The position numbers were made by a program, and so were the translations under genes. The notes below the pieces were generated by a model. That model made no database searches. It was not told where the DNA came from and worked only from the letters and a program-made list of their open reading frames with translations. Source: a virus. Taken from it: a stretch of DNA of 64,000 nucleotides. Shown piece by piece: positions 1 through 64,000 of the stretch. Position 1 is the first letter of the stretch, and each line of letters begins with the position of its first letter. Location of the stretch: IMG/VR virus record IMGVR_UViG_3300046002_001345, positions 3,489 through 67,488 of that record; one strand, given 5' to 3'.

Positions 1-1
1 A

Positions 2-616
2 ACCAATGGCTGTAGTTTTACAGCGCACAGCCCTTATCTAACTTGGCCATACTTGTTAGGCACTGATGCTGTTAAGAATATAGCACAGCATAGCGCAGGC
101 AATCAATGGATATGCAATAGTACTATTGCAGAACTATCAGAAAATTCTTACGATCTAGTATTAGTAATGTGGAGTGGGTTAGAACGCTTAGACTATACAG
201 TAGAAGAAGCTGTGTATCTTAAGTCTACAGGATTCAAATCAGTTAATAACTTTGGCATACATTATCTACACAATGAACAAGATGCTTATAAAAATCTAAG
301 CGTAGACACAGGGCAACGTGAACGTGTGTTTAATAGTTTAATGCAGATAATCAGTCTACAAAGTTATCTGCAAGCCCATAACATTAATTTTAAATTTATG
401 AGCTATATGAATTTTTGGGAAGATGTCTACAGGTTAGGATTTGAATATCTCGATCGTCAGATTGACTTCAGTCATTGGATATTTACTGATAATGATCGCA
501 ATGGCTTGTTCGAACTAAGTCAAGATAGTAAACTGTATATAGCAGATGGGTATCACCCTAATCAACAGGCGCATGAACAATGGGCAGAACTAGTCAGAAA
601 GAATATTAATGCTTAA
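2..616 (+). CDS. SGNH/GDSL-fold hydrolase or acyltransferase-like protein, 5' truncated by window edge
   Basis: Frame is open upstream of the called start at 53 and reads TNGCSFTAHSPYLTWPYLLG from position 2 (block I GCS); VMWSGLER in the middle; C-terminal DGYHP. Confidence 0.7.
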   Translation, partial: TNGCSFTAHSPYLTWPYLLGTDAVKNIAQHSAGNQWICNSTIAELSENSYDLVLVMWSGLERLDYTVEEAVYLKSTGFKSVNNFGIHYLHNEQDAYKNLSVDTGQRERVFNSLMQIISLQSYLQAHNINFKFMSYMNFWEDVYRLGFEYLDRQIDFSHWIFTDNDRNGLFELSQDSKLYIADGYHPNQQAHEQWAELVRKNINA

Positions 617-881
617 ACACGGTGAAGTTAATCCCTTAAATGTACACGGGCTTCGTGAGTTATCATGGTGCCCGCCTCACTTTGAACAAGTAAAGTTCGA
701 ATTGTGGGTTACTGAAAAAATGATCAGCAGTTGGATCTACGAAAACCTAGTAGGTCGTTTTTATATAGGTCCCACTGATGACGGTGGCAAACGTCAGATC
801 ATGATAGGTTTTGAAATTGCCAGTGAAGCTACTTACTTTAGCCTATACCTTCCTCAGATTAATACCAACGATTACTTCTAA
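609..881 (+). CDS. hypothetical phage protein
   Basis: 90-aa ORF overlapping the previous stop; no recognisable motif. Confidence 0.7.
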   Translation: MLKHGEVNPLNVHGLRELSWCPPHFEQVKFELWVTEKMISSWIYENLVGRFYIGPTDDGGKRQIMIGFEIASEATYFSLYLPQINTNDYF

Positions 882-907
882 GAAATTTTACCATCGGTCA
901 TTTAGTT

Positions 908-915
908 GTTAAATA
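908..915 (+). promoter_or_regulatory. possible late-promoter variant (GTTAAATA)
   Basis: Intergenic, resembles the ATAAATA motif found before structural genes; followed by AAGGAG RBS and ATG at 944. Confidence 0.35.
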
Positions 916-943
916 AAATTGTCCCCTAAGGAGAATTTATTAA

Positions 944-1183
944 ATGGCGAAACAAGAACAACCACAAGAAACTACTGCTGAACAAGCACAAACTACAGCA
1001 CCTAGTTTAACACTACAAGATCTAGTGCTAGTTGCACAGATCATTCAAATTGGCAGTCAACGCGGCACATTCCGTGCTGAAGAATTAGCTGATGTTGGTA
1101 CGTTATATACCAAACTTATCGCTTTCTTACAAGCGACTGGTGCATTAACACCAGCAAAAACCGAGGAAACTAAAAATGATTAA
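944..1183 (+). CDS. small hypothetical protein
   Basis: Strong AAGGAG RBS; 79 aa with helical core LTLQDL...QRGTFRAEEL. Confidence 0.8.
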   Translation: MAKQEQPQETTAEQAQTTAPSLTLQDLVLVAQIIQIGSQRGTFRAEELADVGTLYTKLIAFLQATGALTPAKTEETKND

Positions 1184-1877
1184 GCACGTTGGCAAACACA
1201 ATCAACGCAAGATCGCAATTGTATATCGTAAAGTACCAGATGAAGGTCATATGGCTCTAGTAATGTACACAGACAATCTACCAATGATGGTACATGATGA
1301 AGCTATGAAAGTATTAGAAAGCGAAGTAGGTCAGAATGCTAAGGAATTAGCAGATGCTCTATTCCGTCATATTATGCCAGATGGTACTAACTGTCTACAG
1401 CATATTCACAAAGCTGGTTACCTAAAGAAAGTTCCGTGTAACCAAGTTATTGTTACCCCAACTGCAAAATCAACAGTACGTTTGGATGAATTAAATGACA
1501 TTTTAGATAAACTAGAAGCAGGTGGTGAAGCAGCGCAACGCTTAGATGACATTGATAAAAATCGTGGCATTAAAGGTGTTAAACAACAAGGCCGTGAACT
1601 TGGCATGCCTGCAGAACCGTTTACAGGTACCCCAACTACATCAGCCGACGTAGCAGGTGTATTAAGCGATTCTGAAATTGCTCAACAGCGCATTGGTCAA
1701 GCTACTCGTATGGAAGCAGAAGCTAAAGGTTTATTAGCAGAAGCAAAACGTCTTAAAGCAGAAGCAGCAAGTTTAAAACCTGCAACTGTTAAGAAAGCAA
1801 CACCAGCCAAAGCTAAAACAATAACACCAAAGGCTACAGATGGCAGAGCAACCAAAACCAAAAAAGCCACAGCGTAA
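1176..1877 (+). CDS. hypothetical protein with Lys/Ala-rich (histone H1-like) C-terminal tail
   Basis: GAGG RBS; coiled-coil segment then KPATVKKATPAKAKTITPKA...KTKKATA. Confidence 0.75.
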   Translation: MIKHVGKHNQRKIAIVYRKVPDEGHMALVMYTDNLPMMVHDEAMKVLESEVGQNAKELADALFRHIMPDGTNCLQHIHKAGYLKKVPCNQVIVTPTAKSTVRLDELNDILDKLEAGGEAAQRLDDIDKNRGIKGVKQQGRELGMPAEPFTGTPTTSADVAGVLSDSEIAQQRIGQATRMEAEAKGLLAEAKRLKAEAASLKPATVKKATPAKAKTITPKATDGRATKTKKATA

Positions 1878-2187
1878 GAATAGTAAGAAAATTACATTGA
1901 GCAAAAATAAAAGTTGGAAAGATATAGTCGAAGGGGTTGATAAGAAAGAAGTACCTATTCACATACTACAAGAAATTGAAGTAAAATTAATAGATGGCAC
2001 TAATATCAGCATTGACGTTAAAAGACTAATTGAAGATGGAATGGACCCAATAGCTATTGAGGAATTATTAGACCTTAAGTTTAATGAACTTGATGCTTAT
2101 ATTGATAACGTTGATTTCTTAATCGACATTGCTAAAGTGGTAGATACTATCCAACCAGAAACAGACAAGGTACTTAAAGGTCTATGA
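1840..2187 (+). CDS. hypothetical protein
   Basis: 115-aa ORF with basic N-terminus and acidic body; ATGA overlap with DHFR. Confidence 0.7.
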   Translation: MAEQPKPKKPQRKNSKKITLSKNKSWKDIVEGVDKKEVPIHILQEIEVKLIDGTNISIDVKRLIEDGMDPIAIEELLDLKFNELDAYIDNVDFLIDIAKVVDTIQPETDKVLKGL

Positions 2188-2681
2188 TTTGTTCAATTCT
2201 CGCTAGCACTTCCCTAGGGGGCATAGGCAATCGTGGTACATTGCCTTGGCCAAAACATAAAGAGGATCTTTCCTGGTTTAAAGAACATACTACTAATCAA
2301 ATTGTAGTTATGGGACGTAACACTTGGGAGGATCCAATGATGCCCAAACCCTTACCTAATCGCATTAACTATGTAGTCAGCAGTCGTCACGTGGCTAAAG
2401 AATACCAACATCAGGTACGTTGGATTCCTGGCAATCCTGTAGATGCTATTAAAGAAATACAAAAGGCCAACTCAAAACAAGATGTATACATCATTGGTGG
2501 TCAGAAATTATATGAAGCCACTGACAATATAGTAGAACGTGTGTACTTAACACGTATGAAAGGCAATTATTGGTGCGACACCCGTATTAACTTAGAACGA
2601 TATCTAAGCTGTTTTCGTATTATGACTGTCCGTCCGGGCACTAATTGTACCTACGAAATATGGGATCGTGTACTTTTTTAG
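2184..2681 (+). CDS. frd: dihydrofolate reductase
   Basis: GIGNRGTLPW, DLSWFK, VVMGRNTW, PLPNRINYVVS and IIGG motifs; adjacent to thymidylate synthase as in T4. Confidence 0.95.
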   Translation: MICSILASTSLGGIGNRGTLPWPKHKEDLSWFKEHTTNQIVVMGRNTWEDPMMPKPLPNRINYVVSSRHVAKEYQHQVRWIPGNPVDAIKEIQKANSKQDVYIIGGQKLYEATDNIVERVYLTRMKGNYWCDTRINLERYLSCFRIMTVRPGTNCTYEIWDRVLF

Positions 2682-2682
2682 G

Positions 2683-2711
2683 TTGACAAACCATAGCATA
2701 TCTGCTATAAT
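2683..2711 (+). promoter_or_regulatory. consensus sigma70 promoter for thymidylate synthase
   Basis: TTGACA (2683-2688), 17-nt spacer ending in TGc, TATAAT (2706-2711); ATG only 6 nt downstream. Confidence 0.85.
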
Positions 2712-2717
2712 AATACA

Positions 2718-3596
2718 ATGAAAACTTATCTCAATTCTCTAAAATTTGTTTTAGACAACGGCACTGTACGAGAAGATCGTACAGGCACAGGTACTATTGG
2801 CGTGTTTGGCATGCAATCACGCTATGATCTAAGCAAATCCTTCCCCGCAGTTACTACTAAGAAACTTGCATTCAAAGCCTGCTTAAGTGAACTATTATGG
2901 TTTATCGAAGGCAGTGGCGATGAACGTAGACTAGCAGAAATACTATACGGTGATAAACTTGAACACCGTAAAACTATCTGGACTGATAATGCTCTGTCTA
3001 AATATTGGATTTCTAAATCTAAATATCAAGGCGACCTAGGTCGGGTGTATGGAGTACAGTGGCGCCATTGGCGTACACAATTAAAGCGTTGGATTAGTTC
3101 AAGCGAAAGCGAACCTGTAGAAGTTGATCAACTATTACAGTTAATAGAAGGCATCAAACAAGACCCATACGGTCGCAGACATATCCTAACAGCATGGAAC
3201 CCAGGCGAGTTAGATCAAATGGCCCTACCTCCATGTCATTGTTTTGCACAGTTTTACGTAAGTGCAGATAATAAGCTGTCGTGTCAAATGTATCAGCGAT
3301 CATGCGATATGTTTTTAGGAGTTCCTTTTAACATAGCATCCTACAGCCTGCTAACGCATATGGTGGCCCAAGTGTGTGGCCTTGGGGTAGGCGAGTTTGT
3401 TCATGTACTTGGTGATGCACACATATATTTGAATCATGTAGATCAGGTAAAAGAACAACTTTCACGTGAGCCCTTACCTGCACCACAACTTTGGATTAAC
3501 CCAGCAGTTACAGATATTACTAAATTTACTATGGAAGACTTTAGACTAGATGGATACCAAAGCCTTGCACCAATCAAAGCCCCAATGGCGGTATGA
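2718..3596 (+). CDS. td: thymidylate synthase (ThyA type)
   Basis: DRTGTGT, ELLWF, YGVQWR, MALPPCH, YQRSCDMFLGVPFNIASY and GDAHIY motifs. Confidence 0.97.
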   Translation: MKTYLNSLKFVLDNGTVREDRTGTGTIGVFGMQSRYDLSKSFPAVTTKKLAFKACLSELLWFIEGSGDERRLAEILYGDKLEHRKTIWTDNALSKYWISKSKYQGDLGRVYGVQWRHWRTQLKRWISSSESEPVEVDQLLQLIEGIKQDPYGRRHILTAWNPGELDQMALPPCHCFAQFYVSADNKLSCQMYQRSCDMFLGVPFNIASYSLLTHMVAQVCGLGVGEFVHVLGDAHIYLNHVDQVKEQLSREPLPAPQLWINPAVTDITKFTMEDFRLDGYQSLAPIKAPMAV

Positions 3597-3873
3597 ACGC
3601 CCCCACCGTGTACGCTTCTTTGTAGATAGTATACACGCCAATGACGCTACCCGTAAACATGCCAATGAACTCTATTGGGATATGGCTAAGAAGTTTAGTC
3701 TAACTCCTGTATATCAATGGGTGGAAGAAAATGGTATTGACCTACAGTATACCGTAGATGATCGTGCGCAGGATTGGCACAAACAGATTAGATTCTACGG
3801 TGACTTGACAGAAGCACAATATGTAGACTATGCACTTAGATTTTTCGATCATTATAACGAGGCATGGAAATGA
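3550..3873 (+). CDS. hypothetical protein (start uncertain)
   Basis: Fills the gap between td and the next gene on the same strand. Confidence 0.6.
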   Translation: MDTKALHQSKPQWRYERPHRVRFFVDSIHANDATRKHANELYWDMAKKFSLTPVYQWVEENGIDLQYTVDDRAQDWHKQIRFYGDLTEAQYVDYALRFFDHYNEAWK

Positions 3874-4526
3874 AAATATATAAAAACAAATACAAAGACC
3901 ATTGGTTAAGCCCTTACACAATTTGTGAAAAGATTTGTTTTTGGCGCGAAATCGATTACGATGAGCCTTGGGTTGTACGTGTTAACAAAGTACTAAGCCC
4001 TGTATGCAACCTGTGGCGTAACTTCTTAGATATTGTAGATCCTAAGATTGATTATGTTAAGATCGACCAATGGGACACCTGGTCAATGGACAGTACACTA
4101 AGTCCTATCATCCTACCTATGCTTAAGCAACTTAAAGAAAGTAAGCATGGTGCACCATGGACAGACGACGAAGATGTACCGGCACGCTTACGTAGCACAA
4201 CCAAAGCGGCAATCAAAAGTAAAAAGAATTCATGGGATACTGACTGCAATCATTTCAAACGCTGGGATTGGATCATGTCTGAAATGATCTGGGCGTTTGA
4301 ACAACTGTGTGACGAAGACTCAGATGCACAGTTCCACACCGGTGAAACGGATATTGAATGGAAAGTAAGTGAAGAGGATGCTAATGGCAAACCTCTACTA
4401 TGGGAAATGGCCAAGGGTCCTAAAGACACTCGCAAGTTTGACAAGAAAGGTTACATGAAACATCACGAACGTCTACGTAACGGTACACGCTTATTTGGCA
4501 AGTACTATCAAAACCTTTGGGATTAA
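3864..4526 (+). CDS. hypothetical Trp-rich phage protein
   Basis: 220-aa ORF with GAGG RBS; DQWDTWSMD...LPMLKQLK...HGAP and LFGKYYQNLWD blocks. Confidence 0.75.
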   Translation: MEMKIYKNKYKDHWLSPYTICEKICFWREIDYDEPWVVRVNKVLSPVCNLWRNFLDIVDPKIDYVKIDQWDTWSMDSTLSPIILPMLKQLKESKHGAPWTDDEDVPARLRSTTKAAIKSKKNSWDTDCNHFKRWDWIMSEMIWAFEQLCDEDSDAQFHTGETDIEWKVSEEDANGKPLLWEMAKGPKDTRKFDKKGYMKHHERLRNGTRLFGKYYQNLWD

Positions 4527-4536
4527 GGAGAATACT

Positions 4537-4698
4537 ATGGCATCACTTAAAGACTTAGTTAAGCAAGCACTAGAAAAGAAACAAGCAGAACAACACGGTG
4601 TTAACACAGATCTTACTGTTGATACTGGCAAAGGTGCACCTAAAGGTAAAGTAACATCAAATAAACCTGCTAAGAAATCAGCCGGAAGAGGACGTTAA
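4537..4698 (+). CDS. small basic protein (start corrected from 4495 to 4537)
   Basis: AAGGAG RBS directly before ATG 4537; MASLKDLVKQAL...KKSAGRGR. Confidence 0.7.
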   Translation: MASLKDLVKQALEKKQAEQHGVNTDLTVDTGKGAPKGKVTSNKPAKKSAGRGR

Positions 4699-5663
4699 TG
4701 AAATACTTAATCACAGGTGGTGCTGGCTTTATCGGGCACAATGTTGCACGTTTCTTAGAAGCCCAAGGACATGAATGTATTGTTGTAGATACATTTACTA
4801 ACTACGGTTTTATTCCTACTAACGAAATTACCTATCTATCTTCTAATAGACAAAAACGCTACATCAGCGAAACATATAAAGTTGACATACGTGATCAACA
4901 GAGATTGAACAGCCTGTTTGATACTAATCAACCAGATGTGATTATACATATGGCTAGCTTTCCTCGTCAGAAAGTAGTTGAACAAGATCCTGCACTAGCC
5001 AGTGAAGTAATGAGCACAGGTCTTATCAACTTATTAGAGTTAGGTAAAAAGCATAAGGTTAAGAAGTTTGTGTATATTAGTTCTAGTATGGTTTATGGTG
5101 ATTTTACTACTGACGTGACTGAATCAGCTCAATGTAATCCGCAAGGACAATACGGTATTATGAAGTATATGGGCGAGAAACTTGTAGAAGACTATAGTCG
5201 ACGCGGTTGTTTCAATCACGTTATCATTCGCCCAAGTGCTGTATATGGTGAGTGGGACGTTGAGGATCGTGTGGTAAGTAAGTTTGTTACTAAAGCCATG
5301 CGTGGCGAAACACTAAAAGTAAATGGTCCCGACGAAGTATTAGACTTTACCTATGTAGAAGATACTGCAATGGGCATTGTACTTGCTGCAACTAAAGATA
5401 TCGCCAATGGTAATATCTATAATATTACACGTAGTGAAGACCGTCAATGGACCCTTAAAGATGCTGCAGAACTTGCAGTTAAAATTGCAGGTCAAGGCAC
5501 ATTAGAAATAGCACCCCGTGATTTAAGTTTCCCTAAGCGTGGTCGTTTAGATATTACACGTGCTGTAAAGGATTTAGGTTATAACCCGCAGGTTAATGTT
5601 GAAGAAGGATTCCGTAGATACTACGAATGGTATAATCAAAATCCTGTTCTTTGGCGCAAATAA
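4698..5663 (+). CDS. NAD-dependent nucleotide-sugar epimerase/dehydratase (extended SDR)
   Basis: TGGAGFIG, ISSSMVYG, YGIMK (YxxxK), RPSAVYG and DFTYVED motifs. Confidence 0.93.
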   Translation: MKYLITGGAGFIGHNVARFLEAQGHECIVVDTFTNYGFIPTNEITYLSSNRQKRYISETYKVDIRDQQRLNSLFDTNQPDVIIHMASFPRQKVVEQDPALASEVMSTGLINLLELGKKHKVKKFVYISSSMVYGDFTTDVTESAQCNPQGQYGIMKYMGEKLVEDYSRRGCFNHVIIRPSAVYGEWDVEDRVVSKFVTKAMRGETLKVNGPDEVLDFTYVEDTAMGIVLAATKDIANGNIYNITRSEDRQWTLKDAAELAVKIAGQGTLEIAPRDLSFPKRGRLDITRAVKDLGYNPQVNVEEGFRRYYEWYNQNPVLWRK

Positions 5664-6971
5664 TTAATATTTAGAATTGTAATAATCTTTTAACCAGGTC
5701 CAATCGTAGGTTAACATTAACTTATCATAATTGCCATCGACTTGTTCGTAGTATTCTTTGGCATCTTTAGACCCTAAGATGCTCCATTCTGCGTTTAACC
5801 CTTCTGCTTCATTTAGCCAAGTATCTAAACGGTATTGACTTTCTATACTGTTAGTTTTCTTAACGTCATCAATTAACTTAATAACTTCTCTAAAAGCAGT
5901 ACGCCAGGTCATTAAGGGATCTGAATTGTAATACGCAGTACCGCTGGATATAGGAACTACTTCGTGTGGTTGACTTAGAGTAAAATCAAGATCTGTAGTT
6001 TCAGTTGCTAATACCAATCGCTTATTATACGCAACCATGGCCATATGCCCGTATCGTAATCCATTTAGCGGATTATCAGCATAAAAAATATAATGTTTAG
6101 GCTCTTGTAAATAGTCAGGTTGCCAAGACCAATCAAACTCCGGATTAACTTTAAGTTTAGCTGGTACTTTAAAGAACCATTCCGTATCACTCATCTCTGC
6201 AGCAACTTTGAATGCGTTGTCTCTACCATTGATATTCTGCACACGTTTAACCTTCTGGTTAGAGGAGGTAGATAAGTGTTCATATAGCTGATCAGCATTT
6301 GTCTCACCGTTGCTGATATAGATAATATCAAGATTTTTATCGCCTAAAAACCAGTCTTTTTGCTTCAAAACATACGGATAATCATAGATTTGATGCTTTA
6401 AATGTGCGGAAATTTCACGGGGTACTAACGATACGCTGTTTGCTCTGTTAAAGGTGTGTACACTTCGGTCTCGCCATAATATAGGCGCAAAGTTTATAGT
6501 AGTATCTATATCACGTTTGAACAGTACATATGGTGTGTCGAACTTAGTAGCCTTAACTACGTCTATTAGATCATCGCCGGTATACGTTACAGTAGGGGGA
6601 GTTAAGCGTGATACCCCTGGGTAATGCCAATTAACTTCCTTATACCATTCTAATAAAGGTATGTCCTTTTGTTGCTCAAACTCACTCACGTTAACTAAGA
6701 ATGTGTCACCAAACTTTTCGTGATCGCTGTGCCAGCAGTGTAGTTGATAGGCTTCCCATGGAACAGGCTTATAGTCAAAATCAAAATTACTGTAGTCACA
6801 AACACTTGATATCACCCAAGCGTAAGGGGTTCTACAACGTGAAATACAGCGTTTTAACGTGTCTAAGTGATTATCGTAGTATCTTACCACACGAGCATGC
6901 GGAAAGCGTAGTACAAGGTCTTGTACATTAGCGTCATTGCCGCCCATGTCCATGATGAAGATATCAAACAT
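5664..6971 (-). CDS. glycosyltransferase-like protein with two GT-A-like modules, apparently degenerate
   Basis: C-terminal half aligns by eye with 22345..23244 (DIIYISNGE, KRVQNINGRDNAFKVAA, WRTAFREVIKL) but has VPAKL where the paralog has IDGDN. Confidence 0.6.
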   Translation of the reverse strand: MFDIFIMDMGGNDANVQDLVLRFPHARVVRYYDNHLDTLKRCISRCRTPYAWVISSVCDYSNFDFDYKPVPWEAYQLHCWHSDHEKFGDTFLVNVSEFEQQKDIPLLEWYKEVNWHYPGVSRLTPPTVTYTGDDLIDVVKATKFDTPYVLFKRDIDTTINFAPILWRDRSVHTFNRANSVSLVPREISAHLKHQIYDYPYVLKQKDWFLGDKNLDIIYISNGETNADQLYEHLSTSSNQKVKRVQNINGRDNAFKVAAEMSDTEWFFKVPAKLKVNPEFDWSWQPDYLQEPKHYIFYADNPLNGLRYGHMAMVAYNKRLVLATETTDLDFTLSQPHEVVPISSGTAYYNSDPLMTWRTAFREVIKLIDDVKKTNSIESQYRLDTWLNEAEGLNAEWSILGSKDAKEYYEQVDGNYDKLMLTYDWTWLKDYYNSKY

Positions 6972-7386
6972 CTAGTTGTTCTACTTGGATGCCGGAATTA
7001 CGAAGAAAAGTGATCCCACTATCATCCCTGTAATTAATTGCGTAGTAGACATGCTTAATACCTGATTGATAAATGAGTTTGGCGCAATCGAGGCAAGGAC
7101 TATGTGTAACAAATAAAGTTGCATCGAGGCCAGACTCACTACTCCTAGCGAGTTTCGCAATAGCGTTCGTTTCTGCATGTAATACCTCCGGTTTAGTTTT
7201 AATAGTTCCATCTTCTAATTCAAGTTCACAATTGTTATCCCACCCTGCTGGCATCCCATTGTAACCAATTGATATAATTCTGTCATCTTTGACAATAAGG
7301 GCTCCCACTTTAAGTCTACGTGCTGTGCTTAAATTACTGTAGATGTGTGCGGCCCGCATGTGTGCTGTTTGATACTTAGGCTTCAT
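6964..7386 (-). CDS. cd: dCMP deaminase (start corrected to 7386)
   Basis: VGALIVK, SIGYNG, HAETNAI and SPCLDC zinc motifs; AGGA RBS before MKPKYQ. Confidence 0.93.
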   Translation of the reverse strand: MKPKYQTAHMRAAHIYSNLSTARRLKVGALIVKDDRIISIGYNGMPAGWDNNCELELEDGTIKTKPEVLHAETNAIAKLARSSESGLDATLFVTHSPCLDCAKLIYQSGIKHVYYAINYRDDSGITFLRNSGIQVEQLDV

Positions 7387-7813
7387 TATAATAATTCCTA
7401 AATTGATCTGCAATTACCCGAGTCCAGGGCATTGCGTCTAATTCTCTTATGTGATAATTGTAATGAGTAGGGGCTTCAAATATCTTATTAGTATCTGCAT
7501 ACCGACTTGTTGTAATTGTGTCCATCCAAACTACAATATCCGGGTTAAAGATATTTCTAAGTTTATGTGTAGGACAAACAAAGTCTGCTACTACAATGTT
7601 ATTCATAGTCTCTGCATTGCGAGCAAACCTGGCCATACGTTCTGCTTGTCGAATTCGCCCTTCTTCTGAAAAGTCCCAATCGTTAAATGCTTCACGCATC
7701 CGATCAGCATTAAACCACTCAACACTACGACCAACTGCTTTGATATCTTCTACTAGTTTTTTTGCAAAGGTACTTTTACCACTGCCAGGTAATCCCATTA
7801 CTAGAATTCTCAT
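7376..7813 (-). CDS. adenylylsulfate (APS) kinase-like P-loop kinase
   Basis: MGLPGSGKST Walker A; NADRMR...DFSEEGRIRQ; VADFVCP; FEAP, all CysC-like. Confidence 0.75.
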   Translation of the reverse strand: MRILVMGLPGSGKSTFAKKLVEDIKAVGRSVEWFNADRMREAFNDWDFSEEGRIRQAERMARFARNAETMNNIVVADFVCPTHKLRNIFNPDIVVWMDTITTSRYADTNKIFEAPTHYNYHIRELDAMPWTRVIADQFRNYYNEA

Positions 7814-8622
7814 TTGAAGTCCTTGTCTTTATATTTGTCCCAATACTCTTTTGGATTAGTATATTTTAACATAAAATCTTCAGGATTGCAATATTGCAGA
7901 TTAAAATCATATGCTAGTTGCCTATGCCAATCAATGCCAAAATGTGCACCGTCACGAGCTTTAGTCCATGCCACTGTATTATATACAGTACGCACTGTAT
8001 CATCCCAGTTAATGCTTAATAATTTAAACTTATAAACTTCCTGTAGTAGCTGTAAGATTGTTTTATTTTTTGTTTGATTGTTATAGGCCGTATTATCTTC
8101 GTATTGTAGATTATCCTCTTCCATAGTCCATGCACCATTAAACACAGCACCGTTCTCGTATGTTTCAAATCTAAATAGACTTGGCCACATGACTGCTACA
8201 ATTGAAGGTTTAATAATAGGAATTAGGTTAACTGCCAATCTGGCCACAGTATCAGCGCCGGCGCCACCCAGTCCTGCATTGTAAACACTATAATCAGGAA
8301 AATAATCACGACCAAATTGTTCCGGCCAATTATCCTGTTGTGGAACTCCTACTCCAACAGTATGACTACAGCCGAACGTAAGAATTATAGGATTCATTCC
8401 ATTGAGATCAAATTCGCAACTTCTGAAACCGTGTGAATTATATTTGTAGGTAAAACTATCAGCACGCCAATTTGGATGTCCTTGGTGTCTAGTCCCTTGT
8501 ATATTATTAAATCGTTCTTCACTGTCTAAATCAGACAGGCTAAACGCCATCTCTTGATCACGGGGGTATGTGCCAAGATCTAATGTACTACCTAAAGCCC
8601 AGTAATTATTTTGAGTTGTCAT
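7810..8622 (-). CDS. SGNH-fold protein with N-terminal YKYNSHGFR segment
   Basis: NSHGFR, FGCSHTVGVG, NAGLGGAG, VMWPSLFRFE and RDGAHFG motifs. Confidence 0.7.
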   Translation of the reverse strand: MTTQNNYWALGSTLDLGTYPRDQEMAFSLSDLDSEERFNNIQGTRHQGHPNWRADSFTYKYNSHGFRSCEFDLNGMNPIILTFGCSHTVGVGVPQQDNWPEQFGRDYFPDYSVYNAGLGGAGADTVARLAVNLIPIIKPSIVAVMWPSLFRFETYENGAVFNGAWTMEEDNLQYEDNTAYNNQTKNKTILQLLQEVYKFKLLSINWDDTVRTVYNTVAWTKARDGAHFGIDWHRQLAYDFNLQYCNPEDFMLKYTNPKEYWDKYKDKDFK

Positions 8623-9529
8623 TTTTAATTTTGCGCTTTAACACGTTTTCTTTTGATTGAGGGAACCAATGTATATTTTGCTCACGTCCGTTCGGACATA
8701 CATCACATTCGGGTATTGGTTGAGCTTCAGTACGTTCAAAATAATCTATATCTTCTTGGGTTGCAGTTTTTAAATCGATCGGTTTATAATTTAAATATTT
8801 TTGCCAGTCCGGGTCATCTAACTGATTAGTTTCTGTTAGTACTTTAGGCAATGCTAATAACCTAGGGCATTTGTATAGTTTACTGTCTATGGCCGCCGCA
8901 CAAAACGGACTAATACATCCTATCTTAAAGGAACCATCTGGGTCGTTAGTAGCAAAAGGTTTTATTTTACCACCGACCATTTTAAACTGTGCTTTAAATC
9001 CGTGTTCATGAAACGTATGCAACATAAAATCAATCTTATTATCAGGAATATCATAATGCATATCATGTATCTTGTGTATACGGGGATGACTTAAAAAATA
9101 TTTTAAATTTTCATAATATTTTTGTGCTTCTTTACTATCTGCAAATCCTGCCAAATGATCATCAATTGATAAACGTATATTACCCACTTCTAAAAATAAA
9201 TCAACGATGTCGTCTCTAAATTTGTGTATCAGTAATGCATTTGTACTAATATTAATAATTGAATTTGGAAAAAGTTTTCTAACATGCCGTGCCATAGGTA
9301 CTACTTTTTCATGCCAATACAGTGTAGGTTCACCGCCGACTAATGTAATCATATTAGTAACATCGTCGACATAGTTAGCAAAATTAGAAATAGTTTCTAA
9401 AATACTTTCTATACTTGGGTCGTAGTCTTTATGAAAAATAATGTCCGAACCACTATTGCACCCCTTACAGGCCAGGTTGCATTTAAACCCATAATAAAAA
9501 TTCATTATTTGAAGTTTAATTTTTTTCAT
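8606..9529 (-). CDS. radical SAM protein with C-terminal Cys-rich auxiliary-cluster region
   Basis: CNLACKGC, GGEPTL, STNA; C-terminal GCISPFC, YKCP and ECDVCP. Confidence 0.88.
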   Translation of the reverse strand: MKKIKLQIMNFYYGFKCNLACKGCNSGSDIIFHKDYDPSIESILETISNFANYVDDVTNMITLVGGEPTLYWHEKVVPMARHVRKLFPNSIINISTNALLIHKFRDDIVDLFLEVGNIRLSIDDHLAGFADSKEAQKYYENLKYFLSHPRIHKIHDMHYDIPDNKIDFMLHTFHEHGFKAQFKMVGGKIKPFATNDPDGSFKIGCISPFCAAAIDSKLYKCPRLLALPKVLTETNQLDDPDWQKYLNYKPIDLKTATQEDIDYFERTEAQPIPECDVCPNGREQNIHWFPQSKENVLKRKIKNDNSK

Positions 9530-11022
9530 GAGCAGACTTTAACCCCGTATAACTGTTCAAATCGATCTGCGTCTGCACGATCGTTAACCATTGGTTCGCC
9601 ACGGATGTTTAAACTAGTATTAAGTAGCATAGGACACCCCGTCCACGTAAACCACTGCTCTAAGAGTTGTCTAATTCCTGAGCCATCATTTGGCACAGTT
9701 TGTACTCGACTTGTTCCGTCAACATGTACAATAGCAGGAAACAGATCAGGATGCTTACAGCGAGCTACGGTCTGCATATAAGGGCTACGATCCCACCCAA
9801 CAGGCATATCGAAGTATTCGTGTACTAGCTCTTCGAGTATAACTGGTGCAAATGGTCTAAACTTTTGTCTACGTTTAATTTCATTTACAGTATCCTTGAT
9901 CTCGGGTCCTCTAGGGTCTGCTAATAAACTACGATTACCAAGGGCTCGCGGACCAAATTCAGCCCGCCCACTCGCCACGCCACAAATCTTATTTGTGGTT
10001 AACTCGGAAATGATACTTTTAGTAGGGTAAGGACCACCAATATCGTAGCCAAGGAAAGCGTCTTTCCAAACCAATCTTCTGCCCACTGCCATTGCAGCCG
10101 CGCCAAGGCTAGACCCAGCATCGCCGGGATTAGGCATAATCCAAATGTTATCAAAGTATCCCCCTAATATTTTATTTGCACTACAGTTAAGTGCTACACC
10201 ACCACAATAGACTAAATTACTGTTTGGTGCTAAGTCGCTGGCCTTCATCATAATTGTTGCTATTAAATCTTCTGTAAGTTCTTGTGCAGCTCTGGCAGTG
10301 TCTTCATCTGACCAGTTACCTTTGATTTTGCCCGGTAGGCCAATGTGTAGGTTATGTTTAAAGATCATTGCTACTTCATCTTCTATTAGACTAGCTTTAA
10401 GATTATCTGCCTGAAACCAATTTGGTGCTCTGCCCCATCCAGCCATACCCATCAAGATATATTCTTCATCTAGAGGTTTAAGCCCCACACTTTTAGTAAA
10501 CGCACTGTACATCAATCCAATACTGTGTGGGTATTTTTGTCCCCAAACTTTATTGTACTGTGCATAGCCTTGTTCGTCGTAGTGTGCTGACCAAATACTA
10601 ATAGTATCCCATTCACCAATGGCATCAATGACTACCACAGTGGCTGTGTCAAAGGTACTTGTTTGAAATCCCGCTGCCGCATGACTAAGGTGATGATTAT
10701 ATGATTTAATAGGTAGCTTATGTAGGTTAAAATCAGGTAGCTGTTCTTTTATTAATCCCTTAACAGTCCACGGAGTTTTAAGTTCACTATACTGGCCAGC
10801 ATACAGTTGACGAGTCTTTTTAACCCACGGACGCTCATAGTAGGCAATACTGTCTATAGGGCCGTACTTAAGTGCGTCTTTAATCAGTTTAGGATGTAAG
10901 TTACTGTCGTGTTTACGTTTGCTGTAGCGTTCGCTATGCCCAGCAAATAAGATCTGACCTTGGTCGTTGATTAATGTTACAGCGGCATCATGGAAGCCGG
11001 CCGATATACCTAAGATGTTCAT
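9526..11022 (-). CDS. O-carbamoyltransferase (NodU/CmcH/TobZ family)
   Basis: FHDAA, HHLSHAA, DAIGE, GGVALNC, EFGPRALGNRSLLADP, FRPFAP, HVDGTSRVQTV and LLNTSLN motifs. Confidence 0.95.
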   Translation of the reverse strand: MNILGISAGFHDAAVTLINDQGQILFAGHSERYSKRKHDSNLHPKLIKDALKYGPIDSIAYYERPWVKKTRQLYAGQYSELKTPWTVKGLIKEQLPDFNLHKLPIKSYNHHLSHAAAGFQTSTFDTATVVVIDAIGEWDTISIWSAHYDEQGYAQYNKVWGQKYPHSIGLMYSAFTKSVGLKPLDEEYILMGMAGWGRAPNWFQADNLKASLIEDEVAMIFKHNLHIGLPGKIKGNWSDEDTARAAQELTEDLIATIMMKASDLAPNSNLVYCGGVALNCSANKILGGYFDNIWIMPNPGDAGSSLGAAAMAVGRRLVWKDAFLGYDIGGPYPTKSIISELTTNKICGVASGRAEFGPRALGNRSLLADPRGPEIKDTVNEIKRRQKFRPFAPVILEELVHEYFDMPVGWDRSPYMQTVARCKHPDLFPAIVHVDGTSRVQTVPNDGSGIRQLLEQWFTWTGCPMLLNTSLNIRGEPMVNDRADADRFEQLYGVKVCS

Positions 11023-11779
11023 ATATTAAATTTGCTGCCTCAATGTGTGCTTCTTCTCGCGGATGTGTTGTTGCGAAAGGAAACTTATTATCCTTTGCCC
11101 AAGTATAAAATCCTTTATGGCCAGAGAACCAATACCAATTATTTAAATTAAGTTGTTGCTGTAATGTTTTAATGCTAATATCATCTAGATGTTTATTAAC
11201 ATTATCTATTAGACACTCGTCTACTCCCAAAAACAAATAAGGTATATTACGTAATTCTAAATATTGTTGTAGTAGCACAATATCTAATAGACTATGGTAA
11301 ACTTCCCAATACTCGTATCCGCCAATCTTACTGTAAAATACACGAGCAAAATCACTTATACCCAATGTTTGTTCACGCTGTAATTTATCTAGATGGTGTT
11401 GAAATACTATAGGATTATCTATTTGAAAATCTTTTTTAATAGTTTTTTCTGCATTATCCGAAACACTCCAAGGACTGATCTGTTCCCAACTACTATTAAA
11501 ATTAAATTCGTATCTGCCAGGGAAACTCCAGGTAACTATTACTTGCTCAATATCGAGATATTGATCGCATGTATTCATTACACTGCGCCTAATTGCACTG
11601 TTACTGTATCCAGGTTCTGCAGCGCACACATACTCTAATCCCATATCTCTGGCTATTAATGCTGTGTAAGTATGTTGACTGGGCACTTCTTTAGGTGGTG
11701 CAGTATCGCTTAAGATAAAACAATCAGCAAGCTCGCTACCGTAAGTGAAACTATCGCCACCGGCTATCAGACATCCCAT
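10988..11779 (-). CDS. SGNH-fold protein
   Basis: GGDSFTYGSEL, PGYSN, VTWSFPGRYE and C-terminal TTHPREEAH. Confidence 0.75.
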   Translation of the reverse strand: MGCLIAGGDSFTYGSELADCFILSDTAPPKEVPSQHTYTALIARDMGLEYVCAAEPGYSNSAIRRSVMNTCDQYLDIEQVIVTWSFPGRYEFNFNSSWEQISPWSVSDNAEKTIKKDFQIDNPIVFQHHLDKLQREQTLGISDFARVFYSKIGGYEYWEVYHSLLDIVLLQQYLELRNIPYLFLGVDECLIDNVNKHLDDISIKTLQQQLNLNNWYWFSGHKGFYTWAKDNKFPFATTHPREEAHIEAANLIYEHLRYIGRLP

Positions 11780-12411
11780 CCCAATCCCTTCATATGGTTG
11801 TAAACTTTGTCTGCTACCATTTCATGACCACGATCTAAGAAATGTTTACGAGGACCTATTTCACTACCGTAGGTCCATTCCATCATAGTGTCAACCGGCC
11901 AACCTACATAAAATCTACCGTCAATTTGATCTAATAAATCTTTGTTGACTTCGGCGGTACGATTGTTTACTTGGTGATTGCCAAAACTATCTAGCATCAA
12001 ATATGGTTTATTATTGGCCTTAAAGAAGTTTTGTATTAGAATAATGTTTAGCAAATATTGTCTATACAAATAGTCATCATTATGATGGCGACTAAAATAA
12101 TCAATTATTTCCCAGCGCCAGTCGGCCCACCCTCTATGTGGCAAATGGCCACCGCCCGGCCATAAGTCGTAGAATCCGGCTTCGTCGGCCATTTCAATAC
12201 GTGCAAAATGACTCCAGGCAATGATAGCCATGTCGTAATTATTAACCTGCTCTACACAATGTCTAACCATACGAGTGTTGCCGCTACCGGGTTTGGCTAG
12301 ATTGGTAACTTCATAACCTAACTTAGTGCCTAAAAGAAAAGGCCAGGCGTTGTTTAAATCGCTTAGTTCTTCACCGTATGTAAAACTGTCACCTACTGTA
12401 AGTAATTGCAT
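11767..12411 (-). CDS. SGNH-fold protein
   Basis: VGDSFTYGEEL, NLAKPGSGN, IAWSHFARIE and C-terminal PRKHFLDRGH. Confidence 0.78.
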   Translation of the reverse strand: MQLLTVGDSFTYGEELSDLNNAWPFLLGTKLGYEVTNLAKPGSGNTRMVRHCVEQVNNYDMAIIAWSHFARIEMADEAGFYDLWPGGGHLPHRGWADWRWEIIDYFSRHHNDDYLYRQYLLNIILIQNFFKANNKPYLMLDSFGNHQVNNRTAEVNKDLLDQIDGRFYVGWPVDTMMEWTYGSEIGPRKHFLDRGHEMVADKVYNHMKGLGWDV

Positions 12412-12512
12412 TATTTGTAAATAAATGGATCTCTTTTACGCAATTCTTTCAACTTCTTACGATATGCTATTTCTAACTTGATACGATTAATAATGTTTTT
12501 TAACCAATTCAT
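12411..12512 (-). CDS. 33-aa basic peptide MNWLKNIINRIKLEIAYRKKLKELRKRDPFIYK (not in ORF track)
   Basis: Translated by hand; AAGGAG RBS upstream; its TAA overlaps the ATG of the next gene (TAATG). Confidence 0.8.
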   Translation of the reverse strand: MNWLKNIINRIKLEIAYRKKLKELRKRDPFIYK

Positions 12513-13041
12513 TAAATTTCTCCTTAATTAATATAGAGGCTGCCAAATGTGCATGTTCCAATGGATGTCCATCTGGTCCTATATTGTACTTATTTTCAAC
12601 TGCCCATTGATAAAAGCCTCTTGGTTGTTGTGTTTCACCTGGTTCTGTACCCGCTGGGAATAAGTACCAATGGTCCCAGTTGGTTTTGGGGTCTAATAAC
12701 TCTATTAAACAGTTGTCTACACAGGTAAACAAGTAAGGCACATTGTGGTATTCGCAATACTGTTGAAACTCTAATATAACCCTAGGACTGGTATATACAG
12801 TATCTCTACTAGGCCAAGTCCAACACACAACCACTGCTTTAGGCAGACCTTGTTGTAACTCTGCCCTAGCACGTTCTGCAATCTCATAGTTACCTATGCC
12901 AGGATAGGCAGTACAGATATAATTATCACCTGCTAATAATGCAGTAAATGTATTACGACTGTACCCATTTGGTCCGCAATGCGGGCTATCTTGTAGCTCA
13001 CTGCCCCATACCATACTATCGCCACTGACTACTACTTGCAT
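12487..13041 (-). CDS. SGNH-fold protein
   Basis: SGDSMVWGSEL, PGIGN, VCWTWPSR; GFYQWAVENKY...GHPLEHAH matches GFYTWAKDNKF...HPREEAH of 10988..11779. Confidence 0.72.
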   Translation of the reverse strand: MQVVVSGDSMVWGSELQDSPHCGPNGYSRNTFTALLAGDNYICTAYPGIGNYEIAERARAELQQGLPKAVVVCWTWPSRDTVYTSPRVILEFQQYCEYHNVPYLFTCVDNCLIELLDPKTNWDHWYLFPAGTEPGETQQPRGFYQWAVENKYNIGPDGHPLEHAHLAASILIKEKFNELVKKHY

Positions 13042-14120
13042 GGGCCACCAATGATTGCTATTTGTCTATCAATGAAATCTGTATCAGCCCACGTGTAATT
13101 ATATTCTGCATAGGCATCTTTAGTTTTTATACTGTGAACATCTAAATGAGTTTCTAATAATGCCCAGATAGTTTGATAATCTTCTGTGTCAAAACTACGC
13201 AATAAATTAACTTGTCCCACCTGGGGATGCCCAATGGTTAATGTTTTATCGTTGGGATTAAATCCGTTAGCCTCTAACCAATCTTTAAATTCTTTAAGTT
13301 TGATTTTTTGCCACTCATAGTTACCGGGATTATTTGCCCATTCAATATCAAAATCTCCCGCTGCTTCTGTTTGGCTACGCAAGGTACTGGTAGTTAACTC
13401 ACTTATACGACTGTCACGACCTTCATCACTGAATACTTCCCAATGATGTTTGCCTACTGCTTTGTTGACTCCAACAAACACACCGCCCAGTGGACGATTA
13501 ATAGTGTTGACCCCAAACAACTCATAGTCACTCTCTTCTAATACAAATCGTGGAGCATGTAGCCAACACATTAATTGACTAGGGCGCATCCATTCCGGTG
13601 CGTGTAGTTCTTTTCGGTAACTTAATGCCCAAGACTCAAATTCATGGCATAATAGATTAAGCTGACGAATATGCCACCGGGTAGTAGGGTCTGCATTGGT
13701 ATAGTGCAGACTCATCTGTCCAGATACCCCTTGTAAATCTTCAAAGTATCTATGTAAGTGATTTAATTTATCATGAACAATATTACGTATTGCCGGTTCG
13801 TCACCAATTGGATCATCTGTTAAACAGTTATCCATCGAAAAGTAATCATCAATTTGATAACCAAGATTGGCCTGATTGATTGCAGTAATACTCTGGTTAA
13901 CTTGATTTAAAATGTACCAACCATTGCGAGGGCTGTTAGCAAACCCAAAGAAACAATAGTTCTTTTCTAAGTGATAGTTATTATCTATTAGATGAGTCAG
14001 AGCATCTAGCCACTTATGACTTAGACTATTATCAAATACATCGACGTAAATAGTTAAACGACTGTCGCCGCCGCGCAAGACAATTTCAATTGTGTCAATT
14101 AATTGATTTGTACCACTCAT
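13032..14120 (-). CDS. hypothetical protein, possibly metal-binding
   Basis: 362-aa ORF inside the operon; LNHLHRYFE and LCHEFE His/Glu motifs. Confidence 0.7.
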   Translation of the reverse strand: MSGTNQLIDTIEIVLRGGDSRLTIYVDVFDNSLSHKWLDALTHLIDNNYHLEKNYCFFGFANSPRNGWYILNQVNQSITAINQANLGYQIDDYFSMDNCLTDDPIGDEPAIRNIVHDKLNHLHRYFEDLQGVSGQMSLHYTNADPTTRWHIRQLNLLCHEFESWALSYRKELHAPEWMRPSQLMCWLHAPRFVLEESDYELFGVNTINRPLGGVFVGVNKAVGKHHWEVFSDEGRDSRISELTTSTLRSQTEAAGDFDIEWANNPGNYEWQKIKLKEFKDWLEANGFNPNDKTLTIGHPQVGQVNLLRSFDTEDYQTIWALLETHLDVHSIKTKDAYAEYNYTWADTDFIDRQIAIIGGPCK

Positions 14121-15390
14121 ATACTTCAGGTCTCATTGATAATATGTCAGCCATGGTATATTCATCACCACGGATATGCTCTAATTGTAGCACACGTTGC
14201 TTGCCCTTGTCAAGTGCAGATTGCCAAGTGTTGGGGTATTCCTCTTGGAAAGTAGGTCTGGTTTTAAGCTGTATTAATATGTCACTCAGTGAGTTGTGTA
14301 GGGGACTACCCAGTATTTCGTCTATCCAATGATGTAATATATCCTTAGGTAGGGCCAATGGCGACATAATAATATCAGGACTAAAACTAAAGACTACTTT
14401 GGCAAGAACATCTACATCCAATTCTTCAGCAAGGCGGCTAATGTTGGCGACTTCGAACATTCCGGGCAATGTGAGAGTGAAGTCAATGCGCATTTGGCGT
14501 CGGTGACTTGCGATTCTAACTCCTTGACGGAAGTTTGTAAGCCATGAATTATAGTCAAGTCCTGTTCTAATATACTCACCAATTGGTCCTGTTCCGTCGA
14601 GACTGGCACAGATTTGCCAATCACGTAGCCCAGATAGAATGTCCCTATAGAGATTGACGCCGCGATAGTCGACACGGCTAAGATTTGTATTGTACCTTGC
14701 GTAAACACGTTTACCATCTCCTAGTTCAACAATGCGCTTCATATAGCGCCAATGTTGTTCGTACATTAGTGGCTCCCCGCCTACCCAATATACTTCTTCT
14801 ACTTGATGACTTTCTACAGCACTCGCAAACTCTTGTTCTATTTGACTGTCTTGAAAAGCAGTAATCTGTTCTTTGATTTCGGGCTTCATCCAATTGTTCT
14901 TTGGATTCGACCAATTGATCATATTATGAGTGCGCTGTTCTGTTTCCCAGGCGCTGGATAACATATCTCCACACATACGACATTTGAAATTACATAGGTT
15001 ACTAAAGCGATAATCCCAACTAACAGGACGAAGTGTAGTAGTTCCGTCTGGTTGGGTATTCTCTACTATACTATCATACTTATGAGCAAACATTTGATCA
15101 AAATAACTACGGTAAACGCTTGTGTTTAATAATTTGTCATTACATACTTCACACTCAGGTAAGGTCTCGCCGGCCATCATACGGCGGCGAACACTTTTCA
15201 TGTGTTCGCTGTTCCAATGCTGTTCAAGTGTGATAGGAATATACCGACCAGTGCCGGCACTGGTGTCAATGTACTGTTCAAAGTTCTGTGCAGGCTCGCG
15301 ACTAGCACAACACAATCTGCGTTCAGTCTGAGGACTTAGGTATGTGTGTACCCACGGTGCTAGACACAAAGTCTGTGGTTTAGGTTGCAT
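14095..15390 (-). CDS. radical SAM protein with N-terminal twitch/SPASM-like domain (start corrected to 15390)
   Basis: CLAPW...LCC...ECEVC precedes CNFKCRMC and GGEPLM; GGAG RBS before MQPKPQ. Confidence 0.92.
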   Translation of the reverse strand: MQPKPQTLCLAPWVHTYLSPQTERRLCCASREPAQNFEQYIDTSAGTGRYIPITLEQHWNSEHMKSVRRRMMAGETLPECEVCNDKLLNTSVYRSYFDQMFAHKYDSIVENTQPDGTTTLRPVSWDYRFSNLCNFKCRMCGDMLSSAWETEQRTHNMINWSNPKNNWMKPEIKEQITAFQDSQIEQEFASAVESHQVEEVYWVGGEPLMYEQHWRYMKRIVELGDGKRVYARYNTNLSRVDYRGVNLYRDILSGLRDWQICASLDGTGPIGEYIRTGLDYNSWLTNFRQGVRIASHRRQMRIDFTLTLPGMFEVANISRLAEELDVDVLAKVVFSFSPDIIMSPLALPKDILHHWIDEILGSPLHNSLSDILIQLKTRPTFQEEYPNTWQSALDKGKQRVLQLEHIRGDEYTMADILSMRPEVYEWYKSIN

Positions 15391-16435
15391 GTATCCACTC
15401 CAATGTTGGAGTAATAAATTCAACGTTAACTCCATTTAATACCTGAGCTCTATCATAAAACTTATTGTAATTATGTTTAATTTTTTGTTCTGTTAGTGGA
15501 TCTAAATATCCGTTACAATCGAAATTTATAATATTATTGTAGACAATTTCTAATCTATCTTCAAAAAACTCTTCAACGTCGTAACTTTCATCAAACAAAT
15601 GCCCGTAGGTTTCAAATCCCAATGAGCGTAGATGTGCTAGTGTTCCCTTCATCCCCAACGACATAAATGGATGTTGGTGTGCTATAGGTTTATATGTCTT
15701 TTCTGTAATAAACAAGTCAGCAGGACAATGTTCGTCCGATTTAAGCCCTTGTTGCTCTTTTATCAAATCTGCACAGTCAAAATAAGTTTCAACAGCCACA
15801 GTAAAATATGTGTCATCATACCATTCAGATTCGAATTGTCTATCCCAGCCAATACGTGCTACTGGATTATCCTCTTTAGTAACTAAAGGTTTTCCATTGC
15901 ACCAGCGTTCAACATAACTCCAAGTGGCGCGATCTAATACAGGTTCAAATCGTTCAACGATTGCTGTTCTAAATGGCTTGCTACGTTTAATTGGCATGAA
16001 AAACAAATTATTGTTTGTACGATTTGGTACATAGTTTTGATATTGAAAATTCTTATCGCAGGTATACCAAAGACTTTCATTATACCAAAACCAATTTGGT
16101 ACATTGATAATGTTCTTCCATCCATAAGCATGCGAATTCTTGCAACCCAATACTACTAAAATATTATCTAAATACGGCTGAAAATCACGTGCTAGTAAGA
16201 ATGGGCGAGCTTCCCATAAGTTTGCTAAAATTACTCTGAATCCGTCAGACAAGAATTTAATTAGAATATCGTTATTAAAAAATTCCGGGCGTGACACTAC
16301 TAAGATATCTGTATCTTTATTATATGTTTTAGTATTATTATAGACACTTAGATCAAACTCTGTTTGCAGTATCCATTCTAGGTAACTACTGTTCAGATCT
16401 GTCCAACCAACCCTGACTAAATTTATTTTACTCAT
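15380..16435 (-). CDS. glycosyltransferase-like protein (GT-B; motif resembling GT10 fucosyltransferases)
   Basis: YFTVAVET...FITEKTYKPI...HPF...LRSLGFETY...FDESYD resembles the FEN...YITEK donor-binding motif. Confidence 0.55.
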   Translation of the reverse strand: MSKINLVRVGWTDLNSSYLEWILQTEFDLSVYNNTKTYNKDTDILVVSRPEFFNNDILIKFLSDGFRVILANLWEARPFLLARDFQPYLDNILVVLGCKNSHAYGWKNIINVPNWFWYNESLWYTCDKNFQYQNYVPNRTNNNLFFMPIKRSKPFRTAIVERFEPVLDRATWSYVERWCNGKPLVTKEDNPVARIGWDRQFESEWYDDTYFTVAVETYFDCADLIKEQQGLKSDEHCPADLFITEKTYKPIAHQHPFMSLGMKGTLAHLRSLGFETYGHLFDESYDVEEFFEDRLEIVYNNIINFDCNGYLDPLTEQKIKHNYNKFYDRAQVLNGVNVEFITPTLEWIHAT

Positions 16436-17621
16436 AGCCCATAGCCTTGGCCATCTCAGGGTGTGTGGTTAAAAAACTTTGATCGCGGTATTCATCTGCC
16501 AGTTTCATATTGCGTAGGAATTCTTGGCCGTCACTGCTTTGACCGTTTCGAATAAACTTAATAATACGTAGAATTTCTGCACGATATTTAGGATGAACTT
16601 GTATATTAGTTAATTTATCAATGACTAATTCTTGTGCATCTGCAGTCATACGACTAATACACATGTGCCATGGATCGTGTAACATATTAAAGTAGATATG
16701 ATCAAAAGTCTGTTTTTCAATCCATGCACATATCTCTGGAAGATAGTAAACATTTTGTACATTAACTGTCAGACACAGTTGTGTAGAAAATTTATTGCTA
16801 CGCATACTGGTAAATCTACTTAGATTTTCTTGTACTTCAGACCACAACGCACCATATCGTTCATATTCAAATCGCTCTTCTGTGTTGTCAATTGAGAGTG
16901 CTACCTCTACCTGTTTAAAGTGACTCCACAGGTGATGTTGTTCAGGGAATACAGTGCCGTTAGTATTATAATGAATTTCAATGTTTTTAGCGTAACCATG
17001 AGACACAGCATACTCTAATAGATCAAAGTGTTGTTGAATAAGAAAAGGTTCACCACCAGTGAACTCGAGATACTTAATGTTTGGTAAAAGTTGCTTTAGA
17101 TTGTCCCAAAATATTTCGCTTTCTCTAGGCCAAGCTCCCTGTTTCATCCATATGTTTGCAATATGATCTTTTCTGTGTTCTTTAGGAACATAGTCTAATT
17201 CTTCTCTAGCCCACTTACTACTTGACCAGCTACCGCAGATACGACATTTAAGGTTACAGATATTACCCAGCTTAAGATCAATAAACCACAGTTGATTAGG
17301 GTTAGTATTTGTCCAATCTACACTGTCATAGTACTCCTTTAGTCTTATACGACTGTTCATACGTTTACTAGTACGGCCTGCGGCTTCTTCATCCCAACAA
17401 CGCTGACAGGTTTCTGGCTTATTGCCTGCAAGGAACTCTGAACGTAATGCCTGCATGTATTCGCTATGATATATTTCTTCTAAGGTATTTTCGCGTAGAC
17501 TATATTTGGTACCGTCGGGCTTTGTAATCTCATCTACAGCAAGACAGCAAGGGCGAGCGGTGCCTATAGGACTAGTTTCAATACTAATCCACGGTAGCAT
17601 ACATATTTTCTCAGGCAACAT
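16428..17621 (-). CDS. radical SAM protein with N-terminal twitch/SPASM-like domain
   Basis: CMLPW...RPCC...TCQRCW precedes CNLKCRIC, GGEPFL and YNTNGT. Confidence 0.93.
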   Translation of the reverse strand: MLPEKICMLPWISIETSPIGTARPCCLAVDEITKPDGTKYSLRENTLEEIYHSEYMQALRSEFLAGNKPETCQRCWDEEAAGRTSKRMNSRIRLKEYYDSVDWTNTNPNQLWFIDLKLGNICNLKCRICGSWSSSKWAREELDYVPKEHRKDHIANIWMKQGAWPRESEIFWDNLKQLLPNIKYLEFTGGEPFLIQQHFDLLEYAVSHGYAKNIEIHYNTNGTVFPEQHHLWSHFKQVEVALSIDNTEERFEYERYGALWSEVQENLSRFTSMRSNKFSTQLCLTVNVQNVYYLPEICAWIEKQTFDHIYFNMLHDPWHMCISRMTADAQELVIDKLTNIQVHPKYRAEILRIIKFIRNGQSSDGQEFLRNMKLADEYRDQSFLTTHPEMAKAMGYE

Positions 17622-18927
17622 ACTGTCTTAGATCCTTATACTCTGTAAACACATCTTCAAATCTTTCTTTTCTATACTGATCATGTATATCGTTTACACG
17701 AAAAAACTCTCGAAGCAAATGGCTATTATCGTTAGCATTCATAAAGTGTAGCATACCCTCATAACCACTAGTGGCACGTTGTAGGTGATCTTGTGGGCGT
17801 AGCCAATCAATATGTTCTTGCACTTTAGCTGTTACTTGTTCTTTATACCGGTGTGGCAGAATATCAATACGATCGCGGTCAGGACCTTGCAAGATATTAA
17901 CATTCCAATCCTGTGCTCGTAAATAGCCTCGATCAACCCAATTACGATGAAAATCTGTTACATGATTAGCATTATAAAGACTTACCGTTGAGCTAACATA
18001 AAAGTCAGTGTTGGGGCAACGTTTCATCATTTCTTCACGATTACGCTCAATTTGATCCCACTTAGTACCTTTACGTATATATTCGCCGTGCGCAAACATA
18101 CCGTCTAGGCTAGCACCAACACTGACATTCTTAAATAATCTCCAGTAATCTAGTACATTGTCATCTTTAAGATGTAGACGACTGAAGTTTGTGTTATAAA
18201 TCAATTTAACATCAAACATCTCACGAGCTGCTAGTTCTTTAAGAATCCAGAAATGTTCCTCCATCATCAGAGGTTCACCACCGGCAAAATAAACTTGTTC
18301 TAAGTATGGTATGTGTTCCTGTAGTTGATTCCACATGTCGTGCTCATCGCGACCAGCAAACATGATCTTAGGATAACTACGTTTACCATATAGTTGTTCT
18401 TCTTCTGCGTACCAACTTGAACTAAACCAGCCGCCACAGGTACGGCAGGTAAAGTTACATAGGTTACTGAAACGTATGTCATAGTAACGTAATTTAAAAT
18501 CATCGAACTGTCCATCGGGTAGTGTTTGATCTACTATCTCAATGTGCTGTCCAAAGTTTTTATTTGTGCTGTTACGCATGCTTACAAATCCACTAGCTTC
18601 CTGCTCGTAGCATTTACTACATTCTTTGCAGGGCTTTTCTTCCAGCATGTTTTTACGCATGGTCTTATATGCGTCTTGATTCCAAACAGTAGCCATGCTA
18701 TCTTGTTTGAAGTTACCGATAGGATGACGATCATCACCTAGACAGCAAGGATAAGCACGACCATCAGGAAAGCCATGCATGTGTATCCAAGGTATCATAC
18801 AGAATACATCACTCTTGGTCAGGCGATCTAACTGATCAGGACGTAGATCATCTTCACTGATATACACTGGTTTACGTGTATGATAGTGATGATTTTTATA
18901 GTAGTCGTTTTGTTGCTGATCGCTCAT
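17611..18927 (-). CDS. radical SAM protein with N-terminal twitch/SPASM-like domain
   Basis: CMIPW...YPCC...ECSKCY precedes CNFTCRTC, GGEPLM and YNTNFS. Confidence 0.93.
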   Translation of the reverse strand: MSDQQQNDYYKNHHYHTRKPVYISEDDLRPDQLDRLTKSDVFCMIPWIHMHGFPDGRAYPCCLGDDRHPIGNFKQDSMATVWNQDAYKTMRKNMLEEKPCKECSKCYEQEASGFVSMRNSTNKNFGQHIEIVDQTLPDGQFDDFKLRYYDIRFSNLCNFTCRTCGGWFSSSWYAEEEQLYGKRSYPKIMFAGRDEHDMWNQLQEHIPYLEQVYFAGGEPLMMEEHFWILKELAAREMFDVKLIYNTNFSRLHLKDDNVLDYWRLFKNVSVGASLDGMFAHGEYIRKGTKWDQIERNREEMMKRCPNTDFYVSSTVSLYNANHVTDFHRNWVDRGYLRAQDWNVNILQGPDRDRIDILPHRYKEQVTAKVQEHIDWLRPQDHLQRATSGYEGMLHFMNANDNSHLLREFFRVNDIHDQYRKERFEDVFTEYKDLRQYVA

Positions 18928-19586
18928 AATGTTAGTAGTATCTGTTGTGCTATTTGTTCGTGGTCTGTTTTAGTAGGATGCCCTAACCCTTGCCGCCAAG
19001 TACCAAAATTGTCCATATTAATGTTTATGCTACCCACTGATCCCATACAACAAGTTTCAATTAATCGCACTCCTTGATGTTCACATAATACTCGTATCAT
19101 GTCAACATAATTACTTTTTTTACTTTCATATTCTTCACCGTCGAATTTATATCTAATAACGGTATCGTAGATTGTGGATAACGGATCTAAATATTCTGCA
19201 CGATCACTGCATATTCTAGGGTGCAGATTAATATTACTATCTGTATAATCTTTAAAATGTGTAAATGATTGTCCCTGTTTAGCAGTGGCGCACCAACTTG
19301 GTATAATAAACCATTCTCTATCTTCAGCACGCCAATACTCACGCATAGTGCTAGTCCAGCCTACAATAACAAGAGTAATTTCTTGACTTTTATATCTGGC
19401 TAATGTATTTACTACATTGTGAAATATACCTTCATTACTAATACCACATACAGAATAATTTTTACATTCTACTCCTAGGGTATTTGCTACTAAATTAGGG
19501 TAACTGTATTTGACGTTGTCTTCGTGTTGATTTGCATGCACTAATTCTGCGCCGTGTGTAACCGAACAACCAAAGGCCAATATCAT
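18924..19586 (-). CDS. SGNH-fold protein
   Basis: FGCSVTHGAEL, NYSVCGISN, VGWTSTMRE and GLGHPTKTDH; ATGA overlaps at both ends. Confidence 0.72.
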   Translation of the reverse strand: MILAFGCSVTHGAELVHANQHEDNVKYSYPNLVANTLGVECKNYSVCGISNEGIFHNVVNTLARYKSQEITLVIVGWTSTMREYWRAEDREWFIIPSWCATAKQGQSFTHFKDYTDSNINLHPRICSDRAEYLDPLSTIYDTVIRYKFDGEEYESKKSNYVDMIRVLCEHQGVRLIETCCMGSVGSININMDNFGTWRQGLGHPTKTDHEQIAQQILLTL

Positions 19587-20959
19587 AGAGTATCGTACCA
19601 GTCTGCTATTTGTGGAAAAGTATATTTAAAGTCTAGACCACGTCGCCGGTCGTATTGCTGATAAAAGTTTTTAAAGTCACGTTGTAGAATCTCACGCGAT
19701 AGTGCTCCGCTGTGTGGACTATCTACTGTCTGCAGATATTCAATTAATCTTTGTAATTGATTAAATTCAAACTCATGCATATCCGTCCACGCCGCCTTGC
19801 CAAATTGTTGTAGTTCTTCTGCGTATTGTTCACGCACCTCTAGCGGTAAAATTAACGGACTTTGGAAACTTGGAAAGCGTAAAATGTTTAGACTAAAGTT
19901 AATACTATCCTTGCCATACTTTTGTTTAAGTTTGACTATCATCCATAGTAGATCTGTTAAACTTAATAAGCATAGGGCATTGATTGTACACATAACGTGG
20001 AGCCCACGCAACTTACCGCTATCCAATAAGAACATAACATTATTAACCCACTGATCCCAATCCAAGCCATCGCGTATATACATTGCGTGACGACCCCAAC
20101 TTTCATTGCTTGTGTATAAATCCAGTTCAATACCATCTGTAGCATCCAATAAGTGTTCTAATTTATCTTGTTCGTAGGCCAGGTTACTATTGATTGCTAG
20201 GCGTGTAGTACTTTGTCCTTTGTTCTTTTGGAACCAATCAATCAGACGCCATGTATATCCGCTCATTAAAGGCTCGCCACCTGTGATGCGTAGTTCTTTT
20301 AATGTTCGGTGTAGGTCTGACTCCCACCAAGCAAAGAACGCTTCAACGTAAGGATTAACTTGATCAATAGTAAAAAGTTGACTACTATCGTGAGTGTGAG
20401 TAAAGTGATTGCGTCCGTCAGATACAAGATGTTCATAGGCTCCATTGCGTTTAATATCTCTAACCCAGGAGGTACTGAAAGCAGGGTTACAATAACTACA
20501 AGCAAGCTGACAAGTTCTGTCGAATGCAATTTCCAAAGTTTGTAAGTTGACATCTTGATACCACCCAAGTTTATACGCATCATCTAAATCCTTATCATCA
20601 TATATTACTGTTTTGTACACACGATCACTAATTGGCTCAGGAACATCCTGGCCTGCATACTTGGGATCTTTATACATGTCTTCAATCTTCCAGCAGTACT
20701 CGCAGCCACTAGGACGTTCTCCGGCATGCATCTGTCTGCGCTGTTCTTTCTTTTGGGGTGTGTTATGCAAGGCACTAGGATTGCTTAGTATTGCTTCTTT
20801 ATCAATAGCATGTGGTAAAGGGTGGTGACAACTAGTAGTTTGTCCACTGCCTAACCATATAGTAGCGTTGTACCACTTGGCCGCACAGAAGCTTTCGCTC
20901 TTAATGTCAATCACTCTACGCTTGTATTGTAGATCTGTTTCGTTAGCTATTTTCGGCAT
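19583..20959 (-). CDS. radical SAM protein, CxAKW/SCxHP N-terminal subfamily
   Basis: FCAAKW...SCHHP...GCEYCW precedes CQLACSYC and GGEPLM. Confidence 0.92.
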   Translation of the reverse strand: MPKIANETDLQYKRRVIDIKSESFCAAKWYNATIWLGSGQTTSCHHPLPHAIDKEAILSNPSALHNTPQKKEQRRQMHAGERPSGCEYCWKIEDMYKDPKYAGQDVPEPISDRVYKTVIYDDKDLDDAYKLGWYQDVNLQTLEIAFDRTCQLACSYCNPAFSTSWVRDIKRNGAYEHLVSDGRNHFTHTHDSSQLFTIDQVNPYVEAFFAWWESDLHRTLKELRITGGEPLMSGYTWRLIDWFQKNKGQSTTRLAINSNLAYEQDKLEHLLDATDGIELDLYTSNESWGRHAMYIRDGLDWDQWVNNVMFLLDSGKLRGLHVMCTINALCLLSLTDLLWMIVKLKQKYGKDSINFSLNILRFPSFQSPLILPLEVREQYAEELQQFGKAAWTDMHEFEFNQLQRLIEYLQTVDSPHSGALSREILQRDFKNFYQQYDRRRGLDFKYTFPQIADWYDTL

Positions 20960-22352
20960 GCCATTTGCACTCCTGCCAAAACTCTTTCATCTGTGGAAAT
21001 ATATCTGTAAAGTATCCTATATCCGTTTCGTATGCTCCTCTACGTTTGTCATATTCATTAAAGAATCGATAGAAGTCCGCACGTTGTTCGTTGATATACT
21101 TTTCTGTAAGCTTCTTGCCATTCTTCATCCAAGCAAGGTCACGTTCCATACGTTGTATTTCGTAGTCTTTGAATCCATCAAATCTATTTTCACCTTCTTT
21201 AATCTGATATTGTTTCATCCACTTGATCACATCTTCTAAGATGCCTGTATAAGCTGGCGGAAGTATTTGTAGGCTTTGCCACTGTGGCGTTCTCAACACA
21301 GGAGTATCAAACCAAACACGTTGATAGGTTGTGCTGTGTAGTTTGCGCAATACTAAAATGTGTTCTAATAGTCTTTGTAGACCTAAGATACTAAGGTTAT
21401 TCATTGTGATGATAAACGTTAAGCTATTACGTCCAGGAATCTCAGTTAAAAAACGATTAGTATAATCATTAACTCTATTAGAATTCAAACCACGACGAAT
21501 ATATTCAGCATGTTCAGGTATACCTGTATCTAAACTTACATACTGCATAAAGTGTTCAATCTTTGTACCAGTACACAAGTCTTTTACTTTGTCTAGATAC
21601 TTTTCAAACAAACCAGGTTCAACACTGAAGTTACTAGTAACATCTACGTGTAAATCACTCTTAGGACTTGCTAAGATATAATCAAACACACGATGCGTAT
21701 TCTTATCCATTAGCGGCTCACCACCAGTCATTCTAAAGTGTTTTAAGCTACCGTATAGTTCTGGCCACCATTTCCAGAACGCTTCTACGTAAGGATTATG
21801 ATCTTTAACAGGAATAGGTTGTCTACGACCTTTAAAATGACTAGGGTCGTTGTGTGGTTTTGCTGTGGGATATGCTCCCCAGCGATCAATATCTTTCTGC
21901 CACTCTGTACTAAACTGTGGACTGCAATAACTGCATGCTAGGTTACAACCGTGACTAAAGTTTACCTCAACATAACTCGGAGTAACATCGGCATCCCACG
22001 GTAGGGCTTTAATAGTATCATAGTGTTCGGAGGCCCACGGCTCGCCACTGCGATAGTGACGATCACTTAAGTGACCAGTATCTTCTATATGCCAACAGTA
22101 ATTACACTCTTTAGGTTTTTCACCTTCGAGCATTTTCTTACGTTGTTCTTTTTTATGCTGTGTGTTGTGTAGGGCACTAGGATGAAACTCAACTACCTGT
22201 GCATCAATTTCGTGCAATGGTGGATGGTAACAGCTATTGTTAAGCCCAGTAGGCAAATGTAGGCTTACTTGTTGCCATTTAGCCAAACATAAACTAGGAC
22301 CTAATTTGTCCTTCATTTCTTCTGCAGCCGACATGAATACTGATTTACTCAC
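20943..22352 (-). CDS. radical SAM protein, CxAKW/SCxHP N-terminal subfamily
   Basis: CLAKW...SCYHP...ECNYCW precedes CNLACSYC and GGEPLM; paralog of 19583..20959 (both NPYVEAF.xWW). Confidence 0.92.
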   Translation of the reverse strand: MSKSVFMSAAEEMKDKLGPSLCLAKWQQVSLHLPTGLNNSCYHPPLHEIDAQVVEFHPSALHNTQHKKEQRKKMLEGEKPKECNYCWHIEDTGHLSDRHYRSGEPWASEHYDTIKALPWDADVTPSYVEVNFSHGCNLACSYCSPQFSTEWQKDIDRWGAYPTAKPHNDPSHFKGRRQPIPVKDHNPYVEAFWKWWPELYGSLKHFRMTGGEPLMDKNTHRVFDYILASPKSDLHVDVTSNFSVEPGLFEKYLDKVKDLCTGTKIEHFMQYVSLDTGIPEHAEYIRRGLNSNRVNDYTNRFLTEIPGRNSLTFIITMNNLSILGLQRLLEHILVLRKLHSTTYQRVWFDTPVLRTPQWQSLQILPPAYTGILEDVIKWMKQYQIKEGENRFDGFKDYEIQRMERDLAWMKNGKKLTEKYINEQRADFYRFFNEYDKRRGAYETDIGYFTDIFPQMKEFWQECKWHAENS

Positions 22353-23244
22353 GGTTCATTATTCCTTTGTTTACAAAATTACTCTTGTAATGATGTTTAA
22401 AAAATTTACTTTCTGCTGGATCCATATCTATAATAGGTAATCCCAATCGTGTACGAAGTATCTGACCTAACCGTTGGCAATGTTCTACTGGTTCATTGAT
22501 ACTTTCGTATTCCTTCCATAATGCCCCGAGCGCATCAAAGTCTTGTACCTTACGATAATCCCAATCTTCTAACATTGTTAAATACGTACCTTGACGTGAT
22601 CCAACTATAGCCCAAAAACCATTCTCTACGTCTGCGCCTACGGTTTGCCAAATACATAAGTTATCATAGTTACGACTATGTACACGCTGTTCGAAGTCTT
22701 CTAATGAAGGCTTTGTTCCACGATCTAAACACATCTTAACACCCTCACGGAAGCCCGCTCGCCATGCTTGGAAAGGTGTTTGGTTTGGATAGGTTGTTGA
22801 ATAGCAGTCACTCATAGCCCAATAGTTAGGATAGAAACAAAACTCTACATCATTTTCGGCTGAGCCGTCTGATGCTTCATGCGTTTTCATCTGATTGACG
22901 AAATCCTTTGTCCAACAAGATAAGCCACCGTTGCCGTATTGTAGGCCATTAATGTAATTACGAGCACGCCAACGGAAAACGCAATCTCTATTAGTTTCAT
23001 CGAGTTTAAGTTGAAGGTTAAAGAACTCGGGGTTAGGGAGGTTGTCACCGTCAATGAGGATAAACCGATCAGTGCCACTGGCACTAGCGGCCGCCTTGTG
23101 AGCCGCGTCACTGCCCTTGACTCCATCAACTCTAGTAGCCCAAGGAACCATGTTTTGTATCTTAATCCAATTTTGCTCTTTGTTAGGTTCGTCGTAGGTT
23201 AGGTAAACTACGTCTAAGTCTGCTATATCAACTATTTGGCTCAT
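22345..23244 (-). CDS. GT-A fold glycosyltransferase-like protein
   Basis: DVVYLTYDEP, RVDGVKGSDAAHKAAA, FILIDGDN (DxD), YGNGG and AWRAGFREGVKM. Confidence 0.65.
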   Translation of the reverse strand: MSQIVDIADLDVVYLTYDEPNKEQNWIKIQNMVPWATRVDGVKGSDAAHKAAASASGTDRFILIDGDNLPNPEFFNLQLKLDETNRDCVFRWRARNYINGLQYGNGGLSCWTKDFVNQMKTHEASDGSAENDVEFCFYPNYWAMSDCYSTTYPNQTPFQAWRAGFREGVKMCLDRGTKPSLEDFEQRVHSRNYDNLCIWQTVGADVENGFWAIVGSRQGTYLTMLEDWDYRKVQDFDALGALWKEYESINEPVEHCQRLGQILRTRLGLPIIDMDPAESKFFKHHYKSNFVNKGIMNRE

Positions 23245-23596
23245 AATATTCTACACTATCATAGGTTTCATCTAGCTCTAAGATTAGGCCAGCATGATGT
23301 TTTACAGTTTTAAATCCTTGATTACTACGCTTTAATTGTACACTCACTCCGGGGTTCATGTCAATCTTTATTAACCGTTTTTTCACAATATCTACATGAT
23401 ATTGAGTATAGTTGTTATATGTTTCTCGATCAACTACGATATATTGTTCACTTTCTGGATGTTTCTGCATACTACACATATGAATAGCACCAGTTTCGTC
23501 ATAGTGTAAGCGATATTCTATAGGTTCCGGTACAATAGCCATGGCGGCCATAGCAGAGTTAAACTCATCTAACCATTCTTGCGAATTCATCTGCAT
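23228..23596 (-). CDS. hypothetical protein
   Basis: 122-aa ORF overlapping both neighbours in the operon. Confidence 0.7.
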   Translation of the reverse strand: MQMNSQEWLDEFNSAMAAMAIVPEPIEYRLHYDETGAIHMCSMQKHPESEQYIVVDRETYNNYTQYHVDIVKKRLIKIDMNPGVSVQLKRSNQGFKTVKHHAGLILELDETYDSVEYYEPNS

Positions 23597-24434
23597 ACTC
23601 CTTGATTAGTTCGTCTGTAACCCATGCTTTATCTTGATAGTGCAAGGGATGGTATTGATTAATGTTATTAATTCTAACCATTGGCACAGGTGTCTCATAC
23701 ACTACTAAATTGTGCCACGGTGTTGCTGTACTAAACTTATTAATTTTTGGCTTCATATGTGTAAAGTTAATAAAATCTACACCAGGTATAGTACAGACTT
23801 CTTCTCCCACAATCTTAGCGGCCAATGCATATACTACATCAGTAGTTGGCTGTTCGTCATAACACTTAATTAAGGTATCTTTAACCGTAGTCCAGTTTTG
23901 AAATATCTGTCGAGCATACCAAAAGAACTCTGCGGCTTCTTGGCTATAACGGAAATACATAATGCCATTATAAACATCAGGTAGTTGGTTGTCATCAAAC
24001 ACTTGTCTATATGTTCTGTCATCACTGAGTTTGCCTAGATAATCTCTACATCCTTGGCCAAGTACAATGTTTTTAAGTCTAAACGTAGTCCACCAATGCG
24101 CTATGCTACGAGTGAATACAATGTCGCTTTCTAATTTGATTGTTTCTTTAAACGGCGTTAGATAAAACGCCTGCCATTCATTAGACAATTTCCATTCAAC
24201 GTTAGCTGCTTCGTCGTTCTCAATGGTAGTAACATAGTCGAATACCTTGCGATGCTCATCTGTCACTAGCTCTAAGGTAGCTTGATCAACTGCTACTGCA
24301 TACAAACTACCTGGCATAGTTATCTTAATGCTCAGAGCTTGCAAGTATGCTAGGCGCAGATAATCCACATCTAAGGTATTCTGTGCAATAGTAAAAAATC
24401 CTTGCTGTGCTTGATATTGATCTACTTTGCGCAT
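23565..24434 (-). CDS. nucleotide-diphospho-sugar transferase-like protein (GT8-like)
   Basis: LALSIK-like segment, YLTPFKETIKLESDIV, YNGIMYF, TDVVYALA and FTHMK. Confidence 0.65.
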   Translation of the reverse strand: MRKVDQYQAQQGFFTIAQNTLDVDYLRLAYLQALSIKITMPGSLYAVAVDQATLELVTDEHRKVFDYVTTIENDEAANVEWKLSNEWQAFYLTPFKETIKLESDIVFTRSIAHWWTTFRLKNIVLGQGCRDYLGKLSDDRTYRQVFDDNQLPDVYNGIMYFRYSQEAAEFFWYARQIFQNWTTVKDTLIKCYDEQPTTDVVYALAAKIVGEEVCTIPGVDFINFTHMKPKINKFSTATPWHNLVVYETPVPMVRINNINQYHPLHYQDKAWVTDELIKEYADEFARMVR

Positions 24435-25231
24435 ATCGTATCTACAAAGTCTTTAAAGTTATCTGATAGCAAATAGCCTTTATCCATAACGTGTATGTTC
24501 TGACGAGGGATTACGTATCCCCTTTCTCGTTCTTTAACTACTAGCATAGAATTCTTCACAGTGATACTAGTTGTAACATCAGCAAAGGTCAGCATTGGTG
24601 TAACTATACCTTGGTCAAAATTTGGATCATAGCCGTTTAGAATATTGTTAGCAATAGTAAAAGCATAGTCGTTACGAAAGTTTCCCTCACGCATATGATA
24701 TAGTTTCATGTAGTAGGTATAGTTGCGTTGTATACGGCCCACCAGGTCAAACAACATTTTTGTTTTAGCTGTTTTGCGGAATAGAATGACTGTAGCCCAA
24801 AGATAATCAAGACCAAACATGCCCATCTTTAACTTCCACGCCGTAGCAGGTTTATTATTCCAACTCATTATCCGATAATCAAAGTCTTGCTCAAATAATT
24901 TAATTAAATTAGTATCAAGCATTAGATAATCGCTGTCTATTAGAATAGTTTCATCGTAAGGACTTAGTTCATATGCTCTAAAACGATCGCCATTGCGCCA
25001 GCTGCCTTCTACATCTATTTTGCGATTTTTAAGTTCGTTACTGACATAGACTATGTTGTCAAAGCCCTGTGCTGTAGTTCCGTGCTCTGTAACTAAGGTA
25101 ACAGGTAATCCTGTAGTATGTTTAACTAGTCGTGCGCAATGTTCAGCTATAGTAACGTAGCTGGTCTTTTCTGTGTCAAAAGCAAAAAGCAGTACTCCTC
25201 TAGACTTTGCGGGCACGTTTGATTTCGTCAT
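24422..25231 (-). CDS. nucleotide-diphospho-sugar transferase-like protein (GT8-like), paralog of 23565..24434
   Basis: YELSPYDETILIDSDYL (DxD), WATVILFRK, FRNDYAFTIA and NIHVMDK. Confidence 0.68.
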   Translation of the reverse strand: MTKSNVPAKSRGVLLFAFDTEKTSYVTIAEHCARLVKHTTGLPVTLVTEHGTTAQGFDNIVYVSNELKNRKIDVEGSWRNGDRFRAYELSPYDETILIDSDYLMLDTNLIKLFEQDFDYRIMSWNNKPATAWKLKMGMFGLDYLWATVILFRKTAKTKMLFDLVGRIQRNYTYYMKLYHMREGNFRNDYAFTIANNILNGYDPNFDQGIVTPMLTFADVTTSITVKNSMLVVKERERGYVIPRQNIHVMDKGYLLSDNFKDFVDTICAK

Positions 25232-25514
25232 GTTGGATATGCCAGGTGTTCATTACCATTTGATAATGTTGTCGACACAATGTCAGAAGCTCGAGCCTAC
25301 TAACTAGTATTGGATTTTGATAGGTATCTTCTAGATATAACTCATCAGAGTCCCAGGCATTAAGGAACGCTATTAGCTCTGGGGTAACTTTAAACAGGCC
25401 GCTATTGTGTGTTACCTGTAGATCTGTTTGAATTTTTTCTCGTAAGATACGTTTGTTGACTTGATAGTCAGTGGCTAAACGTATTTCTTGGGTAAGGTTG
25501 TCTAAGTCGCTCAT
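25200..25514 (-). CDS. hypothetical protein, first gene of the modification operon
   Basis: 104-aa ORF directly after a late-type promoter; LEDTYQNPILV is weakly reminiscent of tail-fibre assembly proteins. Confidence 0.7.
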   Translation of the reverse strand: MSDLDNLTQEIRLATDYQVNKRILREKIQTDLQVTHNSGLFKVTPELIAFLNAWDSDELYLEDTYQNPILVSRLELLTLCRQHYQMVMNTWHIQHDEIKRARKV

Positions 25515-25519
25515 ACTAG

Positions 25520-25527
25520 TAATTATC
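25520..25527 (-). promoter_or_regulatory. late-promoter variant GATAATTA inside a 7-bp inverted repeat
   Basis: One mismatch to GATAAATA; same 5-nt spacing to ATG as at 32685 and 51162; flanked by ATACTAG/CTAGTAT. Confidence 0.55.
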
Positions 25528-25547
25528 TAGTATAGCAACCCAGTGAG

Positions 25548-25569
25548 AAAAAAGCAACCGAAAAGGTTG
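25548..25569 (-). terminator. probable intrinsic terminator after the tail-fibre genes
   Basis: Minus strand CAACC-TTTTC-GGTTG hairpin followed by CTTTTTT immediately after the stop of 25571..26491; stem is short. Confidence 0.55.
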
Positions 25570-25570
25570 A

Positions 25571-26491
25571 TTAAACTGCTGCAATAGTTGGATTGCCCCA
25601 GCTAGCTGATAGATAGGTTGTTGCTGGTGGAGTGTATGTACCGTTATAGGCCATGGTCACGTTTACAGCGTCGTTTAACCCTACGTAGGTTGTAGGGATA
25701 TTCCACCCAATTGTAACGGTAATTTGTAGACCGTTATCACCATTACCGCCAACGTTGGTGGTGCTTGTTTTTACGTTAAAGTTTGTATAATCACTGTTAT
25801 ATTCGTAACGATAATTACTTGAATAGACCTGACTTGCGAGTTGATTTGTTGTAGTTAATCCCCAATAACCAATACTATTTGTAGTACGGGTTGCGCCGTT
25901 AGTTCCTGTGTATGATGATGCGCTGTTAGTCATCACACCACCTTTAAGATTAGTGCCCAAGTTTGTCACTAAGTCGGCACTACGTAATGTACCATTATTG
26001 TTCGTAACACCTGTAATATTCCAACCAATACGTCCACCACAGTTAAAGAAATAACGTGCAGCATTGCCACTTGCCCAGGTGAACGTCATGGCTTTTGTAC
26101 CTGAGAATGCCCCAGTACCGCCAGTAATATTGTAACCGGTCAAGGTAGTTGTTGCTAGTGTGCCCGTGGCTGCAGCAGTTAGTCGACTACTGTAAGAAGT
26201 ATTAACCGCAGTTTGCAGAGTAGCTAGATAGGTAATAGTTGTACCTGCTGTTGGCGCACTAATACCAGACCCTGCACCACTTTGGTGTAGCCTAGCATTG
26301 TTTAATGTATTAACTAAACTTGCCCATTGCGTGGCTGTCACCGTTCCGCTGGCACTAACAGCACTAACAGCAGTTTGGCCGTACCCAGCACTACCAGAGC
26401 CCACGTTCCAAACTGTGTTAAGTTGGTTTGACCCATTGATAAGATTATTATAATCTGTAGCTTGGATTAATCCACCTGATGCGTATGTCAT
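25571..26491 (-). CDS. virion structural protein (tail-fibre associated)
   Basis: Thr/Gly/Asn-rich; ATDYN, GYGQT, TQWASL and ARYFFNCGG; last gene of the fibre cluster. Confidence 0.65.
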   Translation of the reverse strand: MTYASGGLIQATDYNNLINGSNQLNTVWNVGSGSAGYGQTAVSAVSASGTVTATQWASLVNTLNNARLHQSGAGSGISAPTAGTTITYLATLQTAVNTSYSSRLTAAATGTLATTTLTGYNITGGTGAFSGTKAMTFTWASGNAARYFFNCGGRIGWNITGVTNNNGTLRSADLVTNLGTNLKGGVMTNSASSYTGTNGATRTTNSIGYWGLTTTNQLASQVYSSNYRYEYNSDYTNFNVKTSTTNVGGNGDNGLQITVTIGWNIPTTYVGLNDAVNVTMAYNGTYTPPATTYLSASWGNPTIAAV

Positions 26492-26502
26492 TTTTCTTTA
26501 CC

Positions 26503-28350
26503 TTAACTGTTTAATTTAACTATAGCTTCAACGGTGCCTTCAGTCACTGTTGTTTTGTCTTCTAATGCGCGGCCAATTACATTGAACGCTGTCATTTCAC
26601 TTCTGTCTGCAGCACGAGCTAGGCCGTTACCTGCACTTACTAAACGATCACCTTTCTTAACAGCACCAATTACACGAACTGGTACACGACCGTTAACTGC
26701 TACTGGTGGATGGGTAGCATTGGTACCTGCGCCGCCGTTTAGCAAGAAACCTGCAGCTGTACTTATAACACCAAATACTGCTTCTGACAATTCTTGTACT
26801 GCGGCTGTAATTTCTTTTAAGCCACCTAGTTCAACTACAGTACCCGGTACCATAGGAACGTCTGCTTCAAAGCGTTCTGCCAAGTCAGCATAATTGGCCT
26901 GTACTGATAAGAAATTACCTGTTACACCGTAGATAAAGTTCCAGCGCGAAGCTGATGTACCTAAACTCGATGCTGCATTAGCTGATGGTACAGCATACGC
27001 AGTAGTAACAGTTAAGTTACCGTTTACTACTGTCGCGCCAGTGATTGTAGTAGCACCGTTAACTGTTAATGAACTTAATGTGCCTCCGGTGGCTAAAATA
27101 TTACCTGCGGCATTAATAAATCCGCTAGATATTGTTAGTGTACCAACTTGTGTAGTTGCGCCGTTAACTCTTAATGAATTAAATAAACCACCCTGTGCTA
27201 ATACGTTGCCAGATGTATTAAGTTGTGAGAACACCGTACCCGTACCTGATGTTAAACTTAGAACATCAATGTTAACACCATAAATTGTATTGTATCTATT
27301 TGTAGCATTACCCAAATATGCCACATTGTTTGATGTTGGAATAATGTTACCACTGTGGTTTGTTATACCATTAACTGTTAGTGCATTATGTACAGCACCA
27401 GTTGATAAAACATTGCCCGATAGATTTAAGGACGTACCAGTAGTTGCACCAGCTACTGTTAGTGCATTAGCCACTGTGATTGTATTGGTACTTGCGGCAA
27501 TAGTTAGTGCTGTGGTAGTAACGCCGCTTCTGTTTATATCTACACGAATATTTCTGTTTGATGTTGTTTCTGCAACAACCGCTGTACCGGAACTAGTATC
27601 AAATGTCAAGTCACCCCCAACAGTTAATCCGCCAGCTGCGCCAAATGCATAGTTGGTTGTTTGGCTAATATCGCTACGTAAGAATTGGCTAGCTGAGAAG
27701 CCGCCTAAAGTACTTGCGCCAGTTGTAGCACCTGTAAACTGTGCTCCAGCAATAGTAGTTTGACTAACTAAATTTAAACCTGGGATAATTGTACTAAAGC
27801 CAGGAATTGCTGTTTGTGGTGTAAATGTTGCGTCTTTGCTTAGAATAGCAACAATAGTATTTGATACATAAAATTTAGTTACATTGTGCGAAACTGCACC
27901 TGTGTCCAGAATACTTTCTGTTACCGGACCCGATGTACCTGATGTGCTAGTGTATGTAGGACCAATAGTAATCCAGGCACTACCGCTCCATACTTTCAAT
28001 TGTGCATTAGTAGTGTCCCACCAAATATCGCCTGTTACTGAAATACCTGCGCTAGGCGAAGTTGCTTGTGTAATCGCACTTGAAATAGGTTTCCAAAGAT
28101 TGTTTGCAGCATTGTAGACTTTTAAGATGTCGTTTACGTTATCATACCAAAGTTGACCTGTTAATGGTGCTGTTGGTGCTGTGCTATTACTAAAGTTTTC
28201 TAGTAATTGAACGTAGTTTTCATTTAAGAAAATACCATAACCAGCATAGTTTTTACCAATGAGCGTAAGACTAGTAGCAGTAGTATTAACTGTACCATCT
28301 GCGACTGTAGCTATCGATATCCCAGCTGTTGTAGTGACTGTATATGTCAT
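26503..28350 (-). CDS. tail fibre with C-terminal intramolecular chaperone/autocleavage domain
   Basis: Shared anchor domain TLIGKNYAGYG...ENY..LLENF; three GNvLaxG...LxVNG repeats; C-terminal YADLAERF...PGTVV...GRVPVRVIG..KKGDRLVS. Confidence 0.8.
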   Translation of the reverse strand: MTYTVTTTAGISIATVADGTVNTTATSLTLIGKNYAGYGIFLNENYVQLLENFSNSTAPTAPLTGQLWYDNVNDILKVYNAANNLWKPISSAITQATSPSAGISVTGDIWWDTTNAQLKVWSGSAWITIGPTYTSTSGTSGPVTESILDTGAVSHNVTKFYVSNTIVAILSKDATFTPQTAIPGFSTIIPGLNLVSQTTIAGAQFTGATTGASTLGGFSASQFLRSDISQTTNYAFGAAGGLTVGGDLTFDTSSGTAVVAETTSNRNIRVDINRSGVTTTALTIAASTNTITVANALTVAGATTGTSLNLSGNVLSTGAVHNALTVNGITNHSGNIIPTSNNVAYLGNATNRYNTIYGVNIDVLSLTSGTGTVFSQLNTSGNVLAQGGLFNSLRVNGATTQVGTLTISSGFINAAGNILATGGTLSSLTVNGATTITGATVVNGNLTVTTAYAVPSANAASSLGTSASRWNFIYGVTGNFLSVQANYADLAERFEADVPMVPGTVVELGGLKEITAAVQELSEAVFGVISTAAGFLLNGGAGTNATHPPVAVNGRVPVRVIGAVKKGDRLVSAGNGLARAADRSEMTAFNVIGRALEDKTTVTEGTVEAIVKLNS

Positions 28351-28375
28351 AATTCTAACCTATTTAATATTATAT

Positions 28376-28383
28376 TATTTATC
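28376..28383 (-). promoter_or_regulatory. T4-type late promoter (GATAAATA)
   Basis: Intergenic, CTAAGATAAATA context identical to that at 50745; upstream of fibre gene 26503..28350. Confidence 0.7.
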
Positions 28384-28388
28384 TTAGT

Positions 28389-28916
28389 TTAACCGGCCAA
28401 TCCTAACAATGATCCGCTGTTTTCAAAAGTAGTAATAGTTTCCCCACTTAGATAATATCCGGTACCTTTTGTTGCAACTATGGCATTAGCTGATCCACCA
28501 GCAATAGTACCATTGTTATTAATAATCAATGATGTTGCAGTAGAAACAGCATTGCCGCCTGGCCAAGCTGCGTTCCCTGTGGCACCTTGTATAGTTCCAT
28601 TGTTTATCAAATAAATTCTACTACCGGTTGGAAATCCACCAATGCTAAAACTAGCAACATTAGCATTAACTGATGTTACCCACACCCCAGCGTTTACTGT
28701 AACTTTTACATTTAATGGTCTAATAGGACTACCCATTATAGTGTATAAGTTTGCATTAGTTACATTAGAAGTGATAACTGCGGTATTATGTAAGGTCTGC
28801 CAAGCATTGCCACTAAAAATAGTTACTGATTTCGTTTCTGCCCAAACATTGCCATCCCAAACATATATTGCTTTAGGAACTTTCCATTGATAGTTGTCAT
28901 AAACATTGATAGTCAT
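28389..28916 (-). CDS. gp38-like fibre-tip adhesin, short form
   Basis: Trp-spaced N-terminus; IYLINNGTIQG...GGNAV...LIINNNGTIAGG resembles T-even gp38. Confidence 0.55.
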   Translation of the reverse strand: MTINVYDNYQWKVPKAIYVWDGNVWAETKSVTIFSGNAWQTLHNTAVITSNVTNANLYTIMGSPIRPLNVKVTVNAGVWVTSVNANVASFSIGGFPTGSRIYLINNGTIQGATGNAAWPGGNAVSTATSLIINNNGTIAGGSANAIVATKGTGYYLSGETITTFENSGSLLGLAG

Positions 28917-28919
28917 TTG

Positions 28920-30197
28920 TTAAATTTGATACCAAATATCACCCACGGTGGCTGTGCCGCTCGGTGCACTTGTACTAACAGTTTTTGCACCTTGACTATT
29001 TTGACCAGCAGTTTGTACATATCCAGATACAAACGCCTGAGTGGCCATGGTGTTTCCAGATAGTGTTATGCTGTTAACCCCAATGGCTACATTACCCACG
29101 GTAACCGCACTAGCTGTTACATTACCATTTAAGCTACCGTTAAATGTTGTAGCATATACTGCGGCAAATTTTGTAGCACTAGCACCAATGTCAATAGTTC
29201 CGTCAGCACTCGGCACTATTTTATTTTGTAGTGTTGTGATATCAACTAATGTAGTTGTTCCGCTTAAGGTTGTTGCTCCAGTAACACCTAAAGTACCTGT
29301 TACTGATAGATCATTATCTACTGTAACACTAGCATCGGCGCCGCTAATACCAATTGCCCTAGTTAGTGTACCTATATTTGAATAAAAATTTAAATTATAT
29401 CCATTTAATAGACTTTGTACTGCTACCTCAGTGGTAGAAGTTATTTGATTTAATACTAATGCTGTGCTAACTACTAAATTACCCACACCTAAACTATAAG
29501 GAGTGCTTGCGGGTTGATCGGCACGTAAAAATTGATTAGATCCTACACCGTTAAGTTTCAATGCATTACTAGCATCGCCTGTAAGCTGCGCACTGGCAAC
29601 GGCTGTTGGCCCTGCCAGGTTAAAACCAGGATAAATTATACTATATCCATTGATAGAAGTCTGCGGAGTAAATGCACTACTAGAACTAAAAATACCCACA
29701 ACGGTATTTTCAATATACAATTTAACTACCACATGATCATTGCTACTAGAGTCTAAAATAGTTTCAACAATTGCACCACTGGTGCCGCCTGCTGAAGTAG
29801 TTGATGGCGGACCGATTAACTGCCAGCCACCGTTGTATGCATGCAGCTGATTATTAGTTGTATCAAACCATAGATCACCTAAACTCGACACCGCACCTAA
29901 TGGTTCAACGTCTTGCGCCAACGAGCTACTAATTGGTTTCCATTTATTAAGACCAGTATTCCACACTTTTAAAGTGTTAACACTAGTGTCATACCATATT
30001 TGACCTGTTAGTTTCTGACTTGGTGCTGTATTTGCGGAGAAATTTTCTAATAAGTGAATAAAGTTTTCGTTAAGAAACGCACCATACCCAGCATAATCTC
30101 TACCTATGAGAGTTAATGCTGTACTTGTAGTATTAATCGTTGCGTCTTGTACAGTTGCTACCGGAGCACCTGAAGTAGTTGTTATTGAATATGGCAT
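28920..30197 (-). CDS. tail fibre/baseplate fibre protein
   Basis: Shared anchor domain TLIGRDYAGYG...ENF..LLENF, GQIWYD, GDLWFD; C-terminal VSTSAPS...GDIWYQ. Confidence 0.78.
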   Translation of the reverse strand: MPYSITTTSGAPVATVQDATINTTSTALTLIGRDYAGYGAFLNENFIHLLENFSANTAPSQKLTGQIWYDTSVNTLKVWNTGLNKWKPISSSLAQDVEPLGAVSSLGDLWFDTTNNQLHAYNGGWQLIGPPSTTSAGGTSGAIVETILDSSSNDHVVVKLYIENTVVGIFSSSSAFTPQTSINGYSIIYPGFNLAGPTAVASAQLTGDASNALKLNGVGSNQFLRADQPASTPYSLGVGNLVVSTALVLNQITSTTEVAVQSLLNGYNLNFYSNIGTLTRAIGISGADASVTVDNDLSVTGTLGVTGATTLSGTTTLVDITTLQNKIVPSADGTIDIGASATKFAAVYATTFNGSLNGNVTASAVTVGNVAIGVNSITLSGNTMATQAFVSGYVQTAGQNSQGAKTVSTSAPSGTATVGDIWYQI

Positions 30198-30211
30198 TCT
30201 TTTACCTTATG

Positions 30212-31909
30212 TTATTCTGCATACTGGAACCAAAAGTCGCCGTTGTTGCTTCCAATATCATTTACACCTGGGTTAGGTGCTGCATTACTTACAAATTTAG
30301 CACTACCGCCCCACCATGTAGTTGCTGTTTTAGCAAATTGTGTTGTGGCAATTAAAGTGTTTCCAGTTGTGTTATATGTTTGACCTTGTGTTGAGGCCGT
30401 TGCACCATTATTTAACACCACACCACTTGATGCGGCTGTTAAAACGGTTGTACCGTCAATGACAATATTAGCACTACCTGTGCCACTATCGTTTACCCAT
30501 ATATGGGTGTTATTTTGATAAATCTTATAGCTAAAGAAGCCAGAATTATTAACAACGAATGCAGTTGTAGCAACCATACTGTTAGCTGTTCCTGCTGGTG
30601 CTGTATCTGCTGTTGGTACACCATATAATACTGTGTCATTAAATTTGTTATCTACATAATTTGTCATAGCAACGTTTGCTTCATAGACAAACGCCGTAGT
30701 TGCGATTGTAGTGTTGGCCGAACCCGGATTCATTGTAACACTGCGTGGTAGGCCTGTTAGCGTAGGACTTGCAATATTTGCTTTTAATACAATATTGCCA
30801 TCTAATATATCTCTAAAGTTATCTGAGTAACCTTTTAATGCTAAGTTTGCACCTTGTACAAATGCTGTAGTTGCAATACTAACACTATTATCACTGTCTG
30901 CTGGTGTAGGTGCTTGTGGATTACCTGTTAGTGTTGGGCTTGCAATGTTTGCTTTTAATACAATGTTTGCATCAACATAACGTTTAGAAGTGATACCGTC
31001 CGGTGTTACAGGATCTACACCAACTTCTACATAACCGTTTGTGCCGTCAATATGTAGATAACGTGTTTTTGTGCCGCCTGTGGTAGCATAAAGATCAATA
31101 TCAGTATTACTAATACTATTCCATAGTACAAGAGTATTAGCAGAATCAATTGTTAAGTTAGCATTATTATATGCGCCAATGGTTACACCACTATTATTTA
31201 GAATAGTTAAATTGCCTGTGCCGCTATTATTTTGATTGTTACGGAAATAGTTGGCCGCCGGTTGTGCGCCTAAGTAACTAGCATTGTTAGCAGTGCCCCA
31301 AATAGTACCATTGGTACTAGTTGTGGTCATATTATAACCAACTTGAATTGAGGTAAATCCAGAAATACTTACGTTAGGAGTAAATTGGTCTTGACTGATA
31401 ATTGCGGTACGAGTACCATTTAAGTATATTGATACAACATCATGTGATACAGTGCCGTCTGAAATTTGTTCGTATAAGGCGCCGCTCTTACCACTAGGTG
31501 TTGGGTAGCCCGGGCCGACTAAAATCCAACCTGCAGCATCATACGGACTTGTGCCATCGTAACAGTATAATTGTTTGTTGATACTATGCCACCAAAAATC
31601 ACCGCCTATAGTAGTACTAGGTGCTGTTGATGAATATGTAGCACTACCTACGTTTTTCCAAGCACTACCTGTGTATACTTTAACTAACTTGTTACCACTA
31701 TCATACCAAATTTGTCCAGTGTTAGGATTATTAGGGCTTACATTGTTACTAAAATTAACAAGTAATGCTACTAAATCTTCTGCTATGATTTCACCATAAC
31801 CGCTGTAGTTACGACCTACTAAGGTTAAACTAGATGCCGAAGTATCTATAGTTCCATCTAAGATTGTTGTTAGTAGTTGTCCATCTGGTAAATTTACAAT
31901 GTATGACAT
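30212..31909 (-). CDS. tail fibre protein with ASPTLTG/ATTAFV fibre repeats
   Basis: Shared anchor domain TLVGRNYSGYGE; KANIASPTLTG twice; ATTAFV-like four times; C-terminal GDFWFQ. Confidence 0.8.
   Translation of the reverse strand: MSYIVNLPDGQLLTTILDGTIDTSASSLTLVGRNYSGYGEIIAEDLVALLVNFSNNVSPNNPNTGQIWYDSGNKLVKVYTGSAWKNVGSATYSSTAPSTTIGGDFWWHSINKQLYCYDGTSPYDAAGWILVGPGYPTPSGKSGALYEQISDGTVSHDVVSIYLNGTRTAIISQDQFTPNVSISGFTSIQVGYNMTTTSTNGTIWGTANNASYLGAQPAANYFRNNQNNSGTGNLTILNNSGVTIGAYNNANLTIDSANTLVLWNSISNTDIDLYATTGGTKTRYLHIDGTNGYVEVGVDPVTPDGITSKRYVDANIVLKANIASPTLTGNPQAPTPADSDNSVSIATTAFVQGANLALKGYSDNFRDILDGNIVLKANIASPTLTGLPRSVTMNPGSANTTIATTAFVYEANVAMTNYVDNKFNDTVLYGVPTADTAPAGTANSMVATTAFVVNNSGFFSYKIYQNNTHIWVNDSGTGSANIVIDGTTVLTAASSGVVLNNGATASTQGQTYNTTGNTLIATTQFAKTATTWWGGSAKFVSNAAPNPGVNDIGSNNGDFWFQYAE
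30753..30967. repeat. imperfect ~44-bp direct repeat with 171-nt period inside fibre gene
   Basis: cctgttag...tgcaat.tttgcttttaatacaat starting at 30753 and 30924; encodes NIVLKANIASPTLTG twice. Confidence 0.8.
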
Positions 31910-31922
31910 TTTATTATCCTAA

Positions 31923-32537
31923 TTATGCTGTCAAGTTAGTTAGAGTTTGTACTCGAACTGTATATTCTATTTGTATTAAACGATTCAACGCTTTTTGCAC
32001 CGGGCTAAAAATCACGTGTGTTAATAATGGCAAGCCGGCTCCTAAACCGCTTGCACCTGGTATGTGGCCAAATAAGCCTAGTTCATCAAATACATAGTCA
32101 CCGGACAATGTTTGACTATTATCAAATACTGCTTGCCCACTAGGCTCGCCGTAGTCTAATAAACAACTAACCACAATATCAGTATACTTTAATCCAGGAG
32201 TATGATTTACAATCATTTTATTGTTCGCAGGATCAGTATTTGCTGCATTTGTGTCATCTACAATTTTATAGTATGTAGGATTATACAAGTCAGCATTAGC
32301 CACATTAGTATTTGTTGGCAGATACGTAATAACACCGGTTGGGTCAACGGTAGTTCCCCCGTTACCAAAGTGCATCTCAGTAATAAAGTTTTGACTTTTA
32401 TTTGCAGCATTTTGCGCCAAACATACTGAGAAATTTTCATAGTGGATAGCATTAGTTTTATCAACAAATACTTCTTTGGTGATAGGATCAAAAATCTTAA
32501 CCATACCAATAATGTCTAAGTTCATCGTTGATTTCAT
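31923..32537 (-). CDS. baseplate/tail-collar-like structural protein (start corrected to 32537)
   Basis: ITEMHFGNGG...FDELGLF...LLTHVIF...IEYTVRV; ATG 1 nt after the stop of the upstream small ORF. Confidence 0.7.
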   Translation of the reverse strand: MKSTMNLDIIGMVKIFDPITKEVFVDKTNAIHYENFSVCLAQNAANKSQNFITEMHFGNGGTTVDPTGVITYLPTNTNVANADLYNPTYYKIVDDTNAANTDPANNKMIVNHTPGLKYTDIVVSCLLDYGEPSGQAVFDNSQTLSGDYVFDELGLFGHIPGASGLGAGLPLLTHVIFSPVQKALNRLIQIEYTVRVQTLTNLTA

Positions 32538-32538
32538 A

Positions 32539-32679
32539 CTATGCTCGTCCGTCCATAAAAACTTCTTTTGTCTCTGGGTCAAATATTTTAATATGCCCTT
32601 GTATATGTATACCGCCACGCTCGTCGGGTTGTTTTTGAGGTTGTGTTTCCACTTTCTCTTCTTGTTTATTTGTATCCAT
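32539..32679 (-). CDS. 46-aa protein MDTNKQEEKVETQPQKQPDERGGIHIQGHIKIFDPETKEVFMDGRA (not in ORF track)
   Basis: Translated by hand; 5 nt after a late promoter; C-terminus matches the N-terminus of the next gene. Confidence 0.75.
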   Translation of the reverse strand: MDTNKQEEKVETQPQKQPDERGGIHIQGHIKIFDPETKEVFMDGRA

Positions 32680-32684
32680 ATTCT

Positions 32685-32692
32685 TATTTATC
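32685..32692 (-). promoter_or_regulatory. T4-type late promoter (GATAAATA)
   Basis: Intergenic TAAGATAAATA followed by 5 nt and ATG. Confidence 0.7.
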
Positions 32693-32713
32693 TTATCCAT
32701 AATCTACAATTAT

Positions 32714-35700
32714 TTAAGCTGTTATAGTACCCGTGGCTGACGCAAACGGTATTAGCCCGTAAATGCTGTTAAATGTAGTAGTACATCTAACTTGATATCC
32801 TATTGGTCCTGTTGGGTACCATGCGTGCGCAGGATCATTTAAGTTAACTAAACTTAAGGTGTTATTTGTACCTTGAGCAAACTGTATTCCATCAATATAA
32901 GTCCAGCTATCAGTAATTACATTCCAAGTAATACCGTCAGCAGACCATTCCCATGTATACTTCATTGTTCTGCTGGACGCAGGTAGTAGGCTTTCAGTGG
33001 CTGAACTAGTAACAACTACACCAAATACATCAGAAATTGTTACGTTAGATGCAAATCTTGCTGTGCTTGCGTTTACTGCTAGGCTCCAGTTAGTAACCGG
33101 TGTATTGATTACATAAGTATAGATGTTTGTTGGGTCATATGATGGCCAATCTTTTATAAACATTGCTGCACTAGTTGTTGAACCAACTAATCCATTGCCT
33201 TCTAATATATTTCCTCCAGTTCCTGAATTGTAAAGTACATTAGCATTTACCATTAAATTACCGTATACTGTATCTGGTAATGTTTGGTTAGGACTAGCAT
33301 CAGTTACCCGTACACCCACTGGATATAATACATTAGCACCGGTACCTTGGGTACCGCGGCGTATTTGGCCAAGTACATTTGTACCAGGTAAGTAGCTGAT
33401 GTTTGCAGTACTTACATAGTTCCAACTATTAGCATTAACGTTACCAGTAACAATATAGTTATTACCTGCATAGTTAATTGCAGTGCCCGCAGCGTATGCT
33501 GTATTAGCTGACCATACCACAGGAGTATAGATATTTTTTTTGTAATACGTGATACGTTCACCGTTAATAAACACTACACCAGGGCGAGCATATAATGGAC
33601 TAGGTTCAGTTAATAATGTTGCATCTATAACATAAATGTTAGCATCTGTAATACTTAAATTAGTTGATAATTGTGTGGTATTGGCAGTTGAAATCTTCAA
33701 ATATGCTGGTTCGTTAACCATATTATCAAATATACGATAAGCAGCTACGTTTGCACCAACTTTAGTATAGATACGCATATCTAACGTGTCAAACGTAATA
33801 CCCGGTACAAGTTCTTCCGGAGCACGGCTATGATATGTATCAATAAATTGACCACCCTGTGTTACTATATCTTCAGGTGCTGTACCCAATGCAATGTTAG
33901 CATATAGGCTATACAATGCTTGATCATACACGCTTGTTGATAATAATGCAATACCATCCTTGCTAAATTGTACAGGATCATACGGTGCAATATCATAACT
34001 ACGTCCAAATAATGGATTTAGCGTAAATGGTACGCTTTGCGTTACTGATGTTGGATATGTTACTCCTGGTACTAATTGTTCTAAGCTGTCATAACGTGCT
34101 GTGATAGTTGTATCAGTAGCTAGTGTTACGTTGGTACTTAGTGTAACCTGTGTTACTTTAATTGGGATGCCGCCAAAGCTAATATTAGCCAATGTAAGAT
34201 TACCACTGATTGTATCTGTTAAGTTAACGCTGTTTGTTGTATAGTTAACACTTACAATAGTGGCTTCAAATCCAATATTAGCACCAGTTACATACTGTCC
34301 AACTTGTAGACCCGACATGTTGGTAATATTTTCAATTGCAGTACTGCCTTTGTATAGATTACCATAAAAGTGTCCCAGGCTATTAACTTGTAAATTAATA
34401 TTACCAATTAGACCCGTTACATAGCCCGCTTGTACACCACTTTCACCAATATACATATTTTTAGCAAGACTGGCTGCATTATACACATAGATAGTGTTTG
34501 TGTTAGTGGCTGTATTAGCCATAGTTACCGCAGTTTGTATAGTATCCACCGCCGGCATTACGTTTGCTGGCTCGTAGTAACCAATAATACGGTCGTTAGC
34601 ATTGCTAAAGTAGCTTGCTGGACATACTGTATAATCACTAGGTATGAACTGTGTTGAGGTTGTGATATTAGAATTTATAAAATACGCTTTACGTAGCATA
34701 ACATTGCCGTCTTGGAATGCATAGGTAATGATATCACCGCTACTTACACGACCATTAGCATCAAACTGTGTTTGAATGTAGGTAGTATTAGCTGTCCACA
34801 CCTTGACATTACTTGTATAGTTAATACGGTCAAATTTAAGTGTGCTGTTAAATGAACGCACTACAGGGTTTTTCATTACTGCATACGCAGTAGCAACGGT
34901 ACCTGCATTTATACTTGTATATCCGAAGCTAATTGCAGTGCCGGTAAATGAGGAAATATTAGCCGACGACATGGTAATTTGACTGTTTGCACTGTCAATT
35001 GCCGCAATCACTGTGGTTGCATCAAATGCTGTGTTTGCGCTCATTCCAGTGAATAAACCAGCAGTTGAATTAATAGTGTATGTGGATGATATTAAGTTTA
35101 CATTGCCACCAATAACTACAATATTACCTACTACAGAACCATTTACAATTACAGTTGGGGTTGTGGTGTAGCCTGAGCCACTGTTTGTCACTGTAATAGA
35201 AATTAAACTACCCGAATTACCATCAAGAGTTGCAGTGGCCGTGGCACCGTTTCCATTACCGTCAGTGCTGATAATAGTTATCGCAGGTGGAAGGATGTAT
35301 CCTTTACCGGCATTTTCAATTCTAATGCCATCTACTACAAGATTTCTATTATTGTACCATTGGTTATACGGCCATGTTTGCCATGTTGCTGAATCCTTGG
35401 CCACATACGGTGCTTCTCCGCTCGGACTACGGAACATTGATGTAAGACCAAATGTATCATAGTAAGCCGGTAAGTCAAAGTCTGTAATATCGCCGCCAAA
35501 AGTGTCATTGCCTGTATAATCTAATAGATATTCACGTATCTTAGTACGGTACGGTTTAACTTCTTCAATGTAATTTTGATAGTATGTTTGGTTATCAACT
35601 ACATAGCTCGGGAACTGACTTAGAGTTCTTAGTTTATGTGTGATACTAATAAAGCTAGATTTAAATAACCAATCTACATAAGTTTGTTCAGTTAATAGAT

Positions 35701-38700
35701 AGTTAATCATTACAAAGAACAAGTTATTAAATTCACCTTGTAAGGTATTTTTAAAAATGTTATTATATAATGCTTGTACAATCGAACGAATTTCTTTGTT
35801 AGGATTTTGATCGTATCTGTTGCTATCAAAATCTTGATTACCAAACCCTAAATTATTATCTACATAATTACCTAGTGTAGTATCTAATTGTACTGTACCG
35901 TTTTGGATGCCTACTACACCCAATCCACCGCCAACCTCAACTACTACTAGTTGCCATGTATTATTACCTGTAGCGTTGCGAATATAAATTACACTGCCGG
36001 CAATTGCTTGTAATGCAAGTGCATTAACTGTAGTTTCTACGCTAAAGTCTGGTTTAGTTGAAGCACTATATCCTGTAGCATACCAGTCAGCATATGACCA
36101 ATAGATACTTGTTTTATAACTTTGTACTCTGGTGATCAGCCAACTCTTACTATCTGTTAATGTATATAAAACCCACAATCCGTTTTGTGATGTATCGTTT
36201 TTAACTAGTACACGGTATCCCGGTGATAACGGCAATGTGTCTATATACTCTAACTCAACTTCTGTCGACACTGCTTGATCATATTCACCTAATTTAAAAT
36301 TAGGCTCTGCTTCTTGAGCATTTAATCCGGTTAAGTCAAATTGTTCAGCAATAGGATTAATAGCAAAAATATCATTAACATATTGAATCATTTCATTGAC
36401 TGCTGATAGTCTATCAACAAACATACTTTGGCGTGGACGAATATCAACACCATATCGATCTGCTAAACTCAATGTTGGATCAGGCACCGTTGAACCCTGC
36501 TGGTCAATCCCTGCTAAACTGTCGACAAACTTGTTAACTAATTTAGTCGGAATCGGATTATTAGGATTACCTTTTTGTATTAACTCGTATTCACTGTGAA
36601 TCAAATCAGTGTTAATTTCTAATTGATGATCTAAGTGAACAATGGTATTATCGGAACTTAGGTAAGTAGCAACATTGTAGAATACAATAGCATTACTGCG
36701 TATCATAGCCGCATAAGGAATACCTTGTGATTTAGGATTTGCAATATAATCTACGATTGCCTTCACTGGCAAGGTACGGCTCGGTATCGTGTCATCTAAA
36801 TGAGTTTGATCGTATACCCAGAAAAAATACCTAGTAGTAATAATGCCTGTTGTCTGATCAACCGTAATTATTTCAACATACGCACTATCGTCTTCATGTT
36901 TAGGTATGCCCTGTAATGCTCCATTAGTGTTAACATATTGGCTTGGTAATACTGTGCTTTCTATCCATTCATACACATTAATCGAACTTCCTGGGAACAA
37001 CTCACCCCAATGTAGACTACGATAGGTTAGTGAATCTTGTTCGTAATCAATAAAGCGAACAGTACTTAAATCCCACCAAACTTTTCCTACTTGTTTGTCA
37101 CTCCAGTAGACACTAGAATTAATATCAGCTTCTGAGTTATATCCTTTATTATAAACAGCAGGATCGTATTCTGTCTTAAATGAAATATTTTCTTCTGCTT
37201 GTCCTAATATGCGCCCTTTAGCTGGATCAACAAATTGTAAATTTTCTTCAATTAAATTAGTTTGACTACTGTATAGGTACGCACGAGTTACACTATCTAA
37301 ATCAACTTTAGGAGATTGATAACGTATTAGTCCCCAGCCCCTAGCCATCGTAGGGTTACTAAACACATAGATACTACCGGATTTAGCAGGTGCACCCGCT
37401 GGTGCCATAAATGGTGCTGCAATAGTAATATATGCCCCTTCAATATCTAATGCATATCCAAATTGACCGCCGGGAATTAATATACCCGGGTCTAATTGTT
37501 GTGCAAATGCATATCGTCCCGGATCCTCTACATCATCACGTGGATCGTCATATAATTCGTAAATGTAAACACTACCACTACCTGGTATTCTATCATGTAG
37601 TCTAGTAGACGCCGCGTCAAATACAGTTCCGTTGGTCGTAGTACTCACATCAATGGTTGTAAGTTCTTTAGTAGTGCCTCGAGCACTACCAATCACTAGC
37701 ATGTATGCATTTGCTGCTAGTTTAACTTTTGTACCAAAATATTCACCAGGTAACCCGTAAGGATTAACAATAATCTGCATGAATGCAAATACAATCATTT
37801 CAGATTCTGCAAGTACACCTGCACTACTAGAATTCGTAATGCCTGAAAGTATACGTAGTTGGTCTTTGGCAACTTTAACATCTGAGTCTAAACGTAAATA
37901 TCCGTTTTCATTTGTGGCTGTTACTCCTAAAATGTTAGCGTCATTTACATCTTGTACAAATTCGTCTAAGGTAGTTAACCTAACTGCAACATTTGATGCA
38001 GTCCACGAGTTATTAATTGCTACGTTTGCACCTGTTGAGAATACGTAGGCGTTTTGATATCCTGAAACTTTAACAATGTCACCTGTAGTACTTTCTGTCA
38101 CTCGCACGTTAGCGCCAGTGCTTGGTTGTGTGATCCAATCTCCAGTACTTACAGTTACGTTGCCTGTTAGGCCTAGACTAATACGAACTTCAAAATTGTT
38201 TAAACGAATTGTATCAACTGGATTAAATGTTGGGTTTAGTACATAGCCCGTGTCAGTACCATACAATCTACCGCGGTTATGGAATTTCCATACGGCACCA
38301 CTGTTATATTCTGTACCGTTATCATAATATGGTGCACCAATGTAAATCGCACAGTTATTACTACAAATTGTTAAGCTCGTACCGAACGCAGCGTTTGCCT
38401 GAATTGCAGCTAAGCCGCCTGTTAAACTATCTACACCGATTAGGCGTTCTAGGTAGTTAAATTTATTAACCTCAACAAGAATAACCTGGCCAATTGCAGG
38501 CGGATTAGTAAATCTGATTGTATTAGTACCTACTACTGTATATTGTATATTTTCAATACCGTCAATGGTAACTTTATGTACAGTTGCAATGATATTTTCA
38601 GTGTTATAGTCTTGGCCACCTGTACCAGCTACTGCATCAGTAACTGAATTAAATGCTTCAATAACACGATCGTATACATAAACTGCACCAGCACCCAATT

Positions 38701-41700
38701 GAAGTATACCGTTGATATCTTCAACGGTATCGCCGGGGGCACCAACAGCTACCTGTGCACCATCAAAACTTGAGGAAATAGCATATCCAAACTGTGCCCA
38801 ACTGTTACCAGTAGGAACAGTTAATTTTTGTACCAAGGCATAGTAAGGGCGTTGCGTAATAGTAACGGTCGTTGCAGAAATATTAGCATTGCTGGCAATA
38901 TTACCGTTGTTGATAAATCTAACGGTACGTGTGCTGTAATCGAATACATAGTCAATATTAGGTATAAATGTTTTATCTAAACTAGTAACTAATAAACTAC
39001 TAGCATCACTACCCGAAGTAAAGTCTGGTGTAAATGAGTTTATCTGAATACTGCTCACTGCGGCATTGCTTCTTAGGTCGGTTGGATAAACACCATATGA
39101 TACTAAGTTACCACTACTTAAAACACTAATGTTAGCAAGTATAGTTAAGTTGGCATCAATTACCACATTACCGTCTGTGCCTGTTGTTACTTTTACAAAG
39201 TTTGTAATGTTATCAACAACAATTTCTGTGCTAGAAACTACACTAAGAACAGAAGTTCTTGCGCCAGTATTAGCCTGTATTAATACGTCAGTTGGGTTAA
39301 CTGAAATAGGACTGTTTAGGTATACAGTATTTTTGTTATTAACAGAAGTAAGCTGTGTTTGTACTGGAACATAACGTTTTAATCCGTATGCATAAACACT
39401 GTTATTACCCGGAGCACTGATGTATAACCACTCACCGTCTTGATTAAATGCCATACTGTAACCGAATTGGTCACCAGTAACATTACTTACAAGAATTTGA
39501 CTACGATCAAACGAGTAGCTTGATAAGGTTTTGTCATAGATATACACGTATCCGTTTCCTGACCAGCTACTCGGAGCACCGATTGCTACTTTAGTATTAC
39601 CAGCAGCTGTAGTTGCTAGATCAACTGAATGACCGTATGCATAGGTATTTGCGGCTGTTGGGGTCAATATGAGACCTTGATCAAATTCGCCTGCATAGTT
39701 TTTAAGGAACGTATTTACATAACCAATGCGTGTAGTAGATGATATAAATTTAGCGCCAGTGTCTATAGAAAGTATAGATAAGTTACCAGTTGAGTCAAAC
39801 GTAAAATTATTATTGTATTGACCAGCATATATGTTTCCACCTAGGTTGCTAACTAAAGTTAAGTTAGCACCAGACGAAACCTGTTCGATATAAGCACCAA
39901 CATTGGCGTTTAAATAGCCTGTTGTGGTAAATTGAATTTGTCCTTGTTGTGCTGCTCCGGCAACGATAATCAAACCGTCTGACGACATTTTTACTGAAGT
40001 CCCAAATCCGTCATTGGGCACATATTCACTACCGCCTTTAATTACCTCTTGATCCAGGCCCCACGGCGTTTGTTTTTCATATACCTTCCATGTGCCGCTA
40101 GGTTGTGTGCCAAATGGTTGACCTTGTACTGCGGTGGTTTCTGCATCTATGTCAATCCAAATCTTATCTCCAACTTTCCAGCCGTTGGGTGGATTTAACA
40201 ACCCGTACACACGACTTTCTTCCATGTATTTAAAGCGCATGCTATCTAAACGGAATAACATACCACTACCTGTTTGTGTAGTTAAGTTACCTAGGTTAGT
40301 AATATCGCCTGTATATCTTACCAAAAGACTCGATGCACCAGTTACACGTAGTACTTGATAGAAGCCGTTGTAGGCCGCGTCAAAATTCTTAACTAAGAAT
40401 ATATCATATTTAGAAAGGCCGTGTGGATTATCTGTAGTAAATGTAATATATCCATTCAGACTATTTGTCACTGCGGTGATCTGATTATTAGTTTCTGTTA
40501 CGCGAAATACATTCCAATCTTGCGTAAAGTCTTTAGCTACCCAAATTAGATAACCACTGCCCATATCTGCAATCTTATTATCCAAGTCAACATAATTTGT
40601 TAAGTCAAAAATTTGCAAATCTACGTCGTCAATATTTACATATCCTGCTGTAGGAATATCATTGTCATAGTCACTATTTTCAGTTCTGTTCAAAGCAACA
40701 TTAGCAGAGTATGCACCATATGATTTATGCAATTGTGTACTATTGAATATAGTAACCCCATTGGCTAAATTATTATCGGCAGCGTCTACAAAACTCGCCA
40801 CACTAGGGTTTACCCCAAATGCTTTTTCATCTAAGGCAATTTCAACAAACGGATTGCTAGTCAGTGCACCGTATTCACCAACACGCACTGCCCACTCTTC
40901 ATATAGTGCAATGTTGCTAGTTAGGTTATTAATAGTTGCTTTGGTAAACGCATCAACTGCATTCTTAGTACCTTTTTGCGCTACGTAACCTTTGTAGAAT
41001 TCAATTTGTGTTGTTTCTGTTAGACCTAAATCACTAAGGTATTGACGTTCTCTAAAGCCAATAAGTGCATGACTGTAGGCCATTTGATTTTTGTTACGTA
41101 TCTTAGCGTAACTATCATAAAATGATTGACTTTCTACAGCAATTGTGCTAAAATTAGGCAGTAGGCCTGTTTGTATTTCGTTCTTGCCTAACACCTGCCA
41201 GTTTTGGAACTGAAATGTTCCATTAGCGGGGATATCTCGAAGAGCAGTATAATATTGACTCTTGTATTGTACCAGATCACCTTTAAGATAATCTTGGCCT
41301 TGGTACCAGGCATCTACTACGCCGCTGTTATATATGTAACCTTCTGGGCTTAGACTACCGTCCCAATCTGCGGTGCGCTGACCAATTAGTTTTAAACGGA
41401 ACTGGCGGTTACCACTACTTGGTTGGTAGATAACGTCATTGAACACTGTGGTATTATCAAAAATTAGCGTATGTTCGTATTGCACCAATGAAACTTTTAC
41501 ATAACCGATAACACTGGCCTCATCTTGCAGCTCTAATTTGAACTCTGTAGGTGTTCTATAAACTGCATAATTGTTATTCTTAATAAGATTAAAGTTTTGG
41601 TCAACAACTCTACTACCGTATTGACTATCTTCGATGCCTTCTGTCACCGCACCGCTGGTAATGGCATTTAATGTGTTCGATACTGGACTTACTACTAAAA

Positions 41701-44700
41701 TACTGCCCGCTTTCCATCCTTGTTGAGCCCAGTATAAGAATTCACGTGCGCTTAACCGCCAGTTTTTGATTTCATTTAATTGGGGATCAGTATCTGTAAA
41801 TGTCCATCCTTGTGCTATTAGATAACGTTCGTAGCTGATCATAAAATCAACTACCTGTTGTTGCGTATTAAATTCATAACCGTAGGGTACATTCATTAAT
41901 AGATTTTGATAATCATTATAGATGGTAGCTGTACTGTTCAGTACTTTAATTTTACTAGCATTATTGTTTATAATACTTGGAATGATTGTAAAGTAACTAT
42001 TAAACAAATCATAGCCGCGCATACTATAACCATTATTTGTTTTTTCAATAATTAACGCACTGTAAATGATTTCATCCATGGCCACTGGTTTTTCATTTAG
42101 GAATACTTTATAGTTTTCATTAGGTATAAGAATACTATCATTGGTACTTGTTGGACTGACTTGTTCGGCTAATACTTCTAGATATTTTTGATCTGTAAAT
42201 CCGCTTACCTTATAGGTTAAATTAACTTGAAAGTTTTGTACCAGCGGCAGTAGATATTTTGCCGGGCTGACGCCTTGGTTGATCAAATATTCAGTAATCC
42301 AGTTAATATAGCCTGCGCCGCGATAAACTGTACCAGCACTGGTATTACCATTATAGTCAACTGCAGACTGTGTAATCTGTCTATTTGTACTATCTTCAAG
42401 GTATTGAGTAATTTCTGTTGTAATACCCTGCACATCAGTTGAGAAAGTGTATAGTGCATTTAACGGAGTATATGAGTTTACGTCAATTAATGTACCAAAA
42501 TACTTAGCTGGTTTTAATAACGCCAAGGCCTGTTGGGCGGCGAATGGAAAGTCGCTGCTCGTACGCCAGGCAAATTCCACAGGACCTTGTTGGCCAATAG
42601 CCCAGGCTGCGCCTGCTTGTTTGCTGTTAAATGTACGACATAACAATTGTGCCACACTGATTAAGTTACCGTTTTCATCTACTGGAATAAAATCTGACAG
42701 GCCAGGGCGTACATAATGTGGGTCAATGCCTTGACGATCACCGTAACGGATGTATCCTGCTTCTAAATCGTCCCATAGAACTTTATTGCCGCCAGTAAAT
42801 GGTGCAGGACCATAGAAGCCTTGCCACCAGTCTGGTTGACTAGGAAATCCTAACATTTCCCAAGGTGTTAAATGCGGACGAATTGTATCATAGAAATACA
42901 TATAACATGCACGCCAACTACCCGGCAACAATTCACCATTTACACGATCGCGACTTGAACTGTAGTTCCAAGTGAACGGATCATTGGGGTCAAAAGTATC
43001 ATTAATAGTATAATCAAGTTTGTTGTTACCAACCCAGTTTAAGAAACTTTGACTTCGCACTTGGTTTGCATCTGCTAATGTATAATCGCTACTTCTAAAT
43101 TTACCCGGAACTACACTAAAGATCTCGCTAAATGTAGTATTTGCAGATAATTTAATATTGTTATAGATACGTAGTTCTAATTCAAGTAAGAAGCTATCGC
43201 GATAGTCACCGAAACTTGGAGTAATACTACCATCGTGGCCACGAATAACAGTTGTAGATGTTCTATAAGTGTCATCTACAAAAATCTCAGGAGTGTATCT
43301 CGGCCATAGTCCTAACTTAGACGGAGTTTCTGGAATATAGTTACCATCAGTGTTACTATACTCAACAATTTTAATAATGTCGCCAACTGCCAACGCAATA
43401 GTAAAATCGATACTTGGCGTATCTGTTCTAAAGGTGTAGTCGAGCCCTTTAATAAGCTGCTGATCATTTAAATAAACCAACACAGCTTGATTGCTTAGTT
43501 TTGTATCACTAAAAATATTTGTAATTTCGTAATTTGTCTGCAACGGATCAAATACTTCAAAGCCGTCGATTGCTCCTATTTGTCCAACAATATTTTTTAA
43601 CGGACCGTAAGGTACCATGTCACTATAATACCAAGGGAATGATTTATTTTTAACAATATTAATTCTTGTTAAAATCTTATCAACGCTGCCTATAGGATCT
43701 GTTGGGTCAATACCTTCAAGACTAGTGCTCAATTCTAAGAATTTGTTTTTAAATTTAGTGTATTCTTGTTGAGTATAACGAACACTGTTAATAAAGTTTG
43801 CTTGTTCGTCAATTAAAAATAAACTTGCATAAGGTACAGGGGCACTGTGTTTAAGAATGGTACCGCCCTGTTGCTTAATATCAATATCACGTAGATTACT
43901 TTGTGCTAATACATCACCTTCAACAATTGTACTGTTTTGTGCCAATGCTACTAAGTGGTTACGTAGCTGGCCTAGCGTTAAACTATCAATATCAATGTTC
44001 TGTGAATTTAAATCTAAATTTTGTGGAACTTGATAAAATGCTGTAGAACTTATTTCGTTACTATAGACTAAAATATCAATTTGATCGTTAATATTTAATG
44101 TAGTACTAATAGTGATTTGATTACCAACAATTGTCCAATCGATTGTAGGTTTTAAATATACAAAATTCTGGAATACTTTTACATAAGGAATAGATTGTTC
44201 ATCGCTTACTGGTGTGATGTCTAAGGTAAACGTATCAGTATAACCGTTGATATTTAGATAATTGTCAGGGTTTGTTGGCTCAGTATAAACAAAGCTGAAT
44301 AGCTGATATTGTTTGCTTTGCTCTGGAACTGTTAGCCATGTATTTTTTGGATCCAATGTTTGGCTATCTACAATTTTTTGAATGTAGCCTAGATTAACAT
44401 TACGCGACACAATCGTTCCAGACTCGTCAACGTAACTAAAGGTATCAGTATTAAAAAAGTTTTGGAATTTAATATCACCTTGAGTGGTAAAATTCTTATA
44501 ACTTAAGTAAAAATTAGTAATAGCATTGCCATTTGCATCATATACAGGTGCAACAGGGCCTCTACTTAACACACTATCAGTAGTTCCTGTAGTTGCTCTA
44601 TCATATCCAAAGATCTGTGTGCCAATAAATGTACTACGAGTATACTGGCTTAGACTTTTACCTTGAATAACTTCTCCTGTACTTAGATCTAGTCTACTGT

Positions 44701-47287
44701 CTAAGACATCAAATAATGGGGGTTGTTGTAGATATTCTTTTTGTTGGCTTTGATTCCAATTAACCCCATCAAACCACCATTGGCTACCTTTATATATTCC
44801 TAGTTTAACCACTGTGGTATTGTAGGCAATAACATCTCCATCGGCCGCTTTTGTAAGTTCAACATAATAAGGGCCCGATGGTAATTGTAACGAGTTAACG
44901 CTATATTGAACTAACGTTAATAGATAAATTTTATTTTTAACTAGCGGGTCAGTATCGTTGCCAAAAATTACACGTAGACCTTCTGGGTAGGCAATATCGC
45001 CGTTACTGTCAAACAGCTCAATACCAAATACACTGGTATATATTTTACCTTGTAGGTCAATGAACGCATTTTGAATAGTTGTATCTAATACGTCAATTGG
45101 TGCTTTAGCAATACGCCCATCATTGACCAATTGCATATTAGATTCAAATTGTACAATAGGACGTTGGCCACGAATACCATTATTAAAAGTTGGAACAGTG
45201 CCATTATAGGCTGCTGTAGCAGTAATTACATCAACATGGAACCATCGATTGCCGCGAGACCATGCATTGCGTTCTTTACTTGCACGATTGATGGTAATGT
45301 AGTCGGGGAAATATTCACCTGGATAATTTATTGCTATTTCATCAATATATGCTTCTGGAGTTACTAGCTCGTCAACTGGTACTAATTGTATTCCGCCACC
45401 GATATCACCAACTTGTTCAACATAAAATTGACGATTTTGATAGTATGCTGGGGCTACATCATCACCAAATTGCACTTTAAGCCCTGATGTGAATTCAATA
45501 CCATTAGGACTAGTATAGTTTTGCTGACCTATGATATCAGTCTCTACATCTATTATCCACCCAGCATATTGAATAATTTTAATCGGAGTATAGATATTTG
45601 GCGCAACCCCATCTTGAATCCATAATTGATCATTTTGTGAAGTCAATAAAGGAACCGTAGCAAAGAAGCCGTCGTAATCTTTAAAGAATTCTTTGTTAGC
45701 ATTTGCAATGCCAAGTTTAATATAGATCTTCTCATTAACTGCTACATCTTGAGTATGAACTAGTTTAAGCAACGGGTCGCCAGATGCAATGCTTGTAACT
45801 ATAGTTCCGGCAGCAATGTCTGTGTACGATGCTGTTACATTCATTACTCCTGTATCGTTGGTTAAGGTAAATTCACTTCCACTAACCGTGTCGCTGATTG
45901 TAAATGTTGTTACTGAAGTAACATCTTTAATATAGTAAGTAGTACCTGAAATTATTCCTCCCACTGCTGGGTTTCCAACAAATACCACAGGCATATTTGC
46001 TACTAAGCCGGTTGTAGTTGTAACAGTGATCTCGTTGGTACCAGATGCAGTTGCAGACAGTGCGGTTATGACATCTGTACGTTTTATAGTCGCATTAGCC
46101 GATACCGTAACAGTGTTAGGAACATAAACATATTCTTGTCCTACAGTTGCGTCATATAATAATGATACTACTTGACTTCCTACTGTTAAACTTGTACCAG
46201 CAATAATATTTGCAGCAATAGCAGTATCTAAACGTAATTTTTGACCAATGTCAACATAAACCACACGCCATACGTCATAACGATCTTCTTCAGCAATGAC
46301 CGCATTGGCATCATACCCCGGAATAATATCGCCGTCATTGTCAACTACTACTGGATTCGTCCAGGCTTCTTCACCTGCATTTGTCCACGTGTTAACATCG
46401 ACAAATATAGTATATCTGCTGTTTAGTTGACCTGTGATACCTGCATATTGTGGATATGCGGTTAAAAATTGGCTTAATGTTTTATTAGCTACCTGACTGT
46501 ACGGGATAGGAGTAGCATAGTCTACACTAAACACAGTAGGCATATTGACATAACGATCTTGTGCGTAGGTTTGTGGTACTTTGAATGTTACTATACCGTT
46601 ATCAGCACCGTTATTTTCTACGCCAAATACATCGCGTGAACTTAAGGTAGGAGTAGCACTAACTACACCGTCTATACCAGTCTCTGTTTGAATCCAAAAC
46701 GGCACACCCGGTTGGTCAACTACAAACTCATAAACTCCGCCGCGGGCACAAATAATACTGTTATCAACAACACCGTTGTTTCTAAATATATAACGACCGT
46801 TAGCAGCATCACGTGTCACGGTGTAGGTAATCGTTAAATCAACCCCGCTGGTGTTTACATCAACCGGGTCAGGTCCATCTGGTAGCCAATAGTATTGACT
46901 AAAATTAATTAATTTGTCAAAACTAATCCTAGGATCAAACGTATAATAATCTTGTTCAAATAAACGACTGTGATTATTTGTTAATCCACCATAATATCCA
47001 ATTTTATCTAATAGATCAATATAGTCAGCAACAAAGATAACATTGTTTTGTTCATCTTTGATTACAACCCCCGGCTCTAGCTGATAATTCTGTCTAGTCG
47101 AGTTGTATTCAACAACATAACTATCACCAGTTTTATATGTAGGGGCGAATTTACGACCAATATATCCATAAAGCGTCTCTAAGTTTGGTTCAGTTACTAA
47201 CTGATCCATTGTAGCGGCTAAGAATTTCTTATTAGCATCACTTTGGAATACGGTAGGTAAAAATTTATAGGTTTTTCTTGTTGCCAT
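32714..47287 (-). CDS. giant 4857-aa baseplate/virion protein (position of T4 gp7) with FG-GAP propeller, CBM-like and Ig-like modules
   Basis: Uninterrupted 14.6-kb ORF directly after gp6; seven FG...GAP-like blades; W..xT.Y..G CBM-like motifs; GxGY...P.I.I repeats; YIEEVKPYRTKIR. Confidence 0.8.
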   Translation of the reverse strand: MATRKTYKFLPTVFQSDANKKFLAATMDQLVTEPNLETLYGYIGRKFAPTYKTGDSYVVEYNSTRQNYQLEPGVVIKDEQNNVIFVADYIDLLDKIGYYGGLTNNHSRLFEQDYYTFDPRISFDKLINFSQYYWLPDGPDPVDVNTSGVDLTITYTVTRDAANGRYIFRNNGVVDNSIICARGGVYEFVVDQPGVPFWIQTETGIDGVVSATPTLSSRDVFGVENNGADNGIVTFKVPQTYAQDRYVNMPTVFSVDYATPIPYSQVANKTLSQFLTAYPQYAGITGQLNSRYTIFVDVNTWTNAGEEAWTNPVVVDNDGDIIPGYDANAVIAEEDRYDVWRVVYVDIGQKLRLDTAIAANIIAGTSLTVGSQVVSLLYDATVGQEYVYVPNTVTVSANATIKRTDVITALSATASGTNEITVTTTTGLVANMPVVFVGNPAVGGIISGTTYYIKDVTSVTTFTISDTVSGSEFTLTNDTGVMNVTASYTDIAAGTIVTSIASGDPLLKLVHTQDVAVNEKIYIKLGIANANKEFFKDYDGFFATVPLLTSQNDQLWIQDGVAPNIYTPIKIIQYAGWIIDVETDIIGQQNYTSPNGIEFTSGLKVQFGDDVAPAYYQNRQFYVEQVGDIGGGIQLVPVDELVTPEAYIDEIAINYPGEYFPDYITINRASKERNAWSRGNRWFHVDVITATAAYNGTVPTFNNGIRGQRPIVQFESNMQLVNDGRIAKAPIDVLDTTIQNAFIDLQGKIYTSVFGIELFDSNGDIAYPEGLRVIFGNDTDPLVKNKIYLLTLVQYSVNSLQLPSGPYYVELTKAADGDVIAYNTTVVKLGIYKGSQWWFDGVNWNQSQQKEYLQQPPLFDVLDSRLDLSTGEVIQGKSLSQYTRSTFIGTQIFGYDRATTGTTDSVLSRGPVAPVYDANGNAITNFYLSYKNFTTQGDIKFQNFFNTDTFSYVDESGTIVSRNVNLGYIQKIVDSQTLDPKNTWLTVPEQSKQYQLFSFVYTEPTNPDNYLNINGYTDTFTLDITPVSDEQSIPYVKVFQNFVYLKPTIDWTIVGNQITISTTLNINDQIDILVYSNEISSTAFYQVPQNLDLNSQNIDIDSLTLGQLRNHLVALAQNSTIVEGDVLAQSNLRDIDIKQQGGTILKHSAPVPYASLFLIDEQANFINSVRYTQQEYTKFKNKFLELSTSLEGIDPTDPIGSVDKILTRINIVKNKSFPWYYSDMVPYGPLKNIVGQIGAIDGFEVFDPLQTNYEITNIFSDTKLSNQAVLVYLNDQQLIKGLDYTFRTDTPSIDFTIALAVGDIIKIVEYSNTDGNYIPETPSKLGLWPRYTPEIFVDDTYRTSTTVIRGHDGSITPSFGDYRDSFLLELELRIYNNIKLSANTTFSEIFSVVPGKFRSSDYTLADANQVRSQSFLNWVGNNKLDYTINDTFDPNDPFTWNYSSSRDRVNGELLPGSWRACYMYFYDTIRPHLTPWEMLGFPSQPDWWQGFYGPAPFTGGNKVLWDDLEAGYIRYGDRQGIDPHYVRPGLSDFIPVDENGNLISVAQLLCRTFNSKQAGAAWAIGQQGPVEFAWRTSSDFPFAAQQALALLKPAKYFGTLIDVNSYTPLNALYTFSTDVQGITTEITQYLEDSTNRQITQSAVDYNGNTSAGTVYRGAGYINWITEYLINQGVSPAKYLLPLVQNFQVNLTYKVSGFTDQKYLEVLAEQVSPTSTNDSILIPNENYKVFLNEKPVAMDEIIYSALIIEKTNNGYSMRGYDLFNSYFTIIPSIINNNASKIKVLNSTATIYNDYQNLLMNVPYGYEFNTQQQVVDFMISYERYLIAQGWTFTDTDPQLNEIKNWRLSAREFLYWAQQGWKAGSILVVSPVSNTLNAITSGAVTEGIEDSQYGSRVVDQNFNLIKNNNYAVYRTPTEFKLELQDEASVIGYVKVSLVQYEHTLIFDNTTVFNDVIYQPSSGNRQFRLKLIGQRTADWDGSLSPEGYIYNSGVVDAWYQGQDYLKGDLVQYKSQYYTALRDIPANGTFQFQNWQVLGKNEIQTGLLPNFSTIAVESQSFYDSYAKIRNKNQMAYSHALIGFRERQYLSDLGLTETTQIEFYKGYVAQKGTKNAVDAFTKATINNLTSNIALYEEWAVRVGEYGALTSNPFVEIALDEKAFGVNPSVASFVDAADNNLANGVTIFNSTQLHKSYGAYSANVALNRTENSDYDNDIPTAGYVNIDDVDLQIFDLTNYVDLDNKIADMGSGYLIWVAKDFTQDWNVFRVTETNNQITAVTNSLNGYITFTTDNPHGLSKYDIFLVKNFDAAYNGFYQVLRVTGASSLLVRYTGDITNLGNLTTQTGSGMLFRLDSMRFKYMEESRVYGLLNPPNGWKVGDKIWIDIDAETTAVQGQPFGTQPSGTWKVYEKQTPWGLDQEVIKGGSEYVPNDGFGTSVKMSSDGLIIVAGAAQQGQIQFTTTGYLNANVGAYIEQVSSGANLTLVSNLGGNIYAGQYNNNFTFDSTGNLSILSIDTGAKFISSTTRIGYVNTFLKNYAGEFDQGLILTPTAANTYAYGHSVDLATTAAGNTKVAIGAPSSWSGNGYVYIYDKTLSSYSFDRSQILVSNVTGDQFGYSMAFNQDGEWLYISAPGNNSVYAYGLKRYVPVQTQLTSVNNKNTVYLNSPISVNPTDVLIQANTGARTSVLSVVSSTEIVVDNITNFVKVTTGTDGNVVIDANLTILANISVLSSGNLVSYGVYPTDLRSNAAVSSIQINSFTPDFTSGSDASSLLVTSLDKTFIPNIDYVFDYSTRTVRFINNGNIASNANISATTVTITQRPYYALVQKLTVPTGNSWAQFGYAISSSFDGAQVAVGAPGDTVEDINGILQLGAGAVYVYDRVIEAFNSVTDAVAGTGGQDYNTENIIATVHKVTIDGIENIQYTVVGTNTIRFTNPPAIGQVILVEVNKFNYLERLIGVDSLTGGLAAIQANAAFGTSLTICSNNCAIYIGAPYYDNGTEYNSGAVWKFHNRGRLYGTDTGYVLNPTFNPVDTIRLNNFEVRISLGLTGNVTVSTGDWITQPSTGANVRVTESTTGDIVKVSGYQNAYVFSTGANVAINNSWTASNVAVRLTTLDEFVQDVNDANILGVTATNENGYLRLDSDVKVAKDQLRILSGITNSSSAGVLAESEMIVFAFMQIIVNPYGLPGEYFGTKVKLAANAYMLVIGSARGTTKELTTIDVSTTTNGTVFDAASTRLHDRIPGSGSVYIYELYDDPRDDVEDPGRYAFAQQLDPGILIPGGQFGYALDIEGAYITIAAPFMAPAGAPAKSGSIYVFSNPTMARGWGLIRYQSPKVDLDSVTRAYLYSSQTNLIEENLQFVDPAKGRILGQAEENISFKTEYDPAVYNKGYNSEADINSSVYWSDKQVGKVWWDLSTVRFIDYEQDSLTYRSLHWGELFPGSSINVYEWIESTVLPSQYVNTNGALQGIPKHEDDSAYVEIITVDQTTGIITTRYFFWVYDQTHLDDTIPSRTLPVKAIVDYIANPKSQGIPYAAMIRSNAIVFYNVATYLSSDNTIVHLDHQLEINTDLIHSEYELIQKGNPNNPIPTKLVNKFVDSLAGIDQQGSTVPDPTLSLADRYGVDIRPRQSMFVDRLSAVNEMIQYVNDIFAINPIAEQFDLTGLNAQEAEPNFKLGEYDQAVSTEVELEYIDTLPLSPGYRVLVKNDTSQNGLWVLYTLTDSKSWLITRVQSYKTSIYWSYADWYATGYSASTKPDFSVETTVNALALQAIAGSVIYIRNATGNNTWQLVVVEVGGGLGVVGIQNGTVQLDTTLGNYVDNNLGFGNQDFDSNRYDQNPNKEIRSIVQALYNNIFKNTLQGEFNNLFFVMINYLLTEQTYVDWLFKSSFISITHKLRTLSQFPSYVVDNQTYYQNYIEEVKPYRTKIREYLLDYTGNDTFGGDITDFDLPAYYDTFGLTSMFRSPSGEAPYVAKDSATWQTWPYNQWYNNRNLVVDGIRIENAGKGYILPPAITIISTDGNGNGATATATLDGNSGSLISITVTNSGSGYTTTPTVIVNGSVVGNIVVIGGNVNLISSTYTINSTAGLFTGMSANTAFDATTVIAAIDSANSQITMSSANISSFTGTAISFGYTSINAGTVATAYAVMKNPVVRSFNSTLKFDRINYTSNVKVWTANTTYIQTQFDANGRVSSGDIITYAFQDGNVMLRKAYFINSNITTSTQFIPSDYTVCPASYFSNANDRIIGYYEPANVMPAVDTIQTAVTMANTATNTNTIYVYNAASLAKNMYIGESGVQAGYVTGLIGNINLQVNSLGHFYGNLYKGSTAIENITNMSGLQVGQYVTGANIGFEATIVSVNYTTNSVNLTDTISGNLTLANISFGGIPIKVTQVTLSTNVTLATDTTITARYDSLEQLVPGVTYPTSVTQSVPFTLNPLFGRSYDIAPYDPVQFSKDGIALLSTSVYDQALYSLYANIALGTAPEDIVTQGGQFIDTYHSRAPEELVPGITFDTLDMRIYTKVGANVAAYRIFDNMVNEPAYLKISTANTTQLSTNLSITDANIYVIDATLLTEPSPLYARPGVVFINGERITYYKKNIYTPVVWSANTAYAAGTAINYAGNNYIVTGNVNANSWNYVSTANISYLPGTNVLGQIRRGTQGTGANVLYPVGVRVTDASPNQTLPDTVYGNLMVNANVLYNSGTGGNILEGNGLVGSTTSAAMFIKDWPSYDPTNIYTYVINTPVTNWSLAVNASTARFASNVTISDVFGVVVTSSATESLLPASSRTMKYTWEWSADGITWNVITDSWTYIDGIQFAQGTNNTLSLVNLNDPAHAWYPTGPIGYQVRCTTTFNSIYGLIPFASATGTITA

Positions 47288-47304
47288 GCTAGTCCCGTTT
47301 TTTG

Positions 47305-50300
47305 TTAACTTACTATGATTGCGCCAGTTTGATTCAATTGTGCTGCAGTAATCGCTGTAATAATTTGTACATTGTCTACAGTGGCTGCGCTTGTAATAAT
47401 TTCATTAATGTTAGCATTTACCTGTAACAAACTACCAAATGCATCTGCTTGGTTAGCAGGAACAATAATAATGCTAGAAACATTGGGACTTAGTTGAACA
47501 TGCAAATAACTTGCTAGTTCACTGAAGTAAAACGTTTCACCAAAGTCCCAATTACCGACATCAAAATATGTGTTGATCGCTGCGATTACACTGGTTTTAA
47601 TTTCGTTATCACTAACTACTACATTAGGATTTTTAACTATCTTAAACGTGGCCTGCAATGTAGGTATTGCTTTGCTACCAAATAAAGGTTTAAACTTAGC
47701 AGGATTATAAATGATAGTGTCGCTGATTGCTTTATAGTTGTCCAGGGTACTGTAGTCAAGTTGCAATTCTTCACTGGTGGGCTCCATCGGCTGTGAAACT
47801 TGTCCAGAGGTATCCTGTATCCATGCCAGATAATCAATTGAATATTGCTGTGTTAATACATACAAGTCAATGATGTTATTTGGGCTCGGATCAATACGTC
47901 TGTTGTTAGGACTGTTATGACGATATTGGAAGTACAAATCTTGGCGCCCTAATTTAGCTGTGTACCCCGTAACTGTGTTAATTGCAAACACTGCACCGCT
48001 CACAGTCAATTGATAGAATATATCTAAATTAGGAATGTAAAATAATTGTCCTGTTTGATATAGTGTTTTAGCCTGTTCGATTGCACGCAAGGTACTGTAC
48101 GATGACACCACTGTGGCATTATCTACAGGAGTTTGAATAACAAAGTTATCGTAACCAACAGTGTCTTGGAAGTATACGTATTTTTCAGCAGTGTTTACCG
48201 TAGGGTTCACAATAAGATCAAACAGTTCAGGATTATCGGGTATGCCGTCATTGTCGCTGTCGCTGAATGTTATATAAATTTTATCAATATTTACATATCC
48301 GTCAACTTCAGTAATCGACTTATTGATGTACCATATATAATCCAATGCCAATGGGTTGCTATCATCAGGATTGCTATTAACTTTTAACACCTTAATTTGA
48401 TCGTGTACTGTTAGTCCCGTTTTAGCATCAAAAATCTTTGTAGCGCCATCATAGTAGAAGTTAGTTTCTAATACACTTTCAAACACGTAGTTTAATCCGT
48501 GATATAATACTGTGTATGTTTTACCTACTGTTTGAAAAGCGATAATCCAGCTAGCATCTTTGGCCTGGCCGCTAGTATCACCCGCCCATGTTAGACTAAA
48601 GTCATCAGCCAAGTCTAAATCTGTTGGTAATATAATTTTCCAAGTACCAGTGTCTGTGTCGTAGCGTAGGCCAAAGTTAGCATAGGCTTGTATATAGCCT
48701 ACCATAGACTGTACTAGTGCGTTAGGAAAATCAACATTAAACACAGCAAACACTTTATCACCAATGATAGTTTGTTCATTACCGTCCAATCCCACTGCTG
48801 GAATAATTTGATTTAGTGTAACAGGTCCTGCACCACTGGCTAAATTACCTTGCCCACCATTAGTACCATCACCCACTACTAATTCAATAGCTGCATATAC
48901 ATAATATTTGTCGCCTGATTTGCTAGGAGTACCTGTGCGTACATAGTTTTGGCTATCAAAATAATTGCCTGCACCTGCGCTAAATCTAACAATCGCACCT
49001 TGGCGAATGTATTTGTTGCTGTTAGCAACTATATCACCAATTTGTAGGATATTACCTGCTACATCGACGAAAAAACCAGTACAACCGTTGGCAATTGTAG
49101 TTGATGTGTGCCAATATACATCTGTTAAGGTAATCAACGGATAGTCGGCGTAGAATAATTGTTGTGTTTCTGTTGACTGTGCAATTGGTGCCACACGATC
49201 GTAAATCGTACGATAGATGTCATTGGTTGTAAAGAAGTCAAAGCTAAATGTGTCAGTTAAACTGTCACGATATAACATGCCATCTTGTGAAAAGATGTTA
49301 GTGCTTGAGTATTTGCCAGTTGCGTCAATAACATCTAGGTAACGACTAACCCCAGAACTTGTACGATTAACTGCTTTTACTTTTAAAATGTTACTGAATA
49401 GCGTGTAAGGTAAGATGTTATAATCTTCACCTGTGATCATACGATTCTGTGTATAGAATTGTTGTGGAGCTTTTTGACGTATGTCGTCTAGACTTTCACG
49501 TGTACTTGAGTTAGCAATAGTGTATTGTAGACTGGTTGAGATGTTTAATACTTCGACACGGCCCGATTGGCTGACGTAATTAATAGACATAACCACACCC
49601 TGCATTTCGTCAGGTGTAATTTTGTACTGCAAACCGTTTGATGCTCTATAATATACACGGAAGTTGCCTTGCGGAATATTACTAAATGCGCCGTCACCAA
49701 ATACTAAATCAATTTGATCGGCAGCCTGTGTGTTTACCTGATAGATATTACGATTTGAACTATTGTTATAGATAACATTAGTATTAGCCACAGCAGGAAC
49801 CTGTGTCCATAGCTGTCCTAACGTACCATCACTGTTTACACTGTATAACCAAACGTCACTGTTATTGATGTTGTTTACGTTGATATTAAAAATGCGGTTA
49901 GGGATACTTTCCGCAAAGTTGAAATCACGCGATTGTATAATACCTTGTACAAAGTACAAGAAGTAACCTGTATTATTGCTGCCATTACCTAGCCCGTCAT
50001 TTTTGTATAAGAAATTAAACGGTGCACTTACAAATGGTGCCGTTTCATATACATAACTTTCGCCTGTGCTAGTGGGACTTACAAATTCAAAATCCATACT
50101 AGTACCAGCCACTGTGGCTTTAAATGGGTAAACTGACAATCTACCAGGAACATAATTTATGTTATATTCTTCTACGTTAACACCTGCAATAGTCTGACTG
50201 CCTGCAGGCTTGCCGATCATTTGATTGCTTTCTAACGCAGCATTTAAGATAATAGTAAATTGTTCTAACCAATTGCTGTTAGCACTGTCTGCCCAATTAA

Positions 50301-50724
50301 CCACTAGACCGCTTAGATTAATACCGTTACTGTCGAATACTGTTTCAGTTGTTGACACACTGTCAAATTTTAAATAGCCTCTGCTATTGATATTGCGTTT
50401 AGGGTTGTATGATATTAATCGTGCTAGTTTTAATACACTGTCACGACGTTGTGCAGTATCAATGAAGTTTTCGCGAGCGTTTAAATCACCACGGAAGGCC
50501 AATGATTGACCTAAGAAGGCAATCATATCGATTAATGCAATAAATTCGCTTGATTCGATATAGTCGTTGAAGTCTTCTGGATAGTACAACTGAAGGTAAC
50601 TAATCATCGAAGCACGAATAGTTTCATAATCGTAGCTTTGGAAGTCAGCGTTACGGAAGGTCTGATAGACTTTTGTCCAGTCCTCTGCAACTAATAAACT
50701 CGATTGTCTTGTGGTAATTGCCAT
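47305..50724 (-). CDS. baseplate wedge subunit, gp6-like
   Basis: DFQSYDYETIR, DFNDYIESS, ENFIDTAQRRDSVLKLARLISYNP, FGDG and QNRMITGEDY motifs. Confidence 0.88.
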   Translation of the reverse strand: MAITTRQSSLLVAEDWTKVYQTFRNADFQSYDYETIRASMISYLQLYYPEDFNDYIESSEFIALIDMIAFLGQSLAFRGDLNARENFIDTAQRRDSVLKLARLISYNPKRNINSRGYLKFDSVSTTETVFDSNGINLSGLVVNWADSANSNWLEQFTIILNAALESNQMIGKPAGSQTIAGVNVEEYNINYVPGRLSVYPFKATVAGTSMDFEFVSPTSTGESYVYETAPFVSAPFNFLYKNDGLGNGSNNTGYFLYFVQGIIQSRDFNFAESIPNRIFNINVNNINNSDVWLYSVNSDGTLGQLWTQVPAVANTNVIYNNSSNRNIYQVNTQAADQIDLVFGDGAFSNIPQGNFRVYYRASNGLQYKITPDEMQGVVMSINYVSQSGRVEVLNISTSLQYTIANSSTRESLDDIRQKAPQQFYTQNRMITGEDYNILPYTLFSNILKVKAVNRTSSGVSRYLDVIDATGKYSSTNIFSQDGMLYRDSLTDTFSFDFFTTNDIYRTIYDRVAPIAQSTETQQLFYADYPLITLTDVYWHTSTTIANGCTGFFVDVAGNILQIGDIVANSNKYIRQGAIVRFSAGAGNYFDSQNYVRTGTPSKSGDKYYVYAAIELVVGDGTNGGQGNLASGAGPVTLNQIIPAVGLDGNEQTIIGDKVFAVFNVDFPNALVQSMVGYIQAYANFGLRYDTDTGTWKIILPTDLDLADDFSLTWAGDTSGQAKDASWIIAFQTVGKTYTVLYHGLNYVFESVLETNFYYDGATKIFDAKTGLTVHDQIKVLKVNSNPDDSNPLALDYIWYINKSITEVDGYVNIDKIYITFSDSDNDGIPDNPELFDLIVNPTVNTAEKYVYFQDTVGYDNFVIQTPVDNATVVSSYSTLRAIEQAKTLYQTGQLFYIPNLDIFYQLTVSGAVFAINTVTGYTAKLGRQDLYFQYRHNSPNNRRIDPSPNNIIDLYVLTQQYSIDYLAWIQDTSGQVSQPMEPTSEELQLDYSTLDNYKAISDTIIYNPAKFKPLFGSKAIPTLQATFKIVKNPNVVVSDNEIKTSVIAAINTYFDVGNWDFGETFYFSELASYLHVQLSPNVSSIIIVPANQADAFGSLLQVNANINEIITSAATVDNVQIITAITAAQLNQTGAIIVS

Positions 50725-50744
50725 ACATTATTCCCAATATAATG

Positions 50745-50752
50745 TATTTATC
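50745..50752 (-). promoter_or_regulatory. T4-type late promoter (GATAAATA)
   Basis: Intergenic CTAAGATAAATA upstream of gp6; GGGA RBS in the short leader. Confidence 0.7.
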
Positions 50753-50775
50753 TTAGAAATAAACTGTGTAGTTAA

Positions 50776-51156
50776 TTACTGTGCAGAAAGAGATTGGGAT
50801 TCGCCGTTAAAATTTAACAGCATTGTATTGATTTGATTAGTTGGAACGTAGCGCAATTGTAGTTCAATTTGAATACCTTGGTCGTATTCTGTAACTATGA
50901 TATTATCAAAACTAACACGAGGATCATAACCAGCAACGGCCGATATGTCTGCAATGATCACACTTTTTAAATCTTCTGTGAACGGCTCATACAGTACATT
51001 CCAGATAATTGTACCAAAGTTTGGGTTCATCAACTTCTCACCTTTACGGATGTTGAAATGATTTATAATGTCTTGTTTGATTAAGTCAAAGTCAGTCAAG
51101 CGGAAATTTTTGCTTGCTCCTAATGTACTAAATCCTTTATAAGTTGCGCCGGCCAT
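50776..51156 (-). CDS. baseplate wedge subunit, gp25-like
   Basis: LIKQDIINHFNIRKGEKLMNPNFGT...LYEP...YDPRV. Confidence 0.9.
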   Translation of the reverse strand: MAGATYKGFSTLGASKNFRLTDFDLIKQDIINHFNIRKGEKLMNPNFGTIIWNVLYEPFTEDLKSVIIADISAVAGYDPRVSFDNIIVTEYDQGIQIELQLRYVPTNQINTMLLNFNGESQSLSAQ

Positions 51157-51161
51157 ATTAA

Positions 51162-51169
51162 TATTTATC
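51162..51169 (-). promoter_or_regulatory. T4-type late promoter (GATAAATA) overlapping the gp5 stop codon
   Basis: GGATAAATA-TTAAT-ATG; 5 nt to the gp25 start and no RBS. Confidence 0.65.
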
Positions 51170-53213
51170 CAGCATTGATACTTGGTAGTTTGGGTGCCAG
51201 TACGCTGACCGCATACTTGCCTTGGTTAAACAATTCTGCGCCAGGTCCACTACCAGATCTGAATGACAGGGCAGCATCTGAACCCAACTTATGAGCTACA
51301 CTCATCATTCCTGCTACATCAGCTGGTGTTTGATCAGCCGTAATTGCACCGCTAGACAGTAGGTTAGTGTAATTTTGATTAGTTACTGCTGACATCACAC
51401 TTTCTTGTTCTGTTTTGTTGCTTAAAAAGCTAGTTGCATCGGTGATACTGTTTTTGTTTGTCCAGCTATTAGGGTTAGTCAATTGATCGTTGCTGGTAAC
51501 TGTGCTCTTAATATAGCCTTGCTCTTGTAACGCTTTGTAGTCTAATTGATATTTGCCTAGTTTACCATCGCTGCCTGTGGTAGTATAGTCGTTGCCCTGT
51601 CCCAACTGTGACATTAAGGCAGTGGTTTCATCTTTAGTCAGCGAACCAGCTGGTGCAACCGCAGGTGGTTGATTACGAATATCTTTAGGAGTAGCTGCGT
51701 TTTCTACTCCCGCAGTTGAAGTTGTGTCGCTCTTAGTTGCATCGGTACCCGAGAACGAAGCATTGGGTTGTATACCTGGACTTGTCGGAGTAAATGCCCT
51801 GGCTCTAGTACCACGGTCGTAGGGCTCGTGTGTGGGTGCTATTGATACTATAGTTTCTAGTGCGCCGGGTTTACTTGACCACGTACCGCCAGATCCTGTT
51901 ACCTCGGGCAGTTTACGGGTTTGTATAGGGGTTATAGCTTTTAATGAATCTGTGCCGCCACTATTCTGTTTAATGCTAGCACCCTCAAGTGCAATTATGC
52001 CTCCGGCCTTAAGACCTATTTTTGCGGCCGAATCTACTTTAAATGCGCCCACCTTAAATTCAGTACCAGAATTTGCAGTTACATTAAATTTACCCTCAGC
52101 AAGAAAATCTATCAAAGGTGTTTCTAATTTTAGACTAGTACCCGCCTTGATATTAATTTTGCCACCTACATCAAGATTAAAGTCGCCGTCAGCATGTATG
52201 TCAAATGTACCCTCTGTACGCAAGGCCATGCCTCGTTTGCTATAGGCTAAAATTTTACCATCTTTAGTTAATTCTACCCAGCTAAAACCGTTGGCATGGG
52301 CAATATACAGTGACTCGTTGCTGTCGTGCATCAAGATTTGATGACCGCCTGCTGTACGTAATCGAATAAGTTGATCTTCACCAGTAGTGGCACCGTCATC
52401 CATTAAGAACACGTGTCCACCTTTGCGTGATTTTACCTCAGTATATTTAGAATTTAATTTACCAGCTTCGAGATCTGGCAAATAACTTGGATCATCTGCA
52501 GGGTCATTTACAGGGCGACCTGGGGTACTAATACCAAATACAAAACTAGGACTTTCTCGTTGGCTACTACTTGAAACTGGGCCACGGACAATATCTCTTT
52601 CTAAGCCTTGTTTTTGATATATCGAATACTGGTATGTATGTAACGGTTTGTTATTGTTATAAAAGGCGTTGTTAGTAAAATCGCTGGTATATTGATTGAA
52701 CTCCACAACCGGTACAATATCACCTTCTTGAATTTGTTTACGCTGTCCGGGAGTTAAGCTATTACGATCAACATTTGATGTCCCTGCCAGACCGGGCATC
52801 ATATAATGACTTAAATGCGGATTAACGCATGCTAATCCGTAACCACGCAACGGATCGCCAGCTACAAAAATTACAATAATCTGCACGCCGATATCTGGTG
52901 GAACCATCCACATACCGTAGGTGTGGTGCACTGTACCAAATTTATTTTCTTGGCTAGGGCGATCAGTTGACGATTGTGTCTGACTAGTGTAACCTAAAAA
53001 TGGACTAGTATAACTAACTGTGCGCCAGTTTTTGGGATCGTCCTCGGGACCGCCTAGGTCTGGGATATAAACTTGTAGTCTGCCGCTGCGAGTTGGGTCT
53101 AGGTTATTTTTAATAATACCAATATAAGGATACGGATCAACACGGGTGCCTGCAGCATCTTCACGACGAGCATTCTTAATAACCTTGTTGCCGGCTCTAC
53201 TATCTATTGCCAT
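51165..53213 (-). CDS. baseplate central spike, gp5/VgrG-like, with C-terminal lysozyme-like domain
   Basis: OB-fold DPTRSGRLQVYIP...GMWMVPPDIG; GHVFLMDDG...IRLRTAGGHQILMHD beta-helix; LGKYQL near the C-terminus. Confidence 0.82.
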   Translation of the reverse strand: MAIDSRAGNKVIKNARREDAAGTRVDPYPYIGIIKNNLDPTRSGRLQVYIPDLGGPEDDPKNWRTVSYTSPFLGYTSQTQSSTDRPSQENKFGTVHHTYGMWMVPPDIGVQIIVIFVAGDPLRGYGLACVNPHLSHYMMPGLAGTSNVDRNSLTPGQRKQIQEGDIVPVVEFNQYTSDFTNNAFYNNNKPLHTYQYSIYQKQGLERDIVRGPVSSSSQRESPSFVFGISTPGRPVNDPADDPSYLPDLEAGKLNSKYTEVKSRKGGHVFLMDDGATTGEDQLIRLRTAGGHQILMHDSNESLYIAHANGFSWVELTKDGKILAYSKRGMALRTEGTFDIHADGDFNLDVGGKINIKAGTSLKLETPLIDFLAEGKFNVTANSGTEFKVGAFKVDSAAKIGLKAGGIIALEGASIKQNSGGTDSLKAITPIQTRKLPEVTGSGGTWSSKPGALETIVSIAPTHEPYDRGTRARAFTPTSPGIQPNASFSGTDATKSDTTSTAGVENAATPKDIRNQPPAVAPAGSLTKDETTALMSQLGQGNDYTTTGSDGKLGKYQLDYKALQEQGYIKSTVTSNDQLTNPNSWTNKNSITDATSFLSNKTEQESVMSAVTNQNYTNLLSSGAITADQTPADVAGMMSVAHKLGSDAALSFRSGSGPGAELFNQGKYAVSVLAPKLPSINAG

Positions 53214-53224
53214 ATCTTATTATC

Positions 53225-56200
53225 CTAATATTGTTGCTCTAATATTGTTTGTCCGCCAACAACAATTGATGGGTTAGGACCTCTTGCAGTTGTGTTAAAC
53301 TGCACACTAGACTGAATTGTTGCATTCATACTAAATCCCAGTGCTGGGATCGAATTTGCTGTATCTACTATCTGTTGATTTAGAGATTTTTGTTGTGCTA
53401 GAAGATTTTGTTTTCTTGCCAACAATGTAGCATATTCTTGTGATTTAGCTGCCAGATCTTTTTCACTCAAATCGGCATTGGCTGGATCATCAGCAATCAA
53501 CTGATCTTCAACTCTAGTAAGTCCTCTATCAGTGGCTCTGTATGAGTTATAAACACTATCGCGTTGTATTACCAGGTCCTTAACTTGTTGTGCTATTACT
53601 TTTGCTTTACCTAAGAACTGTGCATTATTATCTGCTTCGGTTGGAACTGGCGGCGGCACTATAGCGGCTGGGGCATTTTGATTATTAATATCGGTTGCAA
53701 CTCCGGCGGCCCTAACAGCTGCCAAATCTTGTTGTTGTGTAGATGGTGCAGCCTCTGCGTTATTTGCTATAGATACCTCTTGTTCTTGCCCTGGAATTTG
53801 ATCAACAGCAGTATCAGTTGCTGTAGCAGTATCTGTTGTTGGCGGATTAGGTGCTTGCTGTACTGGAGTTGCAGCCACAGTAGCTGAGCCAGGTCGTTCT
53901 GCCGATTGATTGTTATTTCTACTTACATAGTCAAAGGCTACCTGTCTTGGTATTCTAGTCATCGTAAGCTCTTGAGTAAATTGTCCTTTAGTAAATGTGC
54001 TAGTTACACTAAGCACTTGGTACAATCCGCTGAACACGCTATTTCTCTCGCCCGCATCATATTTCATAAAGCCTGTGCTATCATCTATGTCTCTAGGGAC
54101 CTTAAACAACACTTGCACGTATAAACTACCGTCATCCATCACAAGACTGCCGCCATCAGGTAGTAGACGTTTGTCAATTTCTGAACTAACTCTTAAAGAA
54201 TTTGAAGTGTCTGCACCGTAAAATATATCGTCTTGTTTAATGTAGTCAGGATCACCAATGATAGTCATTTTTACCCTAAGCATATCTGCTTCACTACTAC
54301 TCATAATACTATCTGCTAGATCAGCTGCACCGACTTCTTTAGCAGTACTTGGATTACCTGTAGCCACTGCTTTAGAGTTTTGCACAACAGGTTTCATTAC
54401 TAGAGGCATTACCGCGTCATAGTTAATACCTTTAGGCGCATCGCCTCCCGAATAGTTAGGAGCATTTTGAAATTCATAATTTGTAGTAATACTATCGCCT
54501 GTAGGATTTTGGCTAGCCATGCTACTTCTATAAGCAGTTTGTTGAGTATAATATAATGTATTAAACACAATATCTAAATGAATGATATCGCTATTCTTTC
54601 CTGTAAAGAAATAGTTGTATGCCTTAACTGGTGTAACTACTGTTCCTTGCGGCGCAATATCGCTACGTAAGTTATACATCTTATAAGGCTTAACAGTGTA
54701 GGTTACTTCTTTAGCTTGTATTTTTCTTATTTTATCAAAGCCCAACGGTCTAACCTTAGGAATAATTCTAAACCATTTAAGTGGCTTATCTTTCATTGCA
54801 TCTTTGCGGGCTTTATATTCTTCATTGGATATACCGTCAGGTAATACCAATTGGTCGTGAATATAAGAACTATTACGTATTACATATTCTAATAATTTGT
54901 CAATTGTTGTACCATAATTAATACTAAAAATACCCCTACTAGTATCATATGTGTTTTGACTACTGCCAATGTCGGCCATTCTCATACTAACAGCATCTTT
55001 GATGTTTTCGTTTTTCTTCATTGGGGTTTCTTTAGGAGTATTACGTTTATCTTCTATAAACGTTGCTGTTCCTAAGATGTCTTGCCCTGTGTCGGGGTCA
55101 GGTAAGAATTCAAAACGATATACATCTGCTATGGCTATTTTGCCTGCGTCTTTTAAACCTTTGTAGTAGGCATTGATAGCGGTGCCAAACGAGTCAGCAT
55201 TAAGTGTTGCAGGTGTGCCTGTGGATGGGGAGGTTGATTCCCGCTGATTAGTGTCAAACTGCTGTATAGCTTGATTAAGGCCGCCAACAGATGTGCCTTC
55301 ACTGCTCTGAAAGAAATCAACTATAGTTCGTGATGTTACTTCCATGTTAGCTGGCACTGTTACTGTAGTGCTTTCAAATGCAGCATGGCCATACGGTGAT
55401 GCTCTAAAGTCATATACGGCGCCACGTTCTGTAATCCTAATGCCTAATTTATTGAGTTTAATTGGGAAACGTTTTTGTAATTCCGGAACCGCCCCAGTAA
55501 TTTCCCCGGCATCGTCAATGGCAAAAAAATCAATCTGTACTAGATAGGGCATGTCAAGATAATTACTACCACCCAAATCTTCAGTAGTTTTGATAATTCT
55601 CTCAACCATTGTAAAGCCATACGGCTCTATAATTTCAAAATTGCAGCTAATGGCATTTGTATTGCCCGATTCGTCATTGGGACTTATGATAGTCTTCATA
55701 CTGAAGTTTTCAAAATAGAAATCCTCAATCCAATTTTTATTACGTTGGAAATTAGCACTATGGCGCCCTGCACTGGCTATAATGACATTTTTAGCCGAGT
55801 ATTCCTGCGTTACAACTAAATTATCGTATTCTTCATTGGTCATCATGTGTAGACTTAAAGAATAGATATAACTGGCATATCGATGTAGTCTATTAGGTAT
55901 TGGTGGCGCATTTTGCACTATAAAAATATCGGTGCCGGGAGTTGCTCTATCAACGTTATCTGATTCAGACGGTATTGGTCCGGTCCAAGGCACGCCTGAT
56001 AAGCTAGGTGCTGCAATTGGGTTTGAGCCCGGAGCCGCCTGGCCGGCTTTGGCACCTTTTAATTGGAAATGAGGTAAATCTTTAAAGTTCTTCCAATTGC
56101 CGCCCCACTCTAAACCTAATCCTTCACCAATTTTACCAATTTGTTGCCAGGTAGCTTGTGAAGCATGATATCCACCATTTACAGGAATAACATCAAATGC

Positions 56201-56413
56201 CTGCCCTGTTTCGTGTATACCCTGGCCGCCTTTAAGATTTGTAACAATTTGCCCAGGTGCAGTGCGTCCTTGCGCATATAGTGTATTTTGTTCTGCAGAA
56301 GTTCTTAGTGTGCTGGTAAGTTTAATTGGCACCCCTGCGGCAGCACAAGCGTCGATGAGCTGTTGAGCTAGTTTTTGTGTAGCTGGGGTTAGTGACGTTA
56401 TTCGATTATCCAT
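53225..56413 (-). CDS. baseplate hub-like protein with N-terminal M15 peptidoglycan peptidase
   Basis: RTSAEQNTLYAQGRT...HETGQAFD...EWGGNW...DLPHFQL; then FEIIEPYG, MTIIGDPDYI and FSGLYQVLSVTSTF..GQFTQEL hub-like motifs. Confidence 0.78.
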   Translation of the reverse strand: MDNRITSLTPATQKLAQQLIDACAAAGVPIKLTSTLRTSAEQNTLYAQGRTAPGQIVTNLKGGQGIHETGQAFDVIPVNGGYHASQATWQQIGKIGEGLGLEWGGNWKNFKDLPHFQLKGAKAGQAAPGSNPIAAPSLSGVPWTGPIPSESDNVDRATPGTDIFIVQNAPPIPNRLHRYASYIYSLSLHMMTNEEYDNLVVTQEYSAKNVIIASAGRHSANFQRNKNWIEDFYFENFSMKTIISPNDESGNTNAISCNFEIIEPYGFTMVERIIKTTEDLGGSNYLDMPYLVQIDFFAIDDAGEITGAVPELQKRFPIKLNKLGIRITERGAVYDFRASPYGHAAFESTTVTVPANMEVTSRTIVDFFQSSEGTSVGGLNQAIQQFDTNQRESTSPSTGTPATLNADSFGTAINAYYKGLKDAGKIAIADVYRFEFLPDPDTGQDILGTATFIEDKRNTPKETPMKKNENIKDAVSMRMADIGSSQNTYDTSRGIFSINYGTTIDKLLEYVIRNSSYIHDQLVLPDGISNEEYKARKDAMKDKPLKWFRIIPKVRPLGFDKIRKIQAKEVTYTVKPYKMYNLRSDIAPQGTVVTPVKAYNYFFTGKNSDIIHLDIVFNTLYYTQQTAYRSSMASQNPTGDSITTNYEFQNAPNYSGGDAPKGINYDAVMPLVMKPVVQNSKAVATGNPSTAKEVGAADLADSIMSSSEADMLRVKMTIIGDPDYIKQDDIFYGADTSNSLRVSSEIDKRLLPDGGSLVMDDGSLYVQVLFKVPRDIDDSTGFMKYDAGERNSVFSGLYQVLSVTSTFTKGQFTQELTMTRIPRQVAFDYVSRNNNQSAERPGSATVAATPVQQAPNPPTTDTATATDTAVDQIPGQEQEVSIANNAEAAPSTQQQDLAAVRAAGVATDINNQNAPAAIVPPPVPTEADNNAQFLGKAKVIAQQVKDLVIQRDSVYNSYRATDRGLTRVEDQLIADDPANADLSEKDLAAKSQEYATLLARKQNLLAQQKSLNQQIVDTANSIPALGFSMNATIQSSVQFNTTARGPNPSIVVGGQTILEQQY

Positions 56414-56425
56414 TGATACTTCTCA

Positions 56426-56728
56426 TTAAAGCCCTAAACTTGCTACTAGATTTTGTTTTTGTGGGATATAGATAGTTACCCCGGGCTCAAAATCATATAT
56501 AGGGTCTTGAATAACATTGGGGTTTCGTATAGCAAATACCCACCATAGTTTAGGGTCGCCGTATAAGTCGTAGGCTAATAGGTCGGGACGTTGTTTATAG
56601 ATAACATCAATTTGATATTGTACATCTTTTGGATCAATGGGTATGCTAGGAATTGTAGCCACATCCATAAAAAACCCATAAAAATCTGTTTTTGAATAGG
56701 GACTGGCTTTGCCGTAGTTTGTTGCCAT
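56426..56728 (-). CDS. baseplate wedge subunit, gp53-like (LysM-like)
   Basis: RPDLLAYDLYGDPKLWWVFAIRN...G..IYIP. Confidence 0.85.
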   Translation of the reverse strand: MATNYGKASPYSKTDFYGFFMDVATIPSIPIDPKDVQYQIDVIYKQRPDLLAYDLYGDPKLWWVFAIRNPNVIQDPIYDFEPGVTIYIPQKQNLVASLGL

Positions 56729-57783
56729 TAGATAAATCCTCCTGCACCAGTATCGCTGTTAGCTAGTAAAAACCCCTGTGCAAATTTATTAAGATCAAAG
56801 TTGTCAGCAAGATTTTTACGACTGTACATCGGTTGTAATGTTATAGACACCGAACTTCTTGTTGGCAATCGTGATGTTGTAGTAATTGTATTATATTCTG
56901 TTTTTGTAGTATTGGCTTTGGCATTGTTGGCTGCTAATTTAGCATCACCTGCTGCAGACCCGGTAGATCCCCAATTTGGCGCATAAATTTCTCCGTTGGG
57001 TCCAGTAATACTGTTAGTTGCCAAGTCTGGCGTAGTATTATTTGTCACACTTGGTGGCGAAATCTGCGACTCTTGCAGAGTGGTTCTACTAATAGGCACT
57101 TGAATATAGTCAACATCATCCGGCAATGTATGTTGGAATGATGTAACCGCACAAGGTATGTGTGGGAAATAGTGACTACCATATCCATCTAAGAACACAA
57201 TCGGCGGCGGATTACCTACGTTATCACCTTGTCCAAAGAACATTTTAGTAGCACTGCGGAAAAAGTATATTGCGGCCATCAAATACTGTCCATCGCTGGG
57301 GTTTTGTACCGTAAAGTCTCCACTAATCGTAATAGCTGCCACTTCTGAGTTGTTGTAGAAATACGCAGGATAATTACTATGTGTAAGGCTTGCTGAAGAA
57401 TAGTTTGCGTTATGTGTAACTGTGATCGCAGGAGTATACGGAAATATAACTCCGTTAGTTTCAACCAATGGATACATTAGTGCATTAGGTAACATCGTAG
57501 GATCTTGGTACCAAATTTTAGCTTTAGGAGATAGACTTATTCTTACTCGCCAATCATCTTCATTAGCCGCAGTAGCTCCACCAGTACCATTTGCACTTTG
57601 GAAGCCTATGTTTGGTATACCTTTAGCTTCACTACTCACACCTCCTGGCAACAGGCCAGAGATGGCGTTACGTGCGTTACTTGGGTTCAATAAAGAAAAT
57701 ACATCTTTGCCGCCACCTGTTAATGCACGGGTAGGTAAGCTACCAGCTGATTGGTTAAATAAACCACCTAAATTTAATGCCAT
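56728..57783 (-). CDS. tail tube initiator/baseplate-tube junction-like protein
   Basis: VIFPYTPAI...ANY...ITISGDF...GNPPPIVFLDGYG...PCAVTSF; GAGG RBS; position in baseplate module. Confidence 0.65.
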   Translation of the reverse strand: MALNLGGLFNQSAGSLPTRALTGGGKDVFSLLNPSNARNAISGLLPGGVSSEAKGIPNIGFQSANGTGGATAANEDDWRVRISLSPKAKIWYQDPTMLPNALMYPLVETNGVIFPYTPAITVTHNANYSSASLTHSNYPAYFYNNSEVAAITISGDFTVQNPSDGQYLMAAIYFFRSATKMFFGQGDNVGNPPPIVFLDGYGSHYFPHIPCAVTSFQHTLPDDVDYIQVPISRTTLQESQISPPSVTNNTTPDLATNSITGPNGEIYAPNWGSTGSAAGDAKLAANNAKANTTKTEYNTITTTSRLPTRSSVSITLQPMYSRKNLADNFDLNKFAQGFLLANSDTGAGGFI

Positions 57784-57800
57784 ATAATAAAACCTCTTGC

Positions 57801-57829
57801 TTTACTGTATTTATTGACTGTATTATAGT
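57801..57829 (+). promoter_or_regulatory. possible sigma70 promoter toward gp55
   Basis: TTTACT (57801-57806), 17 nt, TATAGT (57824-57829); overlaps the divergent late promoter. Confidence 0.4.
57808..57815 (-). promoter_or_regulatory. late promoter (AATAAATA) heading the baseplate operon
   Basis: In the divergent intergenic gap, upstream of the GAGG RBS of 56728..57783. Confidence 0.6.
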
Positions 57830-57855
57830 AGTATATTAAAAGGATTCCTCTAGCT

Positions 57856-57987
57856 ATGAGAAAGGTAAATTACCTAAATAAAAGTATAAATAATATAAAA
57901 GGATTGTTATGCAGAACTTTTATGTTTATGCCTATCTTAGAAGTAAAGATTCTTCCACAGGTAAATCAGGCACACCGTATTATATAG
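57856..57987 (+). other. 43-codon upstream ORF beginning MRKVNYLN, a duplicate of the gp55 N-terminus
   Basis: AAAGGA RBS; ATG AGA AAG GTA AAT TAC CTA AAT; runs out of frame across the endonuclease start to TAG at 57987. Confidence 0.7.
57885..57892 (+). promoter_or_regulatory. exact T4 late promoter TATAAATA for the GIY-YIG gene
   Basis: TATAAATA followed by AAAGGA RBS and ATG at 57909. Confidence 0.75.
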
Positions 57988-58562
57988 GCAAAGGCACCGG
58001 AAATAGAGCGTATGTTAAACATTATGCTCCTCTTCCTAAAGACAGATCGAATATCACATTTATTAAACAAAATTTAACAGAACAACAGGCACACGAGTTA
58101 GAAATAGAATTAATTACAAAATACGGTAGAAAAGATTTAGGCGCCGGCATTTTACATAATAGAACCAATGGCGGAGAAGGTATTAGTAATCCTTCTCTTG
58201 CAACTAGAGAAAAATTAGCGTATGCTAAAAGAAACGAGTCTCTAGAAACTAAATTAAAGAGATCTATAGCGGCAAAAAATAGAATAAGAACTCCGTTGAG
58301 TGCAGAGACTAAACAAAAAATTAGTTCAGCAAATAGCGGTAAGAAACGATCAGTAGAGACTAAGGAAAAAATGTCTAACATAGCAAAAGGTAGATCATTA
58401 TCCGCTGAACACAAGGAACATATTAGCAAGACACTAATGGGAAAGCCCAAAGCGCCATTCAGCAATCAGCATAGAGAAAATATTGGTAAGGTGCACCGAG
58501 GAAAACCTTGGTCTGCTGCCAGAAGAGCAGCATATGAAAATAAGGGGAATCAAAATTCGTAA
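57909..58562 (+). mobile_element. free-standing GIY-YIG homing endonuclease with NUMOD3 repeats
   Basis: FYVYAYLR...PYYIGKG...R, ELEIELI..YGR, LHNRTNGGEG; repeated S.ETK.K.S...G motifs. Confidence 0.88.
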
Positions 58563-59436
58563 AGTCAACTATTTAAATAATAAAGATATTCTAAAGGAAA
58601 TTCATAAAAGTAAATCAACATTTTGTAGTTATGTAGACCCTAGCTATAAAGACTACGACATGATTATCTACGGTACTGACAAAATTACTAAGAAAATCAT
58701 TGCAGAAGCTCGCAGTTCACGTATAGAACGGTTGGCAAAAGAAGCACAAGAAGTAGATCTACTAAACGGTATTAAAAAGAAACTAGACGAATATGCTAGT
58801 CCATTAAAAGATACCCCAAGCACAGACGTAGTATTCCGTGTTATGACCTGGGATCATATACCAATTGACGAATTAAAGCAAAAGAAAGCTGATGCTAAAG
58901 CACAAGAAGAATACGAAGCCGATGAAGATAACTTTGAAACAGAATACGACGAGCCTGTAGTAGTTAAAGGTGCAACAAAGTATACTAAATGTAATTTCCC
59001 TCCGTTTCAACACTATAAAGTTGATGCAGATAATAAACCGTATCTAGTAGGCAAAAGTCATTGGAAGGGCGATTTAGAAAAAGGCAAGTTTAGCAAAGAT
59101 CATGGCAATATGACCAACAAACTAGCACACATGTTTATTAAGCTATGTGAACGCTATGCTACTCGTAGTAACTGGCGTGGTTATACCTACAACGATGAAA
59201 TGCGCAGTCAAGCATTACTACAGTTAAGTCAAATTGGCCTACAGTTTGATGAAGCTAAATCACAGAATCCATTTGCCTATTACACAGCGGCTATTACTAA
59301 TAGCTTTACACGTGTTCTAAATATTGAAAAACGTAATCAAAACATTCGAGATGATATACTTGAACTTAATAATTATACCCCCTCATATACTAGACAAGGA
59401 GATTGGGGTGGTGGCGGGTGGGGAGCAGACGAATAA
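58555..59436 (+). CDS. gp55: late-transcription sigma factor, T4 gp55-like (start probably ATT 58555; ATG 58534 is the alternative)
   Basis: VNYLNNKDIL, NWRGYTYNDEM, FDEAKSQNPFAYYT...NSFTRVLNIEK; upstream of gp47/gp46 as in T4. Confidence 0.85.
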   Translation: MRKVNYLNNKDILKEIHKSKSTFCSYVDPSYKDYDMIIYGTDKITKKIIAEARSSRIERLAKEAQEVDLLNGIKKKLDEYASPLKDTPSTDVVFRVMTWDHIPIDELKQKKADAKAQEEYEADEDNFETEYDEPVVVKGATKYTKCNFPPFQHYKVDADNKPYLVGKSHWKGDLEKGKFSKDHGNMTNKLAHMFIKLCERYATRSNWRGYTYNDEMRSQALLQLSQIGLQFDEAKSQNPFAYYTAAITNSFTRVLNIEKRNQNIRDDILELNNYTPSYTRQGDWGGGGWGADE

Positions 59437-59447
59437 TTTTAGAAATG

Positions 59448-59455
59448 AATAAATA
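59448..59455 (+). promoter_or_regulatory. late promoter (AATAAATA) for the HNH gene
   Basis: Intergenic; followed by AAGG RBS and ATG at 59478. Confidence 0.6.
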
Positions 59456-59477
59456 CTATACAACTTAAAGGTTTTAT

Positions 59478-60095
59478 ATGATTATTAATTGTAAGTATTT
59501 GAACTGGTATTTCAATATTATTAAGACTGCTAAACTGCGCAAGGAAACACCTGGGTATACCGAAAAGCATCACATTATACCTAGGTGTTTGGGTGGTAGT
59601 AATTGTTTAAGCAATATCGCAGTCCTTACAGCAAGAGAACACTACATCTGTCATTTATTGTTAGCACGATTTACAACAGGTACAGCTCAGAGGAAAATGG
59701 CACATGCTGCCTTTATGCTAACTCGTTCGTCCAAAAATCAACATAGATATAAAATAACAGCGAGATGGTACCAGATATTAAAAGAAGGAATGAGTGCCGC
59801 AAAAAAAGGTATAGTTATCCCCCGAACAGAAGAATGGGCAAGAAATATATCTAAAGCTAAAAAAGGCAAATCGTTAACAGACAAACATAAAAAAGCCTTA
59901 ACTGGGATTAAAAAAGGAATAGGGTGGACTAACGCTAGAAAGAACGCAGGCAAACATGTAGTTACCCCGTATGGTATTTTTGTATCTCAAGCAGAAGCCG
60001 AACGACAGTTAGGACTTGGTAAAAATGTTATTGCTTATCGAATAAAAACTCAGCCGACAGAATACTGTATTAAAAATGATTACCAAATCAATTGA
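59478..60095 (+). mobile_element. free-standing HNH homing endonuclease
   Basis: EKHHIIPRCLGGSN...N...LTAREHYICHLLL; NUMOD3-like basic repeats; C-terminal HTH-like F.SQAEAERQLG. Confidence 0.88.
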
Positions 60096-60121
60096 TTTCT
60101 GTCTGAGCATCCGTGTATACT
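60092..60121 (+). promoter_or_regulatory. possible sigma70 promoter for gp47
   Basis: TTGATT, 18 nt, TATACT; upstream of AAAGGA RBS. Confidence 0.4.
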
Positions 60122-60153
60122 GAACTATAACCTTAATATGTTAAAAGGAACAA

Positions 60154-61170
60154 ATGAGTAATTTATTTAAAAAGGCGGCCGTTTTGACAGATGTGCATTT
60201 CGGCCTTAAAAGCAATAGTCAACTACACAATGATGACTGTTTAAACTTTGTTAAGTGGTTTATCTCTAAGGCAAAAGAAGAAGGGTGCGATACTTGCTTT
60301 ATGCTAGGCGACTGGCATAACAACAGAGCCGCTATCAATATCGTTACTTTAAACTACAGCCTAACAGCCTTAGAGTTGTTGGGCAAGGCCTTTGACCGCG
60401 TTATCTTTATTCCAGGCAATCATGACTTATATTATCGTGACAAGCGTGATATACAATCAGCTGAATGGGCTAGGCACATTCCTAATATTGAAATTGTAAA
60501 TGATTTCTACAGTGAAGGTGATGTTAGTATTGTGCCTTGGCTAGTGGGTGACGATCATAAAAAGATTCCTAAAATCAATGCCAAGTATATGTTTGGCCAC
60601 TTTGAATTGCCACACTTTTTTATGAATGCTATGGTGCAAATGCCCGAGCATGGCGAACTACGTCGTGAACACTTCGGGCATGTTGATCATATGTTTAGTG
60701 GACACTTCCATAAACGACAGACTAACAAGAACATTACCTACATTGGCAATGCTTTCCCGCACAACTACGCAGATGCAGGTGATGATGACCGTGGTATGAT
60801 GATACTTACTTGGGGCCAGGATCCTGTATTTAAAGCATGGCCTAACCAACCTAAGTATCGTGTCTATGGTCTAAGCGATGTATTACGTACGCCCGAGGCA
60901 TTGTTATTACCTAACATGCACTGCCGTGTTAATATTGACATCGACATTACCTACGAAGAAGCTACGTTTATTAAAGAAACATTCGTTGGCACATACAACC
61001 TACGTGAGCTTACACTGATTCCTGTTAAAAACATGGACATCGGGCAGGACATACAGTTAGGTAATATTCAATTTGAAAGCATCGATACCATTGTTACTAA
61101 TCAGCTAACAAATATTAACAGCGAGCATTACGATCCTAATCTATTGTTAGACATTTATCGTCATCTATGA
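60154..61170 (+). CDS. gp47: recombination endonuclease subunit, gp47/Mre11/SbcD-like
   Basis: TDVHFG, LGDWH, PGNHD, FGHFE and FSGHFHKR metallophosphoesterase motifs. Confidence 0.93.
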   Translation: MSNLFKKAAVLTDVHFGLKSNSQLHNDDCLNFVKWFISKAKEEGCDTCFMLGDWHNNRAAINIVTLNYSLTALELLGKAFDRVIFIPGNHDLYYRDKRDIQSAEWARHIPNIEIVNDFYSEGDVSIVPWLVGDDHKKIPKINAKYMFGHFELPHFFMNAMVQMPEHGELRREHFGHVDHMFSGHFHKRQTNKNITYIGNAFPHNYADAGDDDRGMMILTWGQDPVFKAWPNQPKYRVYGLSDVLRTPEALLLPNMHCRVNIDIDITYEEATFIKETFVGTYNLRELTLIPVKNMDIGQDIQLGNIQFESIDTIVTNQLTNINSEHYDPNLLLDIYRHL

Positions 61171-61895
61171 GAATTTATGCAAGTGGGTGTAGTTTTACTT
61201 ATGGTGATGAATTAATTAACCCGAATAGATCTGCATGGCCGGCGTTATTAGCTGATAAATTAAATTCTAATATCGACAATGATGCCGTATCAGGTGGAAC
61301 TAATAGTAGAACTGTTTATCATACTATAAAAAATCTGCAATACAATTATGATCTGTATTTAATTGCATGGACTACTTATTCTAGATTTACTTTTTATAAG
61401 AACGATAATAATTTCGAAACGAATTTTAATCCGCAATTAAAACATACATTATACTCTTCTAAAAAATTTTATGCAGACTGGGGCAATACGTTATATAAAC
61501 ATTGGTACAATGAATTATATGCATTTAAACTATGGTTACAACAAATTATACAGTTACAATCGTTACTTGCTAGTAAGAATTATATTATGATTAATACTAT
61601 GGATAATAACATCAATCAATGGACTACTAATAAAGAATCATTTATTAAATCAGTCAAACCATTAATTAACTTCGATATTATGAATGACGAACAAATATTT
61701 GATGAATTTAAAGAAATACAGTATTATATAAGTATCATTGATTTTTCTAAGTTTTACAAATGGAATGAATTCTATATAACACAATTATGTTCACAATTTA
61801 AATGTGGTCCTGTAGGACATATTTTAGAAGACGGACATACTCATTTAGCGGAATTAATATACAAACATGTTCAAAATAAAAAATCTCACAGTTAA
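61167..61895 (+). CDS. SGNH-fold protein inserted between gp47 and gp46
   Basis: SGCSFTYGDEL, NDAVSGGTN, IAWTTYSRF and GPVGHILEDGH; AT-rich relative to flanks. Confidence 0.78.
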   Translation: MRIYASGCSFTYGDELINPNRSAWPALLADKLNSNIDNDAVSGGTNSRTVYHTIKNLQYNYDLYLIAWTTYSRFTFYKNDNNFETNFNPQLKHTLYSSKKFYADWGNTLYKHWYNELYAFKLWLQQIIQLQSLLASKNYIMINTMDNNINQWTTNKESFIKSVKPLINFDIMNDEQIFDEFKEIQYYISIIDFSKFYKWNEFYITQLCSQFKCGPVGHILEDGHTHLAELIYKHVQNKKSHS

Positions 61896-63639
61896 AAACT
61901 TCATGAGTGTAGGTAATGCTACACAGGCTGTTGAGTTTGATCGTCAAGACTTAACGTTAGTTTTAGGTGAAAACATTGATCTAGGCGGCGATGACAGCGG
62001 AGCACGTAATGGTACAGGTAAAACTACTATCATTAACGCACTTAGCTACGGCTTATATGGTACTGCTCTTACTAACATTAAGAAAGATAACTTAATCAAT
62101 AAAACTAATGCTAAAGGCATGTTAGTTACCATTGACTTTGAAGTCAACGGTGAAAGTTATCGTATCGAGCGTGGCCGCAAGAGTAACGTATTAAAGTTCT
62201 ACATAGGTGATCAAGAACAAGAAGCCAAAGACGACAATAGTCAGGGCGATAGTCGAGAAACACAAGCAGAAATCGAACGCTTGTTAGGTATGAGTCATGA
62301 CATGTTCAAACACATTGTGGCACTTAACACTTATACAGAACCGTTCTTAAGTCTTAAAGCCAACGATCAGCGCACTATCATTGAGCAGTTACTTGGTATT
62401 ACTCTGCTGTCAGAAAAAGCCGATGCACTTAAAGAGCAGGGCAAGGCCACTAAGGATGCAATTCAGCAAGAAGAGTTTAATATTAAGGCCATAACTGACG
62501 CAAATGGTCGCATTCAGGAGCAAATTGAGAGCTTAAAACGTCGGCAAACTTTGTGGACTACCAAGCATGCAGAAGACGCAACAAAATTGCAAACTGCTTT
62601 AGATAGCCTATTAGAAATTGATATCGATAGTGAGATCCAAGCACACAAAGACCTTACTGCTTATAATCAAAAACGTAAAGATCTAAGTGATTTAGACAAA
62701 GCTATCCTGCGTGCTGATGCAGATTGCGTTAGAGAACAAAAGTTAGTAGATAAGACTGAAAAAGAAATTGCAGACTTAGAAGCGCATACTTGTTATGCTT
62801 GTGGGCAAACATTTCACGATAATAAACATGAAGAAGTTTTAGCAGGTAAGAGGGCCACCTTAGCAGAAGCACACAACCAATATATTGAACTGTTTGGACA
62901 GCTGCAATTATTCCAAGCAACTAGAAAAGAACTAGGTGAACTAGGCTCACAGCCAAAAGTATTCTACGATAAAGAAGAGGACGCTATCCATCATCGTAGT
63001 ACTGTAGCCAGTCTACAAATGCAATTAGTAAGCAAGATGGCAGAAACTGATCCTTACGATGAACAGATTGAGGAAATGAAGACTACTGCACTCGCTGAAA
63101 TTGACTATACCGTAATGAATGAGCTGATGCGTGTTAAAGAGCATCAAGAATTCTTACTAAAATTATTAACAAATAAAGATTCGTTTATACGTAAACGTAT
63201 TATTGATCAGAACTTAAGCTACTTAAATGCTCGCTTAGGTTATTACTTGGATAAGATTGGTTTGCCGCATAGCGTTAAGTTCCTAAACGATCTGAGTGTA
63301 GAAATACAGGAACTAGGTCGTGAGTTAGATTTTGATAACTTAAGTCGTGGTGAACGTAACAGACTTATCCTTAGCTTATCATGGGCGTTCCGTGATGTAT
63401 GGGAAAGTTTGTATCAACCAATTAACTTATTGTTTATCGATGAGCTTGTTGATTCAGGTATGGATACTTCAGGTGTTGAAAATGCCTTGGCTATCCTTAA
63501 GAAAATGACTAGAGAAAATAACAAATCTATTTGGTTAGTATCGCATAAAGATGAACTAGCGGGTCGTGTAAACAATATCCTTACAGTAGTAAAAGAGAAT
63601 GGGTTTACAACCTATAACAACGATGTAGAAGTAAAATGA
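61867..63639 (+). CDS. gp46: recombination ATPase subunit, gp46/Rad50/SbcC-like
   Basis: KNFMSVGN, NGTGKTT Walker A, CYAC zinc hook, LSRGE signature, LFIDE Walker B, VSH. Confidence 0.95.
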   Translation: MFKIKNLTVKNFMSVGNATQAVEFDRQDLTLVLGENIDLGGDDSGARNGTGKTTIINALSYGLYGTALTNIKKDNLINKTNAKGMLVTIDFEVNGESYRIERGRKSNVLKFYIGDQEQEAKDDNSQGDSRETQAEIERLLGMSHDMFKHIVALNTYTEPFLSLKANDQRTIIEQLLGITLLSEKADALKEQGKATKDAIQQEEFNIKAITDANGRIQEQIESLKRRQTLWTTKHAEDATKLQTALDSLLEIDIDSEIQAHKDLTAYNQKRKDLSDLDKAILRADADCVREQKLVDKTEKEIADLEAHTCYACGQTFHDNKHEEVLAGKRATLAEAHNQYIELFGQLQLFQATRKELGELGSQPKVFYDKEEDAIHHRSTVASLQMQLVSKMAETDPYDEQIEEMKTTALAEIDYTVMNELMRVKEHQEFLLKLLTNKDSFIRKRIIDQNLSYLNARLGYYLDKIGLPHSVKFLNDLSVEIQELGRELDFDNLSRGERNRLILSLSWAFRDVWESLYQPINLLFIDELVDSGMDTSGVENALAILKKMTRENNKSIWLVSHKDELAGRVNNILTVVKENGFTTYNNDVEVK

Positions 63640-64000
63640 AACTAGCAACCTGGCATTGGCACATAGAGATATCTAGTAAATGCACATTAAAGTGTCTACG
63701 CTGTGCCCGTACGGAAATGCCCGATACCTTAATCAATACCGAACTAAGTTTAGATTTCTTTAAAAAGAACTTTACACCAGAGTTTATTGAATCCAACGTA
63801 GAAAAGATCACGTTTTGCGGTGACGACGGTGACCCTATCTATGCGCACGACTTAATAGCTGTAATTGAATATATTAAAAGTATAAAACCGGTTAAGTTTG
63901 TTATTGTTACTAATGGTAGCTATAAAAAAGAAGACTGGTGGACTAGACTAGGACAGACGTTAGATCAAGATGATCATATTCATTTTAGCCTGGACGGTAT
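63636..64000 (+). CDS. radical SAM protein, 3' truncated by window edge (not in ORF track)
   Basis: ATGA overlap with gp46 stop; hand translation MKLATWHWHIEISSKCTLKCLRCAR...FCGDDGDP...VTNGS...FSLDG. Confidence 0.88.
   Translation, partial: MKLATWHWHIEISSKCTLKCLRCARTEMPDTLINTELSLDFFKKNFTPEFIESNVEKITFCGDDGDPIYAHDLIAVIEYIKSIKPVKFVIVTNGSYKKEDWWTRLGQTLDQDDHIHFSLDG

Follow-up and report, generated by a model that had tools for sequence, protein, structure and literature searches.

Gene organization of the operon

In the window, the whole 64,000-nt stretch of an uncultured giant phage analysed here, a 23-gene block occupied the minus strand from 25514 to 5664, just behind the tail-fibre genes. As the earlier note had described, it comprised 22 ORFs of at least 60 aa and one 33-aa ORF (12411-12512), and the genes overlapped at every junction, by 1 to 56 nt. 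The terminator placed after the fibre gene was found as a terminator-like hairpin; the relatives mostly had a stronger hairpin and T-run at the same site. Three genes described as unknowns (g01, g04, and g13) stayed without an assigned family, and the NDP-sugar epimerase said to abut the 3′ end was recovered as a plus-strand SDR gene adjoining g22. The flanking features and the genes without an assigned family were as follows:

25571..26491 (-), fibA, 306 aa, last gene of the fibre block, 51% Ser/Thr/Asn/Gly
25555..25569 (-), terminator-like hairpin between fibA and g01, CAACC/GGTTG stem and T-run
25200..25514 (-), g01, 104 aa, conserved first gene, no Pfam or PHROG match
23228..23596 (-), g04, 122 aa, conserved, no match, found in 49 loci
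13032..14120 (-), g13, 362 aa, conserved, AF2 model with pLDDT 85.3
4698..5663 (+), SDR NDP-sugar epimerase/dehydratase, convergent with g22, PF01370 160.3 bits

The fibA protein, encoded next to g01 and one candidate acceptor, had no match in Pfam, PHROG or NCBIfam. The best NCBIfam match of the SDR gene was dTDP-glucose 4,6-dehydratase (135.4 bits, under the cut-off), and the gene had the same position in three related loci (L016, L056, and L105) and was also present in L058, L100, and L214. The g13 model had no fold match in the PDB (best E 0.2); in BFVD it matched ten uncharacterised phage proteins (E up to 8.7e-7), so that, judged from the model, the fold was found only in phage proteins. 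In several relatives g13 was directly ahead of the 33-aa peptide. No operon protein contained a membrane-like segment (maximum KD19 = 1.82), and no flippase, polymerase or lipid-carrier priming transferase was found within the operon.

The gene order from the fibre gene through g01 to g22 was found again in 56 IMG/VR contigs. An ORF best matching g01 was present in 52 related loci, and the order g05-g06-g07-g09-g10-g12 was kept in 44 of 48. Fibre-gene synteny, which had been proposed as a check, was seen in 41 of the 43 loci whose upstream sequence extended to 1 kb or more; in these 41, a fibre gene was directly upstream of g01.

Enzyme families and their relatives

The six radical SAM genes counted previously were five N-terminal-twitch paralogues (NF033640) and one other gene, g18:

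20943..22352 (-), g06, N-terminal-twitch radical SAM (NF033640), 289.3 bits, seven Cys, all invariant
19583..20959 (-), g07, N-terminal-twitch radical SAM (NF033640), 285.8 bits
17611..18927 (-), g09, N-terminal-twitch radical SAM (NF033640), 395.8 bits
16428..17621 (-), g10, N-terminal-twitch radical SAM (NF033640), 343.1 bits
14095..15435 (-), g12, N-terminal-twitch radical SAM (NF033640), 293.1 bits
8606..9529 (-), g18, radical SAM, accessory, not NF033640, PF04055 40.8 bits

The five paralogues scored 285.8–395.8 bits against the NF033640 cut-off of 170 bits, while g18, found in 3 loci, scored 24.6 bits. The cluster-binding Cys residues were all invariant. In g09 a SPASM domain (residues 43-106) preceded the radical SAM core (152-311), and a g07 homologue with 50% identity was present in Ralstonia phage RsoM2USA.

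NF033640 was rare in bacteria: 2 of 401 Pseudomonadota genomes and 3 of 401 Bacteroidota genomes scored above the cut-off, and none of 14 control genomes did. Where the bacterial genes occurred they were in tandem, within glycan or polysaccharide loci. One chromosomal locus was in the order of RmlC, RmlD, Wzm, a fusion of Wzt, Wzt_C and an N-twitch radical SAM, three further N-twitch radical SAM genes, a TylF methyltransferase, a methyltransferase, and a WbsX glycosyltransferase. Two N-twitch radical SAM genes shared a second locus with genes for a carbamoyltransferase, a polysaccharide deacetylase, and two GDSL proteins; the trio of radical SAM, SGNH, and carbamoyltransferase therefore recurs without a phage.

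Four of the five genes that had been called glycosyltransferase-like (g02, g03, g05, and g22) were upheld by a GT-type fold or homology, and the fifth, g11, is a lead only:

24422..25231 (-), g02, GT8/glycogenin-like GT-A candidate, D99 and D101 invariant in the family alignment
23565..24434 (-), g03, GT8/glycogenin-like, phrog_1903
22345..23244 (-), g05, GT-A-fold glycosyltransferase-like, AF2 model with pLDDT 87.8
15380..16435 (-), g11, multi-copy variable family in relatives, weak GT10 (fucosyltransferase) lead
5664..6971 (-), g22, 435 aa, C-terminal half homologous to GT-A-like g05 (BLAST g05 to g22, 2.6e-14)

The g02 gene was a paralogue of g03 (hhalign against the g03 family, probability 99.1%, E = 4.9e-19), and the g03 family profile matched glycogenin-1 in the PDB (E = 2e-4, profile positions 4-112). 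Structure prediction, which the earlier note had named as a check, gave a GT-A fold for g05; Foldseek against the PDB retrieved SunS (5.5e-5) and the PBCV-1 capsid glycosyltransferase (4.9e-4), and further RmlT, TarS/TarP, and WrtF. These GT8/GT-A similarities were weak (E about 1e-4, TM about 0.3) and have no power to tell protein from lipid or sugar acceptors. Among the four profile-aligned families (g02, g03, g05, and g13), g05 was the most conserved, with a mean column identity of 69%. A PDB sequence search with g11 gave no match; its closest named clusters in the Atlas were GT10 (0.80-0.81), and its invariant residues were E245-K246 inside an FVTEK consensus and K249-P250.

The remaining enzymes agreed with the previous description of five SGNH-like proteins, one carbamoyltransferase, an APS-kinase-like gene, and a dCMP deaminase, the SGNH assignments being moderately supported:

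18924..19586 (-), g08, SGNH-like (GCS block I), accessory, DUF6071 E = 0.0037
12487..13041 (-), g14, SGNH-like, GDS block I, BLAST to g16 3.4e-14, joint profile
11767..12411 (-), g15, SGNH-like (DUF6071), PF19547 38.5 bits against a cut-off of 27
10988..11779 (-), g16, SGNH-like, BLAST partner of g08 and g14, joint profile
9526..11022 (-), g17, ATP-dependent NodU/TobZ/NovN-type carbamoyltransferase, PF02543 124.6 bits, PF16861 164.5 bits
7810..8622 (-), g19, SGNH-like (GCS...DGAH), accessory, best BLAST partner of a bacterial Lipase_GDSL_2 protein
7376..7813 (-), g20, P-loop kinase, APS-kinase-like, PF01583 44.1 bits, 25 loci
6964..7413 (-), g21, dCMP deaminase, PF00383 80.9 bits

A joint profile of g08, g14, g15, and g16 matched a GDSL protein (E = 3.3e-5); Ser9 was invariant, as were two His. 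The g08 gene, found in 8 loci, matched g16 by BLAST (3e-6). Both carbamoyltransferase Pfam domains were present in g17, and its closest PDB relatives were the O-carbamoyltransferases NovN (9e-48), GdmN, and TobZ.

Conservation of the 33-aa peptide

The micropeptide gene, hereafter PEP, is the best-conserved gene of the operon and is partnered with the carbamoyltransferase and SGNH genes. It was undervalued in the earlier note, which had listed it simply as a 33-aa peptide:

12411..12512 (-), PEP, 33-aa basic micropeptide, C-terminal DPFIYK invariant

PEP was found in 45 of 56 related loci, and DPFIYK was the exact C-terminus in 77 of 80 further viral loci; the family had 532 cluster representatives. 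Synonymous codons varied at conserved positions, a sequence pattern indicating that PEP is under protein-level selection. Outside the operon cassette as well, it was usually directly upstream of a carbamoyltransferase or SGNH gene: among 111 distinct sites the next gene was SGNH in 38 and a carbamoyltransferase in 31. In another giant-phage lineage the PEP-carbamoyltransferase pair was located between primase and helicase genes, far from the fibre genes, and g20 homologues (about 50% identity) were near PEP in that lineage too. The conservation, the DPFIYK ending, and the pairing with carbamoyltransferase and SGNH genes are new.

Promoter upstream of g01

An intergenic region of its own precedes the operon, and in many relatives this region resembles a promoter. 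A late-type promoter and expression late in infection had been claimed, and the promoter evidence backed neither. In the window, GATAATTA was found 5 nt before the operon ATG, and the sigma-70 match was only 9/12. Instead, 18 of 41 distinct intergenic regions of relatives contained a sigma-70-type promoter (at least 10 of 12 positions matching) of the form TTGACA-17-TATA(A/C)T; the thymidylate synthase gene of the window has a promoter of this type as well. In T4-type phages, sigma-70-type promoters of this kind mark early genes, and an early-type promoter ahead of g01 is therefore a poor fit with virion decoration.

Possible function and acceptor

The most likely role of the operon is to assemble a sugar decoration and modify it. 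Tailoring of a glycan is supported by the occurrence of NF033640 genes in bacterial polysaccharide loci, one of them fused to the Wzt O-antigen exporter, and building by the GT folds and homology of g02, g03, g05, and g22; the timing in the earlier proposal was left unsupported. We tentatively favour, at somewhat less than an even chance, a two-module operon of conserved, soluble cytoplasmic enzymes that would build and heavily edit a sugar structure on a phage-made polypeptide. In Module 1 (g01-g13), glycogenin/GT8-like and GT-A transferases would start and then extend the glycan, and the five ancient N-terminal-twitch radical SAM paralogues may each carry out a different radical step on it. 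In Module 2 (g14-g20, with the invariant DPFIYK peptide), SGNH-like proteins may put on or take off acyl groups, the NovN/TobZ-type enzyme would O-carbamoylate, and the P-loop kinase would phosphorylate.

As acceptor we infer a polypeptide made by the phage, in preference to DNA or a lipid-linked glycan of the host. The products of the fibre genes immediately upstream, rich in Thr, Ser, and Asn, are a doubtful candidate, and the micropeptide itself is a less probable one. A tail-fibre "host recognition cluster" of pelagimyophages contains GT8 genes and radical SAM cassettes (available text of PMC7029224). However, the fibre synteny comes from one clade, whose gene order is conserved anyway, and the PEP-carbamoyltransferase pair remote from fibre genes in the other lineage also counts against the favoured reading.

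A further point against it is that the bacterial N-twitch homologues belong to lipid-linked O-antigen pathways, an equally good fit to editing of host-envelope glycans. In that case the substrates of the soluble enzymes would be the O-antigen or capsule intermediates that the host carries on undecaprenyl at the cytoplasmic face, and the altered cell surface might, for instance, prevent superinfection or the re-adsorption of progeny. In ABC-transporter-type O-antigen pathways, the type of the bacterial loci including the Wzt fusion, the polymer is completed in the cytoplasm. Sigma-70-type promoters would suit early expression, and the pelagimyophage authors favoured this reading for their GT genes (available text of PMC7029224). 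Host editing is nevertheless unlikely: the operon has its own candidate initiating transferases, g02 and g03, which resemble self-priming glycogenin, and a compatible polymer would be needed in very many hosts, yet the core enzymes are strongly conserved in 56 contigs.

The conservation of PEP and its adjacency to carbamoyltransferase and SGNH genes also allow a RiPP-like product without a virion role, with crocagin and the Std system as precedents. The DPFIYK peptide would be the precursor and its C-terminal residues the core; the carbamoyltransferase would modify Lys or Tyr, the SGNH-like hydrolases trim, and the twitch radical SAM enzymes and glycosyltransferases tailor it to a small bioactive molecule. 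The crocagin core is reportedly Ile-Tyr-Trp. The crocagin precursor is described as a 21-aa peptide with a Lys/Arg-rich leader and a core including Tyr20 and Trp21; its partners are the carbamoyltransferase CgnI and CgnD, a hydrolase of the esterase type, and in related clusters a glycosyltransferase takes the place of the carbamoyltransferase (available text of PMC10070186). StdF is a NodU-like carbamoyltransferase that carbamoylates Lys within a conserved C-terminal motif (PMC13174530), and SPASM/twitch radical SAM enzymes are typical RiPP maturases (PMC11002830). However, in both annotated bacterial loci the N-twitch genes accompanied polysaccharide genes, not peptides, and PEP was in neither; most PEP sites beyond the clade of the operon had no nearby N-twitch genes. 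With no protease or exporter in the window, and no candidate peptide-binding protein identified apart from g13, which lacked a fold match to solved structures, we regard this product as rather improbable.

Compared with a glycan on a phage polypeptide, hypermodification of DNA, in which the glycosyltransferases, kinase, and carbamoyltransferase would decorate a hydroxylated pyrimidine, is very improbable. A phage NodU-type carbamoyltransferase does act on 5hmC in DNA and RNA and on 5hmdCTP (available text of PMC8670742), the operon adjoins nucleotide-metabolism genes at its 3′ end, and both the early-type promoter of relatives and the primase-helicase setting of the PEP pair would fit. However, this alternative, raised in the earlier note, was weakened by the sole thymidylate synthase homologue of the window, which was canonical (NF002497, 358.5 bits against 327; His147 and Asn177 in PPCH...GVPFNIASY; DHFR adjoining). 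Exactly one homologue, always with Asn, was present in each of five large genome records of relatives, including two near-complete ones (100% and 92%), and a Tet_JBP search of these records, which lacked a positive control, gave no match. The published DNA-glycosylation routes consulted all start from a thymidylate synthase-type hydroxymethylase/hydroxylase or from a methyltransferase plus TET, and they name neither a radical SAM nor a carbamoyl step. The dCMP deaminase g21 occupied its operon position in only 3 related loci and is probably part of ordinary nucleotide metabolism, outside the cassette.

Organization and conservation of the gene block

The IMG/VR source record comprised 67,488 bases and was rated 19% complete by CheckV, which implied a genome of ~350 kb. 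The baseplate wedge protein in the window shared 34–37% identity with those of Agrobacterium phage Atu_ph07, Sinorhizobium phage Phosso, Salicola phage SCTP-2 and Escherichia phage 121Q. This placed the phage among the giant T4-superfamily myoviruses, as a distant member of that group. The minus strand from 25514 to 5664 contained 22 ORFs of at least 60 aa (g01–g22) and a 33-aa ORF at 12411–12512. All 22 gene junctions overlapped, by 1–56 nt, and g01 was separated from the fibre gene at 25571–26491 by a 56-nt gap holding a terminator-like hairpin. No megablast match to this 19.9-kb block was found in 50,697 deposited phage records.

Uncultured relatives carried the same block. With g09 as the query, IMG/VR yielded 56 loci (41–92% identity), in which the recurrent order was fibB-fibA-g01-g02-g03-g04-g05-g06-g07-(g08)-g09-g10-(g11)-g12-g13-(SGNH)-g17-(g19)-g20-(g21)-g22, where fibA and fibB are the fibre genes. 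Genes g08, g11, g18, g19 and g21 were accessory among these loci. The genes g05, g06, g07, g09, g10 and g12 were collinear in 44 of 48 loci, and the remaining four had no g10 match over the thresholds used. The fibre gene fibA lay immediately 5′ of g01 in 41 of the 43 loci with at least 1 kb of upstream sequence; the synteny with fibre genes that the earlier note had put forward as a check was thus seen within one clade of related contigs. Among cultured phages, N-twitch radical SAM homologues occurred only in Vibrio phages K566 and K567 and in Ralstonia phage RsoM2USA. The latter had a mini-module of an SGNH-like gene, a g07-like radical SAM gene, an unknown gene, the peptide, a second SGNH-like gene and a carbamoyltransferase.

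The same note had listed six radical SAM, five SGNH-fold and five glycosyltransferase-like genes, one carbamoyltransferase, one APS-kinase-like gene, the peptide, a dCMP deaminase and three unknown genes. This inventory proved essentially right by Pfam, NCBIfam, family profiles and a fold model of g05. For genes silent in Pfam, family alignments from related contigs served as search profiles. Genes g01, g02, g04, g13 and g22 had no useful Pfam or PHROG match.

The N-terminal twitch radical SAM family and its bacterial context

Pfam placed a radical SAM core in six operon genes. Five of them belonged to NCBIfam NF033640 (N_Twi_rSAM), with whole-protein scores of 289.3 (g06), 285.8 (g07), 395.8 (g09), 343.1 (g10) and 293.1 bits (g12) against a curated cut-off of 170 bits; g18, at 24.6 bits, was excluded from the family. 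In two of these proteins Pfam placed a SPASM domain ahead of the Radical_SAM domain (residues 43–106 and then 152–311 in g09; 7–76 and then 118–284 in g10). Alignment of the five showed invariant C43, C62, C103, C106, C157, C161 and C164, that is, four N-terminal Cys residues and the CxxxCxxC motif, together with an invariant GGEP, at pairwise identities of 21–33%. As judged from the alignment, they are old, intact paralogues. The closest solved structures matched the generic radical SAM core only, namely cyclopropyl synthase 8VPO (E=1e-7), followed by viperin, SkfB, BlsE, anSME, MoaA and BtrN. The literature search found no published work on NF033640, a family that is catalogued only and is without any studied member.

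The family was rare in bacteria. None of 14 control genomes and none of 5 arbitrary genomes had a protein above the cut-off; 2 of 401 Pseudomonadota and 3 of 401 Bacteroidota did, and the genes stood in tandem in four of these five. Genomic context was taken from the two annotated loci among six fetched. The first, on a Pseudomonadota chromosome, was flanked by dnaE and accA and had the order RmlC, RmlD, Wzm, an 854-aa fusion, three N-twitch radical SAM proteins, a TylF-type O-methyltransferase, a methyltransferase and a WbsX glycosyltransferase. The fusion (L329:8579–11143, genome G106, contig 19) joined a Wzt ABC ATPase, a Wzt_C carbohydrate-binding domain and an N-twitch radical SAM protein. 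The second locus (Bacteroidota) contained two N-twitch radical SAM genes with a carbamoyltransferase, two GDSL proteins, a polysaccharide deacetylase and a B12-radical SAM protein. By their gene context, these two loci gave independent evidence that the NF033640 family, and the trio of radical SAM, SGNH and carbamoyltransferase genes, tailor glycans. The tie of N-twitch enzymes to glycans both here and in bacteria points to an undescribed radical chemistry on sugars.

Glycosyltransferase-like, SGNH-like and other enzymes

The family profile of g03 matched glycogenin-1 (GT8) in the PDB at E=2e-4, aligned over profile positions 4–112 only. Its sole PHROG match was phrog_1903, and GT8 was not matched in Pfam even at E up to 5. 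Gene g02 was a paralogue of g03 (hhalign 99.1%), and invariant Asp residues were present in both (D99 and D101 in g02; D104 in g03). The assignment of g05 as glycosyltransferase-like was upheld by structure prediction: its AlphaFold model (pLDDT 87.8) has a predicted GT-A fold. The top PDB matches were the peptide S-glycosyltransferase SunS (5.5e-5) and the PBCV-1 capsid glycosyltransferase A64R (4.9e-4), and further ones were RmlT, TarS/TarP, WrtF, ThuS and HAS. The ten matches at E up to 1e-3 comprised nine glycosyltransferases and the sugar nucleotidyltransferase HddC, with TM ~0.3, as a single domain aligns. The C-terminal half of g22 was homologous to g05.

Profile searches of the PDB gave best E values of 0.68 for g02 and 0.14 for g05, and no match for g13 and g11. 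Gene g11, which also had no Pfam or PHROG match, reached an Atlas feature score of 0.80–0.81 against GT10 fucosyltransferases, under the usable mark of 0.9; it has an FxTEK motif, which we take to resemble GT10. The model of g13 (pLDDT 85.3) had no PDB fold match and no usable match in Atlas, and its relatives in BFVD were ten uncharacterised phage proteins.

The genes g08, g14, g15 and g16 shared a Gly-Asp/Cys-Ser block and two invariant His residues; in an alignment of 61 sequences, G7, S9, G13, H190 and H196 were invariant. Their joint profile matched the GDSL protein 4rsh (E=3.3e-5), g15 was above the DUF6071 cut-off, and g19 resembled a bacterial GDSL protein. The block I nucleophile and C-terminal His of the SGNH/GDSL signature are thus recognizable in sequence. 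Gene g17 contained Carbam_trans_N (Kae1-like, 124.6 bits) and Carbam_trans_C (YrdC-like, 164.5 bits), both above the Pfam cut-offs, and its nearest PDB relatives were the O-carbamoyltransferases NovN (9e-48), GdmN and TobZ (1e-33). It was not NodU itself, as it scored 143.7 bits in the NF041651 equivalog against a cut-off of 1000, although it belongs to the same superfamily. Gene g20 encoded an APS-kinase-like P-loop protein and g21 a dCMP deaminase, and an SDR sugar epimerase/dehydratase gene was convergent with g22 and abutted its end.

The DPFIYK micropeptide

Of the 56 related loci, 45 carried the 33-aa peptide, which ends in DPFIYK, and so did RsoM2USA. The C-terminal 17 residues hardly varied, compared with 30–60% identity in the adjacent enzymes. 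A scan of IMG/VR with a degenerate DNA pattern for K-x-DPFIYK yielded at least 120 stretches. In the 80 loci listed, the motif exactly ended a short ORF in 77, ended within two residues of the stop in two, and was a chance match in one. Residues 5′ of the searched motif were conserved as [YF][RK]K[KR][LI]KEL[RK]KR while synonymous codons varied freely, which indicated that selection acts on the protein. Among 1.84 billion cluster representatives searched with a profile, 532 belonged to the family at E up to 1e-3. The 150 best were nearly all 29–76 aa long and matched at their C-terminus, and no fusion with an enzyme was evident among them. One protein of 75 aa (P0002) contained a tandem of two distinct DPFIYK peptides, of which one was of the jumbo-cassette type and the other of the primase-lineage type, so some phages carry two adjacent copies.

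The peptide was coupled to the carbamoyltransferase. A homologue of this enzyme was found in 46 of the 80 listed peptide loci, its start codon often overlapping the peptide stop codon. At 111 distinct sites, the gene after the peptide was SGNH-like in 38, a carbamoyltransferase in 31, another gene in 35 and absent at the locus end in seven. In a second phage lineage, the peptide–carbamoyltransferase pair was located between a Toprim primase and a DnaB-type helicase; these contigs were also fragments of roughly 350-kb genomes (CheckV 9–23%). In a third context (L116 and L130 from IMG/VR), which lacked a neighbouring carbamoyltransferase, a KKDPFIYK tail formed the C-terminus of a Cys-rich protein of about 70 aa or more; its gene had a portal-sized gene on one side and the scaffold and capsid genes on the other. 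The DPFIYK tail may be a portable module.

The same pattern found seven genuine family members among 80 loci from bacterial genome collections, on contigs of metagenome-assembled genomes (MAGs) from several phyla (L199, L205, L214, L228, L233, L237 and L243). Five of these contigs had other cassette genes and two had the carbamoyltransferase only. The peptide was therefore rejected as a bacterial gene, and the contigs are probably misbinned from giant phages.

Full-text literature searches returned no match to the DPFIYK motif. In PHROGs the peptide of the window had no match, and four variants reached E 0.19 at best. RsoM2USA was the only match in a tblastn search of cultured phages, and no DPF[IV]Y peptide was present 4–6 kb either side of the carbamoyltransferase gene in the cultured phages P-RSM4, C48C1 and Mosig. 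In Pelagibacter phage Mosig (L183, 61148–72587), the carbamoyltransferase was located among three radical SAM genes annotated as MoaA, together with sugar aminotransferase, methyltransferase, nitroreductase-domain and epimerase genes; this tailoring cluster of a cultured pelagiphage is of a different kind and has no peptide. Complex prediction from the carbamoyltransferase and peptide alignments gave a score of 0.15 against a mark of 0.32 in an uncontrolled comparison, which speaks neither for nor against an interaction.

Promoter-like sequences and timing

Two classes of promoter-like sequence were found in the window, TTGACA-17-TATAAT and an (T/G/A)ATAAATA type. A perfect copy of the former preceded the thymidylate synthase gene, and the latter, with three exact copies of TAAGATAAATA among its instances, preceded structural genes.

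Features of the window referred to in the text
2184–3596, plus strand: DHFR, and a thymidylate synthase that is canonical by equivalog score and active-site residues
28376–28386, minus strand: exact TAAGATAAATA, intergenic, upstream of fibB
32685–32695, minus strand: exact TAAGATAAATA, intergenic, upstream of a 231-aa gene
50745–50755, minus strand: exact TAAGATAAATA, intergenic, upstream of the baseplate wedge gene

The TAAGATAAATA sequence is a candidate for the core of a late promoter. When one mismatch was tolerated, six matches were counted where 4.6 were expected, and six were reached in 32 of 100 shuffles, so the motif was not statistically established. Upstream of g01, the window had GATAATTA just 5 nt ahead of the ATG, and the sigma-70 match there reached 9/12. 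Among 41 distinct fibA–g01 intergenic regions of relatives, a sigma-70-type sequence was found at 10/12 or better in 18 and at 11/12 or better in 14 (shuffled controls, mean 1.2 and maximum 4 in 200 shuffles), whereas a late-like octamer was found in only eight. The late-type promoter that had been assigned to the operon was thus not sustained. The operon has its own intergenic region behind a terminator-like hairpin, and in many relatives this region is promoter-like. In T4, the sigma-70-type promoter class marks early genes. By analogy, a promoter of this type would mean early expression.

Product of the cassette and its possible acceptors

Taken together, the gene content suggests that the cassette is a sugar-building and sugar-tailoring unit of soluble proteins. 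The earlier note had favoured glycan decoration of the virion late in infection, with remodelling of the host surface or hypermodification of DNA as alternatives.

The last of these is highly improbable. A phage carbamoyltransferase of the same superfamily makes 5-carbamoyloxymethylcytosine, and it co-occurs with Asp177 thymidylate synthase homologues that make 5hm-dCMP, according to the available text of Yang et al. (2021, PMC8670742). In contrast, the only homologue in the window had His147 and Asn177, passed the thymidylate synthase equivalog (358.5 vs. 327 bits) and adjoined DHFR. Five related large contigs, of which two were rated 100% and 92% complete, had a single homologue each with Asn in all five, and the motif GVPFN[IV]ASY was found in these and in the window. 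The Asp at E. coli position 177 (dCMP hydroxymethylase) that accompanies the 5hmC carbamoylation system (MetaGPA) was absent from all six. A modification pathway involving the dCMP deaminase and thymidylate synthase was also considered and dropped. The published accounts of DNA glycosylation searched contained no radical SAM or carbamoyl step. A Tet_JBP search was empty in related records and in all controls alike, and so carried no information.

Three acceptors are candidates. No membrane-like segment, transporter or primer was found in the operon, which favours a cytoplasmic acceptor. The ABC-transporter O-antigen locus of the Pseudomonadota chromosome had four tandem N-twitch radical SAM domains between wzm/wzt and methyltransferase/glycosyltransferase genes; the phage operon differed in having no transporter, membrane protein or lipid-carrier primer, and in adding GT8-like genes, the carbamoyltransferase and the micropeptide. 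A host lipid-linked glycan is a candidate by the bacterial context and the promoter type.

The fibre proteins (42–51% Ser/Thr/Asn/Gly) are one candidate, proposed from synteny alone. A pelagimyophage host-recognition cluster likewise had mostly GT8 glycosyltransferases and radical SAM cassettes beside the tail-fibre genes of large marine T4-like phages (Zaragoza-Solas et al., 2020, PMC7029224). However, that cluster belongs to another phage group and is a variable island, whereas the operon here was fixed and collinear, and the peptide and carbamoyltransferase are unmentioned in the available text of that study. Sugar-coating of fibres by large phages would bear on host range and immune recognition.

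The micropeptide is a further candidate acceptor, on its conservation, its coupling to carbamoyltransferase and SGNH genes, and two RiPP precedents with NodU-like enzymes (PMC10070186, PMC13174530). As far as the available text of these reports goes, the crocagin/Std pathways share a short basic precursor, a conserved C-terminal core and a NodU-like carbamoyltransferase with the phage cassette, and they offer a precedent for Lys carbamoylation in a conserved C-terminal motif; in some relatives a glycosyltransferase replaces the carbamoyltransferase. The crocagin layout of a basic leader and C-terminal core beside a carbamoyltransferase and an esterase-type hydrolase was also found here (compared with the available text of PMC10070186), the hydrolase CgnD being likened to the SGNH proteins by enzyme type. 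The pathways differ in being hosted by bacteria and not phages. No CgnB/CgnE-like binder, YcaO or MNIO was present in the window and no 2OG oxygenase in the operon, and g13, the sole candidate peptide binder, had no PDB fold match.

We speculated that the micropeptide is the substrate of the cassette, a proposal that at present seems rather unlikely. A glycogenin-like GT8 enzyme would start a sugar chain on the peptide tyrosine, and/or the peptide's terminal Lys or Tyr would be a target of the carbamoyltransferase; tailoring of the product might then fall to the kinase, the SGNH proteins and all five twitch radical SAM enzymes. If true, hundreds of giant phages would make an undescribed virus-encoded glyco-RiPP or a metabolite bound to a carrier peptide. 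The peptide–carbamoyltransferase pair is a compact, testable two-gene unit.

Virus-encoded protein glycosylation includes the capsid glycosyltransferase A64R of chlorovirus PBCV-1 and the virion glycosylation of mycobacteriophages. A64R, like the phage enzyme g05 that matched it, is a soluble virus-encoded GT-A enzyme. To our knowledge, these systems are without a tailoring set of radical SAM, SGNH or carbamoyl enzymes. The present enzyme set takes up 16–20 kb in several hundred uncultured giant phages, with the cassette in at least 56 contigs and the peptide family in 532 representatives. The identity of its product would show one of three things: sugar-coating of fibres, rewriting of the host surface or a peptide-derived metabolite.

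Other genes in the window

The ORF at 53–616 (plus strand) had no NCBIfam match and contained IADGYHPNQQAHEQW near its end, which resembled SGNH block V; this ORF, located outside the operon, may be a sixth gene of the SGNH-like type. A single ORF of 4857 aa (32714–47287, minus strand), located between the fibre block and the baseplate wedge gene, presumably encodes a giant virion or fibre protein. The 1062-aa protein at 53225–56413 (minus strand) had an N-terminal endolysin-like domain (phrog_2649, residues 4–133) fused to a virion structural protein family and, from this domain composition, is probably a tail-associated lysin.
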